Origin: a virus
Lineage: Duplodnaviria > Caudoviricetes
Length of the DNA stretch: 64,000 nt
Strand: one strand, 5' to 3'
IMG/VR virus record: IMGVR_UViG_3300020172_000524
Location: 12,652 to 76,651 of that record
Part shown: positions 1 through 64,000 of the stretch, piece after piece
How positions within the stretch are numbered: position 1 is the first letter of the stretch
Layout: each line of letters starts with the position of its first letter
Notes under the pieces: model-generated
Told to the model about the DNA's origin: nothing
The model's database searches: none
What the model saw: the letters and a program-made list of their open reading frames with translations, nothing else
Program-made: the position numbers and the translations under genes

Positions 1-1
1 G

Positions 2-76
2 TTCGCTGCTCAATCAACTGATAATCAAGCACAAGCTGTGTTTGCTGAAGATCGTTTAAACAAAAACTCTGAATAA
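2..76 (+). CDS. C-terminal fragment of upstream virion gene (probably crAss gene-75-like)
   Basis: Open frame FAAQSTDNQAQAVFAEDRLNKNSE* runs from the window edge to TAA at 74-76; identity inferred from synteny only. Confidence 0.5.
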   Translation, partial: FAAQSTDNQAQAVFAEDRLNKNSE

Positions 77-87
77 TATATAAAACT

Positions 88-1155
88 ATGAATCACAAGA
101 TCACACAAATCTTTGTACCTAGCGCAGTAGATTCTGCTGCTGCTAGCACTTTTGCATTGGCTAATAAGTCAATCGCTGCTTTCGATGCTGATGGTAACTC
201 TAACTTGGGTGCTACTCCTGCTGTTCCTGCTTCTTTCAAATTGGTTTTTGGAACTGGTACTAACAACAAATTTGGTACTTTCAAAACTAGCGTTATCAAG
301 CAAAGCAATATTTTGTCTGTAACCAAGACTAACGCTGACTTGAGTGTAACTCAACAGGTTTCTTACTTAGGTTGGGACGAAGCTTCTGCTGCTACTCCTG
401 TTTTCAAATGTGACGAAGAATACGTTGTTACTTTGAAAATTGACGAGTACTGGAGCAAAGGCATTTACCAGCCAATGATTCAAGAGTCTGTAGTTGTTAA
501 AACTGCATGCTGCTCTGAATGTGGTGGTGACTGCGATGCTTTGTCTGCTTCTACCTACTTGACTGCTATCGTTACTAAGATCAACGCTTCTCCTTTGTTG
601 AGCAAGTATGTTGTTGCTTCTTTGGTATCTAGCGGATCTAACTACGGTGTTAAATTGGTAGGTAAGGCTTTGGATGAATTCGGTAACGCTTGTGTTCCTG
701 ATGCAGTTCCTTACGTATTCAACTTGGTACGTTTCAAAGCTCACGTTCATGAAGGTCCTTACAACACTCAAGATTTCGATATCGAAAATTCTTGTGCTGC
801 TTGGACTATCACCTATACAACTCCTGTTAAGTATCCTATCGGTGCTAAAGCTGCTATGGCTGAAATGGAGCGTCACTACTTCCGTAACAACTTGCCTAAC
901 GTAGCTGAAGCTCGCTACTACTGGAATCCTATTTACAACGAAGATGTAAATCAGTTCTTGTACGTAGATGACTACACTGCTGCTACTGGTTTTGAAATGT
1001 ACGAAATCACTTACTTGGAAGATTCTCCAGTAGGTTTCGAAAACAAAAGTAAAAACACCCACTCTATCATCATCTTGAGTGAAGAGGGTGGAGCAGGTGA
1101 AGCTGGCATCCGTGCCTTCATCAATGCTTTGACTGGTTTCTCTTTCGTAGACTAA
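88..1155 (+). CDS. Abundant virion structural protein (crAss gene-74-like / auxiliary capsid protein)
   Basis: 355 aa; codon bias typical of high expression (GCT, ACT, TTC, AAC); followed by terminator; position at start of crAss-type structural block. Confidence 0.6.
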   Translation: MNHKITQIFVPSAVDSAAASTFALANKSIAAFDADGNSNLGATPAVPASFKLVFGTGTNNKFGTFKTSVIKQSNILSVTKTNADLSVTQQVSYLGWDEASAATPVFKCDEEYVVTLKIDEYWSKGIYQPMIQESVVVKTACCSECGGDCDALSASTYLTAIVTKINASPLLSKYVVASLVSSGSNYGVKLVGKALDEFGNACVPDAVPYVFNLVRFKAHVHEGPYNTQDFDIENSCAAWTITYTTPVKYPIGAKAAMAEMERHYFRNNLPNVAEARYYWNPIYNEDVNQFLYVDDYTAATGFEMYEITYLEDSPVGFENKSKNTHSIIILSEEGGAGEAGIRAFINALTGFSFVD

Positions 1156-1167
1156 TCAAGAGATTAT

Positions 1168-1194
1168 GTGGGGGATTAATCTCCCCCACTTTTT
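1168..1194 (+). terminator. Intrinsic terminator
   Basis: GTGGGGGA-ttaatc-TCCCCCAC followed by T-run. Confidence 0.85.
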
Positions 1195-1217
1195 CTTACC
1201 TATTAACTTAAAACAAA

Positions 1218-1514
1218 ATGAAAGATATCAATCTCAAACCTGGAACATTTAGTGAAACCTTGGAAAATGCTTCTGGCAAAGGTCCTGGGAAATCACTTGT
1301 AAAATTTATCTTGGGAGTTTTATCTAGCAACTCAACTTGCTGCGATAAAACTTTTGCTTATGGTAAAGTTAACAACTCTACTATTACTCTTCTTTCTTAC
1401 AGCACATCAGAATTAGGTGCTTTGACTGGAATGACTGAAGGAACTTTAGCTTACGATACTACCTTGAACAAAGTTCATGTGTATAACGGATCTGCTTGGG
1501 TAGCTCTCCACTAA
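1218..1514 (+). CDS. Small fibre-like virion protein
   Basis: 98 aa; C-terminal GTLAYDTTLNKVHVYNGSAW resembles a common phage fibre module. Confidence 0.55.
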   Translation: MKDINLKPGTFSETLENASGKGPGKSLVKFILGVLSSNSTCCDKTFAYGKVNNSTITLLSYSTSELGALTGMTEGTLAYDTTLNKVHVYNGSAWVALH

Positions 1515-1527
1515 TCTCTAAATAAAT

Positions 1528-1553
1528 GGGGGAGATAACACTCCCCCTTTTTT
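1528..1553 (+). terminator. Intrinsic terminator
   Basis: GGGGGAG-ataaca-CTCCCCC-TTTTTT; near copy of the 1168 hairpin. Confidence 0.85.
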
Positions 1554-1561
1554 AAAAAACT

Positions 1562-2068
1562 ATGAACGTACAACTTAACTTAGAAGCACTTAAAGCAAAG
1601 GATTGCTCTTACTTGTCTATCCTTGATACATCAGTATATCCATTAGCTCCTGATACTGCAGAGATTTCTATCTCAGTACCTGGCTATGATAATCCTTTTA
1701 CTTTCAATTACACTATTGGCGAAGTAAACATATTCAACTCTTATAACTTTGGATTCACTACTTCTTCTACCAGTGGCTTTACTGCTTTACCTGATGGCGT
1801 TTATACTTTAACTATTACCACTTGTCCTGATACTGGTATCAACACTCGCTATCACTTGAGGACTTGTAAGATTGATTGTCGTCTTGGAGTACAGTGGGCT
1901 AAGTATGTAGACTGCTGTGATGACGAGAAGACTCTTATTTACTTGGACAAAATTGAGTTTTTGCTTAAGGGTGCTGAAGCACATGCTGATTTATGCAACC
2001 CTGCAAAAGCTACTGAATTATATAGAAAAGCCGATGACTTACTCAGAAGACTTGAGTCTGACTGTTAA
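1562..2068 (+). CDS. Hypothetical virion protein (beta-rich N-terminus, helical Cys-rich C-terminus)
   Basis: 168-aa ORF with A-rich start context, in structural block. Confidence 0.6.
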   Translation: MNVQLNLEALKAKDCSYLSILDTSVYPLAPDTAEISISVPGYDNPFTFNYTIGEVNIFNSYNFGFTTSSTSGFTALPDGVYTLTITTCPDTGINTRYHLRTCKIDCRLGVQWAKYVDCCDDEKTLIYLDKIEFLLKGAEAHADLCNPAKATELYRKADDLLRRLESDC

Positions 2069-2222
2069 GAAGAAACTTGCTCATGCTGCTTACAAAGAGT
2101 TACAGCATATCAAGTACTTAACAAAACCCTATTATAAAAAGTCTAAAGCACTAGCACGCTTCTTGAAGTATGCTGAATGCATAGACTGCGATACAAAAGC
2201 AACTCTGAAAATTAAACTTTAA
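2034..2222 (+). CDS. Small basic hypothetical protein with CxxC (start revised from 1917)
   Basis: MTYSEDLSLT...CIDCDTKATLKIKL fills the gap between neighbours; the upstream part of the track ORF overlaps the previous gene. Confidence 0.55.
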   Translation: MTYSEDLSLTVKKKLAHAAYKELQHIKYLTKPYYKKSKALARFLKYAECIDCDTKATLKIKL

Positions 2223-2226
2223 AACA

Positions 2227-2757
2227 ATGACTAACTGCTGCCCTAATAACAACTGCGTAGAAATCGTTCCTTCTGGGTGCGTAAAGTATACAGGTACTCC
2301 TACTCCAGGAGGTCTGATTGATTCTTTTTCTTCTTGTGACCATCCTTATTTAAATGACTTACTTAAGTTATTAGATGATAAAGTAGTTAATATAGATACT
2401 CGTGTAGGATTAAATAAAACTGCATTTGATGCAGCTAACACTGCATGTGGAACTACTTCAGTAATTTCGACAGTAGGCCTTACAGTAACAGATGATAAAT
2501 ATTATTCTGCTGAGGTAGTACTTAAACTTGTAGGAGTTATTTGTGAGTTGCGTTCTCGTTTAAACTATTTGTCTGCAGAAAACATCAATACTAATAACGG
2601 AAACTTACATTGGGAAGATCTTCCATTAAGTCCTGATTTTCTTGCTTATATAAGAACTAAATGCTTAGGAGATGATCCTTGTGGTACTGGAGTACCTACT
2701 ACCCTTGGAGGAGTTCTTAGAGCTATCATTAATAAACTTTGTACTTGCTGCCCATAA
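2227..2757 (+). CDS. Cys-rich tail fibre/hub-associated protein
   Basis: 176 aa; N-terminal CVKYTG motif paralleled by CITYSG in the next gene. Confidence 0.55.
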   Translation: MTNCCPNNNCVEIVPSGCVKYTGTPTPGGLIDSFSSCDHPYLNDLLKLLDDKVVNIDTRVGLNKTAFDAANTACGTTSVISTVGLTVTDDKYYSAEVVLKLVGVICELRSRLNYLSAENINTNNGNLHWEDLPLSPDFLAYIRTKCLGDDPCGTGVPTTLGGVLRAIINKLCTCCP

Positions 2758-2759
2758 CT

Positions 2760-4442
2760 ATGTCTACTTGTCTTGATTGTTTCGGAACACATATATCAAC
2801 TACACCTTGCACTTCTGTAGGATGTTTGTCAACTAACTATGCTAAATGTATTACCTATTCTGGGTTGCCTTTAGCTTGCGGCACAGGAGCTATTTTAACT
2901 GTAAGTAAAGCAGGTTTAGCTTTAAGTCCTACAGTTATTACCGAATACACTGTATCTCCTACAGGAGGATCAGGTTCGGGTGCATCTGTTAAGGTTACTC
3001 GTACTCCAGGTTCTAATGTTTATACAGTTACTTTACTCAACGGTGGGTCTGGATACACAGTAGGAAACTTCTTAACTGTGTTAGGAACTTCATTAGGTGG
3101 AGCTACTCCTGCAAATGATTTGACTTTGCAAGTAACTACTCTTGCAGCTATCATTGCAACAGGAACTAACTTGGATGTAGTTGTATCTAATCTTCACCAA
3201 CGTATCTGTAACTTAACAGCTTCTGGCTTAGATTACTCAGCATATAGCTATGGTTGCTTACGTTTAGGCGGTAACTTAGATAGTATTGGAACTGCTATTA
3301 CCAGTGCTCAAGGATTTGTAGAATCAGTTGCTACAGCACTTTGCTCTGTAGACAACAGAGTAGTTGCCGTAGAGACTCCTACCTTTACAGTACCTGGATG
3401 TGTTACAGGAATTACTTCTGGTAGTTCTACTTTGGGTCAAGTATTAACTGCATATGGAACTAAACTTTGTAGTACCACTACAAGCATTGATATGTCAGGA
3501 GTTGTAGGTAACCCTTGTATCACCTATTCATTTACAACTAAACCTTCTACTACTGTAGTTTCAGATTACATTAACTGGATTACTACTAATATGTGTGGTA
3601 TCTATGTTTCGCAAAACACTTACATTGGTACTGTAACTACTACAGCTAATGATCTTAAGTTTTACGTAGCTGGTGGCGGCTCTATTCCGACATCTATTAA
3701 TACTTCTTGTATCTCAGGTGGGTCAACAACAAGCACTTTATCTGCTGCTGCTATCTTGTTTACAAGTCAGATTTGTGCAATTAATACTGCTTTAGCTTCT
3801 ATCCCAGCTACAAACTATGCTTTGACTTGGGCTACCAACTTTGGTTCTACTGCATACTACGGTTATACTTTTAACTACACCAACACTTCTACTACTTTAC
3901 AAACTCAATTAAATAGAATAGTAGATACTTTAGGTAGATTAAAACTTAAGTTAAATCCAGCACACTTTACTGCTACTAGTGATTCAGATGGTTTGAATAT
4001 ATCTTTAGTTAGCAGTGGTGGATCAACTACTCCAAGTTTTGTAAACTTAACAGCAGGAACTTTAACTAATGCAGTTGTAGTTTCTTCTGCTAGATTCCCT
4101 ATTGGTAGTTTGCCTAAACTCCAAAAGTATGGTAACGTAGTTACAGTTATTGGAAGCTTAGCTGTAAATGCTACAGGTTCATTTACTTGGACTCACGGTC
4201 AATCTTTAACAATCGCAAACATTCCTGCAGGATATGCTCCTCTTTATACTCAAGTCTTTAGTGTTCTTATTCTTAAGTATGCAACAACTTCTGGTACTCC
4301 TTCAACCGCAGTTTATCAAGGTGCATGCTACATGAACGGTACAGACTTAGTAGTAGAGTTAAACAATCCCGCAGCTTCAGTGACTTTATCTGGTACAGAG
4401 TCTTTAGAGATTTTTGTAGGAGGTAATTCATACGCAGTATAA
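2760..4442 (+). CDS. Tail fibre / receptor-binding protein (start revised from 2739)
   Basis: Thr/Gly/Ser-rich; GGSGSGA..GGSGYTVG fibre module; repeated Cys-helix units; C-terminal beta domain (QKYGNVVTVIG..IPAGYAP) typical of fibre tips. Confidence 0.7.
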   Translation: MSTCLDCFGTHISTTPCTSVGCLSTNYAKCITYSGLPLACGTGAILTVSKAGLALSPTVITEYTVSPTGGSGSGASVKVTRTPGSNVYTVTLLNGGSGYTVGNFLTVLGTSLGGATPANDLTLQVTTLAAIIATGTNLDVVVSNLHQRICNLTASGLDYSAYSYGCLRLGGNLDSIGTAITSAQGFVESVATALCSVDNRVVAVETPTFTVPGCVTGITSGSSTLGQVLTAYGTKLCSTTTSIDMSGVVGNPCITYSFTTKPSTTVVSDYINWITTNMCGIYVSQNTYIGTVTTTANDLKFYVAGGGSIPTSINTSCISGGSTTSTLSAAAILFTSQICAINTALASIPATNYALTWATNFGSTAYYGYTFNYTNTSTTLQTQLNRIVDTLGRLKLKLNPAHFTATSDSDGLNISLVSSGGSTTPSFVNLTAGTLTNAVVVSSARFPIGSLPKLQKYGNVVTVIGSLAVNATGSFTWTHGQSLTIANIPAGYAPLYTQVFSVLILKYATTSGTPSTAVYQGACYMNGTDLVVELNNPAASVTLSGTESLEIFVGGNSYAV

Positions 4443-4451
4443 TAAAAATCT

Positions 4452-4521
4452 TGGCAGGGTTTTTTTGGTTGGTTTTCCTGTCATCTTGCTAGTAGGAGCC
4501 TGCGAAAGTGGGCTCTTCTAG
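4452..4521 (+). terminator. Two-hairpin structured intergenic element / probable terminator
   Basis: TGGCAGG..CCTGTCA hairpin, then AGGAGCCTGC-GAAA-GTGGGCTCTT hairpin with GNRA loop. Confidence 0.5.
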
Positions 4522-4536
4522 TTCTTAAATAAACAC

Positions 4537-4567
4537 TTGACTTAACTTTAAAATTAATTTATATTTG
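4537..4567 (+). promoter_or_regulatory. Bacteroidota sigmaA-type promoter
   Basis: TTG at 4537 and TATATTTG (-7 consensus TAnnTTTG) at 4560-4567, intergenic. Confidence 0.65.
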
Positions 4568-4601
4568 TAATAAGCCTTAAATTAACCCAAACTATATACT
4601 A

Positions 4602-5243
4602 ATGTATACTAACTCAGACTTAATCGCTAGGGTAAGAAGCGCTAACAAGTTCATCAGTGATGATGATATGATTAGTGACCGCTATATTTACGGCTTATTA
4701 AAAACTAAAGCTTCTACACTATTACGTAGAGAAATCAACTTACGAAGACTTCTTACTTCAGATAATGTGTATCAAGCATATGAGTGTTTACATTTAATTG
4801 AGGCTCCTGGTTCTGAATGTGATCTTAACTGTCCTATACGTAGAAGCAAAAACAAACTACCAAAGATAGATGAGGGGTTGTATTCGTACTTTATTCAGGG
4901 GGTGTTCAACACTTCTAACTCGCAGGAACTTTTTCCTACTACTATTAGAGATTTTATTAATCATACTTCTTTACGTTTTAAGACCCCTAAAAAGTACTAT
5001 ACTATCCGCAATGGATATCTTTACGTTTTAGATCCAGATGTAGAGTGTGTGAATATGTACGCTTACTTTACTGAGTCTATCGAAGATCTTGATGGCTCAC
5101 AGTGTATGAGTATGTATGATAAACAATTTAAGTTTCCTGGCTACTTGCTAGATACTTTAATTGAAATGTGTAATCAGTCTTTAGTCAACTATCATAAGTT
5201 GCCTTACGAGACTGAGGACAACAACAGGGATGAACCCAACTAA
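4602..5243 (+). CDS. Tail ring / head-tail connector protein (crAss gene-73-like)
   Basis: 213 aa; ISDRYIY, RSKNKLP and YYTIRNGYLY motifs; synteny before IHF-like and tail-tubular genes. Confidence 0.55.
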   Translation: MYTNSDLIARVRSANKFISDDDMISDRYIYGLLKTKASTLLRREINLRRLLTSDNVYQAYECLHLIEAPGSECDLNCPIRRSKNKLPKIDEGLYSYFIQGVFNTSNSQELFPTTIRDFINHTSLRFKTPKKYYTIRNGYLYVLDPDVECVNMYAYFTESIEDLDGSQCMSMYDKQFKFPGYLLDTLIEMCNQSLVNYHKLPYETEDNNRDEPN

Positions 5244-5245
5244 TT

Positions 5246-5734
5246 ATGTCGAAAGACTTTATAAAACCAAACCCAAGAAAACAAGTTAGGAAAAAAGAGA
5301 AAGATACAACTTCGGATACGAACTATCTTTCCCTTAGAGCCTATCATCTGTTCTTAAAAGAAACTAAACGCAAAGACATTACCTATAAGCAGTTTTGTGG
5401 CATTCCTAAAAAGATTCACATTAAACTTATAGAGAGGTTACTACGTGGAAGATACTCATTACGGTTTCCAAACTTCGGATCAATTAAAATTGTAAAGACT
5501 GAAAATGCAATTAAAGAAGGTAAACATACAATTATTAACTGGAAGCTCTACAATGAAACTGGCATCAAAGTGCCTTATAGAAATTCACATACCGATGGTG
5601 CAGTCTATAAATTTCATTTGTATCCATATTCTAAACGAATAGTTGAGTTTGGTTTCTACGATCTAAGAATGTCTAACAGACATAAGACAGCCTTAGCTCA
5701 AGCAATCAAAGACAACAAACTAAATATAAGGTAA
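5246..5734 (+). CDS. IHF/HU-like DNA-binding protein (crAss gene-53-like)
   Basis: Basic 162 aa; LRFPNFGSIKIVK matches the HU/IHF arm; conserved crAss synteny. Confidence 0.6.
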   Translation: MSKDFIKPNPRKQVRKKEKDTTSDTNYLSLRAYHLFLKETKRKDITYKQFCGIPKKIHIKLIERLLRGRYSLRFPNFGSIKIVKTENAIKEGKHTIINWKLYNETGIKVPYRNSHTDGAVYKFHLYPYSKRIVEFGFYDLRMSNRHKTALAQAIKDNKLNIR

Positions 5735-5745
5735 ACTAAAATAAA

Positions 5746-6588
5746 ATGAAATACGATAACACTAACTTTATTTCCTCTGAGCCTTTAGTTGCTGAAGTAA
5801 AGCAAGAGCTCAAGTCGTACTTTGAAGCTGGTGCTATCAGTGAGGTTCTTATTCCTACTTTCATTGACCAGGCTTTACGCAAACTTCGTGTAATGGTATT
5901 GAAGCCTGAAGAAGCTGTACTTACTTTCTCTAATTATAAATCTGAATTACCCTGTGACTTTTCTTTGTTAGACTATGCTTTGATTTACGAAGCAGATGTA
6001 CAATGGACTTCAGGTGTTAATTCTATGCAGGGATACTGGTGGCAGAATCTAGAATGTACTGGAGGTTGTGATGCAGGAGACTGTGTCAAGCAAGAAAACT
6101 ATTACGAGACTATCAGTGTACCTACACCTGGTTTTAAGATTACTATGCAACACCCTAAGATGCTTAGAGTGTATCATGGTTCTAAGACTATGTGTATTGA
6201 GGGTTGTGAAAACCTCAATGTGTCGTCAGCTGATGTATTACAAATTTATCCGAATAAAACAGTTAGTGCAACGTTTGAAACAGGTTGTGTTTTCCTTAGA
6301 TATTACTCACGTCCAATGGACGATGATAACATACCTATGGTGCCAGAAATTCTTGAGGTTGAAGAGTATGTCAAGTCTTATCTTAAGTTTAAATTTTTTG
6401 AGCAGCTTTGGCATTCAGTAGTAGACGAAAGTCAACGTCAAGTAGATTCTAAGTTTCAGTACTACAGACAAGATCAATTAAATAAGTTACAGGCTGCTAA
6501 TGGTTACTTGTTAACCTACACCAAACAGCAGATGGCTGATAACGTAGCCCGTACTAAAAATCGCTTTACTAAGTTCCATATCTCTTAA
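5746..6588 (+). CDS. Tail tubular / ring protein (P22 gp4-like class)
   Basis: 280 aa; LRYYSRPMDDDNIPMVPE motif; directly upstream of the tail-stabilisation gene as in crAss-like phages. Confidence 0.6.
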   Translation: MKYDNTNFISSEPLVAEVKQELKSYFEAGAISEVLIPTFIDQALRKLRVMVLKPEEAVLTFSNYKSELPCDFSLLDYALIYEADVQWTSGVNSMQGYWWQNLECTGGCDAGDCVKQENYYETISVPTPGFKITMQHPKMLRVYHGSKTMCIEGCENLNVSSADVLQIYPNKTVSATFETGCVFLRYYSRPMDDDNIPMVPEILEVEEYVKSYLKFKFFEQLWHSVVDESQRQVDSKFQYYRQDQLNKLQAANGYLLTYTKQQMADNVARTKNRFTKFHIS

Positions 6589-6593
6589 GTTTA

Positions 6594-9500
6594 ATGGATA
6601 ACAAGATCAATCAGAATGTAGCAGGTTTAAACCTTGATTCGGTTAATTACCAGATCAAGGAGAACATGATTACGTTTGCTCTAAACGCAAACATTCAGTC
6701 TCATGATGGTAACTCTACCACATACACTAATGAACCTTCTAACCAAATCTGTTATAATTTTACAACTAGTTATCCTGGCTATAAAATAGTAGGCACACTT
6801 AGTATCACAGAACAATCTAAGTTAATTGTATTCCTAGCTCATCCTGATGGACGTTCCTTAATAGGTGAGATAACTAACTTAAGTAAAGATTGTACTAGTC
6901 TTATAGAAACAGAAAAAGATTGTGGATGTATTTCTGGAACTGTTGTTACAAACGTAGTTACAGAAGATAGTTCTTGTTGTTTGTTTACTCCTTTAGTAGT
7001 CGACAACTGTTGTGACTGTACAGACTGCTATAGATATGATGTACAGGCTACAGACAACCAACCTTTTACGGTTGTATTTGTAGACTGTAACGGAGTAGAG
7101 ACAAGTGAGACGTTTCCTTCAGGAATAGGAACTTTTAAAGCAAAACGAAATAGGTTTATTTTACCTGTTAATGTAGAGATTCTATATTCAGTTTTAGACT
7201 CTCAAGGAACATGTATTCCTAAGAGTGCTCCTTGTTGTTTGGGTTTGTCTCCAGACTTTCCTGTCTACTCAGAATACAGAATAGATAACTGTGAGACTAA
7301 GGTTTACTTTATTGCTCGTAATATACAACCTCGTTATTTCTCATTAGAAGAGCCTTATGGCAGAGATCAATGTGGAGATGCCATTGACTGTATTACAGAC
7401 TCTTGTGAACGCTTAAAACTATTTCCAGACTTCTGCCAACCTGATATCTATCCTACTGCGGTAGACTCAGGAGGAACTTTAAAAGGTGGAGTATATTCTT
7501 TCTCTCTTGCTTACGCAGATGAGAATGGTAAAGAACTTACAGACTACGTAGATTTCTCTAATCCGATTCCAATCTTTGAGAGAGCTATCACTGAGCAGAC
7601 TGAATACGAAACCTCTAAATCTATTAGAGTTTCTATAGATCACAGTACAGCAATCTTTGATTACTTTAACTTAGTCGTAGCTGAGAACATTAATGAAGTA
7701 ACTACATACCAGTTGGTAGGTACTTATAGAGTTAACCAATCAACCTACAGAGATTCTTTGGTTTATACAGGAGATTACTCTTCTACTTTCTCTTCTATTG
7801 TTCCTTTGATTCGTAGTCCTCATTATGAGACTGCTGAGATTATTGAAAAGCAGAATGACATTCTAATGTTAGCTGACTTAGTAGAGACTCCTAAGTACAA
7901 CTTTCAACTATTAGCAAACCAGATTAAACTTCGTTGGGAAACAGTTAAGATGCCTGTGGATAATAAGTTTGACTTTTCTAATCCAGAAATTGCTTATTTC
8001 TTCCGCACTTATCAAAGAGATGAAGTTTATCCATTTGGTATTAAGTTTAAACTAAAGAACGGAAAGTATACAGATGTATTCCACATTCCTGGTAGAGAAG
8101 TATTTGTAAACTCTAACGAAGAAGAATTACTTTACTCTTCTAGTAATCCTGATGCTTTTGGTACATCTAATGATTGCATTGTAACTACAGCACAACCTAG
8201 ATGGAAAGTTTACAACACAGCTACTACAGGACTTACTCCTCCAAACAATACTCCTTCTTTGCAGGAAGTTCAATACTCTTGTAAAATTACTGTTGAAACA
8301 TCTGGAGAGTTTGCTTACTGGGAGTCTACTGAAACTTACCCTTGTTATGAGGATGTTTGGGGAACCTTAGCAGGTAAAGCTATACGTCACCACAAGTTTC
8401 CTGAGAATGCTAAGTCTCACATCCATGCAGATGGAGATGACTTTATTTATCCTATTGGAGTACGTATTTGGAATGAGTCTTTATTTGAAGGCATATTAGA
8501 CCAAGAAACTGTATACGATCCCTTAAACACTTACGGTAATCACCAGATTCCTGTTAAGGAACTTATCTGTGGTTACGAATTAGTAAGAGGTAATCGTGTA
8601 AATAACAAATCAGTTGTTGCTAAGGGACTTATCTATGACGTAGGAACTTTTATAAATGCTAAGACTGGGAAGTCTTACTACTATCCTAACTATCCCTATA
8701 ACTCTTTACAAGATGATCCATACATTAAATCTACTCCTGATTGGTATAATCAGGCAGATAGAGGCATTGATAAGGATCAAGATGGAATGAGGTTACATGA
8801 AGGATTCAACACAATTGGATCTCGCTATACATTCCATTCACCTGATACACACTTTCAGTATCCTAAGATCGGTACAGAACTTAAACTAGAAACTGTAGAG
8901 TACGGTAAAGTACAAGGACACTTTGTTCCTGTATTAGATCACCCTAAACATAAGTTTTTAACCTTAGCTGATTATGCTACAGCTGCAACACTTGCTAATG
9001 CATTAGCTTTAGCGTTTGAAAGTGATACAGCCGTAAATACTACTGTTCCACCTCCTCCTGGAGTAAGTACAACTATTAGTAATAAATCTAAAACAGATGC
9101 ACTTTCTATTATAACCAACAACCAAGCGTTTATAGACTTAATAGAAAAGTTAATTCCTTTAGCAAACTTTGCTTATCAGTTTAACTCTATTGGAGAATAC
9201 AAAAGATTCTTACCAATTACTACAATAGGAAACAGAAGAAGATTCTTAGACATTGGACTTTACGCTAATGATAAGATCGTAGAACTGAATGATGACAAAC
9301 CTATTCATAACAGATTAAGAGAGACTTCTGTTTATCTTAAGACAAACGGATCTTTCTCTACAGAATATTCAAGTATCATAGACAACAGTCGCTATACTAT
9401 TGGACAAAAAAACTTAGCAAAGGATCCAGAGCAGATAGTAGAATCTGATACTAGAGCCTACTATGCTTCTATCAAAAGAGAATTTCCAAATCAATATGGA

Positions 9501-11675
9501 CAGATAGAAAATATTAAATATGTTTCTACTGGGTACTCTTGTTCTGTATACACAGATATTTCAGGAACACTTAAAATTAAAACTAAGTACTATCCTGCAT
9601 TTGGTGGAGACACTTACATTAATAAGTTTGCACTTAAGCGTAAGCACTCTTTCTTTACTCGTAACTTAGCTAACTTACCAGCTAAAGTAGATAATGTTCC
9701 TTTTGATTACTGGTTGTATCCTAACTTAGGCTACCCTACTTACTATATCGGAGAATCTCCTGAAGATTTAAGTTCAGCAGCAACCGAAGCTTTAATAGCT
9801 GGAGTTGCAGCAGCTGCGGCTGCGGCATTAGCTGCAGGAGTTGTTACAGGAGCTTTAGTAGCAGGCAGTGTTTTAAATGCTGCTCTTACAGGAGTATTGG
9901 CTTCAATCTACAGTTTGTTTGTAAAGAAGAATAACTTAGATGCAGATCCTCAACCTTTCTTCTATCAGAAAGGATTCTTCTACACAGCTTCTTATGGTAT
10001 TCCAGTATTCTATGTAGAGTCTGACATTAACGTAGACTTACGTCATGGAAGAAATGAATTAGAAGAAAACTTTTATCCTAACGTAGGAGATGGTATTCCT
10101 GATGACTGGTTGCATGAAGTAAACGTACCTATCAAGTTTGACAACTTTTATAGTTACAATGCAACTTATTCTGCACAGAACTTAAGTCCTAACTTCCCAT
10201 ATAGATTAAAGTATCCTAAGTTAGAATGCTTGTCTATTCACCATAACCGTGTGATCTATTCTGATCCTGCAAACTCTTCTAACTATCTTTCAGATGCTTG
10301 GAGAGTATTCCGTCCAGGTAATTTCTATGACTTCCCTAAGCAAGGAGGACGCTTAATAGATCTAAATGCAGGAGAGAACGAAAGAGTACATGCTAGATTT
10401 GAAAACACTACTAAGGTTTATAACTCTCGTATTACTTTAACTACTACTTCTCCTTATCAGTTAGAGATTGGAAGTGCAGAAATGTTCAAACAAAAACCTG
10501 TTGATTTAGCTAAGACTGATTTAGGTTACATAGGAACTCAACACAAAGCTTACGTTAAGTGTGAGTATGGAACATTCTGGGTAGATGCTAAACGTGGGCA
10601 TATCTATCAGTTGACAGGTGAGGGTTTTAACGAAATTAAAACTGACAACAACTTTAACTGGTTTAAACAAAACCTACCCTTCCAGATTCTTAAAGACATT
10701 CCTAATGCAGACATCGACAATCCTCCTATTGGATTAGGTATTGTTATGGGATGGGATGAAAGATACGAGAGAGTATTTATTACTAAACTAGACTACAGAG
10801 TTAAGCCTGAGTATAGACCTGGAAGTCCTTCAGTAGTTAAGTATATTACAGACACTTCAGATAGCAACTATCGTAAGTATGTATTAGATAGTGGAAGTAT
10901 TGAGGTAGAGATTACTTTTGGTGATCCAGCATTCTTCGAGAATAAATCTTGGACAGTAGCTTACTCACCTAAGTTGAAGAACTTTATTTCTTTCTACTCT
11001 TTCCTTCCTAACTTCTTTGTTCCCCAACTAGGTCACTTCCAAACCATAATCAATACTTCTACAGGAGCGTCTACTTGGAATCATAACTTGTCGCTTTATA
11101 GTTATCAGACTTATTACAATATACTCTATCCTTATATAATCGAGTATAATGTAAACTCTTTCCCACAAGTATCTACAATCAACTCTATTACTTTGATGCA
11201 GGACATACAAGAATACTATTCTGATTACGAGTACTATTCTTTGTCTACTGCTAACAAAAAGAACTTAGCAAACTTTACTAAGGCTATCATCTATAACAAA
11301 GAACAGTCTTCTGGTATCATTAAGTTGATACCTGAAGAGTTTGGTAACACAAGACAGAAGATTACCTATCCTAGAATGACAGCAACAGGCATAGAAGCTC
11401 TTATCTCTCGTAGAGAACACTTGTATACCTTTAATGGATTTTGGAACGTTGCAGCTCAAGGAAATGGTCAACCTCTATGGTCAACTCAGTGGAGTGACTT
11501 AGTTACTCAGTACCCTATAGACAAAGTGCCTAATACTAAGAGTGTAAGACCTGTATCTGTGTCTTATCAGAAGTCTAAGATTAAGTCTGACTTTGCTAAA
11601 GTCAGACTGATTCAAGATCAATACTCTAGATTTAAGTTTATTAACACCATTCAAATAACCCAAACCAACCCATAA
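6594..11675 (+). CDS. Tail stabilisation / muzzle protein (P22 gp10-like class)
   Basis: 1693 aa; GLNLD start, RDEVYPFGI, RHHKFP, FHSPD, FGGDTYI and C-terminal WTVAYSP..FISFYSFLP motifs; synteny. Confidence 0.75.
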   Translation: MDNKINQNVAGLNLDSVNYQIKENMITFALNANIQSHDGNSTTYTNEPSNQICYNFTTSYPGYKIVGTLSITEQSKLIVFLAHPDGRSLIGEITNLSKDCTSLIETEKDCGCISGTVVTNVVTEDSSCCLFTPLVVDNCCDCTDCYRYDVQATDNQPFTVVFVDCNGVETSETFPSGIGTFKAKRNRFILPVNVEILYSVLDSQGTCIPKSAPCCLGLSPDFPVYSEYRIDNCETKVYFIARNIQPRYFSLEEPYGRDQCGDAIDCITDSCERLKLFPDFCQPDIYPTAVDSGGTLKGGVYSFSLAYADENGKELTDYVDFSNPIPIFERAITEQTEYETSKSIRVSIDHSTAIFDYFNLVVAENINEVTTYQLVGTYRVNQSTYRDSLVYTGDYSSTFSSIVPLIRSPHYETAEIIEKQNDILMLADLVETPKYNFQLLANQIKLRWETVKMPVDNKFDFSNPEIAYFFRTYQRDEVYPFGIKFKLKNGKYTDVFHIPGREVFVNSNEEELLYSSSNPDAFGTSNDCIVTTAQPRWKVYNTATTGLTPPNNTPSLQEVQYSCKITVETSGEFAYWESTETYPCYEDVWGTLAGKAIRHHKFPENAKSHIHADGDDFIYPIGVRIWNESLFEGILDQETVYDPLNTYGNHQIPVKELICGYELVRGNRVNNKSVVAKGLIYDVGTFINAKTGKSYYYPNYPYNSLQDDPYIKSTPDWYNQADRGIDKDQDGMRLHEGFNTIGSRYTFHSPDTHFQYPKIGTELKLETVEYGKVQGHFVPVLDHPKHKFLTLADYATAATLANALALAFESDTAVNTTVPPPPGVSTTISNKSKTDALSIITNNQAFIDLIEKLIPLANFAYQFNSIGEYKRFLPITTIGNRRRFLDIGLYANDKIVELNDDKPIHNRLRETSVYLKTNGSFSTEYSSIIDNSRYTIGQKNLAKDPEQIVESDTRAYYASIKREFPNQYGQIENIKYVSTGYSCSVYTDISGTLKIKTKYYPAFGGDTYINKFALKRKHSFFTRNLANLPAKVDNVPFDYWLYPNLGYPTYYIGESPEDLSSAATEALIAGVAAAAAAALAAGVVTGALVAGSVLNAALTGVLASIYSLFVKKNNLDADPQPFFYQKGFFYTASYGIPVFYVESDINVDLRHGRNELEENFYPNVGDGIPDDWLHEVNVPIKFDNFYSYNATYSAQNLSPNFPYRLKYPKLECLSIHHNRVIYSDPANSSNYLSDAWRVFRPGNFYDFPKQGGRLIDLNAGENERVHARFENTTKVYNSRITLTTTSPYQLEIGSAEMFKQKPVDLAKTDLGYIGTQHKAYVKCEYGTFWVDAKRGHIYQLTGEGFNEIKTDNNFNWFKQNLPFQILKDIPNADIDNPPIGLGIVMGWDERYERVFITKLDYRVKPEYRPGSPSVVKYITDTSDSNYRKYVLDSGSIEVEITFGDPAFFENKSWTVAYSPKLKNFISFYSFLPNFFVPQLGHFQTIINTSTGASTWNHNLSLYSYQTYYNILYPYIIEYNVNSFPQVSTINSITLMQDIQEYYSDYEYYSLSTANKKNLANFTKAIIYNKEQSSGIIKLIPEEFGNTRQKITYPRMTATGIEALISRREHLYTFNGFWNVAAQGNGQPLWSTQWSDLVTQYPIDKVPNTKSVRPVSVSYQKSKIKSDFAKVRLIQDQYSRFKFINTIQITQTNP

Positions 11676-11679
11676 TATC

Positions 11680-12060
11680 ATGAAAGAAAAAGAACTCTTC
11701 ACAACAGTTAAACCCGAAATAGTACTGGGACAGTTATTCCAGTCTAGGGACATCATTCACTTAGCTCACTTACAGACAACTTCGTTTAGTGAGCACAAAG
11801 CTTTAGACGGTTACTACTCAGAAGTAATCGGTCTATTAGATGATTTAGTAGAAGCATACTTCGGAACTATTGGAAAACGCTTAAACTTTAAGATTCCTGG
11901 CTCAGAGTATATGAATGCTAAAGCTCATCTTACTTACATGAAAGATTATGTAATGAAGCATCGTAATGTATTCGGAAACGAAAACACACACTTACAAAAC
12001 ATTGTAGACGAGATCATTGCTTTGATTACTTCTACTTTGTATCAATTGACACTAAACTAA
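11680..12060 (+). CDS. Ferritin/Dps-like four-helix protein (DUF5856-like)
   Basis: HLAHLQT..SEHKALDGYY..DDLVEAYFG..LQNIVDEI..YQL pattern. Confidence 0.7.
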   Translation: MKEKELFTTVKPEIVLGQLFQSRDIIHLAHLQTTSFSEHKALDGYYSEVIGLLDDLVEAYFGTIGKRLNFKIPGSEYMNAKAHLTYMKDYVMKHRNVFGNENTHLQNIVDEIIALITSTLYQLTLN

Positions 12061-12068
12061 ATAACTAT

Positions 12069-12464
12069 ATGAATCGTTTAAAGAAAGCTTATTCTTCCTG
12101 CATGATGTGTGGAGGTAAGAAGATGAAATCTGGCGGTAACTGGATTAAGAGTGCTATTAAAAAGCCAGGATCTTTTACTGCACAAGCTAAAAAAGCTGGT
12201 ATGTCTGTACCTGCATTCCGTGATAAAGTGTTAGCTAATAAAGAAAAGTTCTCAAGTACAACTGTAAAAAGAGCTAACTTGGCTAAGACTCTTTCTAAGA
12301 TGCGTAAAGGAGAAGATGGAATGTTGAATACGTCTGGTGTTAAGACTGTAAAAAGTATACCTATAAAAACTACTAAAGGTCAAACTAAGGAAATGCCAAA
12401 AATGAGTACCGTAACATCTAAGGATAAGTACGGTGTACGTAACGCTTCTTATCGTAAGAAATAA
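12069..12464 (+). CDS. Small basic putative internal virion protein
   Basis: Lys-rich 131 aa; WIKSAIKKPGSFT..KRANLAKTL motif common in aquatic phages. Confidence 0.6.
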   Translation: MNRLKKAYSSCMMCGGKKMKSGGNWIKSAIKKPGSFTAQAKKAGMSVPAFRDKVLANKEKFSSTTVKRANLAKTLSKMRKGEDGMLNTSGVKTVKSIPIKTTKGQTKEMPKMSTVTSKDKYGVRNASYRKK

Positions 12465-13900
12465 TGTTTGTCCCAGGAGTAAATGGTTCTGTAATTCCTA
12501 GTGTGTCTTCTGGCTCTAGGCTTAAGGGTGCATACAAGAATTCTAAGAAGCGTAGAATGGATAATGGGGGATGGGCTAACTGGACTCCTAATACAGGAAA
12601 GCCTTACTTAAGAACTAGTCCTGCAGGTAATGCAGGTTACTCTGACAATACTAAAGTAATTACTCAAAATACAAACGTTACTGCAGCTAATAGAAAAGCA
12701 GCAGAAGCTGCAGAGTATGCTAAACGTGTAGGTAGTGTTAGTCAGGGTAAAGTTAAATCTAACTATGAGAAAGCAAAAGAAGCCAGCTCATTAGTAGCAC
12801 AAGCGCAACAACGTAAAGGTTCTGCTGATCCAATAGACTATGTATTAGATGCTGTTAATCCTGTCAATTATGTTACTAATGCTATTGATTTAGTCGGTAA
12901 TACAGGATCTGCGGTTGTTAATGCTTCTCAAGGAAATTTTGCTGAAGCAGGAGTTGATTTACTAGGCGCAGGATTGAATGCACTTGATGTTGTGCCCTTA
13001 ACTAGAGGTTTAGGTTTAGGAAAAATAGCAAAACCTGCGATTAAAAAAGTTGCACAACCTTTTCTAAAGTACGCAGATGATGTAGTACAAACTTCTAAGA
13101 TTGCAGGTAAACCTGCACTGCCTACTTACAAAAATGTGTATAGAGGAGAGCATGCAAACTTTAATACTATGGCAAAACCTGACGATTTTACGGGTAGGTG
13201 GGCACTAGATAATCCTAAAGACGTAGAGTTTTATGTGGGAAACTTAAAAACTCCTAGAGGAGATTCTTATACTACAAGTAATTATTTTAAAGGAGAAGTA
13301 GAGCCTGTAAGAATAATGAGGGATAGACTTCCTGAGTATAAAATGAAACAACAATTTGCGGAAGGTATGCCAGAGGAAGCACGAATTATGAGTATGGGTA
13401 GAGGTAAGTTGACTGATAAAGAACTTGCTAGTGTTTTAGGTGACGGTGCTGCTGATAGAATACGGAAGGGTATTCTAACAGAAATGGATTACAACAGTAT
13501 GTCTACTGCTCCTTTTATGTACAATACAGCAGAGGGTATACTTGATGCAAACAGAATGAATCAACTACGTAAGGGTGAAAATACTTTTTTAGGTCGGGGA
13601 AAAACTAACTTGTTTCCAGATCAAAAGCAAGCTATTGACTATATAAGTAATCAGTCAAAAGGACAAAAAAATAGTTCTCTAATTAGTAAATACCTACCTT
13701 TTAGTACTTATAAAAACGGAGGAGAAGTAGAAGATGATGACGATAAACAAATGGTAGATGGAGTAGCAAGTATCCTTAGAGACGTAAAGAGTAAAGAGAA
13801 CAGATTACAGTTAGCTAACAAGATGGCTAAACAGTTTAACAGAGAAAAGGTAAACTATAATTTACCACAATTCCTAGCTAAATCCAAAGTAAAAAAATGA
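12464..13900 (+). CDS. Cys-free cargo-like protein with pre-toxin-like helices and a possible ADP-ribosyltransferase-like domain
   Basis: 478 aa; TAATG coupling to upstream gene; Gly/Ala amphipathic segment, then VYRG..GRW..FY. Confidence 0.45.
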   Translation: MFVPGVNGSVIPSVSSGSRLKGAYKNSKKRRMDNGGWANWTPNTGKPYLRTSPAGNAGYSDNTKVITQNTNVTAANRKAAEAAEYAKRVGSVSQGKVKSNYEKAKEASSLVAQAQQRKGSADPIDYVLDAVNPVNYVTNAIDLVGNTGSAVVNASQGNFAEAGVDLLGAGLNALDVVPLTRGLGLGKIAKPAIKKVAQPFLKYADDVVQTSKIAGKPALPTYKNVYRGEHANFNTMAKPDDFTGRWALDNPKDVEFYVGNLKTPRGDSYTTSNYFKGEVEPVRIMRDRLPEYKMKQQFAEGMPEEARIMSMGRGKLTDKELASVLGDGAADRIRKGILTEMDYNSMSTAPFMYNTAEGILDANRMNQLRKGENTFLGRGKTNLFPDQKQAIDYISNQSKGQKNSSLISKYLPFSTYKNGGEVEDDDDKQMVDGVASILRDVKSKENRLQLANKMAKQFNREKVNYNLPQFLAKSKVKK

Positions 13901-14346
13901 AACAAATGATAAAACGTAAGGATGGATCTTACTCACAAAGAGGTTTGTGGGATAACATCCGTGCTAACAAAGGATCTGGTAAAAAGCCTACAAAAGAAAT
14001 GCTTAAGCAAGAGACTAAGATTAAAAAAGAAAGTCGCTTAAAGAAGGCATACATGGCTAAAGGTGGAAACATTGCTAAGACTACTAAAGGTCCAGGAGCA
14101 AACTATCGTCCTACTAAATCAGGAGCAGGTATGACTCAGAAAGGTGTAATGGCTTATCGTAGAGCAAACCCTGGATCTAAACTAAGCACTGCTGTTACAG
14201 GTAATGTAAAGGCTGGTAGCAAAGCAGCCAATCGTAGAAAGTCTTATTGTGCTAGATCATTAGGTCAGCTACGTAGATCTAAACAGTCTACACAGAATGA
14301 TCCTAATAGCAGAATACGTCAAGCACGTAGACGCTGGAAGTGCTAA
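13897..14346 (+). CDS. Basic protein (DUF6321-like)
   Basis: GLWDNIRA; GMTQKGVMAYRRANPGSKL; RRKSYCARS; SRIRQARRRWKC. Confidence 0.65.
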   Translation: MKQMIKRKDGSYSQRGLWDNIRANKGSGKKPTKEMLKQETKIKKESRLKKAYMAKGGNIAKTTKGPGANYRPTKSGAGMTQKGVMAYRRANPGSKLSTAVTGNVKAGSKAANRRKSYCARSLGQLRRSKQSTQNDPNSRIRQARRRWKC

Positions 14347-14381
14347 GAACTAAATAAACTAAATAAACTAAAACTAAATAT

Positions 14382-14537
14382 ATGGCCGCTAAAGCATCTA
14401 AATCAAAATCAACTTCTACTGCTTCCAAGTTTAAAGTTAAACCAAAGATCCGCAGAAAAGGAGTAGTAGCAAAAACTAAAGCTTCAAAGTTAAAGTCTAG
14501 TAAGAACTACTTAAAGAAATCAAGAGGTCAGGGGTAA
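14382..14537 (+). CDS. 51-aa very basic protein missed by the ORF track
   Basis: MAAKASKSKSTSTASKFKVKPKIRRKGVVAKTKASKLKSSKNYLKKSRGQG*; A-rich start context; ends in terminator. Confidence 0.7.
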   Translation: MAAKASKSKSTSTASKFKVKPKIRRKGVVAKTKASKLKSSKNYLKKSRGQG

Positions 14538-14560
14538 GCAATTACCCCTTGCTTTTTTTT
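14530..14560 (+). terminator. Intrinsic terminator
   Basis: AGGGGTAA-gcaa-TTACCCCT then TGCTTTTTTTT. Confidence 0.85.
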
Positions 14561-14570
14561 ATTAATCTTG

Positions 14571-14578
14571 TATATTTG
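14571..14578 (+). promoter_or_regulatory. Bacteroidota -7 promoter element for the cargo operon
   Basis: TATATTTG directly after the terminator, with TTG about 22 nt upstream. Confidence 0.6.
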
Positions 14579-14641
14579 TATAACTAGCTTATTTCCAAGC
14601 ACTTATTAACATCTTAAGTTAATAACATTAAACATTAAAAC

Positions 14642-17302
14642 ATGTTAAGAAGCAATCTTTTTAAGAGATTCAGTAAGAAGAAATTCGAAGATGCAGGTAC
14701 TGTAACAAAACCTGAAGAAACAGGTTTGTCTATACCTACCGTAGAAGATATTAAAAAGAACTTTGGTATTAATAATCCCTTTGTTCTAGATGGTTATACT
14801 ACTCCCGAACAACCTAAAGGTACTGTTAGTACTACTGAAAGTTCTTTTGCCCCAGGTACATTTAGCGACCTAGTTAAGAGTCCTATGTTTACTACAGGAT
14901 TTTCTCCTTTGAATCCTTACGATATCAATCCTAAGACTCCAGAACCAGAGCAAGGTCCAATGACTAAGGAACAGAGTGATTACTTTGTTCTAGATCAAAG
15001 TATGCCAGAAACTAAAACTCCTGAAACCAAAGAAGATAACAGACCTGCTATGGTCTCTTTAGGCTTACTAGGATTTAATGCTTTACTTGGTAAGAACGAA
15101 GATTTACAGAATCAACAAAGTTTTAACGAATCAATTCAACAAAGAAACTCTAAACCTATTAATGACTATAACTTTAAGTACGGTCCTAATAGCAGTGGAG
15201 GTACAGAGTTTCAACCTACAATCAAAGCCGAAATGGGTGCAAAAATAAACAAACGTTATGCTAGTGAAGGCATGAACGATGTAGAGATTGAAGGAGGAGA
15301 GTTTATCCAACTTCCAAACTTAGAGACAGAAATGGCTGAAGGGCTTTCTCACGAGAATGGAGGTATTCCTACTAATCTACCTAATCAGACTCGTGTCTAC
15401 TCTAACAACTTAAAGCCAGAAGGTTCTAAGAAAACTTTTGCTCAGCTTGCTAAGAACTACGATACTACTTCATATAAGAAGATCTTAGACAATAACTTTG
15501 CTAAGCAAGTAGATAAAGATACTGCACAGATAATGATGCAGAGAAACCAAAAGATCCTAGATCAATTGTTTTCAGATCAACAAGCAATGAATGGCAACTC
15601 TAACGGAGAGTTAGAAGCTAAGAATGGAGCAGGTATTAATAACCCAGGATTTAAATCATTACCTGGTTATGTACAAGCTAAGATTATGTCTAATATGGCT
15701 GATGGAGGAGTGGATGATCCACTAAACGAGTTACCTAGAGTAAAAGCTATTGATCCATTAAACTTAGCAGCTATGAGTACTCTTAATGCAATTGATCCTA
15801 TACAAGAGTCATTTAGGCCTTTTGCTATGCCTGGGGGTCAAGTACCTCCTGCTAATAAAATGGAATACTTTGAGAGAGCATACTCTGATATCCTTTCTCA
15901 GAAGTTAAAGCCTAGAGCAACTATGATTGATCCTAGTGGTGATCTTCCTTCTGTTAAAGCTATTGATCCTACTAACGTAGAAGCAATGAAAACTCTTGCT
16001 CAATTAGAGTCTCAGTCTAACGTAGATGCACAAGAAAACCCTACTTCTAGTGCTTCTCCTGCAATGACTGCAGCAGCTAATACTTCTAATATTGCAGCTC
16101 GTAGTAAGAATGCAATGTTTGATCCTACCAAACCTGCAATGCCTGCACACACTGGTCCTGAAAAACAATTCTTAACAGGTATAGATCCTAGTATAGATCC
16201 AAGTTTACAGATGGTTCCAGGAGTTCAACCTAGCTTAGGTACAGGTGTATACGGAGAGGCTTCTAACATTGAGACCTTTACTAAGAATTATGGTTGGTAC
16301 TTGGATGACTTGAAAGCAAGTGGAGAGACATTTGATCCTAAAAATGAGGGTAGTGTTCGTAGAGCACAAGTTGCTTTTACAGAAGAAGCTTATAACAGAT
16401 TTAGAAGAGAAGGACTTTCAGAACAAGAAGCAAGAACTAAAGCAGACGAAGTAGGATTTACTGCAGTAAAAGGTTTACAGAATTCTGTAGATGACATGTT
16501 AGGATTGTACACAGCAACACGTGTACTTCCTGAAAGCAAAAAGACTCCTACTCCTGTTACTCCTGGAGATAAACCTTTTATGGATTTAATTGATGGAGAG
16601 ACTCCTCAGCCAGAAAAAGGTAAGTCTAATATTCCTAGAACAGGAGAAACTCCAAAAGGAACTCCAGGAAGAACCTTTACTCCTGCGGGATCTCCTGCTA
16701 AAGGTAAGTACATTCCAGGACAGTTTCCTTTGTATCAGGCTATTCCTGAGGCTATGGGATTAGCTCAAGCACAACAGATTTATCCTTATGCTATTCCTGA
16801 GATTGACTCTCCTTACGTACGTCCTCAAACATTAAACATTCAAAGTCAATTACAAGATATTGATAGCATGGCTACTGCAACTCAAAGAGCAGGAGGAGAT
16901 CCTTTGACTACTTACATTGCAGGATTAGACGCTAAACAGAAAGCTTTCCAAGCTAAGCAAAACTTTGATGCTCAGGGACGCTCTCAAGCTGACATGGCTA
17001 ATGCTCAAACTAGAATGCAAGCTGATCAAATCAACGCTCAGTACTTTGATCGTGTATATAATAATTTAGTAGGTCAAGCAAGAGATGCACAGTCTGCAGA
17101 AAAACAAGCAGCTATTGCAAGCGTTACAAATAAAAAGGCTAAATTTACACAGGACGAAACTAAGAAGTCTGCTTACATTAATGCTTTAATGGAAAACTAC
17201 GATGTAGACTCTAAAGGTAACTTTACTTTAAAGCCAGGTAAGAATCCTGTTATAAATTCTAATCCAGCAAAAACTGCCAAGAAAGGCATGTATAAAAAAT
17301 AA
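14642..17302 (+). CDS. Cargo/ejection protein 1
   Basis: 886 aa, Cys-free, Pro/Gln-rich; VEIEGGE..SHENGGIP..VYSN motif typical of crAss-like cargo protein 1. Confidence 0.65.
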   Translation: MLRSNLFKRFSKKKFEDAGTVTKPEETGLSIPTVEDIKKNFGINNPFVLDGYTTPEQPKGTVSTTESSFAPGTFSDLVKSPMFTTGFSPLNPYDINPKTPEPEQGPMTKEQSDYFVLDQSMPETKTPETKEDNRPAMVSLGLLGFNALLGKNEDLQNQQSFNESIQQRNSKPINDYNFKYGPNSSGGTEFQPTIKAEMGAKINKRYASEGMNDVEIEGGEFIQLPNLETEMAEGLSHENGGIPTNLPNQTRVYSNNLKPEGSKKTFAQLAKNYDTTSYKKILDNNFAKQVDKDTAQIMMQRNQKILDQLFSDQQAMNGNSNGELEAKNGAGINNPGFKSLPGYVQAKIMSNMADGGVDDPLNELPRVKAIDPLNLAAMSTLNAIDPIQESFRPFAMPGGQVPPANKMEYFERAYSDILSQKLKPRATMIDPSGDLPSVKAIDPTNVEAMKTLAQLESQSNVDAQENPTSSASPAMTAAANTSNIAARSKNAMFDPTKPAMPAHTGPEKQFLTGIDPSIDPSLQMVPGVQPSLGTGVYGEASNIETFTKNYGWYLDDLKASGETFDPKNEGSVRRAQVAFTEEAYNRFRREGLSEQEARTKADEVGFTAVKGLQNSVDDMLGLYTATRVLPESKKTPTPVTPGDKPFMDLIDGETPQPEKGKSNIPRTGETPKGTPGRTFTPAGSPAKGKYIPGQFPLYQAIPEAMGLAQAQQIYPYAIPEIDSPYVRPQTLNIQSQLQDIDSMATATQRAGGDPLTTYIAGLDAKQKAFQAKQNFDAQGRSQADMANAQTRMQADQINAQYFDRVYNNLVGQARDAQSAEKQAAIASVTNKKAKFTQDETKKSAYINALMENYDVDSKGNFTLKPGKNPVINSNPAKTAKKGMYKK

Positions 17303-17313
17303 AATTTAAACCT

Positions 17314-19002
17314 ATGCCAATTTCAGCACAACATACCAAATTTGTCTATCCTGATTATGTATCTGCTTTACCAGCAGACGACTTAATCAATCTTGCTGTT
17401 AAGAAGCAAGAGATGTACACTGAGGGACTAGCTAAAGTACAACAGAACGTAGATGCTTATGGCCAGTTAAGAAACAACATTAAAACAGACGTAGAGCGTG
17501 AGTACTTTGATAAAACAATGGATAACCTAGTTAACACCATTAACCAAAGTGCAGGCTTAGACTTTTCTATGAAAGGTAACGTACAAGCTGTTTTAAACAT
17601 TGGAAAACCCTTAGAAAGAGACGAATACATTACTACTGCTATTTCTAACGGTAAAGAGATTACTCGTAGACAAGAAACTTTATCTAAACTTAAGTCTAAT
17701 GAAAGAAGTGCTGCTAATGATGCAGATTACTTTGAAGATGTTCAAGACTACATGAAGAGTGGTAAACTAGGTTACAAGTTAGGCACTAAAGAATACACTC
17801 CATACATTGACATCTCTAAGGAGATCAATGAACGTATGAAGGGAGCTAAAGAAAACGGTACTGTAGATATTATGATGGATGGTAAATACATTCGTACTGA
17901 ATCTACAAAAGGTTTAACTAATGATCAAGTTGCTGCAAAAATTAGAGCAGGACTAGGAGGTAAAGAATATAATCAACTTCGTATAGATGCAATGTATGAC
18001 CTTAAGCAAAGAGGAGTAGAACAGGGACATGCTGAGGTTGTTAACTACTATAGTAATCTTAAACAAACAAGCGAAGCCATTCTATTACAAAGCCAAAACA
18101 ATCTTAAAGCAGCACAAGATGCTTACGCTAAAGCTCCTACAGAAAGTGCAAGACTAGATCTTGAGGCTGTTAGAGGTCCTTTAGAAGAAGCGAGAACTCA
18201 AGTAGAAGTTGCTAATAAAAACTTAACTCAAGTATCTGATATAAACAATTTCAATCCTAATCAATACGTTAATTTGTTTACAGATAAGTTTATCTCTAAT
18301 CAGTCTAATGCATATGTTTACAAACAGGTAGAAGCAAAAATTGAAGCTGATCCTTACGGTACAATTGAAGCAAATTCAAAAAAAGCAATGAACTTAGCTG
18401 CATTTAATAGTCAGTTACGTAGAGAAGAAGATAAAGAAAAAGAAAATAGAGCTGCTGCTAAACTTCCTGCTGATGCACGAGTTATCTCTGGTCTAGATGT
18501 CTATGACTTAGGAAGAGATCCAATTAAGTTGATGGATAATATAGTACAGAACTCTACTAAAGTAGATCCTCAAATAGGAACTGATATAACAGAAGCTAAG
18601 GCTTTATTAGAAGCAGCAGCTATTTCTACTAATCAAGGAAGAGCAGACATTCAAAAAGCTATTACTTCTTTAAGAAATTCTTACAATTCTCTTTTAACAG
18701 ATCACGATGTACAAGACAAAGCTTTAGATGGTCTGATAAGAAAGACTCAAGCAATACTTTCAGGATACAATAATTATGAAAGTAAAATTTCAGCTAAAGA
18801 TAGTAAGTTTAAGAAAGGTGAATTCCCTGAAGTAAATTACGGTCCTGGATCAATGCCAGCTGATGAATACTTTAAACTTCCCTTTATGGAGTTGTTACAA
18901 TCTGATCAGACACAGATTTACTCTAGATCTCAAAGATCCGAAGGTAGCATGGATTGGATGAACAACGTTCCTCTTACTCCTCCTTCTTCACCAACAACAT
19001 AA
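17314..19002 (+). CDS. Cargo/ejection protein 2
   Basis: 562 aa, Cys-free, helical; YVSALP and YTPYID motifs; synteny. Confidence 0.6.
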   Translation: MPISAQHTKFVYPDYVSALPADDLINLAVKKQEMYTEGLAKVQQNVDAYGQLRNNIKTDVEREYFDKTMDNLVNTINQSAGLDFSMKGNVQAVLNIGKPLERDEYITTAISNGKEITRRQETLSKLKSNERSAANDADYFEDVQDYMKSGKLGYKLGTKEYTPYIDISKEINERMKGAKENGTVDIMMDGKYIRTESTKGLTNDQVAAKIRAGLGGKEYNQLRIDAMYDLKQRGVEQGHAEVVNYYSNLKQTSEAILLQSQNNLKAAQDAYAKAPTESARLDLEAVRGPLEEARTQVEVANKNLTQVSDINNFNPNQYVNLFTDKFISNQSNAYVYKQVEAKIEADPYGTIEANSKKAMNLAAFNSQLRREEDKEKENRAAAKLPADARVISGLDVYDLGRDPIKLMDNIVQNSTKVDPQIGTDITEAKALLEAAAISTNQGRADIQKAITSLRNSYNSLLTDHDVQDKALDGLIRKTQAILSGYNNYESKISAKDSKFKKGEFPEVNYGPGSMPADEYFKLPFMELLQSDQTQIYSRSQRSEGSMDWMNNVPLTPPSSPTT

Positions 19003-19013
19003 TTAGACTGCTA

Positions 19014-22000
19014 ATGCCTAAAGAACCTGTATATAATGTATCACCTAAAAGTGGGATATTAACTAGTCGAACAGTAAACTTAGCAGATCCTAATGTATCT
19101 AATGCATTAGTTTATGCAGACATAAGTGCTAGAAATACTCAAGCACAAGTAGCTCAGATTAATCAAAAGAAAGAAGCAGAAAGACTTAAAGCAGCAAATG
19201 ATGCTAAGATTGACGAAGCATTGGAAGCAGCAGCTAAGATTAACTTAGAAAACGCAGGAGCATTTAATACTAATGTTTTTGGACAACTAGCAGGAAGTGC
19301 AGACTTACCTGCTTTTACTATTAAACCACCTGCAGGATCTCAGGTATTAGCTGGAGGTAAGTTTAAGTTACCTGATGGAAGAATTATAAGTTCAACTTCT
19401 CTTGCTGCACCTACACAAACAAAAGCACAACCTACACCTGATCAACTAATAGAACAAGAGACTAAAAGATCTAGATCTATTATTGAGGATAGCTTCGGAG
19501 CAAAAGATCCTATTTCAGAAGATCTTAGTAAAAAAATAGAACAACTAGAATCTCAAATAGCAAAGATAAAAGTATTTGATGAAGAATCTGTTAGTCAATC
19601 TACTACTGCAGCTGCAGCTTGGGGGGGACAACAAGATCCTTTGTTGAGTGCCTATTTGTTTAATGCAGGAAGTAGAGTTGCTAGTGGAGAAACTAAAACA
19701 AATGAAGAGATTTTACAAGATAAGAAAAAACTTCAAACTCAATTAACTGAACTTAAACAAAGTCAAGTAGCAATCAACTCTTTTAAAGCTGATTTACAGA
19801 TTAAAAAAGTTACTACAGATTATCTTACTGAGTTAAAAGGACAAGGTAAAAAGTTTGGAGAGCAAGATGCAGCAGCTTTAGTACAGAAATCAAAAGAGAT
19901 TACAGCAAACCAAAGACATTATACTAGGGGAGATGAATTGTATGACGATAATACATACAATACTTACATAAAAGAATTTCAAGGAAAGAATGATTTCTTT
20001 GACTGGAGACATACTGAAATGAGTTTAGGTAATGCAATAAACTCTGTTTACGAACAGATAAAGACTGCAAAAGGGCCTGAGAGAGAAGAGTTAGTAGGAG
20101 TTCTTGATCAACTAACCAAGTATAATAAAAAACACGAGAGTTCTAATAAGGATGCTTATGACCATTACTATGGAGGATCAAAACAGTACTATAAAGAAAA
20201 AACCCCTTGGAAAACATATTTAGGTAACCAAGTTGGAGGAGGGGTTACAGAAGGATTATATAATGCTTTAGGTACAATAACTAGTGCTTCTCAAGATTTA
20301 TTAGGATACCACTCTGCTGCATTTGCTACAAGACAAAGTAAGGATAAGTATTTTTCAGCCGACATGCTTCAAGCAGACTTAGATGGAGATGGCCAAATTA
20401 CAGAAAAAGATAAAGACATTAACGGGCAACATCAGTACATTGGAAAGAATGTTACCTACACAAAAAAAGATGGAAATATAGGTTTTATTGGGCAGTCTGT
20501 TTTAGGAGCTTCTGTAAGAACTCTTGCAGAAATGGGACCTACTCTTTTAGCAACACACGGACTAATGAAAGCAGGAGTAGGAATGAGGACTGCAACTTTT
20601 GCACCTGTTGCTTTAACTTCTACTATTCGTTCTTATGAAGAGAATCGTAAATGGTTTAAAGATAAAGGAACTGCAGCTTTAGTGAGTGGTATTCAAGGAA
20701 TTATTGAAGGAGCAACTGAATCTATTGTTCCAGACATTAGTTACTTTATGGGTAACAAAGGATTAGGAACAAAGGCTTTGTCGGGTTTTAGCAGAAAATA
20801 TTTTACAGCTCAGACTTTAGTTCCTGAGTTTACAACACTTTCTAAAGGAGCAAAGAACTTTTTATTAGGAACGGGTTATGCAGGACTAGCTTTAGGTAAA
20901 CAAACTTTACAAGAAGGTTTTGAAGAAGAACTTTCAATGTTTGCTAACTATGTTTTAGATAAACAAATTAAAACGCAAGATGATGCTTATCTAAATACTG
21001 AAGGAAAACTAGGAAGACCTCAAGAGTTAGATGACAGTAGTGTAGGAGGATTCTTTAAATCAATAGCTCAGACTTTTGTAGAATCTGCAGCTGCTGGCTT
21101 ACTTATGTCTGGTACTGCTATAGGAAGTTCTCGTACTCAGGATAGAAACTACATGCGATTTAACATTGCAAATAATCCTGAGCAGTTTAAAGCAGAGCTC
21201 AAGACTCAACTAGAAGAAAAGAAAATTACCCAAGATCAATACAATAAAGGAATCTTGGAAACAGGTCGCTTAGCTCAACTACAAGAACAAGCAACTAATA
21301 CTATGATGAACTTAGTAGACTCAGAAAATCTACTACAAGATCACGATAAACAATATGAATATTTTTCTCAATTACTTACTAGAGATGATCTACTACAAAA
21401 AGTAGATTATAATTCTTTATCTGAAACAGAAAAAGAAGAGTATGTTAAGAAAGTAGAGAGTGTAGAGAAAGATATAGATAAGTTTGAGAATTCAGCAAGA
21501 CAGTATGCAAATATGCCTAAAGAACAAAAAGAAGGCATTCTTGCTAAGATGGTTCAAAAAAATCTTGAAAGTGTAAAGACCACAAATAATCCTGCAGTTC
21601 TTGCTAAAAACTTAGAAGCTATTGATGATGCTATTCAGATAGGAGAGAAGACTGGTAAAGGCTCTCAAGTAATGCTTTTAGGCAGACAACAAATAAGAGA
21701 AGCTTTAATAGGACAGATACAGAGACTTCAGACTGTAGAAGATAATGATAATACTGTATTTGAGAATCAATTATTAAATAGCCCTATAGAATCTTCTGGA
21801 GAATCTATGCAGATTAGTAACGGAGTACGACTTGCAGCTTTAGTAATGCAAAACTCTAATCTTATTAGGTCTGAAGTTCAAACTCAACTTTTAGATAAAA
21901 TTAAAGTTGCTTCAGAGACTGCTCAAAGTAGAATGCAAAATCTATCCAGAAGAGAACAAAAGAAAATTGCAGCAAGAGAACTTGCACGAGTAGAACTTAT

Positions 22001-24959
22001 TCATCCAGGAACAGCATTTAATGCAGACGCATTAGAGCTTCTTTTTAAGTTAGATTTAACTCCTGAAGAACATTCAGATGTAGTAAGAGATGCTTCTGTT
22101 ATAACTGCTAGAGAAAAAGAAAAGATTCAAGATGAAGATATCTTCCAACCTACAGAGAAAGACACTGTAATTGATTCTTTAATCAAGTCTTTTGAGTCTC
22201 AGCCTTTAGAAGTTCAAGTAGAGAACGAACAAGGTAACTTAGAGACAGTAAGAAACGAAGAAAGAAAGACTAGGGAGATGAGAGCAATCTTTGCTATTCC
22301 CAGATCTAAATCTAAAGAACAAGCTAAGAATAGAATTAAATCTATTTTTAAAGCTATGGGATATAGTGCAGAGGATATTAACAAAGCACTAGAAGATCTT
22401 AACCAAGTGTTTGATAATCAAGAGGTTACAAATCCTGGTGACATTTATACTTCATATTTAAGATTCTTAAATCCTACTTTACTTAAAGGTTTACCTGATA
22501 AGGTTGTTCCACAAGAAGACATTCTAGCAGAAGAAGCTCCTACAGAAGTAGCAGCAACTCCTACAGAAGTAACTCCCGTTGTTGAAGTTACTCCTTCTAC
22601 CTTAGAAGAAGATGAACTGTTTGGAACTAACGAAGAGATTGATGCAGCAAGAGAAAAGAAACTAGAGATTCCTGAAGTAGATCCAGCTGACCAAGTTGTA
22701 GAAGTTACAGTAGAAGCACCCGTAGTAGAAGATGAGTTTGATGGCTTAGAGGTAGTTCCTGTAAATACAATAGAGTCTTCTGACTTAGTAGCAACTACTC
22801 CTACTTTCTCTACAAGTAGTAACTCTGCAGTACAGGGTTCTATCATGAAGACTATAAGCAATTCTGTAGAGTCCTTTAACTTAAAGTTGGTAGATATGTT
22901 TTCTTTCATTAGAGAGACTTTAGGAGAGTCATCTATATCTACTCTAGAGAACATCTATAATAACGTAACAGAGGCGCTTAAAACAAACAACCTAGAAGCT
23001 ATTGCTAGACTTAAAGAAGACTACTTAGCTGTATTCAGTGGTAGTACATTTGCTAATGAGCAGTTAGAGTATATCTGGAAAGAACAGTATATAAAAGGAA
23101 AACCTGATGCTTCTATTCCTTTTCAAGACTTAGCTTATGTTACCAACGGACAGTTTGCTATAGCATATCAAGGAGATGAGGTAATTGTTACTGGAGTAAA
23201 TAAGCAAACAGGAGAGATGTTTACTTATAATGCCACTGTAACAGGTAAAGTAAACGAATCAAATCAGATTGAAGTTAAGACTCGTAATGGTAAAATAGTT
23301 TATATTAAAAAGAGTAACCTTCAAACTATTGCTTTTAGGCCGATTAATGTAAGAACAACCTTCAACCAAATTAACTCTGTAATGATTACAGCAGTAGATA
23401 GAACTAGTGGAGAGATTGCTAAGTTTAATTCTAACGGAGAAAGAGATGCTCAAGGAGATACTCAGTTAAATGTGTTTGCTCCTAGAGAAAACGATACCAT
23501 GAAAGAAGTAAGAAAGAATCTTGCTTCAGGTCAACCTATCTCTCACACTCTTCCTATTCATACAGGAGCTAGAATAAACAATAGTGCTGCTTATAAAAAA
23601 GGAAAGAACTCTGTTTACTTAACTGCTTCAGTTGCAGGCATAGATACTAGTATTCAAACAGTAGAGCCTGAGATAGAAACTCCTGCTCAACCTCTACCTA
23701 TTTCAGAAGAGGTTGTTAAAGAAACAGAAGCAAAAATAAAAAGAAGAGACTTATTTGATGGTGTAGGAGAATTTTCTAGGATACTAGGAAATAGTGGAGT
23801 AGATTCAGTTCCAGTATCACACTCTGAAAACAATGGTATAGAATTAGTTCAGTATGCAAATCCAAAAACTGGATCTGTAGACGTTATTGTAACTGGAACT
23901 TCAGAAAATGACTTTGTTGGTTTCTATCGTATTTACGAGAACGGAAAGCCAACAAACAAGTGGAGTTCAAAGTTTGAAAACCAGTCTAGGAATAAGGAAA
24001 ACTTCAAGACAATGATCAGTGGCGTACAGTCAATGCTACCAAGTGATCATGAATATACAGAAAAAACAAGCATCTCTACCGATGGTTTAAGAGTTTGGAA
24101 CCAACAACTTGATAGAGGTTACGAGTTACAGTATGACGAAAATGGAAAATTAAAAACAAACTTAGTAGCCATTAATGGGGATGCTATTCAAAATGAATTA
24201 GGTATACCTGTAAACAAGGGCAATTTTGAAAATATAAAAGTAAAAACAGAAGAAGAGTTTGAAATATCAAAGAAAGCTTTGTTGCCTTATCTAGAAAAAC
24301 TAGGGTTGAATGAAAGCAATATTTATTATAACTCTGGTACTATTAAAATTGATTTGCCTATATTAAAAAAATCTTTACCTACTCAAGCTACTGCTACTAC
24401 AGCACCTTCAGTTGATATAAGTAAAGAAGTTATACTTAGTGGTTTAAGGGGGGGATTTAAAGCAGTGTCATACTCATCATTTGATATACGAAGTGATGAG
24501 AATGTAATCAATCAAATAGAAAGAAACAAGTCATTTTCAACTACTATAGAAAGAAAGGGCAAAAAATACGTATTAGTAGGGTTACGTATAATTCAAGATG
24601 TAGGCGCTACAACTTTAGGTAGGGATGGTTACTCATTTGCTATGATAGAAGACAATGGAAGTTTACCCAGTAACATTGTAGACCTTCTTAAGGAACAAGC
24701 TATAAACAATGTTTCAAACATATATCCAAACATTGATGCTGTTGAATCTTCTTTCGAGCCAATAAAAGTACCTGTTCAATTAGTTGCTTTAGAACAACCA
24801 GCATTTGAACCAGAAGTAACTACTAACTTAAGTAAAGATGAGTTAGCTATTCTTTCTTTTGATGTTAGTTCTATTGAAGGACTTGAGGGAGCTACTGAGT
24901 CTTTAGACCAGAATACTAGCAAAGAGATAGATGATGCAGGTAGCTGTAAGATTAATTAA
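19014..24959 (+). CDS. Large cargo/ejection protein (start revised from 18954)
   Basis: About 1980 aa; Gly/Ala hydrophobic region with EGFEEE motif; EF-hand-like loop; single Cys 4 residues from the C-terminus. Confidence 0.7.
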   Translation: MPKEPVYNVSPKSGILTSRTVNLADPNVSNALVYADISARNTQAQVAQINQKKEAERLKAANDAKIDEALEAAAKINLENAGAFNTNVFGQLAGSADLPAFTIKPPAGSQVLAGGKFKLPDGRIISSTSLAAPTQTKAQPTPDQLIEQETKRSRSIIEDSFGAKDPISEDLSKKIEQLESQIAKIKVFDEESVSQSTTAAAAWGGQQDPLLSAYLFNAGSRVASGETKTNEEILQDKKKLQTQLTELKQSQVAINSFKADLQIKKVTTDYLTELKGQGKKFGEQDAAALVQKSKEITANQRHYTRGDELYDDNTYNTYIKEFQGKNDFFDWRHTEMSLGNAINSVYEQIKTAKGPEREELVGVLDQLTKYNKKHESSNKDAYDHYYGGSKQYYKEKTPWKTYLGNQVGGGVTEGLYNALGTITSASQDLLGYHSAAFATRQSKDKYFSADMLQADLDGDGQITEKDKDINGQHQYIGKNVTYTKKDGNIGFIGQSVLGASVRTLAEMGPTLLATHGLMKAGVGMRTATFAPVALTSTIRSYEENRKWFKDKGTAALVSGIQGIIEGATESIVPDISYFMGNKGLGTKALSGFSRKYFTAQTLVPEFTTLSKGAKNFLLGTGYAGLALGKQTLQEGFEEELSMFANYVLDKQIKTQDDAYLNTEGKLGRPQELDDSSVGGFFKSIAQTFVESAAAGLLMSGTAIGSSRTQDRNYMRFNIANNPEQFKAELKTQLEEKKITQDQYNKGILETGRLAQLQEQATNTMMNLVDSENLLQDHDKQYEYFSQLLTRDDLLQKVDYNSLSETEKEEYVKKVESVEKDIDKFENSARQYANMPKEQKEGILAKMVQKNLESVKTTNNPAVLAKNLEAIDDAIQIGEKTGKGSQVMLLGRQQIREALIGQIQRLQTVEDNDNTVFENQLLNSPIESSGESMQISNGVRLAALVMQNSNLIRSEVQTQLLDKIKVASETAQSRMQNLSRREQKKIAARELARVELIHPGTAFNADALELLFKLDLTPEEHSDVVRDASVITAREKEKIQDEDIFQPTEKDTVIDSLIKSFESQPLEVQVENEQGNLETVRNEERKTREMRAIFAIPRSKSKEQAKNRIKSIFKAMGYSAEDINKALEDLNQVFDNQEVTNPGDIYTSYLRFLNPTLLKGLPDKVVPQEDILAEEAPTEVAATPTEVTPVVEVTPSTLEEDELFGTNEEIDAAREKKLEIPEVDPADQVVEVTVEAPVVEDEFDGLEVVPVNTIESSDLVATTPTFSTSSNSAVQGSIMKTISNSVESFNLKLVDMFSFIRETLGESSISTLENIYNNVTEALKTNNLEAIARLKEDYLAVFSGSTFANEQLEYIWKEQYIKGKPDASIPFQDLAYVTNGQFAIAYQGDEVIVTGVNKQTGEMFTYNATVTGKVNESNQIEVKTRNGKIVYIKKSNLQTIAFRPINVRTTFNQINSVMITAVDRTSGEIAKFNSNGERDAQGDTQLNVFAPRENDTMKEVRKNLASGQPISHTLPIHTGARINNSAAYKKGKNSVYLTASVAGIDTSIQTVEPEIETPAQPLPISEEVVKETEAKIKRRDLFDGVGEFSRILGNSGVDSVPVSHSENNGIELVQYANPKTGSVDVIVTGTSENDFVGFYRIYENGKPTNKWSSKFENQSRNKENFKTMISGVQSMLPSDHEYTEKTSISTDGLRVWNQQLDRGYELQYDENGKLKTNLVAINGDAIQNELGIPVNKGNFENIKVKTEEEFEISKKALLPYLEKLGLNESNIYYNSGTIKIDLPILKKSLPTQATATTAPSVDISKEVILSGLRGGFKAVSYSSFDIRSDENVINQIERNKSFSTTIERKGKKYVLVGLRIIQDVGATTLGRDGYSFAMIEDNGSLPSNIVDLLKEQAINNVSNIYPNIDAVESSFEPIKVPVQLVALEQPAFEPEVTTNLSKDELAILSFDVSSIEGLEGATESLDQNTSKEIDDAGSCKIN

Positions 24960-24994
24960 TAAGAGTTAAAAGTAGTATAAATACTAAACTAAAG

Positions 24995-25002
24995 TATATT
25001 TG
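24995..25002 (+). promoter_or_regulatory. -7 promoter element 5 nt before the vRNAP ATG
   Basis: TATATTTG-taaag-ATG, intergenic. Confidence 0.55.
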
Positions 25003-25007
25003 TAAAG

Positions 25008-28000
25008 ATGGCAAAAATAATCTGCCCTACCAGGGAAAATAAAGACTTTTCAAACTTAAGCAATGCTATAGGTAGTGATGCCTTAGCAAGATATGTATGG
25101 CTTCAACACGGTAATCTTCCTTTAAATGTAACGGAGGATTCTGAAGGAAACATTGTTCCTAATGAAACCTACAAAAGAATATTAAATGAAGTTGCAGACG
25201 GTAACGAAAATCTTGCCTTAGATACTACTTCTTTGATGTACTACCCTAGTTTTAAAGAAAAGTATGCTGAAGAAGATCCTGCTTTTATTGTAGACTACAT
25301 TAAACAAGAAGCACAGGACAAACAAGAGAAGGCAGCTAGAAGACAAGCTCAAGTTGAAGAAGAGAAGATTATTCCTGGAACAAAGACTCTTTACATTCAA
25401 TCACCTGAAGGAGATGTTGTATATACTCAAGAAGAAGGAAAAGAAATCTTTGACAGTTTAGAGTACTTAGCGTCTACTAAAAAAGGTTGGAAGGGTGTAG
25501 TCGAATCATTGAAAGAAAGAGTCACAGACATTCAAACAAAGATTAAGAATGGTGCAAGCGATCCTGAAGTAACTGTTACTCCTCAAGAACTTTTAATCGG
25601 TAAGAACTTAGTCAACCTTCTTAAGCATTGGCCTCAAGTAAAAGCTTGGTATCTCAGTCAAGATACAAACTTTGGCTTAGAGTTACTTGAAGATGAAGTA
25701 GATCAAGAGACAGGAGGAAGTGTATACAATAAGAATGCACATGAACGCAGTCAGATGGATTTAGCATCTGCTGAAGTTATTAAATTAGTACAATCTCTTC
25801 CTAGGTATAATAAACTTACTACACAAGATCGTAAGGATGTTAAAGAAGGCAAGAAGAGTATTACGGACTTTCAAGTAATCAGTAACCTAACAGGCTTTCC
25901 CGTAGTCGGAACTTTCTCTACTAACTGGAATGTACTTACTTCTAGTTTGTCTGGTATTACTAAGTATGATAAAATCTTACAAGAGTTAGAAGTAGTTGCT
26001 CAAGAGTATCCTCAGTTTAGAGACTTAGCTAACATGCTTCCTAAGGAAGACATACAGGATGCAGACCTAAAGACTGCAAACTTTGTAGCTTCTTTTGTAC
26101 AGACTGTATCTCTACCTGAAATAGGCGCCTATCAATTGTCTATTGGAAAAAGAAATGTAGGTAAAGAAGTTAAGTTAACCTCTAAAGTATTTAAGTTAGG
26201 CACTAGAACAGTAGACAATCTAATTCGTTACTTTGACGAAGACTACTTTAAGTCTAATCCTAGCTACGGTATTTTAAACGATGAAGGAAAGACTGTTTTA
26301 AACATTCCTAAACTATTAGCAGACTTCAGAGGTATTACAGATATTCGTAGATTCTTCGCAGACAAAAATAATATAGACTCCCCAGAAGGAAGAAAGCTTC
26401 TTCAAGGCATCCACAAGTTCTACAATGCATTAGGTATAATTCCTAGTAATGCTCTTTACCAAAAAGACAAGAAAGCTTTGTATGACTTCTTAGCTGATAC
26501 TACGTTTGAAGTAAGAGAACTATATGATAAGTTAGAAGCTAGTATCGATGATAAAACAGTTACTCAACCACTACAGTTTTTAGCTAGACCCCAAGGTTCA
26601 GGCAAACAACTTGGTCCTAAGTTTGATATTGTAAATAAGATTGTAGGTTACTATGGTAAGTTTGAGAGAGAGTTTGCTTCAGGTTCTTACTATAACCCTG
26701 AGGATAAACTACAATACAATCGTGTACAATACTTTTATCTTACTCAAGTAACTAACGCACTTAATAGTGTAAACAGTTATAACGAGTTAATTAGTAAGCC
26801 TGAGTTTGCTCATTTAGACTTTAGATTAAATCCTAATATTCTTGGTTCTGTATGGATGGAAAGAATGTTTGGTGTTAGTCTTAAGGGTAAAACTATTGGA
26901 CAACTTAAGAAAGAACTAGACGGAGGTAAAGAGTTTCCTAGACTTAAAACTAAGTTTAGTAAAGAGCCCTTTAAGATCGACATAGTAAACTATTCTGGTT
27001 TAAGCATTGATGCTGACGTAAAGAAAGGTGTTACTACTACAGAACTTACAGCAGAAGATAAGATTACACAAGACTTTATTTCTTTCTTTGCTGGAGGAGT
27101 AGTAGAAAACATTCGTTTTGGTGACAAAGGAACTTCTTACGCTACCGTTACTTCAGGTAAGATAGAAGAGAGAATGTATATTCCTTTGAATAGCGAGATC
27201 ATGGGTATGCCAGAAAAGCCTACCTCTGTAGTGGAACAAGCACTTGTAGCACAGTTTAAAGATTATCTTACCTCTGAAGTATATCGTATTCTTGCTATCA
27301 ATAAGGATACAAAGAAACACACCTACAATAAGAATGGAAGACAGTTGTTTTTATTTAAAGACATGCTTCCAAAAGAAGACTATGATGCTTTGACTAGTGA
27401 AGATGATGCAGTAGTAAAAGAAGCCTATGGTAGAGTCGTTAATCAACTTCCTACTTATCTAGGTAATTATTTTGCAGAACAGACTAAGGCTTATAAAAGT
27501 CGTTTATCAGATTCTGTTCTTGGAGATACTTCTGCTATTATGTCTTCGATTACAGAAGAACAAAGAGAGGAGCAATTAGTAAATTCTATTAATGCATTAG
27601 GATTTATGGACCCTGCTTTAAGTAAAGTAGGATTAAATAAAAACAATCTAGATTACGTTATTGCAAACTACTTAAAGAACGACTTTATTCATAAGGCAGA
27701 GTTCATGAAAGTGTTTGTAGGAGACATTGCTAACTTCCAAGTTAAAGGTGACTTCCGTGAGGTCTTCAAGCGTATTCCTCTTACCTCTTCTCCTGGATTT
27801 GTTTTCCAAGACAATCCAGTAGTAATGGCTCACTTAAACAACAGTAGTGGTACTAACGGACTATACAAAGCCCTTAGAGGTGGTGGAAGAAAGTTTGGTA
27901 AGACTGTAAGAACTGTAGTATTTAATGACGTTAATACTTTTTCTAAAGAAGATTGGCCTACGTATAGAGCTGCTTTAGGACTTCCTGATACTATGGAGTA

Positions 28001-31000
28001 TCAAGAGTATGTAAACTCTCCTAAGGAAGCAGATGCACAAGGTTTAGTTAGTTTAGATTTTTATCGTAACTATCTTATTGGTCTAGGACAATGGTCTCAG
28101 GAGCAAGAAAATGCCTACTTAAACGAAATAGAAATCTTCAAGATTCTTAACAAGAAAGAAAAGACAGAAGAGGACTATGCTAAGATGCAAGAGTTGAAAG
28201 CTTCTATGAACTACGTAGGTTTCCCTCCACTTAAGTTGGGACACTATGGACCTATTGTAGAAGATCCTAAGCTTACAGCTTTACATAAGTATTCATTAGC
28301 TCCTATGATTCCTTCTATGATTGCAGGAACACAGTTAGAAGAATTGAACAAACAAATGATAGCTAAGCAAATTGACTATGCTACATTTAACTCAGGTTCT
28401 AAAGCTTCTAACTACGGAGATGCTCTAGACTTTTATGTTCCAGACGTAAACAATCAAGGAACTCTTAAAGTAAATCCAAGTATTAAAGGGAACAACGTTA
28501 CTACTCTTCACTTAACTAACCTTAAGCAACAACAGTATATTGCTCCTAAATTTAAGAACGAAGCTACTTTAGCTACTCAGATGGTCAAACTTATCTTTGG
28601 AGATTTTTTTGCTCAAGGTAAATTAACTGACTTAAATGCGAGTACTGCAAAAACTATCTCTGATCTTTACAAAGACTATACAAATGTATTAGGAAATATT
28701 ATTGGAGCAGAAGAAATTAATCTATTTAACAAACTAGGAATAAGCAAAGATGCTCAAGGTAACATTGTAGGCTTTGACAACAAGAAGTTCTATAACTTCC
28801 TAAAAGGAGAGTTAGAAAAGAGAGATACAAGTGCTTCTCTTAAAAGGTATATTCAATTAGATGAAGCTGGTAACATCAAGTATCCACTAGATGCTACCAA
28901 GAACAGAGCAGAGATTGAAAACATCTTACTCTCTATTATTAATAATAAAGTTATCTCTCAGAAACTCCACGGGGAGTCTTATGTACAGATGGCTTCTACA
29001 GCTCAAGGCAATACAAGATTCACTAAACCTACTGAAGAACAAATTAAGAAGTACGGTATTAACGGATTAAGATTCTACCGTAAGGGACCTGATGGTACAG
29101 AACCTGCAGATGTTAAAATTGCATTCAATCCTAAGAAGCATGCAGGTTTACTTAATCTTACATTTAGAGGTAAGAAGATCGGAACTATAGATAACCTAAA
29201 CAAGATCCTTAAATCTAATAACCAAGAAGCTATTGATTGGGTAAACCAACACACTAAAAAACTTAGCTTAGTAGGTGTACGTATTCCTGTACAAGGACTA
29301 AACTCTATGGAGTACTTTAGAGTAAGAGAGTTCTTACCTACTAGTGCAGGTCCTGTAATTGTAGTTCCTTCTCAAATCGTAGTTAAGTCGGGTTCTGACT
29401 TTGACATAGATAAGTTGACTATGTTTGAACCTAAGTTAGATGCTAACGGAGAGATAGTAGGAGATGGAGGATTTGATTTAGGAAAGTACAGAGAGAGCCT
29501 TCCTAGCCAGAAAGAGGCTATGAGGATGCTTAAGACTCTTATTGAAGCTAAGCAAGCTTTATCAGAAGTTCTAGCAGTAACTCCTGTTTATGTAAACAAA
29601 AAACAATTAGAGAAAGAAATCCAAGAGTTAACCGAGTCTATCTCTTCGACAGAAGAAGAGATTGGTAAATTCTCTAACAAAAAAATGAACCTAGAAGAAC
29701 TTCAGGCACTTATGTCTGAGGGATCTAGCGAGAAAGAAAACTTAATTAAAGCTAAGATAGAAGAAGCAAAAGCACTTGCTAAATCAGGTGATCTAGCTGC
29801 ATCTCTTCCAGTACTTAAAGCACTTAAGTCTGAAATCAAAAACTACGTAGAATCAGTTAATGGAGTAAGAAACTTTAAACAGGCTAACGTTAATAAGTTG
29901 ATTGACATCTTTACCTCTGTTCTTTCTATGAAGGAGAACTACGATAAGCTAGTTCTTCCTAATACCAACACTGTATTGACAGAGATCTCTGATAAGCTAA
30001 ATGCTAATCCTATTACTTCTACTGAACTATTTAGTCCTTTGACATCTAACCGTGTATACGGAGACAATATCGAGTCTAAGAAGGCTTTAGGAATTGATGC
30101 TAAGCTTAACACTATGCAGAAAGAGTTTCAGATTGCAGGTCTTGTTTACACAAACGAACTCTCTTTTATGTATCCTTTTTCTGCAAATAAAGTAGGCGAA
30201 GGAATTAGTTTAGGTGAAAAAACTCTTACAGACGGAACTTCTATTTCTCGTGTAATCAGTGAAGCTATTAATGGTCACGTAGATATTGCAAAAGAAGATT
30301 GGATTATCTTGTTAGGATTAGATAAAGCTAAGACTCCTTTATTTCATGCTATGATTCTTGCAGGTACCCCTGTAAAGACTGCCTTAGATTTCTTGAATAA
30401 ACCTGTAGTAAAGTATGTTCTTAAAGAATCTACTAGAGGTCCTTTGTTTCAACAGTTAGGCGGCAGAAGAGGAAGACGTACTGATTTAACTTTTAATGAT
30501 ATTCTACTAGATACTTTTTACGAATTAGATTCCTCAGAAGAAACCTATAGTATAATTCAAGGTTCCATTGTATATAATAATAGTGATAATATTAAAATTA
30601 AGGAAAGTATTTTAAACATAAGATCTTCGGTAGGCTCAATCGAGAACAAAGAAGTTGCTGATAAAGTAAAAGATCTAGTTGATCTTTATATGATTAAACA
30701 ACTACAAGGTTCTATTCAGCAATTGACTAGTCTTGTAGATTACAATACAAAAAGATTCCAGAACTCCTACCAAGTAAAAGCGGATAAGATTACTTTAGGT
30801 AAGATTTATTCTAGTTTTAATAGTGAAGGTTTAAACAAACTAATTAATAAATCTGCTTTATCTAAGTTTAATCAATCTAATAGTATTGAGTCTTTGATGC
30901 CTCAAATATTTGATGTATCTAATCATCCTAGTGTGCTTGATGCTATTACAATTTATTCTAACAGGGCTAGGTTGTTTGTTGAAGAAGACTTAGTAAAAGC

Positions 31001-33215
31001 TTCTAGAAAAGTTAAAGACAATTACTTAGTTGCTATGGTACAACTCTTTGGGGTTGATAACACAGGAACCAAGTTACAAGATAAGTTCTTCTCTAAAGCA
31101 GGATTACTTACTAAGAGCAATCCTAATAACTTAGCTAAGCGTATTGCAGACATCCAAGAGAAGTATAGTGACTTATCTAAGAATCAAGTTTTAGCAAACC
31201 TTTACACAGCTGAGACTAACTCTGATAATGTTATTTTCAAACTTAGGAATGCAAACCTAGATAGTTACTTGATTGGAGAGTATGAGAAAGCATTTATTAC
31301 AGGACTTAATGACGTACGTCCAGACGTACGTGAAGTATTCCAGAATCTTGGCTTAGGAACATTCCTTCAGTTTGGATTTGCTAAAAACTCTTACGGTCTA
31401 TCTCAAATAATTCCTTATGAGACTTATGTAACTCACACAACTCAAGCAGTAGCTAGACTTAAAGAAGGATTACAGGATGAACAGTTTTCAAAGTCTATCT
31501 CTAGGTACATAGGATTAATGACTTACTTCAATGATAGTAAGAATGTTCCTACGTTGGTTTTAAATTCTAAAGTAGCCAACGATGCTTACAATGCAGACTA
31601 TTTAGTTACTGTAGGAAGAGATGCTGATACCCTAGACAGTGCGCTTAGAGATATTGCTAACTTTAAAAGTAAATCTTATACTAACTTTGAGAACATTAAA
31701 TCTAAAGGTAAGTTTAGAGGTCTTCCTATAGAGTTAGTAGATGTTATCCCTACTAAGAAGACTACTCCTGTAGCTATGAGAAATAGAGAGGGTACTATTC
31801 TTATTGATGAGAAAGCGTTCATCCAGAAGTTTAATGATAAAGCTTGGACTGAGCCTGTTAAACAATCAGATGATAGTTTTGCTACTCCATTAGCTTTAGA
31901 TGAATTTCAATCAATAGAAGAGTTCTTGACGTTTGCTCTTATTCATGAAACAAAGCATAACACAGTCAAGAGAGTAGACGGAGAGACTGTTGGGCAATAC
32001 GAAGACAGAGTTAATCAAGCTGCTTTACAAGACTTACGTTATAGTTACCGTAAAGGTCAAGCAATTACAGCAGTTCCTTTTCAACCACTAAACGTACCTA
32101 CTCAACCGTCTACTAGCGTTAATAAATTTGATAAGAAAAATTTATTTACTGTAACTCCTATAAAAACTGCTGATAAAAAAGCAATTATTAAAGCAAGTAT
32201 TGCTACTCAATATATAGGATTTGGTGAAGGTATCCAGGGAAGTTCGACAGAATTATACAGACAACAGGTATTACAACAAACTTTTAAACAAATTCCTAAA
32301 GTAGGAGATGTTGTTACAATGACATTTGAAATAGACTATAAAGATGTTGAAGTAGCAGCTAAAATAACTGCTTTAAAAATTAATCTAGAAGAGTCTATAA
32401 GTAATAAAGGTTTTGCAGTCGATTTAGAAAACATCAAAACAGGTAAAAAATATGAAGTATATGTAGATACAGACGGTTCTATTTCACAGTTTGTAGGTAA
32501 AAAAGGATTAAAAATAGGAACTGATAACTATATAAAAGAGTTTAATATTGATGCTCAAGAGAACAATATTGTAAATTCAGGTAACTACTCAGCTGATGAT
32601 GTTATATTTGTATCTGTTCCAGGTAGAAGAGGTACTGAATTACAACAAAAAACTCAACAAGATAGAACTATTAAAGAAGCTGTTAAAGCTGTGGAAGCTG
32701 GAGCTACTATTCTTACTGATAATAAATCTTATATAGACTCCAATAAATATAATACAGGGGAACAAAGACTTTATAAAAATATGGAGTCTAAAGGTTATAG
32801 CTACTCTGAAATTACAATTGATGGTCAATTAATCGGTACTTGGAGTAAATCTACTCAACCATCTACTGGTGTTAAGGAAGAAGTAGCTGAAACACAAGTA
32901 GCAATCCAACAGAACTTTAACTTAAAGGAGGGATCTAAGGTACAAGTAAATACGAGTGATACTTCTTTTGAAGTAGAGTTAAAGACCTTTAGACAGAGAG
33001 ATAATGTAGTAGAACTTTCTTATGTTAATTCTTTTGGTGTACAGATAGGATATCGGGGAAAAGTTAGAAGTGGTACTTTATATCCTACAGAAATTTTTAA
33101 TCAAAGAAAAGGATGGAGTAAGCTAAGTACAGCTAGTTATGTTGATATTCAATTATCTAATATGCCTTCTTCTCAAGATACTAATCAAACTATAACAGAT
33201 CCATTTAAATGTTAA
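25008..33215 (+). CDS. Virion-packaged two-barrel DNA-dependent RNA polymerase (crAss-like vRNAP) with C-terminal accessory modules
   Basis: Catalytic GSDFDIDK loop preceded by RIPVQG; EADAQG motif; 2735 aa; position in cargo cluster like phi14:2 gp66. Confidence 0.9.
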   Translation: MAKIICPTRENKDFSNLSNAIGSDALARYVWLQHGNLPLNVTEDSEGNIVPNETYKRILNEVADGNENLALDTTSLMYYPSFKEKYAEEDPAFIVDYIKQEAQDKQEKAARRQAQVEEEKIIPGTKTLYIQSPEGDVVYTQEEGKEIFDSLEYLASTKKGWKGVVESLKERVTDIQTKIKNGASDPEVTVTPQELLIGKNLVNLLKHWPQVKAWYLSQDTNFGLELLEDEVDQETGGSVYNKNAHERSQMDLASAEVIKLVQSLPRYNKLTTQDRKDVKEGKKSITDFQVISNLTGFPVVGTFSTNWNVLTSSLSGITKYDKILQELEVVAQEYPQFRDLANMLPKEDIQDADLKTANFVASFVQTVSLPEIGAYQLSIGKRNVGKEVKLTSKVFKLGTRTVDNLIRYFDEDYFKSNPSYGILNDEGKTVLNIPKLLADFRGITDIRRFFADKNNIDSPEGRKLLQGIHKFYNALGIIPSNALYQKDKKALYDFLADTTFEVRELYDKLEASIDDKTVTQPLQFLARPQGSGKQLGPKFDIVNKIVGYYGKFEREFASGSYYNPEDKLQYNRVQYFYLTQVTNALNSVNSYNELISKPEFAHLDFRLNPNILGSVWMERMFGVSLKGKTIGQLKKELDGGKEFPRLKTKFSKEPFKIDIVNYSGLSIDADVKKGVTTTELTAEDKITQDFISFFAGGVVENIRFGDKGTSYATVTSGKIEERMYIPLNSEIMGMPEKPTSVVEQALVAQFKDYLTSEVYRILAINKDTKKHTYNKNGRQLFLFKDMLPKEDYDALTSEDDAVVKEAYGRVVNQLPTYLGNYFAEQTKAYKSRLSDSVLGDTSAIMSSITEEQREEQLVNSINALGFMDPALSKVGLNKNNLDYVIANYLKNDFIHKAEFMKVFVGDIANFQVKGDFREVFKRIPLTSSPGFVFQDNPVVMAHLNNSSGTNGLYKALRGGGRKFGKTVRTVVFNDVNTFSKEDWPTYRAALGLPDTMEYQEYVNSPKEADAQGLVSLDFYRNYLIGLGQWSQEQENAYLNEIEIFKILNKKEKTEEDYAKMQELKASMNYVGFPPLKLGHYGPIVEDPKLTALHKYSLAPMIPSMIAGTQLEELNKQMIAKQIDYATFNSGSKASNYGDALDFYVPDVNNQGTLKVNPSIKGNNVTTLHLTNLKQQQYIAPKFKNEATLATQMVKLIFGDFFAQGKLTDLNASTAKTISDLYKDYTNVLGNIIGAEEINLFNKLGISKDAQGNIVGFDNKKFYNFLKGELEKRDTSASLKRYIQLDEAGNIKYPLDATKNRAEIENILLSIINNKVISQKLHGESYVQMASTAQGNTRFTKPTEEQIKKYGINGLRFYRKGPDGTEPADVKIAFNPKKHAGLLNLTFRGKKIGTIDNLNKILKSNNQEAIDWVNQHTKKLSLVGVRIPVQGLNSMEYFRVREFLPTSAGPVIVVPSQIVVKSGSDFDIDKLTMFEPKLDANGEIVGDGGFDLGKYRESLPSQKEAMRMLKTLIEAKQALSEVLAVTPVYVNKKQLEKEIQELTESISSTEEEIGKFSNKKMNLEELQALMSEGSSEKENLIKAKIEEAKALAKSGDLAASLPVLKALKSEIKNYVESVNGVRNFKQANVNKLIDIFTSVLSMKENYDKLVLPNTNTVLTEISDKLNANPITSTELFSPLTSNRVYGDNIESKKALGIDAKLNTMQKEFQIAGLVYTNELSFMYPFSANKVGEGISLGEKTLTDGTSISRVISEAINGHVDIAKEDWIILLGLDKAKTPLFHAMILAGTPVKTALDFLNKPVVKYVLKESTRGPLFQQLGGRRGRRTDLTFNDILLDTFYELDSSEETYSIIQGSIVYNNSDNIKIKESILNIRSSVGSIENKEVADKVKDLVDLYMIKQLQGSIQQLTSLVDYNTKRFQNSYQVKADKITLGKIYSSFNSEGLNKLINKSALSKFNQSNSIESLMPQIFDVSNHPSVLDAITIYSNRARLFVEEDLVKASRKVKDNYLVAMVQLFGVDNTGTKLQDKFFSKAGLLTKSNPNNLAKRIADIQEKYSDLSKNQVLANLYTAETNSDNVIFKLRNANLDSYLIGEYEKAFITGLNDVRPDVREVFQNLGLGTFLQFGFAKNSYGLSQIIPYETYVTHTTQAVARLKEGLQDEQFSKSISRYIGLMTYFNDSKNVPTLVLNSKVANDAYNADYLVTVGRDADTLDSALRDIANFKSKSYTNFENIKSKGKFRGLPIELVDVIPTKKTTPVAMRNREGTILIDEKAFIQKFNDKAWTEPVKQSDDSFATPLALDEFQSIEEFLTFALIHETKHNTVKRVDGETVGQYEDRVNQAALQDLRYSYRKGQAITAVPFQPLNVPTQPSTSVNKFDKKNLFTVTPIKTADKKAIIKASIATQYIGFGEGIQGSSTELYRQQVLQQTFKQIPKVGDVVTMTFEIDYKDVEVAAKITALKINLEESISNKGFAVDLENIKTGKKYEVYVDTDGSISQFVGKKGLKIGTDNYIKEFNIDAQENNIVNSGNYSADDVIFVSVPGRRGTELQQKTQQDRTIKEAVKAVEAGATILTDNKSYIDSNKYNTGEQRLYKNMESKGYSYSEITIDGQLIGTWSKSTQPSTGVKEEVAETQVAIQQNFNLKEGSKVQVNTSDTSFEVELKTFRQRDNVVELSYVNSFGVQIGYRGKVRSGTLYPTEIFNQRKGWSKLSTASYVDIQLSNMPSSQDTNQTITDPFKC
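32098..32875 (+). repeat. 25-bp imperfect direct repeats (22/25) flanking an in-frame 753-bp module
   Basis: CTACTCAACCGTCTACTAGCGTTAA (32098-32122) vs CTACTCAACCATCTACTGGTGTTAA (32851-32875); both encode TQPST[S/G]V. Confidence 0.7.
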
Positions 33216-33219
33216 ACAC

Positions 33220-33732
33220 ATGGCAAGTTGCGACTTAAAAACAACAAACAGAGAATACATGATATCTACGGGAGCCTTAGAACAAGGTTCTCGTAAGATA
33301 AAAAACGAAGGTCTCTTTGATGTAAAGAATGCAGAGATTAGAGATGCTGCTAATCAACGTTACAATCTAAACACTCAAGAACTTCCTTTCAGTAAAACAG
33401 AAAGAACTATTTCCAGAAGTGAGTATCTTAAAAGAGGGTCTGACTATTTTGTAGAATGGAACTTTAATGATAAGTTCTTTGATGAAGTAACTCCCACAGT
33501 AGAGTTTTATAAGTCTATGGAAGAAAATGAAATAGAAGATGAGATCATACCTACTTATGATCAGTTGCAGATTCCATTCGAAGAGTTAATAGATGAAGAT
33601 GTGATTGTTAAAGACAGTCCTACTAGATCTACTTTTCCTTTTGAAGCTGAAGACTATCTGGAAGATGTTAAGCCAGAAACTAAAGCTAATTTAAATAAAC
33701 TCCAATTCAAAGAACAACAGTGTGGTCTTTGA
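33220..33732 (+). CDS. Small acidic cargo-cluster protein (possible linker)
   Basis: 170 aa between two giant cargo genes; Cys only at residues 4 and 168. Confidence 0.65.
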   Translation: MASCDLKTTNREYMISTGALEQGSRKIKNEGLFDVKNAEIRDAANQRYNLNTQELPFSKTERTISRSEYLKRGSDYFVEWNFNDKFFDEVTPTVEFYKSMEENEIEDEIIPTYDQLQIPFEELIDEDVIVKDSPTRSTFPFEAEDYLEDVKPETKANLNKLQFKEQQCGL

Positions 33733-33733
33733 T

Positions 33734-33741
33734 TATATTTG
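33734..33741 (+). promoter_or_regulatory. -7 promoter element
   Basis: TATATTTG in the 35-nt intergenic gap. Confidence 0.5.
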
Positions 33742-33767
33742 TATATATTCTAACTTAAGATAAAATA

Positions 33768-36700
33768 ATGTCCTGTAAAGCAACTATAAAATCTCCTATT
33801 ACTGGTAAGACAGTTATGTCTACTACTTACTTTCAGTTAACTAATGTGTTTGACAAAGAGAAGGCTGTAGATATTTATAACAGTATGTATACTCCAGCAT
33901 TCCAAGACTTACTTGGGTTTGATTGGACTACAAACAAACAGTATAGAGAAGAGCTTAACTTAAACGGAGAGCCTAAGATTGAGTACCTTAACAAGATACT
34001 TAATTTGGAAATGTCTGATTATCAGATAGATGCGATCAACTCTCAAGAGGATATCTTGACTCAGTTAGATCCTATGCAGAACTTTCCTAGCTACGAAGAA
34101 GCTCAAGTTGTTGCAGCTCAATTTAACTTAAACCCAAGATACAAGAATGTATCTGCAGAAGTAATAAGAACAGATGATGGTTTCAGAGTAGCAGTAGGTG
34201 TTTACAGTATAGCTAGACCAGAAACTAAAGAAACTTTAAGTGCTCTTAACTTTGGAGAGATTATCTCTCAGTTCTTTCCTAGTAGCGATACTAATTGGAA
34301 TGATGTAGTATCAGGATTACTTACTAGCGATCGTATCTCCGATACTCAAAAGACTATCTTATCTAAATTACAAGAATTACAAAACATCAACCCTAGTGTT
34401 AAGCTAGTAGTGTTCGATGATACAGACTCTATGGATGCAGGTCAAGTAGCATTCTATGACAATAACTCACGTACGATCTACATAGGTAAGACTGTAAGTG
34501 AGAGTATGGATGATTCTAAGCTTATTAGAGACATTATCCACGAGTCTATGCATGCTTACACCATTAAGGCTTTGAATGAACCTGTAACAGATCAGGAGAA
34601 GGCATTTAAGGCAGAGATGGAAAAGGCTTACAACTCTTACTTGAAGAAGTTTCCTAACCTAGTTGTTAACTACGGATTTAACAACGTAGAAGAGTTTGTA
34701 AGTGAGGTAGTATCCAACCCAGATTTTAGAGCAGCTTTAATCACACAGCAAGAGTCTCTTAAAGAAGATAAGAACTTCTTAAGAAACATGATAGAGAAGA
34801 TTACAAACTTCTTAAAGGGTTTGTATACTGACGTTCCTAACTTAGAGGAGATTGATTCTACCATCAATAATTATCTAGATCACTTAGTTGAGACTAGAGA
34901 TATGCCTGTTACTCAGGGAGAATATGACTTAAGATTCAGAAATGAAAAGTTTAATCCCAACGGAGTTACAGACTTAGAAAGATTCCCAGAGTTACAGAAG
35001 TTTGTAAACTTCATCAATAAGAACTCTTCTACAAAGATGTGGGGACAGATTACACAATCCCTTAAAGAGATTGACTCTTCTCTTAGAAACACTGGTAGAT
35101 TACAAGAACGTTTCACTAGTATTAATGCTACTAACGCTAAAGATATCTTAGCTAATACTATTAGTTATTTAAATTCAGCTTTATCTACTCTTTCAACTGT
35201 ACAGAATCAACTAGAACTTTACAAGAAGAACGCTTCTGAGTTTGAAGACTTTGCAATCATTAAGACTTTTAACTACGCTAAGAACTTAAGTGGAGTAATC
35301 AAAGACCAGCTTAATGAGTTTGAAAAAGAGTTTAACTCTATCTTTAACGTAGCGGATATAACAGACATGCAAGAGAAAGCTAGCACTATTGAGGCTTTTG
35401 AAATGTCTGTACCTAACTACGAAGAAGTAGTTAGAGAGATTTTAAGCAGTATAGAAGGTACTCGTAAGTTAGCGGACTCTATTGACAGTAACTATAACAA
35501 CGCAGTAATTGCTCCTATTGCTAGAGAGTTGTCTAGTTCTTTTGGAGAGAGTGCAACAATTGAAGGTAAGAAAAGAGTACAAGAACAACTTGCAGCATTA
35601 GTTGCAGCTAAAGCCAAAGCAGACTCTACTGGTAAAACAGCTTTATCTAAAGTTTTAGCTAGAGAGATTGAAGACTTACGACAGTTAGAGAAGTTTATTC
35701 CTACAGCTAAGAACATTGAAGAGCTTCTTAAAAACGATAAGAAGAACGGAAGAGAGACTAGTTTGTTAGGTATGTGGATTAACAATGCAGTTCAAGGTAA
35801 GAATCCTACTGTCCAAATTGTTAAACAGTTTATTGATAAGGCTACTGCAGAAGCTCAGGTAAACTCTGGTAAGTTTAGTAAGCGTGCTCAAGATATCTTT
35901 GATAGACTACGTGCCCTTAGAGGTAAGTTAGCTACTGAGGTAATGACTTACCAAACCTTATATAAAGGTTTTACTAGAGAGGTAGAAGTTTTACATAAAC
36001 AACCAGATGGTTCTTTCAAGAAAGTAAAGCAAGCAATCTTAAACACTAAGTTAAAAGAAGAGGAGTTCCAGAATGATCTTAAGATTCTTTTACAAAGAGA
36101 AGACGATGCTTTAAAGACAGGTAACCAATCTGCTATAGACTCTACCAAAGAAGCTACTAATAAGTTCTTAGAAGAGTATGCTATGCGTCCTTACACAGAC
36201 GAATACTATAAGATTCAAGGCTTACTTACAGAAGAAGCTAAGCAAGCAAGAGAAGAGATCTTATCAGAGATTAGTTTCTTATCAGAAGATCCTAATCCTG
36301 AGGAAGGAACTAAAGACGAGATCAAAAGACTCTTAACTGAGTTTAATCGCTTAGGTTCTCTTTACTATTCTAATGGAGATGAGAAGCCAGCAGGAAGTAA
36401 AGAAAGAAGAATAGCTGAATCTATTATGGCTTGGAAGAAGGAAAGAAACAATCGAGATGTTTTAACCTACGACAACCTAACTAAGAGAAAACAGTGGCAG
36501 ATCCAAAAGAATGAGATAGATGAACAGTACTCTAAAATTTTAAAAAGAAAGAATGCTTCAGATATTTCTATGTCTATGGCAGGATTTGCAGAAGTGGCAG
36601 ACGAGAATCTGGCAGAACAGAATGAAAATATCACTAAAGAGTTTGAAGAAGCTAAGAAAGTAAGAGATCAGTGGTACGAGGAGAATACAAAAACAGAAAT

Positions 36701-39700
36701 TGCACCTGAGTTCTATCGACAACAACAAGCTATCACTGATTCGATTAATGCTATTCTTAGTAGGTATCCTACTTTTGATGCACAAGATCTTACTGATGCT
36801 TACCAAAGATTAAACAATGCAGTATTAGGCTTTAGAGATAACGATGGAGCTATCCAAGGTAATGACGTTGTTAACGCTGGTAACTTGTTTCAGACTGTAA
36901 AAGAAATAGAAGAAGAGATAGAAACCATTAAGAAAAATAGTCAGGCTAGGGAAGTAAGCAAAGATGACCAAGAAGAGTTGGCTAGACTGTATAAGATGCT
37001 TAATGCTTTGCAGGGTAGAAAAGAAACTCAATACTATAAAGACAAAGTATCAGAAGTACAGGCAAGTATCAGAACAGAGTTAGCTCAGGATGAAGAGTTC
37101 ATGAAGGACTTGGATGAAAAAGCTAAAGCTAGAAGAGATTCTTACATTGCAGCACAGTTAATGAATACTTTTACAACAGTAGAAGATGTTAAACAAGCAA
37201 TGATTGAGGAAGAGATAGAAGATAGGTTTAGAGCAACTCAATGGTATAAGGACAATCACATCGTTACAGAAGAAACTAGAATCGTAAACGGAGATACAGT
37301 AACAACTACAAAAGAAAGACCTTCTTATATTTGGACTCAGGTAGTACCTAAAGATCCTAGAAATATTATAGAAGAATCTCCTTCTTTTCAGTGGGCTATT
37401 CCTGTAATTGATGAGACTTTCAAGAATAAAGATTATCGTTTTACTACAGAACCTAGACCTAGAGAAACTCAAGATGGTAAATACTCTAACCCAGAGTATT
37501 CTAGCTTACCTGCACAAGAGAAAGCTATCTTAGATGATATTATTGCTTTACATGAAGACGTACAGAAAGAGTTGCCTAAGAGTCAACGTGTAGGGTATGC
37601 TATTGTAAACGAAAACAAGACAGCATTTGAAACTTTATCTACTGCTTTAAGAAAGCCTCTAGATACATTCTCAGGAATCTATGAGTTGTTTAAGTTAACA
37701 TTTGCACCTAACATAGGATCTGCTGAGTACGAAAGATTAGATGACTCAGAAGTAGAGGTTATTAGTGGAAGAAAGGTACAATTGATTCGTAGTCGTTATA
37801 AGACTCCTTTAAACACTAACCAAGTATCTTATAATATTCTAGGTAACATTGCTAAGTTTGGTGTTTACTCTTCCCACTTTGCAGCCATGCAGAAGATTAT
37901 GCCTACTGTGTTCAGCACAAGAGACGCATTAGAGAGAAACAAATCAGCAGAAAGTACTTTATCTACAGTAGACTTCGAAATTTCTAAGAACTTCTACGGA
38001 GAAGAAATTAGTTCTATGGGTAACAATAAGTATGTAAAACTTATTAGTCGTCCTTTAAATAAGTTCTTATCTGTAGGTCAACGTAAAGCTTTACAGTTTA
38101 ACGTAATTGCATCTATAAAGAACTTTGCAATCAACTTATGGAACGCAGGTATAAACAATAACCTAGCAGGTGTAACTAGAGCAGAGTTTATTCAAGGTAT
38201 GTGGAGAGGTATCAAACAATCAGATAAGATGTTTGAAGTGTACAGAGGAGGAGGAAATGTTTCTTACTACGCAGATTTATTGATGCATTTTAATGCTATG
38301 CCACAAGCACAACCTGGAGCTAAAGCAGATACTATCCATCAGACTATGTTGAATAGGTTTGTTTCTAGTGAGACTGCAGGATTTGTAGTACGTGGATACT
38401 TAGAAAGTATTTCTACTATTGCTGTATTTGAATCTATCATGAACCAATATAACGTTCAGATAGAACAGGGAGGAACAACAAGAACTATTAAGTTAGCAGA
38501 AGCTTACGAGCAAGTAAATGGTAAACTTCAGCTTAAAGCAGGAGTTAAAGTAGAGAAAATAGATCGCTTAGAGCAAGAAATCAGGGATAGAATCTTTAAC
38601 TACTTTACTTCATCTCAAGGTAACTACTATAAGAGAGGATCTGCTCAGTACGAAAGATACATTATTGCTAGAATGGTGATGAGTATGAAGCGTTGGCTAA
38701 CTAGCACATTTAATAATAAGTATGGAGCGAGAAGACTTCAGTTAAACACAGGTAACCTAGAGAAAGGATTTAACAGAGAAGTTATGTCTTATGTCCAGTT
38801 GCTAGCTTTGGGAGGTAGTTCTATGGCTAACCAGATGACTACTGATCAACAGAAATCTAGAATGCGTACTGCAGCAACTAACTTAGTAGCTATGCTTGCT
38901 GTTCAACAAGCTTTAATTACTACTATGGGTATACTTGCTAAGTCCTTAGATGATGATGATGAAGAGCCTACTAGTCCTTTCTTGGCGTTTATTGGTAATA
39001 TTCTTCAGGGTATGCATGATGAGTTAAGTACCTTTAGTCCTTTAGGAGCAGCAAACTGGGCTTACAAATCACTCCTACAAACTCCTCAGAAACAACCAGG
39101 AGAGAGTGATGCAGTAGCAAGAGCTAAACAAATAAGTTGGAGTTTGATTGGAGGTACAACCAAGGCTTCTTATGATGCTTTAACTCCTTTCTTTGATAAG
39201 GATACTTGGTTAGATCCTGCAGGTTCTTTTACTTATAGATATACTAACGGAAAACCCGATTCTTTTAGTACTCCTGAAGCATTAGAAGGAAAATCAAACT
39301 TACTTGCAGCTTTCATGATTTATACGGGAGCAGAAGTAGGTATGAGTCAATTCCTACAACCAGAGAAGAAGCTTTATACAGTTCTAAAATACAATCCAAG
39401 GTTAGACTTTACAGAGGAAAGAAGAATTAAACTAGATCCAATGGGAAGCTACAATGAGTTGAGTGAAAGGGTAACAGCAATAAAAAAAGAGTTGAAGTCA
39501 GTAGTTCCCTCAGAGATAATAACAGATAGAGCAGAAAGAGACGCTAAGATTTCCGAAATACTAGTCCTAGAGAAAACCATGGAAACAATAGGAGAACAAT
39601 ATTCATATGTAGGAGCATACTATAGAAATAGAAAGTTTGCTTCTTCTTTGGGTAGTTCAGAAGCAGCAGATCTAGATAAGGAGATTAAAAGATACCAAAT

Positions 39701-39797
39701 ACAGAATAACCCACAAGATTTTATCAGAGAAAAGATAAAGTCTAAACAGGAAAGTCTAGAAAATAAAAGAGCTAAGGAGAGACTAAGGGGAAAATAG
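33768..39797 (+). CDS. Large cargo/ejection protein with zincin-like metallopeptidase domain
   Basis: 2009 aa; AFYD..TIYI..IIHESMHAYT..EEFVSE zincin pattern; hydrophobic C-terminal helices; single Cys at residue 3. Confidence 0.75.
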   Translation: MSCKATIKSPITGKTVMSTTYFQLTNVFDKEKAVDIYNSMYTPAFQDLLGFDWTTNKQYREELNLNGEPKIEYLNKILNLEMSDYQIDAINSQEDILTQLDPMQNFPSYEEAQVVAAQFNLNPRYKNVSAEVIRTDDGFRVAVGVYSIARPETKETLSALNFGEIISQFFPSSDTNWNDVVSGLLTSDRISDTQKTILSKLQELQNINPSVKLVVFDDTDSMDAGQVAFYDNNSRTIYIGKTVSESMDDSKLIRDIIHESMHAYTIKALNEPVTDQEKAFKAEMEKAYNSYLKKFPNLVVNYGFNNVEEFVSEVVSNPDFRAALITQQESLKEDKNFLRNMIEKITNFLKGLYTDVPNLEEIDSTINNYLDHLVETRDMPVTQGEYDLRFRNEKFNPNGVTDLERFPELQKFVNFINKNSSTKMWGQITQSLKEIDSSLRNTGRLQERFTSINATNAKDILANTISYLNSALSTLSTVQNQLELYKKNASEFEDFAIIKTFNYAKNLSGVIKDQLNEFEKEFNSIFNVADITDMQEKASTIEAFEMSVPNYEEVVREILSSIEGTRKLADSIDSNYNNAVIAPIARELSSSFGESATIEGKKRVQEQLAALVAAKAKADSTGKTALSKVLAREIEDLRQLEKFIPTAKNIEELLKNDKKNGRETSLLGMWINNAVQGKNPTVQIVKQFIDKATAEAQVNSGKFSKRAQDIFDRLRALRGKLATEVMTYQTLYKGFTREVEVLHKQPDGSFKKVKQAILNTKLKEEEFQNDLKILLQREDDALKTGNQSAIDSTKEATNKFLEEYAMRPYTDEYYKIQGLLTEEAKQAREEILSEISFLSEDPNPEEGTKDEIKRLLTEFNRLGSLYYSNGDEKPAGSKERRIAESIMAWKKERNNRDVLTYDNLTKRKQWQIQKNEIDEQYSKILKRKNASDISMSMAGFAEVADENLAEQNENITKEFEEAKKVRDQWYEENTKTEIAPEFYRQQQAITDSINAILSRYPTFDAQDLTDAYQRLNNAVLGFRDNDGAIQGNDVVNAGNLFQTVKEIEEEIETIKKNSQAREVSKDDQEELARLYKMLNALQGRKETQYYKDKVSEVQASIRTELAQDEEFMKDLDEKAKARRDSYIAAQLMNTFTTVEDVKQAMIEEEIEDRFRATQWYKDNHIVTEETRIVNGDTVTTTKERPSYIWTQVVPKDPRNIIEESPSFQWAIPVIDETFKNKDYRFTTEPRPRETQDGKYSNPEYSSLPAQEKAILDDIIALHEDVQKELPKSQRVGYAIVNENKTAFETLSTALRKPLDTFSGIYELFKLTFAPNIGSAEYERLDDSEVEVISGRKVQLIRSRYKTPLNTNQVSYNILGNIAKFGVYSSHFAAMQKIMPTVFSTRDALERNKSAESTLSTVDFEISKNFYGEEISSMGNNKYVKLISRPLNKFLSVGQRKALQFNVIASIKNFAINLWNAGINNNLAGVTRAEFIQGMWRGIKQSDKMFEVYRGGGNVSYYADLLMHFNAMPQAQPGAKADTIHQTMLNRFVSSETAGFVVRGYLESISTIAVFESIMNQYNVQIEQGGTTRTIKLAEAYEQVNGKLQLKAGVKVEKIDRLEQEIRDRIFNYFTSSQGNYYKRGSAQYERYIIARMVMSMKRWLTSTFNNKYGARRLQLNTGNLEKGFNREVMSYVQLLALGGSSMANQMTTDQQKSRMRTAATNLVAMLAVQQALITTMGILAKSLDDDDEEPTSPFLAFIGNILQGMHDELSTFSPLGAANWAYKSLLQTPQKQPGESDAVARAKQISWSLIGGTTKASYDALTPFFDKDTWLDPAGSFTYRYTNGKPDSFSTPEALEGKSNLLAAFMIYTGAEVGMSQFLQPEKKLYTVLKYNPRLDFTEERRIKLDPMGSYNELSERVTAIKKELKSVVPSEIITDRAERDAKISEILVLEKTMETIGEQYSYVGAYYRNRKFASSLGSSEAADLDKEIKRYQIQNNPQDFIREKIKSKQESLENKRAKERLRGK

Positions 39798-39810
39798 TCC
39801 TCCTAGTTTC

Positions 39811-39840
39811 TTGACTTTATTTTTAATTAAAGTATTTTTG
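39811..39840 (+). promoter_or_regulatory. Bacteroidota sigmaA-type promoter for the lysis-region operon
   Basis: TTGACT..TATTTTTG; spacing within 1 nt of the 4537 promoter. Confidence 0.55.
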
Positions 39841-39886
39841 TTATACGGACTAAGGTCGGACTTAACAGTCGTAAAGATAAATATTT

Positions 39887-40225
39887 ATGGAAACACATGA
39901 CATTCTCAGAGAGCAATCAAAGAAACTTCGTCACATTGAAGGTCAACTTTGTTGCATCAACGCTAGCGTAACTGCGGAAGCAGGTATGAACGGCAGTAAA
40001 GTAATCTCAGGCACATCACCAGTTACAGGTACTTTTCAGTACTTTGTTGTTAACGCATCAGCTGTAGTTAGTGCTATTTTAGATCAGAACGCAGCTAGTC
40101 TTATGACAAGCTTAGGTCTTTCAGGAGTTACTTTGGCACCAGGAATGAAGATTAGCGTAGCTAAAGGAACAACTATCTCTTCTATAACACTTGCTTCAGG
40201 ATCTATTATTGCTTACAACGCTTAA
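39887..40225 (+). CDS. Hypothetical small beta-rich protein
   Basis: 112-aa ORF ending ITLASGSIIAY. Confidence 0.6.
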   Translation: METHDILREQSKKLRHIEGQLCCINASVTAEAGMNGSKVISGTSPVTGTFQYFVVNASAVVSAILDQNAASLMTSLGLSGVTLAPGMKISVAKGTTISSITLASGSIIAYNA

Positions 40226-40228
40226 TTC

Positions 40229-40654
40229 ATGAAGACCCTTTTAGTAACTATCACCACAGTATGTGCCTTCTTGGGCACATATTTTTTAAATCTAACTGCA
40301 GATAACGCAGAACAATACTTAGCGATTGTTGCTGTTGTATTTGTAGATGGATTTTTTGGTGTGTGGGCAGGTACTAAGAAGATTGGTTTTCAGACAAGAA
40401 AAGCAGTTAAAGTACTTCAGACCTTGTTTGCTTGGGTAATGATTCTTTCTGCTATCTTAATGGTAGAGAAGGGTTTCCAAGGTACGTTCTGGCTTTCAGA
40501 AACTTTCTGTGCTCCTTTTATTGTCTTCCAACTTATTAGTGCGCTTAAGAATGCTCACACAGTAGGAGTACTAAACAACAGTGTACTATCTCAGATCTTA
40601 GCAAAGATAGACCAGCATAAATTTAACCACGATAATGAAAAACCTCTCGATTAA
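40229..40654 (+). CDS. Holin (phage holin 4_1-like)
   Basis: Multiple TM helices; VDGFFGVWAG..SALKNA pattern. Confidence 0.7.
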   Translation: MKTLLVTITTVCAFLGTYFLNLTADNAEQYLAIVAVVFVDGFFGVWAGTKKIGFQTRKAVKVLQTLFAWVMILSAILMVEKGFQGTFWLSETFCAPFIVFQLISALKNAHTVGVLNNSVLSQILAKIDQHKFNHDNEKPLD

Positions 40655-40952
40655 ACTTAATATTATCTTTTTCTTCATCATTGCTTACTTACTTTTTAAG
40701 TATGAGTATGTACAGGAACAAGATACTAATCAAGTAATATCTTTTATTGATTCTATAGATAAACAAAACGATACTTACTTTGAAAAAATTGACTCTCTAG
40801 AACATATAAAGCACGAAGAGTATTTCCGTTACGAACAAATCACCCTAAAGTATGACACAATTCAGATTGCTATTGACACTATGCCTGATATTGACGGCAC
40901 AAAATTCTTACTCACAATCAGTAGACAGCTTACCCTTAAAGGAGTTGAATGA
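40635..40952 (+). CDS. Putative i-spanin-like protein
   Basis: N-terminal TM helix plus helical region; directly after the holin. Confidence 0.45.
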   Translation: MKNLSIKLNIIFFFIIAYLLFKYEYVQEQDTNQVISFIDSIDKQNDTYFEKIDSLEHIKHEEYFRYEQITLKYDTIQIAIDTMPDIDGTKFLLTISRQLTLKGVE

Positions 40953-41211
40953 TGAATTCCTAAAAGGAATTCAAGCACGTGAGAGAGTAGTAAGTCTTAA
41001 GAAGATTATCAAGACAGATAGCGTTCAGTTATCCTTGTATAAAGATTCTATTATCCCTAACTATAAGAAGGCTTTAGATACCGCTAAAGTAGAGATAGTT
41101 CGCTTAGATACTAAAGTTAGATCTCAAGCAGAAACAATTAAAACTTTAAAGAACGTTTTGAAAGGCGGGTTATTTGCTATAGCTTTGTTAACCATAGGGT
41201 TAATACTTTAA
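40852..41211 (+). CDS. Putative second spanin-like component (signal peptide, coiled coil, C-terminal TM)
   Basis: 101-nt overlap with the previous gene; hydrophobic N- and C-termini. Confidence 0.45.
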   Translation: MTQFRLLLTLCLILTAQNSYSQSVDSLPLKELNDEFLKGIQARERVVSLKKIIKTDSVQLSLYKDSIIPNYKKALDTAKVEIVRLDTKVRSQAETIKTLKNVLKGGLFAIALLTIGLIL

Positions 41212-41222
41212 CCTACCAGCCT

Positions 41223-42542
41223 ATGATGCCAATCTCTAAACAGATTATCCAACACTACATGGATAATCCAAATACGGATGAGTCAGCTTTAGAAGTTGCT
41301 ATTCGTTTCAACTATCAACCAGAAGTATATAATGAGCTAAGAGCTAAGCGAGTTCGTGACTTAAAAAGAACTGCTATGTATAAGTTGGGTGCAGATAAAC
41401 CTGTATCACCTAACGATCAACCTACACAAATTACAGGAACTTATGATGAGAATCTAGATAAAGGTACACTTGAGGTATCTAAACTAGTTTCTACTCAACC
41501 TAGATCTTCTGAAGAAATCATTGAAATTCATAAGATAGATAGATCTAAGTGGAGATTAGTACAATATTGGAGTAAAGAAAAACAATCAGGTTGGCTAGTG
41601 TCAGCCTTATTTGCTTCTATAAAGCCTGAGGATAGTCTTCCTCAAGACATAGAGAACGTTCTTAGAGAGGTTTTCTTAGAATCTAATATAACTCCGTACC
41701 CAACACCTAGAAAGTCTCCTATAGCGTCTAAGAGAGGCTTATTCGTCTACATGAGTGACAAACACGTAGGTGCTCTTACTCATCCTAACTCTATTTTCAA
41801 CAATCAGTACAACGAAGATGTCTTCGAAGTACGTATGATGAGAGTATTAGAAGAGATAGAGAAGCAAGTAAAGACCTATGGAAGGTTAGAAGATCTTTTT
41901 ATTTGTGACTTAGGAGATTCATTAGATGGTTGGAGTGGTCATACTACTAGAGGAGGACATGCACTTCCACAGAATATGAATAACAAAGAGTCTTTTATGA
42001 CTTATCTTTATGCTCATAAGCGATTCTTTGACCTGTTAGTAGAAAAAAACTTAGCTAATAACATTCATGCTATTATGCAGACAGAAGATAACCACTCAGG
42101 TTCTTTTGGCTACATAACTAACCAAGCACTAACTCTTTATTTAAATACGGCTTATCCTTTTATCAAAGTAACGATAATGGAGAAGTTCTTAGAACATTTT
42201 GACTATGGAAAACATACATTTATTTTTACTCATGGAAAAGACTCTGAGGATCTTAAGCATGGTCTTCCCCTTTTCTTAACCGAGAAAGCAGAAAATTTTC
42301 TTAACAAGTATATAGATCACCACAATTTAGGAGAGAATAAAAACATCTCGATAGTAAAAGGTGACCTACATACAGAGAGCATGCAGCAAGTTTACAAGTT
42401 TAGATATAGGAATGTATTGTCTATGTACGGCTCTTCTAAGTGGGTAATGAATAACTTTGGTCCTGGTTATCCAGGAGTTTCATTTGATTTAGTAGAAAAA
42501 GATACGGATTTAATATATTCGTTTTATATTCGCTTTAAATAA
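41223..42542 (+). CDS. Calcineurin-like metallophosphoesterase
   Basis: SDKHVG, DLGDSLDG, DNH, FTHG and GDLH metal-binding motifs. Confidence 0.8.
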   Translation: MMPISKQIIQHYMDNPNTDESALEVAIRFNYQPEVYNELRAKRVRDLKRTAMYKLGADKPVSPNDQPTQITGTYDENLDKGTLEVSKLVSTQPRSSEEIIEIHKIDRSKWRLVQYWSKEKQSGWLVSALFASIKPEDSLPQDIENVLREVFLESNITPYPTPRKSPIASKRGLFVYMSDKHVGALTHPNSIFNNQYNEDVFEVRMMRVLEEIEKQVKTYGRLEDLFICDLGDSLDGWSGHTTRGGHALPQNMNNKESFMTYLYAHKRFFDLLVEKNLANNIHAIMQTEDNHSGSFGYITNQALTLYLNTAYPFIKVTIMEKFLEHFDYGKHTFIFTHGKDSEDLKHGLPLFLTEKAENFLNKYIDHHNLGENKNISIVKGDLHTESMQQVYKFRYRNVLSMYGSSKWVMNNFGPGYPGVSFDLVEKDTDLIYSFYIRFK

Positions 42543-42549
42543 AATTAAG

Positions 42550-42780
42550 ATGATTAAGCTAGCAGATATAGATAAACTTATAAACCAGTTCTATTTAGAC
42601 TCAGAGAAGGATGGGTTAGCAGTAAGACCTAATGTGGTACTGCTTACAGAAGATCAGTTTGAAGATCTATTAAAAGAAATGGGAGTAGAAGAAGAAGACG
42701 ATGTTGTAATAGAAAGTATACTAGGATTAGATGTCGTCATAGCAAACGGGATAGAACATCCAAGAGTAATAAGATTATAA
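42550..42780 (+). CDS. Small acidic hypothetical protein
   Basis: 76-aa ORF ending at the terminator. Confidence 0.6.
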   Translation: MIKLADIDKLINQFYLDSEKDGLAVRPNVVLLTEDQFEDLLKEMGVEEEDDVVIESILGLDVVIANGIEHPRVIRL

Positions 42781-42814
42781 AAAAAGGGGCCCTATTAAGA
42801 GCCCCTTTTCTTTT
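42781..42814. terminator. Bidirectional terminator at the convergence of the two arms
   Basis: AAAAA-GGGGC-cctattaaga-GCCCC-TTTTCTTTT, with A-run and T-run on either side. Confidence 0.85.
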
Positions 42815-42820
42815 GGTTGG

Positions 42821-42863
42821 TAAACTAAATAACTAAAAACTAAAACTAAATAAACTAAAACTA
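42821..42863 (+). repeat. AACTAAA(T) low-complexity tandem tract; 21-mer shared with 14356-14376
   Basis: AAACTAAATAAACTAAAACTA at 42843-42863 and 14356-14376. Confidence 0.6.
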
Positions 42864-42866
42864 TGA

Positions 42867-43190
42867 TTACATCGCTTGTGGTCCTCCTGTAGCAGCTAAG
42901 AAAGCAAGAACTTCTTCTTTTACTTTTAGCTCTACTACGATTGGCTCACTTGTGATTTCAAATTTAGTGATTTTTACTGGAACTTTTTGCTTAGTTGCAG
43001 GATCAATTTTGTATTGATAGTCTACAGGGTTAAGTTTATCAGCGTTACCTTCTAAGACAACGGCTAAACCATTCTCTGTAGGGTAAGTCATAAGAACCTT
43101 GTGGATGTTAAAAGAGAAACCTTTCTTGATGATCAATTCCATCTCTTCACCGTTCTCTACTTTTTCTTTTTCTGTATAATAGAATAACAT
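42867..43190 (-). CDS. Hypothetical protein (start revised from 43214)
   Basis: MLFYYTEKE start follows an A-rich spacer after the GroES stop. Confidence 0.6.
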   Translation of the reverse strand: MLFYYTEKEKVENGEEMELIIKKGFSFNIHKVLMTYPTENGLAVVLEGNADKLNPVDYQYKIDPATKQKVPVKITKFEITSEPIVVELKVKEEVLAFLAATGGPQAM

Positions 43191-43200
43191 AATCTTTCTT

Positions 43201-43485
43201 TTAATTCCATACAATAGCGATGTCGCTATCTCTTACCATGATTTTCTCTTCTCCATCTACTTCAACTAGTTCAGCAGACTGAAGATACATTAGGTTTACG
43301 TATACTACGTCTCCTTCTGATACATTGACTACGTCTTCTCCAACTGCATAAACTTCTAGATGCTTTAAGCCTACTAGTTCTTTCATGTTCAATTCTTCTT
43401 CCATCTCTGGTGTAAGCTGAATGAGTCTTTCTTCTCTCTTAGGACGATTGAGTAATACTCTGTGTCCTTTTACTGTGATTGCCAT
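43201..43485 (-). CDS. groES: Co-chaperonin GroES-like protein
   Basis: GHRVLL..VYAVGEDV..VSEGDVV..VEVDGEEKIMVRDSDIA; 94 aa. Confidence 0.8.
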   Translation of the reverse strand: MAITVKGHRVLLNRPKREERLIQLTPEMEEELNMKELVGLKHLEVYAVGEDVVNVSEGDVVYVNLMYLQSAELVEVDGEEKIMVRDSDIAIVWN

Positions 43486-43491
43486 ATTGTT

Positions 43492-43932
43492 TTAATTTGT
43501 TTTTGCTTTGATTACATCTAGACCTGCTGCTATTAATAGTTCTAATCCTGTTCTATCTCTATAATCTTCTAGATATACAAATGTAGTGATTCCACTTTGA
43601 ATAATCAACTTAGCACAATGCACACAGCATGCATGAGTACAGTACATAGTTGCTCCTTCTGTACTGATAGGACTCTTGCATGCTTTAGTAATTGCATTGG
43701 ATTCTGAGTGGAGTACGTATTCAAAGGTTGTATCATTCTCTTCACATACATTTGGAAACCCTGAAGGAGTTCCATTATACCCAAAAGAGATAATGTTTCC
43801 GTTCTTTACGATTAAAGATCCTACCTGTAGTCTCTCACAGTAAGATTCTTGAGCGATTCTTACAGCTAAATCTAAGTAAAGTTCAGACTTATCAGTCTTA
43901 GGCATGTTGTATATGATAGGTATTTTATACAT
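43492..43932 (-). CDS. dCMP deaminase
   Basis: SYCERLQVG, GYNGTPSG, HSESNAI and CCVHCAKLIIQSGI. Confidence 0.9.
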   Translation of the reverse strand: MYKIPIIYNMPKTDKSELYLDLAVRIAQESYCERLQVGSLIVKNGNIISFGYNGTPSGFPNVCEENDTTFEYVLHSESNAITKACKSPISTEGATMYCTHACCVHCAKLIIQSGITTFVYLEDYRDRTGLELLIAAGLDVIKAKTN

Positions 43933-44380
43933 TATTGTTTATTAAAAATTGTTCAGGCGGTACAAATCTACAAAGTTCTCTTGGTACTTCATAAAAATCT
44001 TCCCAACCTTTTCTACCATCTTTAGTTATATACTTTTGTACTTTATGTTCGTATCTAAAAATTACATCAGAAGGTGCCCATATAGCTCCACCATTCCTAT
44101 TACTAATTATAAAATATATAAACCAGTTCTTCTCAGCAAACTTTCGCTTACGAGAAAGAAATGATACTGTTTTATAAAAAGCTTCAGGAGTAGTAATACT
44201 TATGTCTTTTTTCATTTCTGCCTCAAACAGATATCTATTACCATCCTTATAGGCTAGTATGTCTATATTAAAGTCTTCTTCTTTAGATTCTATTTCATAA
44301 CCTTTACTACTTAGAAAATCAGAAAGGAGTTTTATTCCTTTCTGATTATAAGTATTGTATGATTCTTGTATAAACGGCAC
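43925..44380 (-). CDS. PD-(D/E)xK family nuclease-like protein
   Basis: IDILA..FEAEMK motif; GTG start. Confidence 0.55.
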   Translation of the reverse strand: MPFIQESYNTYNQKGIKLLSDFLSSKGYEIESKEEDFNIDILAYKDGNRYLFEAEMKKDISITTPEAFYKTVSFLSRKRKFAEKNWFIYFIISNRNGGAIWAPSDVIFRYEHKVQKYITKDGRKGWEDFYEVPRELCRFVPPEQFLINNNV

Positions 44381-44838
44381 TAAGATAAACTGAGTTCAAA
44401 TCTAAAGATTTCTTTTGGAATATCTACAACTACGTCTTTAAAATTTATATCACGATGTAAAAGAGATTTATAATCTTTGGACATGTCATTAAATCTACCT
44501 TGCTTAAACAATTCAATGTCTCTGTGGTATAAAGAACTAGGTCTAAAGACATACATAACCATATCATCTACTTCATAATAGTCGTAGAAAGAGTCAAATC
44601 CTGTAATTTTAGTTTCAAACATCTCAAAAGCATCTTTGTCTGTAGGCTTAAACAGAAAGAACAAACAGTTAGTGTACTTACTTTTATACCCGTAATCATC
44701 TATGTAAACATTAACTAACCCAAAGTTAGCAAGTAAACGAGCAGCATTAGCCCCTGATGTAAATATCATGGGGCTAAGGAATTTTGTGGTATTGTTTGTA
44801 GTATCTGAGTACACTTTACACAATTCTAAGTCCGTCAT
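44380..44838 (-). CDS. Hypothetical protein
   Basis: 152-aa ORF tightly packed in the operon. Confidence 0.6.
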   Translation of the reverse strand: MTDLELCKVYSDTTNNTTKFLSPMIFTSGANAARLLANFGLVNVYIDDYGYKSKYTNCLFFLFKPTDKDAFEMFETKITGFDSFYDYYEVDDMVMYVFRPSSLYHRDIELFKQGRFNDMSKDYKSLLHRDINFKDVVVDIPKEIFRFELSLS

Positions 44839-45784
44839 TCCAGTAGTCCTCCATTGTATATGCCCACATATCGTTTTCTGAGTGCCATTTTAAGCGTTGA
44901 ATTGCTTGGTGGAACCCTTCATACTCCTTACCTAAGTAAGTGCCTCCCATCTTTCCTAAATCCATTAGCTTGTCTGACATCTCATAGATCAAAGGACTAC
45001 CTGGATACTTCTGACTTTCTACAATAAATCTAAAGTTATGTATAGTCAAGTTCTCTCCGTAGATACTTAGGTCTGTTTGTTTAAGAGCTTCTGTGTAAAA
45101 GGCTGCTTGGAAATCATACCTGTGCTTAAGCAACATCTCTATCCAGTAGTTTAAAGAAGTTGTGGTTGTCTTAAGGTCAATAGGATATAGGATGTTGTTC
45201 ACTGTGTCAACTACCACTAAATCCAAAAGACCCTTACAAGCAACTCCTTCGTATTCAAACTGAAGAGACTGTTGGGTAAATACTTTAAACTGTGAATTCC
45301 CTACTACGTACTTAGAAGTAAAGGGACTCATCTTAAGAGTGTTGGCTACGTTCTGAATAGTTGCATACTGAATAGGACTTACTACTTTCTTTCCTTCTCC
45401 AGCAATCAAATCATCGTAATAGGCTTTACCCTCTTTCTCGAATCTCTCTCTTACTTTAGGGAGAGTATCACGCTTAAATCCTGCTAATTCGTAGGCTATG
45501 TTTTCTGCCATAGTATCATTACGATTAGCAAATAGATGCCATACGAAGTCTCCCATCTGTCCTGTAGGTCTTTCTACAGTAGTGAAATAGAATTGCTCCA
45601 TAAATACATCTTCTCCTTGAGTTAATAATAAATCTACTCCGTCACCTATAACTGTTACTTCTGCTGGTTCATCCATGTCAGAATTAGGATCGTAGTTAAT
45701 ATAAAGGTTAGGGTGTAAAAGTATTTTCTTTAGCCTACTCTGGCTTTGTGCTGTGTTGGATAAATAATCCTCGTCTAAAATCAT
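44816..45784 (-). CDS. PD-(D/E)xK exonuclease (RecB/Exo VIII, DUF3799-like)
   Basis: SQSRLK, CKGLLD, IDLKTT and YDFQAAFY motifs. Confidence 0.8.
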   Translation of the reverse strand: MILDEDYLSNTAQSQSRLKKILLHPNLYINYDPNSDMDEPAEVTVIGDGVDLLLTQGEDVFMEQFYFTTVERPTGQMGDFVWHLFANRNDTMAENIAYELAGFKRDTLPKVRERFEKEGKAYYDDLIAGEGKKVVSPIQYATIQNVANTLKMSPFTSKYVVGNSQFKVFTQQSLQFEYEGVACKGLLDLVVVDTVNNILYPIDLKTTTTSLNYWIEMLLKHRYDFQAAFYTEALKQTDLSIYGENLTIHNFRFIVESQKYPGSPLIYEMSDKLMDLGKMGGTYLGKEYEGFHQAIQRLKWHSENDMWAYTMEDYWNDGLRIV

Positions 45785-45972
45785 TGCTTCGTAAATTTAA
45801 TAGTTAGTGTAAACCATAAGAACCCTAAATGAATACTAAACCTCTCTCTAGAGTTAGTGCGACTAAAAGTTAATATGGGTAAAGGATAGAAGAACCAATA
45901 AGGATAATCCCTTTGGCCTTTGGTTAGTTTGGAGTAGTTACTTACTTGAATCTTCATGTCTTCTATCGTCAT
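45781..45972 (-). CDS. Small hydrophobic hypothetical protein
   Basis: 63 aa, aromatic-rich; ATGA overlap with the next gene. Confidence 0.5.
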   Translation of the reverse strand: MTIEDMKIQVSNYSKLTKGQRDYPYWFFYPLPILTFSRTNSRERFSIHLGFLWFTLTIKFTKQ

Positions 45973-46261
45973 ACTGAGACTTCTCTCTCATTATGTACGA
46001 GAGAAACATAGCGTTACACATTACATGTCCTAAGTGATCTATTCCTGATTCAGGGTCTTTATCTTCTCCTGAAAGAAAAGCAAACATATGCCTAAGCAAG
46101 CTCTCGCTTACTTCACTTACAGGCATACCCTTACACCAATTCCATTTCTCGTATTTCTCTGCTCCAAATTCAAGGACTTCAACCATAGGCTCTAGAGACT
46201 TAAAATCTACTAAAGACCATTGTCTCTTTCCTTTGTTGTAGCGTAGTGCTTGTTCAGTCAT
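45938..46261 (-). CDS. dATP/dGTP diphosphohydrolase domain protein (DUF5664)
   Basis: RYNKGK..W..FGAEKY..NW.KG..SLLRH..DPESGIDHLGHVMCN. Confidence 0.85.
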   Translation of the reverse strand: MTEQALRYNKGKRQWSLVDFKSLEPMVEVLEFGAEKYEKWNWCKGMPVSEVSESLLRHMFAFLSGEDKDPESGIDHLGHVMCNAMFLSYIMREKSQYDDRRHEDSSK

Positions 46262-46263
46262 AG

Positions 46264-46536
46264 TTAACGCTTTAAAGCACCTGTAGTAGTTTTAGAAATA
46301 GGATAAGCAGGAACTACTGTAAGAACAACTCTTCCAAATTTCATAGGAAGAACATTAGTTACAATAGACATTACTTCATTACAGTTTACTATAGTTCCTA
46401 ATTGAATAGTTTGACTGTACTCATCTCCATAATAGGTGACCATGTTTTCTCCATAAGCGTAGGAGTGTGCGACATCAGGGGAGCCAACAGCTTCCACTTT
46501 GTCTGATTCTGTGCGGGGTTCTATAATATATAACAT
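46264..46536 (-). CDS. Hypothetical protein
   Basis: 90-aa ORF in operon. Confidence 0.55.
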   Translation of the reverse strand: MLYIIEPRTESDKVEAVGSPDVAHSYAYGENMVTYYGDEYSQTIQLGTIVNCNEVMSIVTNVLPMKFGRVVLTVVPAYPISKTTTGALKR

Positions 46537-46541
46537 AATTT

Positions 46542-46979
46542 TTAGTCTAGTTCTGGTACTTCCACTCCCAGGATATCTCTTGCAAATACAATCACATCTT
46601 GTATAAACTTATGTACTTCGTCTTTCTTACCGTTAGATAAGGAGAGAGGAGTTTTAATAAACTGTCCTTGGAACATAGTCTCTTCGTAGAAGTACTTGTC
46701 TTTAAGGAATGTTACTACGTCCTCTTTGCTGTATACTTCGCCTGTAAGCGACTCAAAGCCTGCTTTTACTATAGGTACTAGGGTACTATAGAAATAAGCT
46801 AACTGAGGGTTTGTTTTCTTAGAATCTATTCTAGTAATACAAACTTCTACATCTATACTCGGATCTTGTTTCATAAGTTCTTTAAAGTATGATTGCATTA
46901 ACTCTTTATCTCCCTTAAGATAAACGTTACCATCTATATTAAGGGAGAGAGTTGCAGGTATGTAAACTCTATTTATCAT
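46542..46979 (-). CDS. NinB/Orf-like recombination accessory protein
   Basis: KKTNPQLAYFY..FIQDVIVFARDILGVEVP pattern. Confidence 0.5.
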   Translation of the reverse strand: MINRVYIPATLSLNIDGNVYLKGDKELMQSYFKELMKQDPSIDVEVCITRIDSKKTNPQLAYFYSTLVPIVKAGFESLTGEVYSKEDVVTFLKDKYFYEETMFQGQFIKTPLSLSNGKKDEVHKFIQDVIVFARDILGVEVPELD

Positions 46980-47229
46980 TAGTTCTCTTTTCTATTTCTT
47001 CCAAAAGCAAAAATGCTAACTCTTCGTCTTCTTCTATCTGGTTACTTACGTTTCTCTTCTGCAAATATCCGTCTAAAATTTTAATAAAGTAAGCATTTTT
47101 TGCTTTTGCTTCGTTAATTGCTTTCCGTAAATCGTCATTAACAAACTCACGGATAAACTGATACTGTGTGTTAACTGCTCTAGCAAGAAGATAAGTTCTT
47201 CTTACTTCTTTTATCTGTTCCTCTGTCAT
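46969..47229 (-). CDS. Hypothetical protein (start revised from 47304)
   Basis: ATG lies 1 nt after the polA stop. Confidence 0.55.
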   Translation of the reverse strand: MTEEQIKEVRRTYLLARAVNTQYQFIREFVNDDLRKAINEAKAKNAYFIKILDGYLQKRNVSNQIEEDEELAFLLLEEIEKRTNDK

Positions 47230-47230
47230 C

Positions 47231-49201
47231 TTACTTCTTCCAATATGGTGCAATACAGGGATCTGCTTTAAGAGGAACTCTCTTACAAAACTTAGCACCT
47301 GCATCTACCATTGCTTTTTCTAATTGTGCAGCAGCCTGTTGCGCAATTTCCTCAGGTGTTTCTATTAATATCTCATCGTGTATTATATTGACCATCAATA
47401 CTTTAAACAATAAGTTATTAGGTACTAGATACTTAGTCCAGAAATACACACAAGCTAACTTAGTAATCTCTGCGGATTCACCTTGGATAGGATAGTTTAA
47501 AGACATGCGTTCAATGTCTCCACGTTTTCTAAAGAATTGACTTACCTTTTCTTTCATCTCTCTAGCCGTAGGTGTGTTTGCATTCTTCATCTGCTTGTAC
47601 CTGTCCCAGAAATCTTTGTTCATCTCATTCTTAAGTTTAGAAAACTCATCGTAGTAATCTACGTAAGACTTCTTACCTGTTACGGGTGAGATAAGAACAT
47701 AGCCATTCTCTACACCAAACTTCTTTGCTTCAGTAAAATAAGCTGCTAATCCTGGGAAGGCTCTAAAGTATGCATCATAGATAGACTGACCTTGTTCTAC
47801 ATTTAGTCCTAATTGATCTGCAATACCAATACCTGAGCCACCGTAGTTAATAGCAAAGCCTGCAACTTTAGCTGATTGACGCTTATCCTTGTGTTTCTTT
47901 TTGATGTCATTAAGATCCATACCATCTAACTCAGGATACATCTTGCTCGCAATAAAGCTGTGCATATCACCTAAGTCATTATCGTAGAATTCTAAAAGGT
48001 TTTTATCTAGACACTTGTTAACTAATACAATTTGTTCTTGACCTGTATAGTCACAACCTACTAGAGTGTTTCCTTCTGATGCTACAAAGCAAGATCGAGT
48101 TTCTTGGTCTGAGGGAATGTTCTGAAAGTTAAAGTTCTTTACGTCTCCTGATTTACCACCACTAGATAAGCGTCCTGTGTTCATCAACTGCTTAAACTGT
48201 GTGTGGATTCTTCCGCTTACTGGATTAATTTGATCTATCCAGTTCTGTCCGTAAGTACCTATGTCCTTTTGAGCTCCCTTAAACTTTAAATAAAGCTCAA
48301 TAATGGGGTATTTTGAGCTGTATTTTACTAGATGGTTAGCTTCAATGGTGTCTTTAGTCTTTCCTTTCTCTACTACCTTAGTGTTTACACCTAGTGCTTG
48401 AAAGAATTCTACTACCTGTGAAGGTGAGTTCCAATTCACATTAACCTTAGTCGAAGAAGAGAAGAGGTCAAGTTGAGAGTCGATAAACTTTTCCATCTTA
48501 TTATCTAGGATGAATTGGTTTAACTGTGCTTCAGCTTCATCTGCTATGGCTTGTACTTTGTTTATCTTAGCTGTCCATTGCTCTACGTCTAGTTTCATTC
48601 CTGAATACTCGATGTAGGCTAGTACTAATACAAACTTATTGTCCAAATCAATGGACACTGAGGTACCATCTGCTAGCTGTAAGAACTCTTGTTTGTCCTT
48701 TAATTCGTGTAGATACTTTACGTCATACGCAGAGTATTTTACGAAACCTTCAGTAAGTCTACCTGTAATATTTAGTCGCTCTTCTTTGCTTAGTATGATT
48801 CCACAATGACGTAATACACAAGCAGCAAGTGAGCATCTATGGCTTTCTATACCTAGGCGAGATGTTTTTTCTCCTAAGAAGGTATCATATACCTTTGTTG
48901 GAATTACCCTATAATGATAAAGGAATCTTAGGTCAAACTTTAAGTTATGACCAATAAGACCCTTAGTCTCTAATAACTCTTTGTATTCGTTGATGTCAAT
49001 CGTAGTTAAGTCTATTACGTATTGAACATCATTATCTCCTAACTGAAGAGTATACAGTTTAGTAGTGTAAGGATCGAAACCTGAGGTCTCTGTGTCCAAA
49101 CCTATCCACTCTAACTTGTTTAAGTATTCGAGGGACTCTTGTACTGTAGTAAGGGTAATGTCGGGTAAGGAGATATCTTGTTTGGTAACTAGATATATCA
49201 T
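47231..49201 (-). CDS. polA: DNA polymerase family A with 3'-5' exonuclease
   Basis: Exo I DTET, Exo II GHNLKFD, Exo III YSAYD; TGRLSS; motif A DYTGQE; motif B RQSAKVAGFAINYG; motif C IHDE. Confidence 0.95.
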   Translation of the reverse strand: MIYLVTKQDISLPDITLTTVQESLEYLNKLEWIGLDTETSGFDPYTTKLYTLQLGDNDVQYVIDLTTIDINEYKELLETKGLIGHNLKFDLRFLYHYRVIPTKVYDTFLGEKTSRLGIESHRCSLAACVLRHCGIILSKEERLNITGRLTEGFVKYSAYDVKYLHELKDKQEFLQLADGTSVSIDLDNKFVLVLAYIEYSGMKLDVEQWTAKINKVQAIADEAEAQLNQFILDNKMEKFIDSQLDLFSSSTKVNVNWNSPSQVVEFFQALGVNTKVVEKGKTKDTIEANHLVKYSSKYPIIELYLKFKGAQKDIGTYGQNWIDQINPVSGRIHTQFKQLMNTGRLSSGGKSGDVKNFNFQNIPSDQETRSCFVASEGNTLVGCDYTGQEQIVLVNKCLDKNLLEFYDNDLGDMHSFIASKMYPELDGMDLNDIKKKHKDKRQSAKVAGFAINYGGSGIGIADQLGLNVEQGQSIYDAYFRAFPGLAAYFTEAKKFGVENGYVLISPVTGKKSYVDYYDEFSKLKNEMNKDFWDRYKQMKNANTPTAREMKEKVSQFFRKRGDIERMSLNYPIQGESAEITKLACVYFWTKYLVPNNLLFKVLMVNIIHDEILIETPEEIAQQAAAQLEKAMVDAGAKFCKRVPLKADPCIAPYWKK

Positions 49202-49842
49202 TTTAAAATGGGTCCTACTATCTTGTTATAATCATTTAAAGCCTGTTTAAGCTTTTCATACTTCTGCTCTTGTGAGTAGTTGCCTTGTTCAATATCCGTA
49301 AGGCAGGTTCTATACACATCGTAGATAAGCTTTCTATCGTGGTTACTTAACTTAAGAATCTTATTCGAAAGTTGTAGCATGTCTTCTGTGGTATCTTCTC
49401 CCCATATTCTGTTTAGGGACTTACCTAAGTTCCATACGTGATGAGGGGTATAAAGATTGCACTTAGGACAAGCGGGTAATAAGTTAGTTAAGTGATAACG
49501 AGTAGATACTTTAGTTCTACCTACAAAGTGAGCACATTGAAGTCCTTTAGGATCTAGAGTAATTTCACAAGCATGACACTTATTAATGTGTGCAGCCCTT
49601 ACTAGCCATGATGTTATTTGGTCTAACCTGCTTTGGGTAATGGTTTCTTGCTTGATCTTACGTTTGATTTCTTTGCGGACTTTTTGCTTAGCTTTCTTTT
49701 CTTTTACTACGCATCCTGCACAAAGTCTCTTAGTCTTGTTGGCGATAGCTTTTACTTTACCGCACTCAGAGCAAGGCTTCTGCAAGTCTCTTTCTTCGGG
49801 ATTTCCTTTTACAGGAACTTTCTTGATTGTTCTCTTTAACAT
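49198..49842 (-). CDS. NinG/Rap-like HNH endonuclease with N-terminal Zn finger
   Basis: CSEC..CAGC, then CHAC..QCAHF..TRYHLTNLLPACPKCN. Confidence 0.75.
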   Translation of the reverse strand: MLKRTIKKVPVKGNPEERDLQKPCSECGKVKAIANKTKRLCAGCVVKEKKAKQKVRKEIKRKIKQETITQSRLDQITSWLVRAAHINKCHACEITLDPKGLQCAHFVGRTKVSTRYHLTNLLPACPKCNLYTPHHVWNLGKSLNRIWGEDTTEDMLQLSNKILKLSNHDRKLIYDVYRTCLTDIEQGNYSQEQKYEKLKQALNDYNKIVGPILK

Positions 49843-49848
49843 GGTCTA

Positions 49849-49856
49849 CAAATATA
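49849..49856 (-). promoter_or_regulatory. -7 promoter element 6 nt before ATG
   Basis: Minus strand TATATTTG-tagacc-ATG, just after a terminator. Confidence 0.6.
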
Positions 49857-49860
49857 ACTA

Positions 49861-49886
49861 AAAGAAAAGGGGATCTGTTGACCCCC
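49861..49886 (-). terminator. Intrinsic terminator
   Basis: Minus strand GGGGGTC-aaca-GATCCCC-TTTTCTTT. Confidence 0.75.
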
Positions 49887-49911
49887 TAATCTTTTTTGGC
49901 ATGCAAGAGAA

Positions 49912-50760
49912 TTACAAAGTTAATCTAGCTTCGTGTAAAGGAGTGTAGGTTTCAGAAATTAATTCTAAGCCTCTGTTGTTGATGTTGTAAGCTGTACCGT
50001 GGATCAAAGACTCACGCTTATGCTCTATACTCTTGTGTCCCATCATATAGTTAGTGAAACGAGTTGTAGCATTAAACAAAGCATAAGCTGTATTACCATG
50101 AGTGTTATACTCAGTAGCGATAGCTTGTTTGAAATCTAAAATACGATTTTTAGTACGAGAAGCTTCTCCATCACCTCCGATAATACCTACGATAAACTCG
50201 TCTGTAACTACCTCAGGAATGTTAATCTTACTCAATTCGATTAGCTTTTCAACAAACTGCTCTTCTTGAGTAAGAGAGTTTTGTAGTTGAGAGATGATAA
50301 CTGCTAATCTTCCGTGAGAGTTCTTAGTATGTCTTACCCTCTGAGAGTCTCTTAGAGCCATGTAAAACGTGTTAGCACATACAACTGTCACATTGGTTGC
50401 TCCGAAGCCAATAGGAGCACTACCATCGTGTGAAGTAAGGGCTGTAAGAAACCTCTTATTGTCAGATCCACCGATAGTAACATCAGTTAGAGGGAATTGA
50501 TAGTATACTTTCTGGCCGTCTCCTAAGAAACCACCTCTTTCTCCTGAGATATTAACCCTAGCAGCAGCTTCTAAAAGCATGTCTAAGATTTCTTCATTCT
50601 GTGTAGGAACATATTTAGATCCTACAATACCTAAGCACTTGTTAGTATCTCCTCTGAAGATACCAAAAGCAGGAGTAGGTTCTCCGTTAGGACCTACTAG
50701 TTCACGTTTGTCTACTGTCCAGTTAGTCCTGGAGGTTTCTAATAATTGTTGTTTGTTCAT
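49912..50760 (-). CDS. DUF932 (TIGR03299-like) protein
   Basis: LGIVGSKYVPTQN, TSHDGS, VVCANT, RHTKN and TAYALFNATT motifs. Confidence 0.85.
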   Translation of the reverse strand: MNKQQLLETSRTNWTVDKRELVGPNGEPTPAFGIFRGDTNKCLGIVGSKYVPTQNEEILDMLLEAAARVNISGERGGFLGDGQKVYYQFPLTDVTIGGSDNKRFLTALTSHDGSAPIGFGATNVTVVCANTFYMALRDSQRVRHTKNSHGRLAVIISQLQNSLTQEEQFVEKLIELSKINIPEVVTDEFIVGIIGGDGEASRTKNRILDFKQAIATEYNTHGNTAYALFNATTRFTNYMMGHKSIEHKRESLIHGTAYNINNRGLELISETYTPLHEARLTL

Positions 50761-50954
50761 AAGGCTGGTCTTTTAAATGTTTCAATAAAGTTTTGTAGTT
50801 CTTCTAATTCTTTAATTCTACCTTGTACTTCACAATATTCGTACTCGGTACTTTGTTCCATTAGTTTGGTTTGTTTTACTCTTTCAGTAAAGTGTTCTAT
50901 TAATTTAGATTTAAATTCTAAATGACTTAATGTCTCGAAATCTTGCCAATTCAT
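50757..50954 (-). CDS. Hypothetical protein
   Basis: 65 aa; ATGA overlap with the DUF932 gene. Confidence 0.55.
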   Translation of the reverse strand: MNWQDFETLSHLEFKSKLIEHFTERVKQTKLMEQSTEYEYCEVQGRIKELEELQNFIETFKRPAL

Positions 50955-50959
50955 ATTTT

Positions 50960-51661
50960 TTATTTTAAGTTTTGTAGCCAGTCTATATCATCACGATTAC
51001 TGGCCATTAGTATTTCGTTTATTCTTTTAAAGTGGTTACATTCCCACTTACCTCCAGCGTATAGAGCAGCTGCAGGATGAGGTGCTACTAATACGTGATG
51101 AAACTTATCATCAATTAAAGGAGCAAACTTTAAAGCATCTTTACCCCAGAAACAAAAGATAAGTCCTGTAGTGCTTTCGTTTAAAGTTTTGAATACAGCT
51201 TCTGTAAATTGAGTCCAATGAGCTAGGTGAGAACCTGACTTACCTTCTTCGATAGTTAAAGCTGCGTTAATTAAGAGAACTCCTTGCTTAGCCCATGCTT
51301 CTAGGTCCATGTCAATAGGAAATGATAGTTCGTCTGGATAAATGTCTTCTTTAATCTTGTTATACATAACCCTTAAAGAAGGAGGAACTTGATCTTTATT
51401 TCTAGGACTGAAAGCTAAGCCATGTGCTGTAGGTTCTCCTTTGTATCTACCTGGATACGGATCCATACCTAAGATAACCACTCTTACTTTCTGAAAAGGG
51501 GTTAAATTAAAAGCCTTGAAGACTTCATCTTTGTAAGGAAGAATAGACTTAGTTTGTCTTTCCTTAGCAATGAAACCCCCAAGGCTCTTAAAATATGGAC
51601 TTTCTATTGTATCTCTTAAGTGTAGATACCAATCATCTGGAATTGGTACTATTTTTTGCAT
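50960..51661 (-). CDS. ung: Uracil-DNA glycosylase family 1 (start revised from 51712)
   Basis: VRVVILGMDPY, AHGLAFS, PPSL, WAKQGVLLIN, FWG and HP motifs. Confidence 0.9.
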   Translation of the reverse strand: MQKIVPIPDDWYLHLRDTIESPYFKSLGGFIAKERQTKSILPYKDEVFKAFNLTPFQKVRVVILGMDPYPGRYKGEPTAHGLAFSPRNKDQVPPSLRVMYNKIKEDIYPDELSFPIDMDLEAWAKQGVLLINAALTIEEGKSGSHLAHWTQFTEAVFKTLNESTTGLIFCFWGKDALKFAPLIDDKFHHVLVAPHPAAALYAGGKWECNHFKRINEILMASNRDDIDWLQNLK

Positions 51662-52262
51662 TTTTATGTCTAAGTAATCTTCTTTTTCTACTATCCAAAG
51701 TTTGTACAACAATATTAGGATTAAGTACGGTAGTCATAACTCCTGGATTTGCTAACTCTAGCTCGTTTAAAATTGTGTTATATTTAGTTTTATAACTATT
51801 TAGGGTGTCGTAGAAATCACAGTGTTGTCTGATAGAATGTATAATTGTAGAATGATCTTTGCTTAAGAGTTCTCCGACTTTCATATAAGTGTAGTGAAAC
51901 TGAATTAGTAAAACAGCAGCAAATTGAAACCTAGCTTCTACAAATTCTCTCTTACGACTGTAAAGAATGAAGTCTGCTATACTGACTTTATTTACATCAC
52001 ATACAACTTTCATTACTTGTGTCTCGAAGTCGGTAAAAGAATGTAAGTTTATTTTAATCTGTTTAGCTTTTTCTTCTGCAATCCTTTTTCTTTCTTTGTA
52101 GACTTCAGGATCTATTTCTCCTATTTTTCTTTCGTAATAACGTTTGTTATCGGTCTTTTTTGAAACTAGTTTTAAAAGACCTGCTCTTTCTAATGGTCCT
52201 ACCTCTAGTTTATTAAATACGATTCCTAAAGCTTCATCTACAATATCTTTAACTCTTGGCAT
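51633..52262 (-). CDS. Protein with DnaA C-terminal (domain IV) helix-turn-helix
   Basis: SRKREFVEAR..VGELLSKDHSTIIHS matches the Bac_DnaA_C signature; no AAA+ domain. Confidence 0.75.
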   Translation of the reverse strand: MPRVKDIVDEALGIVFNKLEVGPLERAGLLKLVSKKTDNKRYYERKIGEIDPEVYKERKRIAEEKAKQIKINLHSFTDFETQVMKVVCDVNKVSIADFILYSRKREFVEARFQFAAVLLIQFHYTYMKVGELLSKDHSTIIHSIRQHCDFYDTLNSYKTKYNTILNELELANPGVMTTVLNPNIVVQTLDSRKRRLLRHKNAKNSTNSR

Positions 52263-53227
52263 AATTTTATTAATTTATCTTTTCCGTGTTCTTTATAAAT
52301 GTCACTAATGTCCTTACCTAGACTTGCATGATGGTATAATACAGGTATGTCGTACATCTCAGATATCTTCTGTGAGCCTTCTATACCTGCTCTATCTGCA
52401 TCAAACCACACATATATGTTATCGAATCTTGCTCTAAGCAATTCATAGGCATTTTCCGATATAGGTGTAGTTTCGCTTCTTACTGCAACTGCATTAACTC
52501 CAATAGAGTGTAAGGTCATAACATCTTTAGTACCTTTAGTGATGACTAGGATACTTCCTTTGTGAGGGAGTTGTGTGTATCCTTCTAGCATGCCTCCGAA
52601 GAAATTAGTTCTAAACTTTACTCTCTTTTCTGCAAAAGGACGGTATAGTTTAAATTTATCTTTTTCTTTGTAGCGATAGCAAGGATCAAAGTCATTATTA
52701 ATGTACCAGATGTTGTCAGCTATCCAAGCTTTGTCTACTCTTCTTATGTCAAAAAACTTAAGGATACTCGGAGTTACTCCGAACTGTGCCCAATATTCTA
52801 AGTCTTTCTGTGTAAAACGAGTAAGTTTAACTTTAATAGATGCTGGCTTTACCTCTGCTGGTTTAACTGTTTTAAGACTATCGACTTCTGTTTTAAGACC
52901 TAACCTATCTTCTAGGCTAAAGTTCTTAAGTTGGAAGTCAGACTCAATCTTATAAAGAATGTCTGGATACTCGTAACCAGTTCTCATTTGAGCTATGTCT
53001 ATACAGTTGTAGTGGATTTTCTCAGTAGCGTAATCTATAAAATAAAGATTACCACCTTGACTCCACTTAAAGAAGCATGTTGCATGCTTATCAGATCTGA
53101 AAGGATTCTTGTACTTGTTTCTAAAATTAATCTTTTCTCCGAAGTAGAACTCCATGAGTTGTTCTTGACCTAATAACTTGTACAAAGTTTGTACGTTAGG
53201 TCTAATTTCTATACTTGTCAGATCCAT
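52238..53227 (-). CDS. DNA primase (TOPRIM, crAss-type)
   Basis: NPFRSD N-terminus; ITKGTKDVM and WFDADRAG TOPRIM motifs; KDISD. Confidence 0.85.
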   Translation of the reverse strand: MDLTSIEIRPNVQTLYKLLGQEQLMEFYFGEKINFRNKYKNPFRSDKHATCFFKWSQGGNLYFIDYATEKIHYNCIDIAQMRTGYEYPDILYKIESDFQLKNFSLEDRLGLKTEVDSLKTVKPAEVKPASIKVKLTRFTQKDLEYWAQFGVTPSILKFFDIRRVDKAWIADNIWYINNDFDPCYRYKEKDKFKLYRPFAEKRVKFRTNFFGGMLEGYTQLPHKGSILVITKGTKDVMTLHSIGVNAVAVRSETTPISENAYELLRARFDNIYVWFDADRAGIEGSQKISEMYDIPVLYHHASLGKDISDIYKEHGKDKLIKLCQELKIL

Positions 53228-53241
53228 AAGAAAGGTTTTTA

Positions 53242-53277
53242 AAAGAAAAAGGGGCTACAAATGTAACCCCTTTTCTT
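53242..53277 (-). terminator. Terminator after SSB, containing a -7 promoter element in its loop
   Basis: Minus strand GGGGTTAC-attt-GTAGCCCC-TTTTTCTTTT; TACATTTG at 53258-53265. Confidence 0.75.
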
Positions 53278-53300
53278 AAAAATGAAACAGTTAGTTAAAA

Positions 53301-54140
53301 TTAAAACAAGCTATCTACGTCATCACTAACAGGAGCAGTAGCTACATCGCTTTTTTCCCATGACATCATATCACTAGCAAAAGGACTTTCTACTTCGTTA
53401 GCAGCAGGTGCATTGTTTTCGGTGTATTCTTTGAAGTCAAAGTTTCCGTAGAAACTCTTAAATCCATACTCACCAGTAACTTGTTTAGCTACGTAATCAG
53501 TGATTTTACTGTTTACGTTTACAAATACTTTAGTACATACATCTTGGTATTTGTCGTCTTTGATTCCTAAAAGAACTTTAACACCCATGTTGGCTTTGTT
53601 AAAGTGAGCAAAGAAATCTACCAACTCATTACCTTTACCCTTTGCAATAGAATTCCAAGAATCCAACACAAATGGCTTCTCTTTAGGAGAGATATTACCA
53701 TAAGCTTTTAATAAAGAGTATACAGTTTCTTCACCACCTTTAGCTTCACGAACACTCTTAAGGTCCATTCTACGAGAAGGATCCAAAGATGCTTGTGCTT
53801 CACTCAAAGCAGCCAAGTTCTCAGCCCAAGAAGTTCTAGTAAAGTTGTCAATGAATTGTTTCTTACCTGCTTGAGAGGTACGAGTATCATTGTTTACCCA
53901 CAAAGAAAACTTACCACGTAAGTCTGTTTTAAAATCAGGATGATTTACATACCAGAAGTCTAAACGCATTCCGTTTTCTCCTTCGTAGTTAGGCTCTTTT
54001 ATTTTGTCTTCGTCAATACCTAGTAAAGCAGCAAGTGCTTTACTGTTAGGGTTAACAGCTACAACTTGGATAGGAGCAAATCCTGTGTACATTTTTTTGC
54101 CTGATGAAGGCTCTCTGGTTTCTAATTCGTCAAATTTCAT
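53301..54140 (-). CDS. Putative single-stranded DNA-binding protein
   Basis: Between AAA ATPase and primase; acidic tail ending DDVDSLF. Confidence 0.6.
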   Translation of the reverse strand: MKFDELETREPSSGKKMYTGFAPIQVVAVNPNSKALAALLGIDEDKIKEPNYEGENGMRLDFWYVNHPDFKTDLRGKFSLWVNNDTRTSQAGKKQFIDNFTRTSWAENLAALSEAQASLDPSRRMDLKSVREAKGGEETVYSLLKAYGNISPKEKPFVLDSWNSIAKGKGNELVDFFAHFNKANMGVKVLLGIKDDKYQDVCTKVFVNVNSKITDYVAKQVTGEYGFKSFYGNFDFKEYTENNAPAANEVESPFASDMMSWEKSDVATAPVSDDVDSLF

Positions 54141-54159
54141 AATAATTTTTTTTTGTTTT

Positions 54160-54852
54160 TTATTTTGTTTTGGTTACTTCTTCTGTGTAATAGGAGTCAA
54201 TAGACTGACATACTAAGTTAAGGTCATTAGGGATTAAAGTTTCTGAGAACATATCCATTGGGCTCTTAGCAGGATAGTTGCGGAAACGGTTAGTCACAAA
54301 ATGATAAGTTGCATTCTCGTCTTTATCTTCACCTACGTGGGTATAAAGTGCGATTGTAAACAATCCTTCGAGAACAATCTGATTGTCTAACGCTTTACCG
54401 ATAGTCTTAATCTTCTGACCTACGATATGTCCATCATCCTCAATTGTTTCGCTGTGAGTGATGTAGAATACTTTAAGGTCATTACGAAGCTTACGAGCAG
54501 TAGTAAGCATGTTAGTTACGTCTTTAGCCAAGTTAACAAACTTACCAAAGCCTACTTCGTTAGCTTTCTTCATCATAAGAAATGACATAGAGTAGATAGC
54601 ATCATCCATTACGATAGTCTTAATGTGTGATGCTTTCTCGCTAATCTGTTGTAATAAAGTAGTGATTTGGTTGATGTCGTCTACTTCCATGTAATTCTTA
54701 GATTCTAGGTTGTAGAGTTTCTCAGCTCCTTTGAAAGGCAATTCTTTCCTTGCTACGTTAATAATAAAGGTTTCTTTTGGGTCTAGAGTCCTGATAGAGG
54801 TAGATTTACCTGTACCTGAGGGACCTACAATTGCGATTAGTTTTGATGACAT
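54160..54852 (-). CDS. AAA_24/Sak4-like P-loop ATPase
   Basis: Walker A GPSGTGKS, Walker B IVMDD, ITH and PAKSP. Confidence 0.8.
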   Translation of the reverse strand: MSSKLIAIVGPSGTGKSTSIRTLDPKETFIINVARKELPFKGAEKLYNLESKNYMEVDDINQITTLLQQISEKASHIKTIVMDDAIYSMSFLMMKKANEVGFGKFVNLAKDVTNMLTTARKLRNDLKVFYITHSETIEDDGHIVGQKIKTIGKALDNQIVLEGLFTIALYTHVGEDKDENATYHFVTNRFRNYPAKSPMDMFSETLIPNDLNLVCQSIDSYYTEEVTKTK

Positions 54853-54860
54853 ATTGTTTT

Positions 54861-55184
54861 TTATTTTACTTTGTTTTCTTCTATGTTGTCTACAATATCA
54901 CCTAGTGTATCCCAACCAAAGTTGGCTACAAAGTGTACTGCTGCTCGGAAACAATTCATAATACTTTTCTCAGGGTCTTCTAACAGCTCTTCTCTCATAG
55001 CTTCGTTGTTAAAAAGTTCTTCTGACATCCATACAATGTATTGGTTCTCTTGTTGCTCTGTCCAGGTATGTTTATCATACCATTCATCTTCTTTGAAGTC
55101 TATAGTTTCGTAATCTACGTTGATTACTTCACACATCTTCCGTATGAGTTGTACTAAATAGGGGTTCTTTTCTTCTTCGATCAT
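54861..55184 (-). CDS. Hypothetical acidic protein
   Basis: 107 aa; W..HTWT..Q..W..FGW pattern, similar to 63311-63595. Confidence 0.6.
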   Translation of the reverse strand: MIEEEKNPYLVQLIRKMCEVINVDYETIDFKEDEWYDKHTWTEQQENQYIVWMSEELFNNEAMREELLEDPEKSIMNCFRAAVHFVANFGWDTLGDIVDNIEENKVK

Positions 55185-55186
55185 TT

Positions 55187-56302
55187 TTAATGTTTTGCTT
55201 TTCTTAAAAAATTCTCATAGTGATTAGCTGTAGGGCTATTCATCTCTTGGGGTCTAGGTAACTCTTCAAATTCTCCGTTAGCTCCATTAAAGTATAGACC
55301 TATGCTTGAGTTTTCTAAGCCAAAGTATCTATCTTTTAGAAATTTAAGGGATCTGTAGTGGTTACCGAGTAATGATACATCATAGCCATTGTGTGTGCCT
55401 ATGTTGTATCTAGCAGGACTAAACAAACCTATTACTACTTCGTAGTCTTGGTGTACACCTTTATTGATGTGAAGCTCCTCCATTGAGGGTTCTAGCTTCT
55501 CTTCCATAAGTTGACCTTTGTAAGTGTAGGTTTGCTTTTCTGAAGCTGGTGTTTGTTGGTGGACGATTACATTAACCATCTTAAAACGCTTAGAAAATAT
55601 ATCAAGGACATAATCCTTAATCATAAAGTCAAACGTTTGATAAGATGATAACTTCATCTTAGTGTCAGGAGCTAGCTCATTAGATAAAAGACTAATATGA
55701 TCTAATACAAAGAACACCCACAAGTCATCTGACTTATAAGTATAACCTGTTATTATACGCTTACCTTCTTCTATTTCTTTGTAGGTGTATTCTCCTATCT
55801 CAGGATTCTCGAAGTACGCTTTTACGTACTTAGCCATACCTGTGGGATTTCTGATATAGTCAACTACCTCTACTGACTTCTCTAGTGTGTTGATGAACTT
55901 CTCTCCTTGCTTTACCTTTTCTAGTAGTTCGCTACTTAAAGTATAATTACCTACTGATTTAAGTTGAGATACACTGATTGTAATACGGTGTTTCTCATAC
56001 ATATACATAGATAGGAATGATAGCCAAAAGTCTGTAGCACTTTCCTCTAAGGCAAAATAGAAGATCTTAGGAACTATGTTTGTGTTCTGTGTCTTCTTCA
56101 TGATGTTAAGGATAGTCATGTATTTAGCAAACTTTGACTTACCTACACCTGAAGCAGCAGTTAAACAAGTAATAGAACCTTTAGTAAATCCTCCATAATG
56201 TTCTGATAAACGAGGAAATGGAGGAGGGATAGCTGTTAAGCCACCTGTCTCTTTAATAATCTTGTTACCCTCAATCTGACTTATTAACTTTTCAAAGTTC
56301 AT
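55187..56302 (-). CDS. DnaB-like (SF4) replicative helicase
   Basis: AASGVGKS, FALEES, VLDHIS, HQQ and LKDRYFG motifs. Confidence 0.8.
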   Translation of the reverse strand: MNFEKLISQIEGNKIIKETGGLTAIPPPFPRLSEHYGGFTKGSITCLTAASGVGKSKFAKYMTILNIMKKTQNTNIVPKIFYFALEESATDFWLSFLSMYMYEKHRITISVSQLKSVGNYTLSSELLEKVKQGEKFINTLEKSVEVVDYIRNPTGMAKYVKAYFENPEIGEYTYKEIEEGKRIITGYTYKSDDLWVFFVLDHISLLSNELAPDTKMKLSSYQTFDFMIKDYVLDIFSKRFKMVNVIVHQQTPASEKQTYTYKGQLMEEKLEPSMEELHINKGVHQDYEVVIGLFSPARYNIGTHNGYDVSLLGNHYRSLKFLKDRYFGLENSSIGLYFNGANGEFEELPRPQEMNSPTANHYENFLRKAKH

Positions 56303-56304
56303 AA

Positions 56305-56853
56305 TTAGAGGATTTGGTGACTATTGTAAGCAGGTCCTGTACCATTTTTGAGTTCTTCACACCACTTAGCTAAGTCGCTTTGATCTACTCCGTCTACTTT
56401 CTTAAAGATAAAGTAACCACACTCTCTGATGAATTTAATACTTCCTTGCTGCTTAAGCGTACTAATATACAGATCGGTGGCTTGTGAGATCTCTTCGAGA
56501 GTGTAATCATACTCAGATAAAAACTTAATCAATCTTTTAACTACGCTAGACTTATCAGTTGTTTTACCTGATACTCCTAGATTCTTAGCACTGAACTTAG
56601 AAATAAAATCAGCTAACCATGTAGGAGGAATACTTAAGTCTCTATTAGGAGCAGTGTTTATGTGTGTAGTCTTTAATTTCTCAAGAGCAGATAACTCACC
56701 AACAGACTCAGTTACATCAAGATCTTGTAGTGCTTTAGGAGTCCAACTGTAAGTTGTTCCATTAAACAGAAGTTTCTCTTCGTAAATCCATCTGTCTATC
56801 ATCTTTTCCTGTTTGGCTAGTGCCCATAGTACTTCGTAGAATGTCTTTTTCAT
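56305..56853 (-). CDS. Hypothetical protein upstream of helicase (possible loader/initiator)
   Basis: 182 aa; position only. Confidence 0.55.
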   Translation of the reverse strand: MKKTFYEVLWALAKQEKMIDRWIYEEKLLFNGTTYSWTPKALQDLDVTESVGELSALEKLKTTHINTAPNRDLSIPPTWLADFISKFSAKNLGVSGKTTDKSSVVKRLIKFLSEYDYTLEEISQATDLYISTLKQQGSIKFIRECGYFIFKKVDGVDQSDLAKWCEELKNGTGPAYNSHQIL

Positions 56854-57043
56854 CTGTTTCTTTTATTAAATTAAAGTTTACACCTGCAAATATTTCCTTC
56901 GAATTAATCTTAGGCGGGTCTACAAAGATAAGCGAATCTTCCTCTTTTTCCAAGTCAATTTGGTCTTCCAACCACATTTTTTTCATAAAAAGAAAGCCTG
57001 GATGTGACTCCAGGCTATCTCCATAGTGTTCTATTTCTGTCAT
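56762..57043 (-). CDS. Hypothetical protein
   Basis: 93 aa; starts immediately after the peptidase stop. Confidence 0.45.
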   Translation of the reverse strand: MTEIEHYGDSLESHPGFLFMKKMWLEDQIDLEKEEDSLIFVDPPKINSKEIFAGVNFNLIKETDEKDILRSTMGTSQTGKDDRQMDLRRETSV

Positions 57044-58492
57044 TTACATGTCTGCTATTTCTTGGAAATCAATTTTACCTTTTATACACTCTTGAATCTT
57101 AGATTCTACGTAGTCTTGGTCTTCCGCAACTACGTTAAATACGCTTTCACATTCATGACAACAGGTGTGTAGTAAAAGATCATTAGTAATTACTAGACCA
57201 TTTTCGGTGTAACAATGAGGGCAGATGTCATCCATAATCATTTCATCAAGTAAATCTTGACTTACTGCTCTAACTGTAGGGAAGAAAACAGAATAAGACT
57301 TAAGTTCCTCTCTGATTTTTGGATCTGTGTACTCAGGATAGCATTCCATAATCCACTCATTGTAGGTTTCATACTCTTTGTCTTTTTCTAGTTCTGCTTC
57401 ATCTATCATTTCAGAAGGCATTTCTCTACTCCAATAGGTAGATTGTTTGCCTACTTTAGATCCAGTAGAAGCTGATGGCTCAAAAGGATCTATAATTTTA
57501 GGTTTAGATTCTACCCAGTCTCCAGCTACTGCATCATAGTACCAATCATTGTCATCAGCATCAAACATATGAATTTGACGACCACCATAACCAAGAGGAG
57601 TAGATGTAGATTTAACTTTAGATCCTCCGTAGGGAAGTTCTGACCTAGAGTATATAGGAAATGTAAGAGGAATGTTTCTATCAGCAAGCATAGTAAGCAT
57701 CTCATAAGCAAAGCTAAAAGCGTTGATAAGAAGACCTACACTAGCTATCTCGGTATCTGAGTGCTCGTTAAAGTAACCACATGATAAGTTATGTGAAGAA
57801 ACTTTAAGTCCTCTTTTACGTAGACCACCGACATCAGTTGCTGTACCTGAGTTAAGAGTGTAACCATACTTTTCCATCAAAGGTTGGATTAGTTCATAAT
57901 GATCGTGACTAAAAGTCTGAACTCCATTAGTAAACTTAATAAAGTCATTGGTGTAAGACCTACGATCCAGCTGAGTAACCACTAGTGAGTTGTCAAAGAA
58001 AGACATATCACAGCAATTAGTACCTACAATTCCTCGTTCTTCGCCATAAGGTAAGAAAACTTTACATACAGGCATCATTTTAAGCATCTGAATAGCAAAG
58101 CATACACCTACTGAATCATCTAGACCTAAGCCACATTGTTCACCTGTTGCATCATCAAAGCCAAAAATCCACTGATCTGTTTTAAAGATACGCATACCTA
58201 CATGGTAATCTTGAGCTGTGTCATAGTGAGCTACAATAGTAGGGTAGAACTCAGCTTCTCCTTTAGTGCAATAAATATTCCCTCCCTTTTCTACTATTGT
58301 TACACCTTCTATCTTAGAAATCAATTCTACAAGCCAATCTTTCTTTAATCTCTCCATTTCTGGTTGATAAGTAGGACTTTGCTGATACATGATGTCAAAC
58401 AATAGATCGAAATCTACGGGGAAATCTCCTTTAATAGTGTGGTCTATACTTTCTAGTCGGTTAACGTAACTGCTAACATAAGATTTTGTCAT
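57044..58492 (-). CDS. M28/M20-clan dimetal peptidase with C-terminal Zn ribbon
   Basis: AHYDT, GLDDSVG, GEERG, QLDR and GYFNEHS motifs; CPHC..CHEC near the C-terminus. Confidence 0.8.
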   Translation of the reverse strand: MTKSYVSSYVNRLESIDHTIKGDFPVDFDLLFDIMYQQSPTYQPEMERLKKDWLVELISKIEGVTIVEKGGNIYCTKGEAEFYPTIVAHYDTAQDYHVGMRIFKTDQWIFGFDDATGEQCGLGLDDSVGVCFAIQMLKMMPVCKVFLPYGEERGIVGTNCCDMSFFDNSLVVTQLDRRSYTNDFIKFTNGVQTFSHDHYELIQPLMEKYGYTLNSGTATDVGGLRKRGLKVSSHNLSCGYFNEHSDTEIASVGLLINAFSFAYEMLTMLADRNIPLTFPIYSRSELPYGGSKVKSTSTPLGYGGRQIHMFDADDNDWYYDAVAGDWVESKPKIIDPFEPSASTGSKVGKQSTYWSREMPSEMIDEAELEKDKEYETYNEWIMECYPEYTDPKIREELKSYSVFFPTVRAVSQDLLDEMIMDDICPHCYTENGLVITNDLLLHTCCHECESVFNVVAEDQDYVESKIQECIKGKIDFQEIADM

Positions 58493-58516
58493 TTTTGTTT
58501 TGTTTTAGTTTGTTTT

Positions 58517-60610
58517 TTAAATAAGGAATTGTTGTTCATCTTGTAAATCTTCCTCCATTTCTTCTGGTTCTAATTCTACTTCTTCTTGGACTGTTTCGTT
58601 AATCTGTGCTAGTGATGAAGATACTGAAGATCCATCTATACTTATACTTGAACCAGTAGAATTAAGATAAGTTAAAGCTGGAGTAAGATTAAATGTACCA
58701 GTTGTTCCAGAACTACTTGTAATGAATGTATACCCACTTTCTGCTTGAGCACGTGCTTCTGCTTCTCTTCTAGCGTTACCTTCTGCTATCATTCTTTGAA
58801 GTTCTTCTTGTAATCTTCTGTCAGCTTCCTGAGAGTCATAAGCGTCTTCAGGGATGTTTGGATCTCTCTTGTGATAGAAACGACTTCCGTCAGTAAAGTA
58901 AAAGTCTTCATCTAGGATAAAATATCCGAAATTATTTTCATACTCTCTGAGTTGTTCGTCATTTATATGAGCATAATATCCATTATTTAGTCTAAGAGAT
59001 CTACATGTAAGGATAGTTTGATTATCATAGGTTTCTACTGTGTCATCTTCTATAGTAACATAAGAATCGTCTACTTCACAATAAATATAACAATCACTGC
59101 AAGAATGAGAATCTGAATGATCACCTGCAGTAATATAAGTTGAGTCATCTTCGTTCATCTCATGTCCACAGATGCAACATTCTAGTATTTCATTAGAGTT
59201 GTAGCGACTAAAGCAACCTCCAGTAGATCTAAACTGCCAATACTCATCCCTAAGATGTTGGTTTGTCAGAAGCATTCTATGAGGGTCGTAGTTACAAAGA
59301 GTGTCTACATAAGGAAACTGATTGATACCTGTTAAGTCAATGTTTAAGGAGAAGTTCCTATTTGATTGAAATAAAGTTTCATAACCAGCTCCTATTAGTG
59401 TGTTTTTAAGCAAGTTATGAGTCTCATCGTTTGAATAATAGATGCGGTCAAACATAAACTTACCTTCAATGTTCCACATAATAGAACGAGCAGCAATCTT
59501 ATTTGATCTTTTAAGTACAGCCATCTTTACTTTCTCTGGGTACTTAGTGTAGATTTGGAAATATCTTTGACAGTTTTGGTAACGCATACAAGAATTACCT
59601 AGAGTACCTGAGTGTAGATAGTAGTTATTTTCGTGGTAAGCGTCTTTAATATCTTCTCCCTCGATAATCTGAAATTCATACAAAGGATTAGAGACAGTAA
59701 TCAAAGAGGCATATGCTTCTGCAAATGCAGTAACCTCTCTATCTGAGTACTTGTCTGCAAATAACCTACGTACAATCTTACCTATAGAAGTGTGATAACG
59801 CTTCTTAAAGTTCCATACCTCTTTAACAGTCAATGAAGTGTCCTCAAACTCTACTGCTAAGAGTCTTTCCCAGTTATTTGAATTTAAAATAACACCATTA
59901 GTAGTTAACGTAAAACCATCTGCTCCTCTAGTTCTTGAGTTTTGAATACGTAATGTTCCTGCTTCGTGTGAAAGATAAGTCTGTTTAAAACTAAAAGAAT
60001 AAGTTTTAGTTGGAGAATCGTCCCAGAATTCTTGAATAAAGTATACATCAGCGTCTTCTGTACGTTCAATAGGATACAATCTGTCGCCTAGGTGTCTTGC
60101 AGTCAACTTTAAGGTAAATACCATCATCATATCTTGTGCTGTAGAATTCTCTGTAATGTGTTCTCTGCTTCTACGTCTACTTCTCTGTAAATAGAATTTA
60201 GCAACAGTTCCAGGACGAATCATCTCCATTGTGGTTTCTTGTCCTGCAAGTCTTTCTTCACGGTCTTTATCTAGATAAGAAATCTTAGTATAGTCCGCTT
60301 GAGATAAACCTAGATAGTTACAATACTTACCTTCTAAAGGAACATACTTAAGATTTAGAATGTCTTCAGCTACTGCTTTTGCTTGCTCGCTACAGTTACT
60401 GGAGAGTAATCTAGTTAAGCGAGTCTTTAGATCTTTGTGTAATACAAATTTGTCTCTTGTTATCCTTACTCGTCTTTTAGGTAAGCTACCAAGTGAGTTA
60501 GCAGATACTTGTAAGGTATTTGCTGTTTCCATAAACTCCATTGAAAATGGATCATCGGGGATTAGAGCTGCAATTAGCTCTTGTGGTTCTTGTGGTTGTG
60601 AATTAGGCAT
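58517..60610 (-). CDS. Large hypothetical protein (SCM/DRIY/PYxD family) with Cys-rich repeats
   Basis: LGNSCMRY..AARSIMW..FDRIY..FPYVDT; CCICG and CSDC units. Confidence 0.65.
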   Translation of the reverse strand: MPNSQPQEPQELIAALIPDDPFSMEFMETANTLQVSANSLGSLPKRRVRITRDKFVLHKDLKTRLTRLLSSNCSEQAKAVAEDILNLKYVPLEGKYCNYLGLSQADYTKISYLDKDREERLAGQETTMEMIRPGTVAKFYLQRSRRRSREHITENSTAQDMMMVFTLKLTARHLGDRLYPIERTEDADVYFIQEFWDDSPTKTYSFSFKQTYLSHEAGTLRIQNSRTRGADGFTLTTNGVILNSNNWERLLAVEFEDTSLTVKEVWNFKKRYHTSIGKIVRRLFADKYSDREVTAFAEAYASLITVSNPLYEFQIIEGEDIKDAYHENNYYLHSGTLGNSCMRYQNCQRYFQIYTKYPEKVKMAVLKRSNKIAARSIMWNIEGKFMFDRIYYSNDETHNLLKNTLIGAGYETLFQSNRNFSLNIDLTGINQFPYVDTLCNYDPHRMLLTNQHLRDEYWQFRSTGGCFSRYNSNEILECCICGHEMNEDDSTYITAGDHSDSHSCSDCYIYCEVDDSYVTIEDDTVETYDNQTILTCRSLRLNNGYYAHINDEQLREYENNFGYFILDEDFYFTDGSRFYHKRDPNIPEDAYDSQEADRRLQEELQRMIAEGNARREAEARAQAESGYTFITSSSGTTGTFNLTPALTYLNSTGSSISIDGSSVSSSLAQINETVQEEVELEPEEMEEDLQDEQQFLI

Positions 60611-60630
60611 ATTTTAGTTGGTTTAGTTTA

Positions 60631-60659
60631 AAACAAAAAAGCACCCCTAGAGGTGCTTT
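60631..60659 (-). terminator. Intrinsic terminator
   Basis: Minus strand AAAGCACC-tctagg-GGTGCTTT-TTTGTTT. Confidence 0.75.
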
Positions 60660-60679
60660 CATTAAATTTTCTTTTTAAT

Positions 60680-60877
60680 TTAAATTTGTTCTGGTGTTTT
60701 TTCGCTGTCTTTTTTGTAACGATGAGCTAGCAGTAAGTTTTTTTCTCCTAAAGCTTTTTTAAATTCTGTGTCTCTTTCTTTCTCTGAGTAGAACTTGTAG
60801 TCTTCGTTCTTTTTCATTGTCTTTACAATCAGATGGAATTCTATGACTGTACCTTCTTCGCTTAACGTATACTCCAT
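60680..60877 (-). CDS. Hypothetical protein
   Basis: 65 aa; TAATG-coupled to the upstream small ORF. Confidence 0.55.
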   Translation of the reverse strand: MEYTLSEEGTVIEFHLIVKTMKKNEDYKFYSEKERDTEFKKALGEKNLLLAHRYKKDSEKTPEQI

Positions 60878-61026
60878 TATTCAAAGATAGCACATAAATC
60901 TACTACAATCCCTATTAACAGGGAGAATACGGAGACAAAGAGAAGAGAGAATGCGAAGAACTCGTTACTACTCATACAGTTAGTGTTCTTAAGCTTTCTT
61001 CCAATATTTTTACATGCTTTTCTCAT
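60877..61026 (-). CDS. 49-aa single-TM membrane protein missed by the ORF track
   Basis: MRKACKNIGRKLKNTNCMSSNEFFAFSLLFVSVFSLLIGIVVDLCAIFE*; fills the gap and overlaps both neighbours. Confidence 0.6.
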   Translation of the reverse strand: MRKACKNIGRKLKNTNCMSSNEFFAFSLLFVSVFSLLIGIVVDLCAIFE

Positions 61027-61231
61027 TGATGTGCTGTTTTACTTCTTTCCAAAATAAAACTGCATTATGTACAGTTTTGTTGTTTAGATAATTATCCATG
61101 TCTCTGTACTCAGCAATGATCTTATCTAGGGTATAATTAGCAATCTGCTTAAATCGGTAGTGGTCCATTTGAAAACCTAAAGTCTTCTTGATTTCCACTT
61201 CTATAGCTTCTGCTTGTTGTTTGGGACTCAT
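61010..61231 (-). CDS. Hypothetical protein
   Basis: 73 aa; FWKEVKQHI-type C-terminus. Confidence 0.6.
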   Translation of the reverse strand: MSPKQQAEAIEVEIKKTLGFQMDHYRFKQIANYTLDKIIAEYRDMDNYLNNKTVHNAVLFWKEVKQHINEKSM

Positions 61232-61235
61232 GTTA

Positions 61236-61243
61236 CAAATATA
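61236..61243 (-). promoter_or_regulatory. -7 promoter element 4 nt before ATG
   Basis: Minus strand TATATTTG-taac-ATG within an 18-nt intergenic gap. Confidence 0.55.
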
Positions 61244-61249
61244 AGTTAG

Positions 61250-61651
61250 TTAAAGCTTTTCTGCCTTCTCTTCGAATCTATATTTTAACTCTTCTTTAAA
61301 AATCTCTTTGTAAAAATCAGAGAGTTGGTATTGAGTCTTTAGTATAGCTTCTATGTGATCGAAGTCTAAGTCTTTAATAGGTTTGTAGACTAAGGGTTGT
61401 CTTCCGTCTATACCTCTAGTACCCCAATGAACAGCAGATCTTCTTGTTAAATGTGAGCCATCGTCATAGACGCTTAGCTCTTCGTAAGTTCCTACATGTC
61501 TTCTAAGATAATCTGTTCCTCCATCTACCATAAGAACTTCTTTAGTGATAGTATCCTTGTAAGTCACATAATCATGACGATTATAAGAAGTAAGGATAGT
61601 ACCATCTGGTGTTTTAATCCTGTTTAAAAGGATCTTGTTTTCCGTAGTCAT
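61250..61651 (-). CDS. Conserved phage hypothetical protein (RHDY..VDGG..YLRR family)
   Basis: SYNRHDYV..MVDGGTDYLRR..WGTRG motifs. Confidence 0.65.
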   Translation of the reverse strand: MTTENKILLNRIKTPDGTILTSYNRHDYVTYKDTITKEVLMVDGGTDYLRRHVGTYEELSVYDDGSHLTRRSAVHWGTRGIDGRQPLVYKPIKDLDFDHIEAILKTQYQLSDFYKEIFKEELKYRFEEKAEKL

Positions 61652-62096
61652 AAGTTAGTATATAAGCTGGTTTAATTGTTGTTGTGATGCTTCCGTTGAT
61701 ATCAACTGTTTCACTCTTACACTCATAGGTTTTGAACTTGTAACCTGCTTTAGTAAAGAAGTTAAGCGAAGTTAAGTTATTCGCTTTAACTCTTGTAATT
61801 ACAGTTACAAATTCTTTTGTCTCTTCATAGATAGATTTAATAACATAATCTATGAGAAAACTTGCATAACCTTGTCTTTGATACTTTTCTGCTACATGAA
61901 TAAAGTTAATACGATAGCATTCTTTCTTCTTTCTCATTAACATTACAGCTACTATATCTAGTCCGTCTTGGATAGCATGTACTGTTAAATTAGGGTCATT
62001 AAATGACTTGTCCGTAAATTGTACTCCGAAATGATCTGTAATAAACTGAAAGTATTTAAGATCTTTTCTGTTGTAATAAGAAATTTGAGTTAGCAT
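61614..62096 (-). CDS. GNAT family N-acetyltransferase (start revised from 62153)
   Basis: IHVAEKYQRQGYAS acetyl-CoA motif A; N..SLNFFTKAGY. Confidence 0.85.
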   Translation of the reverse strand: MLTQISYYNRKDLKYFQFITDHFGVQFTDKSFNDPNLTVHAIQDGLDIVAVMLMRKKKECYRINFIHVAEKYQRQGYASFLIDYVIKSIYEETKEFVTVITRVKANNLTSLNFFTKAGYKFKTYECKSETVDINGSITTTIKPAYILTYDYGKQDPFKQD

Positions 62097-62292
62097 AAAT
62101 AGTTTTAGTTTCGTGTTTATAGATAGCTCGTTTGTAAAGTTCTCTAAAAGCAAATCTAGTAAGACCTAAACGATTTCCTGCTCTTTCATAGCTGTACCCT
62201 AGTTCATCTCTTAGGATAAGAGCAGCATATTGTCTAGGAGTATAGCCTTTTAGGTCTAGTTTGAGAGGGGTGCTTTGATCGGGGGATGACAT
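62056..62292 (-). CDS. Sigma-70 region-4-like HTH protein
   Basis: YTPRQYAALILRDELGYSYERAGNRLGLT. Confidence 0.65.
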   Translation of the reverse strand: MSSPDQSTPLKLDLKGYTPRQYAALILRDELGYSYERAGNRLGLTRFAFRELYKRAIYKHETKTIYANSNFLLQQKRS

Positions 62293-63314
62293 AAGTAGTT
62301 TTCTAGAACAAAATCATTAATAGAACCACAAAAGATTCCGTCTCTAACATGTACAGTGGGTAATGGATAGGGTGTCCTTGTAATCTGTTCTTGGGCTTGT
62401 TCAATGTGATTAAGATAAAGATGAGTATCACCTAGATTACCTATCAATTGGTCAGGTATCATGTTAACCTCATCAGCAAGAATAGCCAACAACAGGGCAT
62501 AAGAAGCAATATTAAAAGGAAGACCTAAGAATGCATCTACTGAGCGCTGGGACCACATTAAAGAGATTGCTCTAGTTGGAACATTATTCTCATCCATCTC
62601 CTGAACAATGTGGTCATGATGCATGTGAGAACCTATCTTGTTTCCATACCAATTGAATCTTTCACTTTCACTTAACTCTCTTGTATAAACTTGAAACCCA
62701 TAATGACATGGAGGAAGTACCATTTGATCTAATTCACTTACATTCCAAGCTGAAACTATTAGTCGTCTTGAGTCTGGATTAGTTTTAAGCTCTTCAATTA
62801 GGTTTGCAATTTGGTCAACACTACCAACTGACCAGTCTTCTTGGTATTCTGTATTTGTATTGGTTGTTTCCCAATCTCTCCATTGCTTACCATAGATAGG
62901 ACCTAATTCACCCCACTTCTTAGCAAACTCATCATCTGTTTTAATAGCATTAATAAACTGTTCTTGAGTAAGAGGAGGCATGTTTTCTTTTTGCCACTTA
63001 TTTAAATCCTCAGAGACTACTTCGTAGTGTTTTAAATAGTTCTTAAACGCATCACCATTCCAGATATGACAATCATTGTCAACTAAGTATTTGATGTTAG
63101 TATCACCCTTTAAAAACCATAGTAGTTCAGTAACCATTGTCTTCCAAGCCATCTTCTTAGTGGTAAGAAGAGGAAAACCCCAACTCATGTTGTGTCTAAA
63201 AGTGTAACCAAACATAGACTTAGTACCTGTGCCAGTTCTGTCTTTCTTAACTACTCCGTAGTCTAATATAGCCTGAAGTAATTCTTGGTATTGTGCATCT
63301 ACTGGATTGCTCAT
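62256..63314 (-). CDS. thyA: Thymidylate synthase
   Basis: DRTGTGT, ELLWF, GPIYGKQWR, SRR, LPPCH, QRSVD..GLPFN and HLYLNH motifs. Confidence 0.95.
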   Translation of the reverse strand: MSNPVDAQYQELLQAILDYGVVKKDRTGTGTKSMFGYTFRHNMSWGFPLLTTKKMAWKTMVTELLWFLKGDTNIKYLVDNDCHIWNGDAFKNYLKHYEVVSEDLNKWQKENMPPLTQEQFINAIKTDDEFAKKWGELGPIYGKQWRDWETTNTNTEYQEDWSVGSVDQIANLIEELKTNPDSRRLIVSAWNVSELDQMVLPPCHYGFQVYTRELSESERFNWYGNKIGSHMHHDHIVQEMDENNVPTRAISLMWSQRSVDAFLGLPFNIASYALLLAILADEVNMIPDQLIGNLGDTHLYLNHIEQAQEQITRTPYPLPTVHVRDGIFCGSINDFVLENYLCHPPIKAPLSN

Positions 63315-63595
63315 ATATTATAGTCTGTGTATTTAAGTCCCCATTGTAGGTTAAACCAGGTCATTTCTTTCTCTGCTAGTTTCTTATTCATTTTAAGGTT
63401 AGTACGTAGGTAAGCTATACCCCATGCTCTCCATTCTTCTGATTGAGCAACTGTCATAGTCCATTGAGTAAACCAATCATCTTTGCGGCCTTTAATGTCC
63501 TCAAAAGTGACTTCATGACCTGCAATAACAAACATCTGATTGATGATGTCAATTACTGCTTGTTCTCTTTTTTGTTCTCTTGTTGTGCGTGCCAT
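63311..63595 (-). CDS. Hypothetical protein
   Basis: 94 aa; ATGA overlap with thyA. Confidence 0.6.
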   Translation of the reverse strand: MARTTREQKREQAVIDIINQMFVIAGHEVTFEDIKGRKDDWFTQWTMTVAQSEEWRAWGIAYLRTNLKMNKKLAEKEMTWFNLQWGLKYTDYNI

Positions 63596-63906
63596 AGTTC
63601 GTATGTACTATTTGTAGTTTTAAACTTAATATAATCGTCTTCTTCTTTTAAGATTTCTGTGATAGAAGTTGTTAACCAAGTAAAGCTTATTCTATGTGGA
63701 TTTAATATACAAGATAAGCCAATAGCAGGTTTATCATGTAATTTTCCAAAAGTACCATCTGGTTTCCATTCAATCCATCCAACTTTATCACCAAAGCTAA
63801 GTAAATTATCTCTTTCTCTAAGAAGTTTATACTTGTAGCCAATAACTTCTAAGACATTATCTTCTGTTAATGTCATAGGTATTTTGTCTTGTTTAATCTT
63901 ACTCAT
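63553..63906 (-). CDS. Hypothetical protein (start revised from 63912)
   Basis: FTWLTTSITEI..FKTTNSTYEL. Confidence 0.6.
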   Translation of the reverse strand: MSKIKQDKIPMTLTEDNVLEVIGYKYKLLRERDNLLSFGDKVGWIEWKPDGTFGKLHDKPAIGLSCILNPHRISFTWLTTSITEILKEEDDYIKFKTTNSTYELWHAQQENKKENKQ

Positions 63907-64000
63907 TGTCACCTAAATTATAAGTTCGCCTAAGCCATTTTTCAAAATCTACTTCAAATGATGTACTGGCAATTCCATATTTCTCATCGATATCTTTTTG
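63899..64000 (-). CDS. C-terminal fragment of a hypothetical protein
   Basis: Open frame QKDIDEKYGIASTSFEVDFEKWLRRTYNLGDNE* from the window edge. Confidence 0.45.
   Translation of the reverse strand, partial: QKDIDEKYGIASTSFEVDFEKWLRRTYNLGDNE

Follow-up and report, generated by a model that had tools for sequence, protein, structure and literature searches.

The stretch of DNA analysed here, which we call the window, is 64,000 nucleotides long (positions 12,652 to 76,651 of the 76.6-kb phage record IMGVR_UViG_3300020172_000524) and carries a chain of four consecutive proteins of 1981, 2735, 170 and 2009 amino acids: protein A, the virion RNA polymerase (vRNAP), a linker and protein D. Translation of all open reading frames (ORFs) in the window gave only six cysteines among the 6895 residues of this chain, one for each terminus that faces a neighbouring chain member. 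The chain and its surroundings comprise the following features.

5746-6588: ORF for a tail ring protein (PF24228 CrAss_Ring_1, 2.3e-08)
6594..11675, + strand: homologue of the Crassvirus muzzle protein, 1693 amino acids with 26 cysteines (PF25731 crAss_MUZ, 1.7e-39)
12464..19002, + strand: upstream cysteine-free ORFs of 478, 886 and 562 amino acids (ORF translation)
13897-14346: DUF6321 ORF of 149 amino acids with two cysteines, within the stretch of the upstream cysteine-free ORFs
19014..24959, + strand: protein A, first chain member, 1981 amino acids; sole cysteine at residue 1978 (..DAGSCKIN), three residues before the C-terminus
24945..24947, + strand: cysteine codon at the C-terminal tip of A (residue 1978 by ORF translation)
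25008..33215, + strand: vRNAP, 2735 amino acids; cysteines 6 and 2735 only (MAKIIC.., ..DPFKC)
25023..25025, + strand: cysteine codon at the N-terminal tip of vRNAP (ORF translation and alignment)
33210..33212, + strand: cysteine codon of the final vRNAP residue (ORF translation and alignment)
33220..33732, + strand: linker protein, 170 amino acids; cysteines 4 and 168 only (MASC.., ..QQCGL)
33229..33231, + strand: cysteine codon at the N-terminal tip of the linker (ORF translation and alignment)
33721..33723, + strand: cysteine codon at the C-terminal tip of the linker (ORF translation and alignment)
33768..39797, + strand: protein D, last chain member, 2009 amino acids; cysteine 3 only (MSC..)
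33774..33776, + strand: cysteine codon at the N-terminal tip of D (ORF translation and alignment)

For protein A, we chose the ATG at 19014 over a TTG at 18954 because the resulting MPKEP.. start is common to relatives. An earlier note on this DNA had already described six cysteines in four cargo proteins, all at facing termini, which proved exact on translation, and the codon positions it gave (24945, 25023, 33210, 33229, 33721 and 33774) agree arithmetically with the residue numbers. Its statement that the upstream ORFs of 886, 562 and 478 amino acids lack cysteine, while the external structural proteins are rich in it, was likewise borne out by translation, the muzzle homologue being one example among the latter. 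The upstream ORFs are likely to encode other cargo or ejection proteins, and that of 886 amino acids is weakly similar to FpV4 gp30. Judged by profile matches, the muzzle homologue places the block inside the virion module of Crassvirales, and together with the tail ring protein it assigns the phage to this order.

In the 38 other ORFs counted in the window, cysteine makes up 1.61% of residues, so that about 111 would be expected in the chain against the six observed (Poisson P(<=6) = 2e-39). Chance would place all six within six residues of a terminus with a probability of 1.1e-13 and, given terminal cysteines, would put one on every one of the six facing termini while leaving both outer ends free with a probability of 0.003. 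The absence of cysteine from the 1926 amino acids of the upstream ORFs has a Poisson probability of 4e-14.

The 2735-amino-acid protein matches phi14:2 g066 (tblastn, 1e-15). A profile built from it and 15 homologues matches PDB entry 6VR4 (6vr4_A) at 3.1e-70, and phmmer with the single sequence against PDB returned nothing relevant. The catalytic motif DFDID starts at about residue 1464, with D1464, D1466 and D1468 invariant in the 16 rows of the alignment; these matches identify the protein as a crAss-type vRNAP, that is, a two-barrel RNA polymerase of the phi14:2 gp66 type. It is presumably packaged in the virion and ejected, as its homology and its gene position after the muzzle and cargo genes suggest. 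In the same alignment C6 is invariant and C2735 is present in at least 90% of rows, and among nine relatives the terminal cysteine is the sole invariant column in a hypervariable stretch covering the final 350 residues. Protein A had no sequence match in Pfam, PHROG or PDB, and the linker matched no known family, its invariant positions across seven rows being M1, C4, Y48, D88, E95, P140, F163 and C168. Protein D is homologous to phi14:2 gp65 (blastp, 1e-15) and carries an HExxH motif at 258-262 (consensus LIHExxHA); all 11 rows of its alignment share M1, C3, H258 and E259. In a check for a zincin-like metalloprotease domain, it had no match in Pfam, and a Foldseek search with its AlphaFold model (pLDDT 72) gave no hit at E <= 0.001, with weak rows for HExxH proteases only.

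All six chain cysteines are kept in seven of seven close IMG/VR relatives, and the visible parts of these chains hold no internal cysteine. We extended the comparison to the best 150 of 2331 phmmer matches to the vRNAP core, taken as representatives at <=50% identity. Within this set, a cysteine lies in the last 10 residues of 142 homologues and in the first 10 residues of 97, and 99 have no internal cysteine at all. Internal cysteines number 93 in 493,129 residues (0.019%), against 8% in the terminal windows, and 240 terminal cysteines were counted at 239 cysteine-bearing termini, which amounts to one per tip. Histidine is rarer at the tips (0.37% and 0.67%) than overall (1.08%). Both TGT and TGC are used for the tip cysteines, whose exact position varies.

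We also surveyed 80 IMG/VR loci, searched with the vRNAP motif D[FY]DIDK[LM] and reduced to 62 non-redundant clusters (>=80% identity). Cysteine was present on both sides of all 113 chain junctions, and none of the visible chain-start N-termini or chain-end C-termini had one. The chain is fully visible in 26 loci, where it comprises one protein in 1 locus, two in 5, three in 14 and four in 6, and its outer ends are cysteine-free in every case. A raw tabulation of every adjacent pair of + strand ORFs gave 107 cases with cysteines on both sides, 105 with none on either and 13 discordant ones; the Fisher test on this table counts loci as independent despite their shared ancestry. The tip-cysteine rule extends to linkers of 165-782 amino acids that are unrelated in sequence. 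The rule of facing cysteines is kept throughout the family, in all relatives sampled save the exceptions noted below.

Ten reference Crassvirales, spanning four lineages plus FpV4, obey the rule. In phi14:2 the tip cysteines are C1797 of gp67, C3 and C2179 of gp66 and C3 of gp65, and in crAss001 they are C2339 of gp47, C5 and C2404 of gp50 and C5 of gp49, although gp47 lies on the opposite strand from gp50-gp49. The one exception is IAS virus, where gp055 ends with a cysteine and the start of gp056 has none. Unpaired terminal cysteines also occur in upstream cargo proteins: C794 of a 795-residue protein of p-crAssphage, C550 of crAss002 gp30 and C5 of FpV4 gp30. As regards annotation, three deposited vRNAP ORFs of Intestiviridae have their start ahead of an in-frame ATG from which the protein would begin with MSC.

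The domains of this block occur fused in relatives, and sequence comparison thus describes the four genes as a split polyprotein. A and vRNAP are fused in FpV4, cr118_1, cr53_1 and six IMG/VR loci, and vRNAP and D in p-crAssphage, crAss002, cr110_1 and cr271_1, whose C-termini are matched by the C-terminal region of gp65. Where a gene break is missing, so are its cysteines. FpV4 gp32, an A-vRNAP fusion of 4287 amino acids, has a single cysteine at position 4286; in the six IMG/VR loci the fusion protein has no N-terminal cysteine and its upstream neighbour no C-terminal one; and one locus encodes a single protein of 5002 amino acids without any terminal cysteine. On a vRNAP-core tree, a FastTree run that gave long-branch warnings, the break between A and vRNAP requires at least six changes and the cysteine-tipped linker at least seven. 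The C-terminal end of one such linker (locus L026) is homologous to that of an unsplit vRNAP (locus L025; 5.7e-5). The covariation test suggested in the earlier note therefore turned out in its favour: facing cysteines co-vary with gene breaks in the 150 vRNAP homologues, the 62 loci and the reference phages.

A structural precedent exists in another podophage, the cyanopodophage A4, Anabaena phage A-4L of the Saffermanviridae. Cys1715 is the sole cysteine of the 1717-residue A-4L gp27 and Cys5 the sole cysteine of the 1114-residue gp26. The cryo-EM structure of A4 contains a disulfide between these two residues, joining neighbouring ejection proteins (PNAS 2025, PMC12002296). The likeness to our chain is close: in both, co-oriented neighbouring genes encode large internal ejection proteins, and the sole C-terminal cysteine upstream faces the sole N-terminal cysteine downstream. 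The A4 pair differs in having one junction instead of the three in the window and in including no RNA polymerase. In the available parts of the A4 paper, the bond is said to stabilise a helix-in-cleft contact locally, and no rule linking cysteine pairs to gene breaks is stated (PMC12002296). The earlier claim that no such system had been described thus overlooked gp27-gp26, a case in which a single junction is described and no general rule is drawn; in the literature we searched, we found no description of a chain of facing-cysteine disulfides in Crassvirales. Comparing A-4L gp26-gp29 by blastp and phmmer with the reference-phage proteins and with the module proteins (150 amino acids or longer, within three ORFs of vRNAP) of the 62 loci gave nothing at E <= 0.01. 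The precedent is therefore an analogy, since gp26 and gp27 could not be matched by sequence to the crAss block.

Homologous chains, sometimes fused, are provided by phi14:2 gp67-gp66-gp65 and crAss001 gp47-gp50-gp49, with their tip cysteines. The proteins of these blocks were found in virions (bioRxiv 10.1101/2020.03.07.982082; PMC10172136). In the accessible text of these two reports the tip cysteines go unmentioned, the word 'cysteine' occurring in neither; 'disulfide' is absent from the first and appears seven times in the second, always for the tail or gp57. For the fused forms, the phi14:2 preprint suggests processing by a protease; it does not propose that the split ones are joined again (bioRxiv 10.1101/2020.03.07.982082). 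The only disulfides described in the main text of the crAss001 atlas lie in the tail (inter-protein) and in gp57, and the structure of the RNAP-block cargo is not resolved there (PMC10172136). More distant systems share the cysteine poverty. In the Schitoviridae (N4, DEV), an ejection operon also delivers a giant vRNAP (gp50/gp71) with companions in which cysteine is strongly suppressed; these proteins, however, are essentially cysteine-free, tips included, and the polymerase fold is unrelated. The few cysteines in Schitoviridae gp72 homologues are probable annotation or sequencing errors according to the authors (PMC11445570). The consecutive ejected proteins gp14, gp15 and gp16 of T7 likewise have almost no cysteine, but a facing pair is absent: Cys 2 of gp14 has no C-terminal counterpart in gp13, and gp15 and gp16 are cysteine-free.

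How should facing cysteines be explained? A pattern produced by chance, by composition or by faulty gene calls is extremely improbable: a general poverty in cysteine among ejected proteins is all that speaks for it, the window alone gives P = 1e-13, the same pattern recurs in the 62 non-redundant loci and the 150 representatives, and it stands under our own ORF calls and deposited annotations alike. We rejected this reading on the strength of the window P-values, the 150 vRNAP representatives and the 62 IMG/VR loci. Most likely, the junction cysteines form inter-protein disulfides that would join the block into a pseudo-polyprotein. Against a disulfide, we count that virions are assembled in a reducing cytoplasm and that the habitat of gut crassviruses is anoxic. 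A search of the 76.6-kb record, itself estimated to be only 65% complete, turned up neither a thioredoxin nor a glutaredoxin. A shared metal ion, for instance zinc held by the cysteines of two junctions, was already raised in the earlier note; it would explain the same pairing and covariation and could form in the reducing cytoplasm at assembly, thus avoiding the oxidation problem, even in the anoxic gut. We nevertheless find such a link unlikely: with one cysteine per tip, no CxxC and histidine-poor tips, a tetrahedral site would need two chains to meet, and a disulfide was modelled by the authors in the sole solved case, A4 (PMC12002296).

The terminal cysteines could alternatively act on the polymerase block as a redox switch, the tether holding vRNAP or the putative HExxH protease of D inactive until reduction in the host, while other contacts set the order of ejection. 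The invariant HExxH of D, 255 residues from its cysteine tip, fits this idea, and the phi14:2 preprint asks what activates the virion RNAP and names the gp65 protease domain as a possible contributor (bioRxiv 10.1101/2020.03.07.982082). As a replacement for an ejection device we give it little credence, since it leaves the rule in A and in non-enzymatic linkers unexplained, although it is compatible with a disulfide chain rather than opposed to it. There is a slimmer prospect that every terminal cysteine is modified or attached to some other partner, be it the portal, the capsid interior, DNA or a lipid; the cysteines would then face each other as a side effect of anchoring all termini. The lone terminal cysteines of p-crAssphage, crAss002 and FpV4 would suit this, as would the inter-protein disulfides that the crAss001 tail uses (PMC10172136). 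Anchoring of every terminus would, however, require cysteines at the outer termini too, and these are cysteine-free in 26 of 26 loci with both ends visible; moreover, fusion removes both junction cysteines together.

Returning to the disulfide chain, we consider its full form probable. A, vRNAP, the linker and D would be one polyprotein divided among four genes, whose pieces are re-joined head to tail in the virion by one disulfide per junction, between the single cysteine near the upstream C-terminus and the single cysteine at residue 3-6 of the downstream protein. The purging of other cysteines from the chain would ensure that no wrong pairs can form and, because the links sit at the very tips, the joined proteins would come close, in topology, to a single linear thread. 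Its members would pass through the tail one after another, in fixed order and in a 1:1 ratio, and reduction in the host cytoplasm would then separate them into individual proteins. What we observe is the cysteine pattern, its conservation, its strict coupling to gene breaks and a structural precedent in A4; that crassviruses form these disulfides, that the bonds order ejection and that reduction frees the proteins is inferred. No docking interface is evident, since the junction flanks are poorly conserved apart from the cysteines and the vRNAP end is hypervariable. The earlier note's overall interpretation is partly supported; its premise that crAss cargo passes through the tail unfolded has to be revised, as Bayfield 2023 describes partial, not full, unfolding (PMC10172136).

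More tentatively, the RNAP block across Crassvirales might be seen as a 'virtual polyprotein' of about 5,000-7,700 residues, which the particle would eject in set order as a single covalent thread (A, vRNAP, linkers, D). Its gene breaks could drift freely in evolution because a tip-to-tip disulfide would heal each break post-translationally, and the reducing cytoplasm of the host would cut the thread like scissors, freeing and arming the polymerase. The gp27-gp26 pair of A4 may be a second case that arose independently.

How Crassvirales, the most abundant human gut phages, deliver a cargo of about 5 MDa that includes an RNA polymerase is an open question (PMC10172136; PMC13434306). The cysteine rule leads to a concrete and cheaply testable model of cargo stoichiometry, ejection order and release, and would explain how the block can be split and fused at many places without loss of function. 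Annotators could also use the tip cysteines as a simple marker of where these giant genes really begin and end. If the chain is confirmed, the lone disulfide of A4 would be generalised to a design principle for ejected protein chains and, if the model is true, these phages would have a redox-gated alternative to the proteolytic processing of polyproteins.

The window belongs to a crAss-like phage, and its source, a 76.6-kb IMG/VR record, has an estimated completeness of 65%. The genes at issue, by window position, are the following.

5746-6588, crAss tail ring protein (PF24228, 2.3e-08)
6594-11675, crassvirus muzzle protein (PF25731, 1.7e-39)
19014-24959, + strand, protein A, 1981 aa; matches no family; Cys 1978 only
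25008-33215, + strand, virion RNA polymerase (vRNAP), 2735 aa; homologue of Cellulophaga phage phi14:2 gp66 (tblastn 1e-15); Cys 6 and Cys 2735 only
33220-33732, + strand, linker, 170 aa; matches no family; Cys 4 and Cys 168 only
33768-39797, + strand, protein D, 2009 aa; homologue of phi14:2 gp65 (blastp 1e-15), with an invariant HExxH; Cys 3 only
40229-40654, + strand, holin family protein (PF05105, 4.6e-06), 3' of the cargo block

We call A, the vRNAP, the linker and D the chain, or RNAP block; a junction is a gene break where the C-terminus of one chain protein faces the N-terminus of the next, and a tip Cys is a Cys at such a terminus. A profile of the window vRNAP and 15 homologues matched the gp66 structure 6VR4 at 3e-70, and the catalytic aspartates of the DFDID motif are invariant in the alignment of the window protein with its homologues. 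Neither PHROGs nor Pfam assigned any of the four proteins to a family, megablast with the 20.8-kb block had no match in the phage collection, and a phmmer comparison of PDB sequences with A, D and the vRNAP returned nothing relevant. The N-terminus of D was modelled with AlphaFold at a pLDDT of 72.3, and Foldseek found no match to this model in the PDB at E <= 0.001. The C-terminal end of the window vRNAP (residues ~2200-2735, window 31600-33212, + strand) is ~370 residues longer than in relatives sharing 83-92% core identity (2735 against 2362-2364 aa); an HExxH-like string, IHETKH, lies in this extension at about residue 2313. The vRNAP tail of one relative carries a P-loop-like string (GTSGSGKST; L024:16900-17695), suggestive of a kinase-like or NTPase module that the window vRNAP lacks.

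The earlier note had counted six Cys in the chain, all close to a terminus, and translation of the ORFs agrees to the residue, with no further Cys in 6895 residues. From the 1.61% Cys of the 38 other window ORFs, ~111 would be expected; the probability that six Cys all lie within 6 residues of a terminus is 1.1e-13. The upstream ORFs of 478, 886 and 562 aa, likewise described as Cys-free, have 0 Cys each. A 149-aa DUF6321 ORF (window 13897-14346, + strand; PF19846, 1.4e-10) has a Cys at 118 and another as its final residue (..RRWKC); no Cys faces the latter, since the 886-aa ORF that follows is Cys-free.

All six Cys are kept in seven IMG/VR relatives (linker identity 67-99%), with 0 internal Cys in the visible parts. 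To cover a wider range, we searched 1.84 billion representative proteins with the vRNAP core using phmmer (2331 hits at E <= 0.001) and examined the best 150 of these 2331 homologues, with a mutual identity of at most 50%. The terminal enrichment that the earlier note proposed to look for in orthologues is found in this set: a Cys lies within the last 10 residues of 142 of the 150 and within the first 10 of 97, at position 3 in 53 proteins, 4 in 23, 5 in 13, 6 in 7 and 7 in 1. Internal Cys amount to 93 in 493,129 residues (0.019%), against 8% in the terminal windows, and 99 of the 150 proteins have none. Those that lack an N-terminal Cys are mostly the longest proteins or fragments: it is present in 11 of 39 proteins of at least 3800 aa and in 2 of 14 fragments below 2300 aa.

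Does a Cys on one side of a junction imply a Cys on the other? A profile search of IMG/VR yielded 80 loci with 10-kb flanks, and clustering at 80% identity removed 18 near-duplicates (at least 80% identity), leaving 62. With 10-residue windows, adjacent + strand ORFs in these loci had Cys on both sides in 107 cases, on neither in 105 and on one in 13 (3e-47 by a Fisher test that ignores shared ancestry). Of the 13 discordant rows, two come from the A proteins of L030 and L032, whose sole Cys lies 18 and 20 residues from the end, beyond our first window; six come from L035 and L063, where four small Cys-containing ORFs are inserted between chain members; and five involve downstream ORFs, namely unrelated small ORFs three or four genes on and an 82-aa ORF after D in L087. 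We considered these four loci (L030, L032, L035 and L063) as exceptions, and each dissolves once the C-terminal window is widened or the inserts are taken into account. The inserts lie exactly at chain junctions (L035:11711-13050; L063:278-763 and 10024-10641), and the flanking chain proteins retain their Cys tips; two of them, judged by motif, may be GIY-YIG homing endonucleases.

With a 25-residue C-terminal window, and the four inserted ORFs of L035 and L063 skipped by hand, Cys are present on both sides at 113 of 113 internal junctions in the 62 loci. This is the co-variation at adjacent junctions that the earlier note had put forward as a check. Wherever the outer end is visible, the protein that starts a chain has no N-terminal Cys and the protein that ends it no C-terminal Cys, a rule obeyed by 62 of 62 loci. 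In the 26 loci where both chain ends are visible, the chain consists of one protein in 1, two in 5, three in 14 and four in 6. The 175 chain proteins hold 30 internal Cys in 409,219 residues (0.007%), against 1.04% in the other ORFs of the same loci.

The Cys also follow the breaks when genes are fused or split. FpV4 gp32 (4287 aa) combines A and the vRNAP in one protein, and its sole Cys, 4286, faces Cys 3 of gp33; A and the vRNAP are likewise fused in the gut phages cr118_1 and cr53_1, where the C-terminal Cys lies opposite MIC.. or MQC... In six IMG/VR loci more than 3000 residues of the protein precede the catalytic motif; these proteins have no N-terminal Cys, and their upstream neighbours no C-terminal Cys. 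In the Intestiviridae (p-crAssphage, crAss002, cr110_1, cr271_1) the fusion partner of the vRNAP is instead a gp65-like C-terminal part, and the protein has no C-terminal Cys; at the other end, an in-frame ATG gives MSC.., which faces a Cys that is the last residue but one of the protein before it. For the fusions in CrAssphage ZA, crAss002 and cr110_1 (L012:15774-28049, L013:16545-29282 and L015:17229-30482), the deposited start lies 14-32 codons upstream of this ATG, and the Cys rule suggests that the ATG is the true start in these three. In one locus (L077:4745-19753) a single vRNAP-containing protein of 5002 aa lacks terminal Cys, and no + strand ORF of at least 80 aa follows it; here the block may be completely fused, or else shortened.

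The A-vRNAP break precedes the catalytic motif by a variable distance of 1377 to 2810 residues. A FastTree built on the vRNAP core (69 rows, long-branch warnings, and without four Intestiviridae proteins unmatched by our motif pattern) requires at least six changes in this break and at least seven in the presence of the Cys-tipped linker. The C-terminal end of the linker in one locus, L026, is homologous to that of the unsplit vRNAP in another, L025 (5.7e-5), which has no Cys at the equivalent internal position.

In crAss001 the homologue of A, gp47, and the pair gp50-gp49 are encoded on different strands, and the pattern is still kept: gp47 has C2339 only, gp50 has C5, C1334 and C2404, and gp49 has C5 only. 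Among 24 reference proteins, the sole break of the rule is gp055/gp056 of IAS virus (L014:14117-23099). Here gp055 (837 aa; C5, C31, C834) overlaps gp056 (2159 aa), which has no N-terminal Cys and 9 internal ones, and the record contains an ambiguous base; a sequence error may have divided a single vRNAP gene into these two. The RNAP block of faecal crassviruses (L010-L017, 19 proteins) keeps its tip Cys and has 72 internal Cys in 51,842 aa (0.139%), about 15 times the level in the aquatic isolates phi14:2 and FpV4 (L008 and L009; 1 in 11,281 aa, 0.009%), and the window has 0 in 6895. This contrast between gut and aquatic phages is compatible with redox-linked selection, although it is no proof of it.

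What, then, is the nature of the link? The earlier note proposed disulfides or, alternatively, shared metal sites. In the best 150 of the 2331 vRNAP homologues, there is one Cys per tip (240 terminal Cys at 239 Cys-bearing termini), no CxxC occurs at the tips and His is depleted there. The sequence around the tip Cys is weakly conserved and shows class trends only, with C-P-N or C-P-I at 24 of 56 D starts and C-[AST]-[LI] at 26 of 45 vRNAP starts. Together with the codon use and the hypervariable vRNAP tail described next, these features fit a simple covalent tie at flexible tips better than a conserved metal site. Both Cys codons are in use and the exact tip position varies; selection therefore acts on the protein. 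The last 350 residues of the vRNAP are hypervariable, and the terminal Cys is the sole invariant column among nine relatives; even the closest, L019 and L022, share 20-21% identity with the window there, the core of L019 being 92% identical. When a 450-aa N-terminal part of D, a 100-aa tail of the vRNAP and the linker were co-folded, without controls, the scores were 0.22, 0.37 and 0.00, which speaks neither for nor against binding. Lone terminal Cys with no facing partner also occur in upstream cargo proteins, and these count against the proposed disulfide chain: C794 of a 795-aa protein in CrAssphage ZA (L012:4880-7267), C550 of 557 in crAss002 gp30 (L013:5850-7523) and C5 of 598 in FpV4 gp30 (L009:8552-10348). 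Also against it, neither thioredoxin nor glutaredoxin was found in the 76.6-kb record (estimated 65% complete); a search of it for Erv1/Alr, in which the control was silent, bears on this neither way. In CrAssphage ZA, two thioredoxin-annotated genes are located within a few kb of the RNAP block, on the other strand (L012:30221-31500).

A disulfide of the proposed kind has a precedent. In the cryo-EM structure of cyanopodophage A4, gp27 Cys1715 and gp26 Cys5, in adjacent pre-ejectosome proteins, are joined by a disulfide (PMC12002296). In Anabaena phage A-4L, gp27 (1717 aa) has Cys 1715 only, and gp26, the next gene (1114 aa), Cys 5 only. A search for sequence similarity linking the ejection proteins of A4 to the crAss block found none, and the precedent is therefore an analogy, not a homology. 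T7 differs in lacking facing Cys: gp14 has its sole Cys at residue 2, gp15 and gp16 have none (L099:1229-8052), and gp13 offers no Cys facing that of gp14. Schitoviridae ejection proteins, unlike the crAss chain, have essentially no Cys, according to PMC11445570. For crAss001, reduced and non-reduced samples were run for mass spectrometry, and the main text reports disulfides solely for the tail and gp57 (PMC10172136), a point against the proposed chain.

The earlier note knew of no description of such a system. This holds in part: the kind of bond is already known from A4 (PMC12002296), while a multi-junction chain that includes the vRNAP was not found in the accessible literature. Nor did the portions of the Crassvirales literature available to us, including PMC10172136 and the phi14:2 preprint (bioRxiv 10.1101/2020.03.07.982082), mention these cysteines. 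As far as our literature searches reach, what is new is this multi-junction chain and the rule tying Cys pairs to gene breaks across the whole order. Our demonstration extends to the sequence pattern, its covariation with the breaks and the A4 precedent only; the disulfide in crassviruses, its timing and its role are what we infer.

The RNAP block may be regarded as a polyprotein that is split at variable places and would be re-joined by tip-to-tip disulfides. Since the bonds would lie within a few residues of the protein ends, the product would be close to one linear chain, which would suit a cargo that is partly unfolded as it passes tail constrictions narrower than 50 A, as described for crAss001 in PMC10172136. 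In such a chain the proteins would be held at a 1:1 ratio and in fixed order, the purge of every other Cys would avoid wrong pairs, and the parts would come apart once the bonds are reduced in the cytoplasm.
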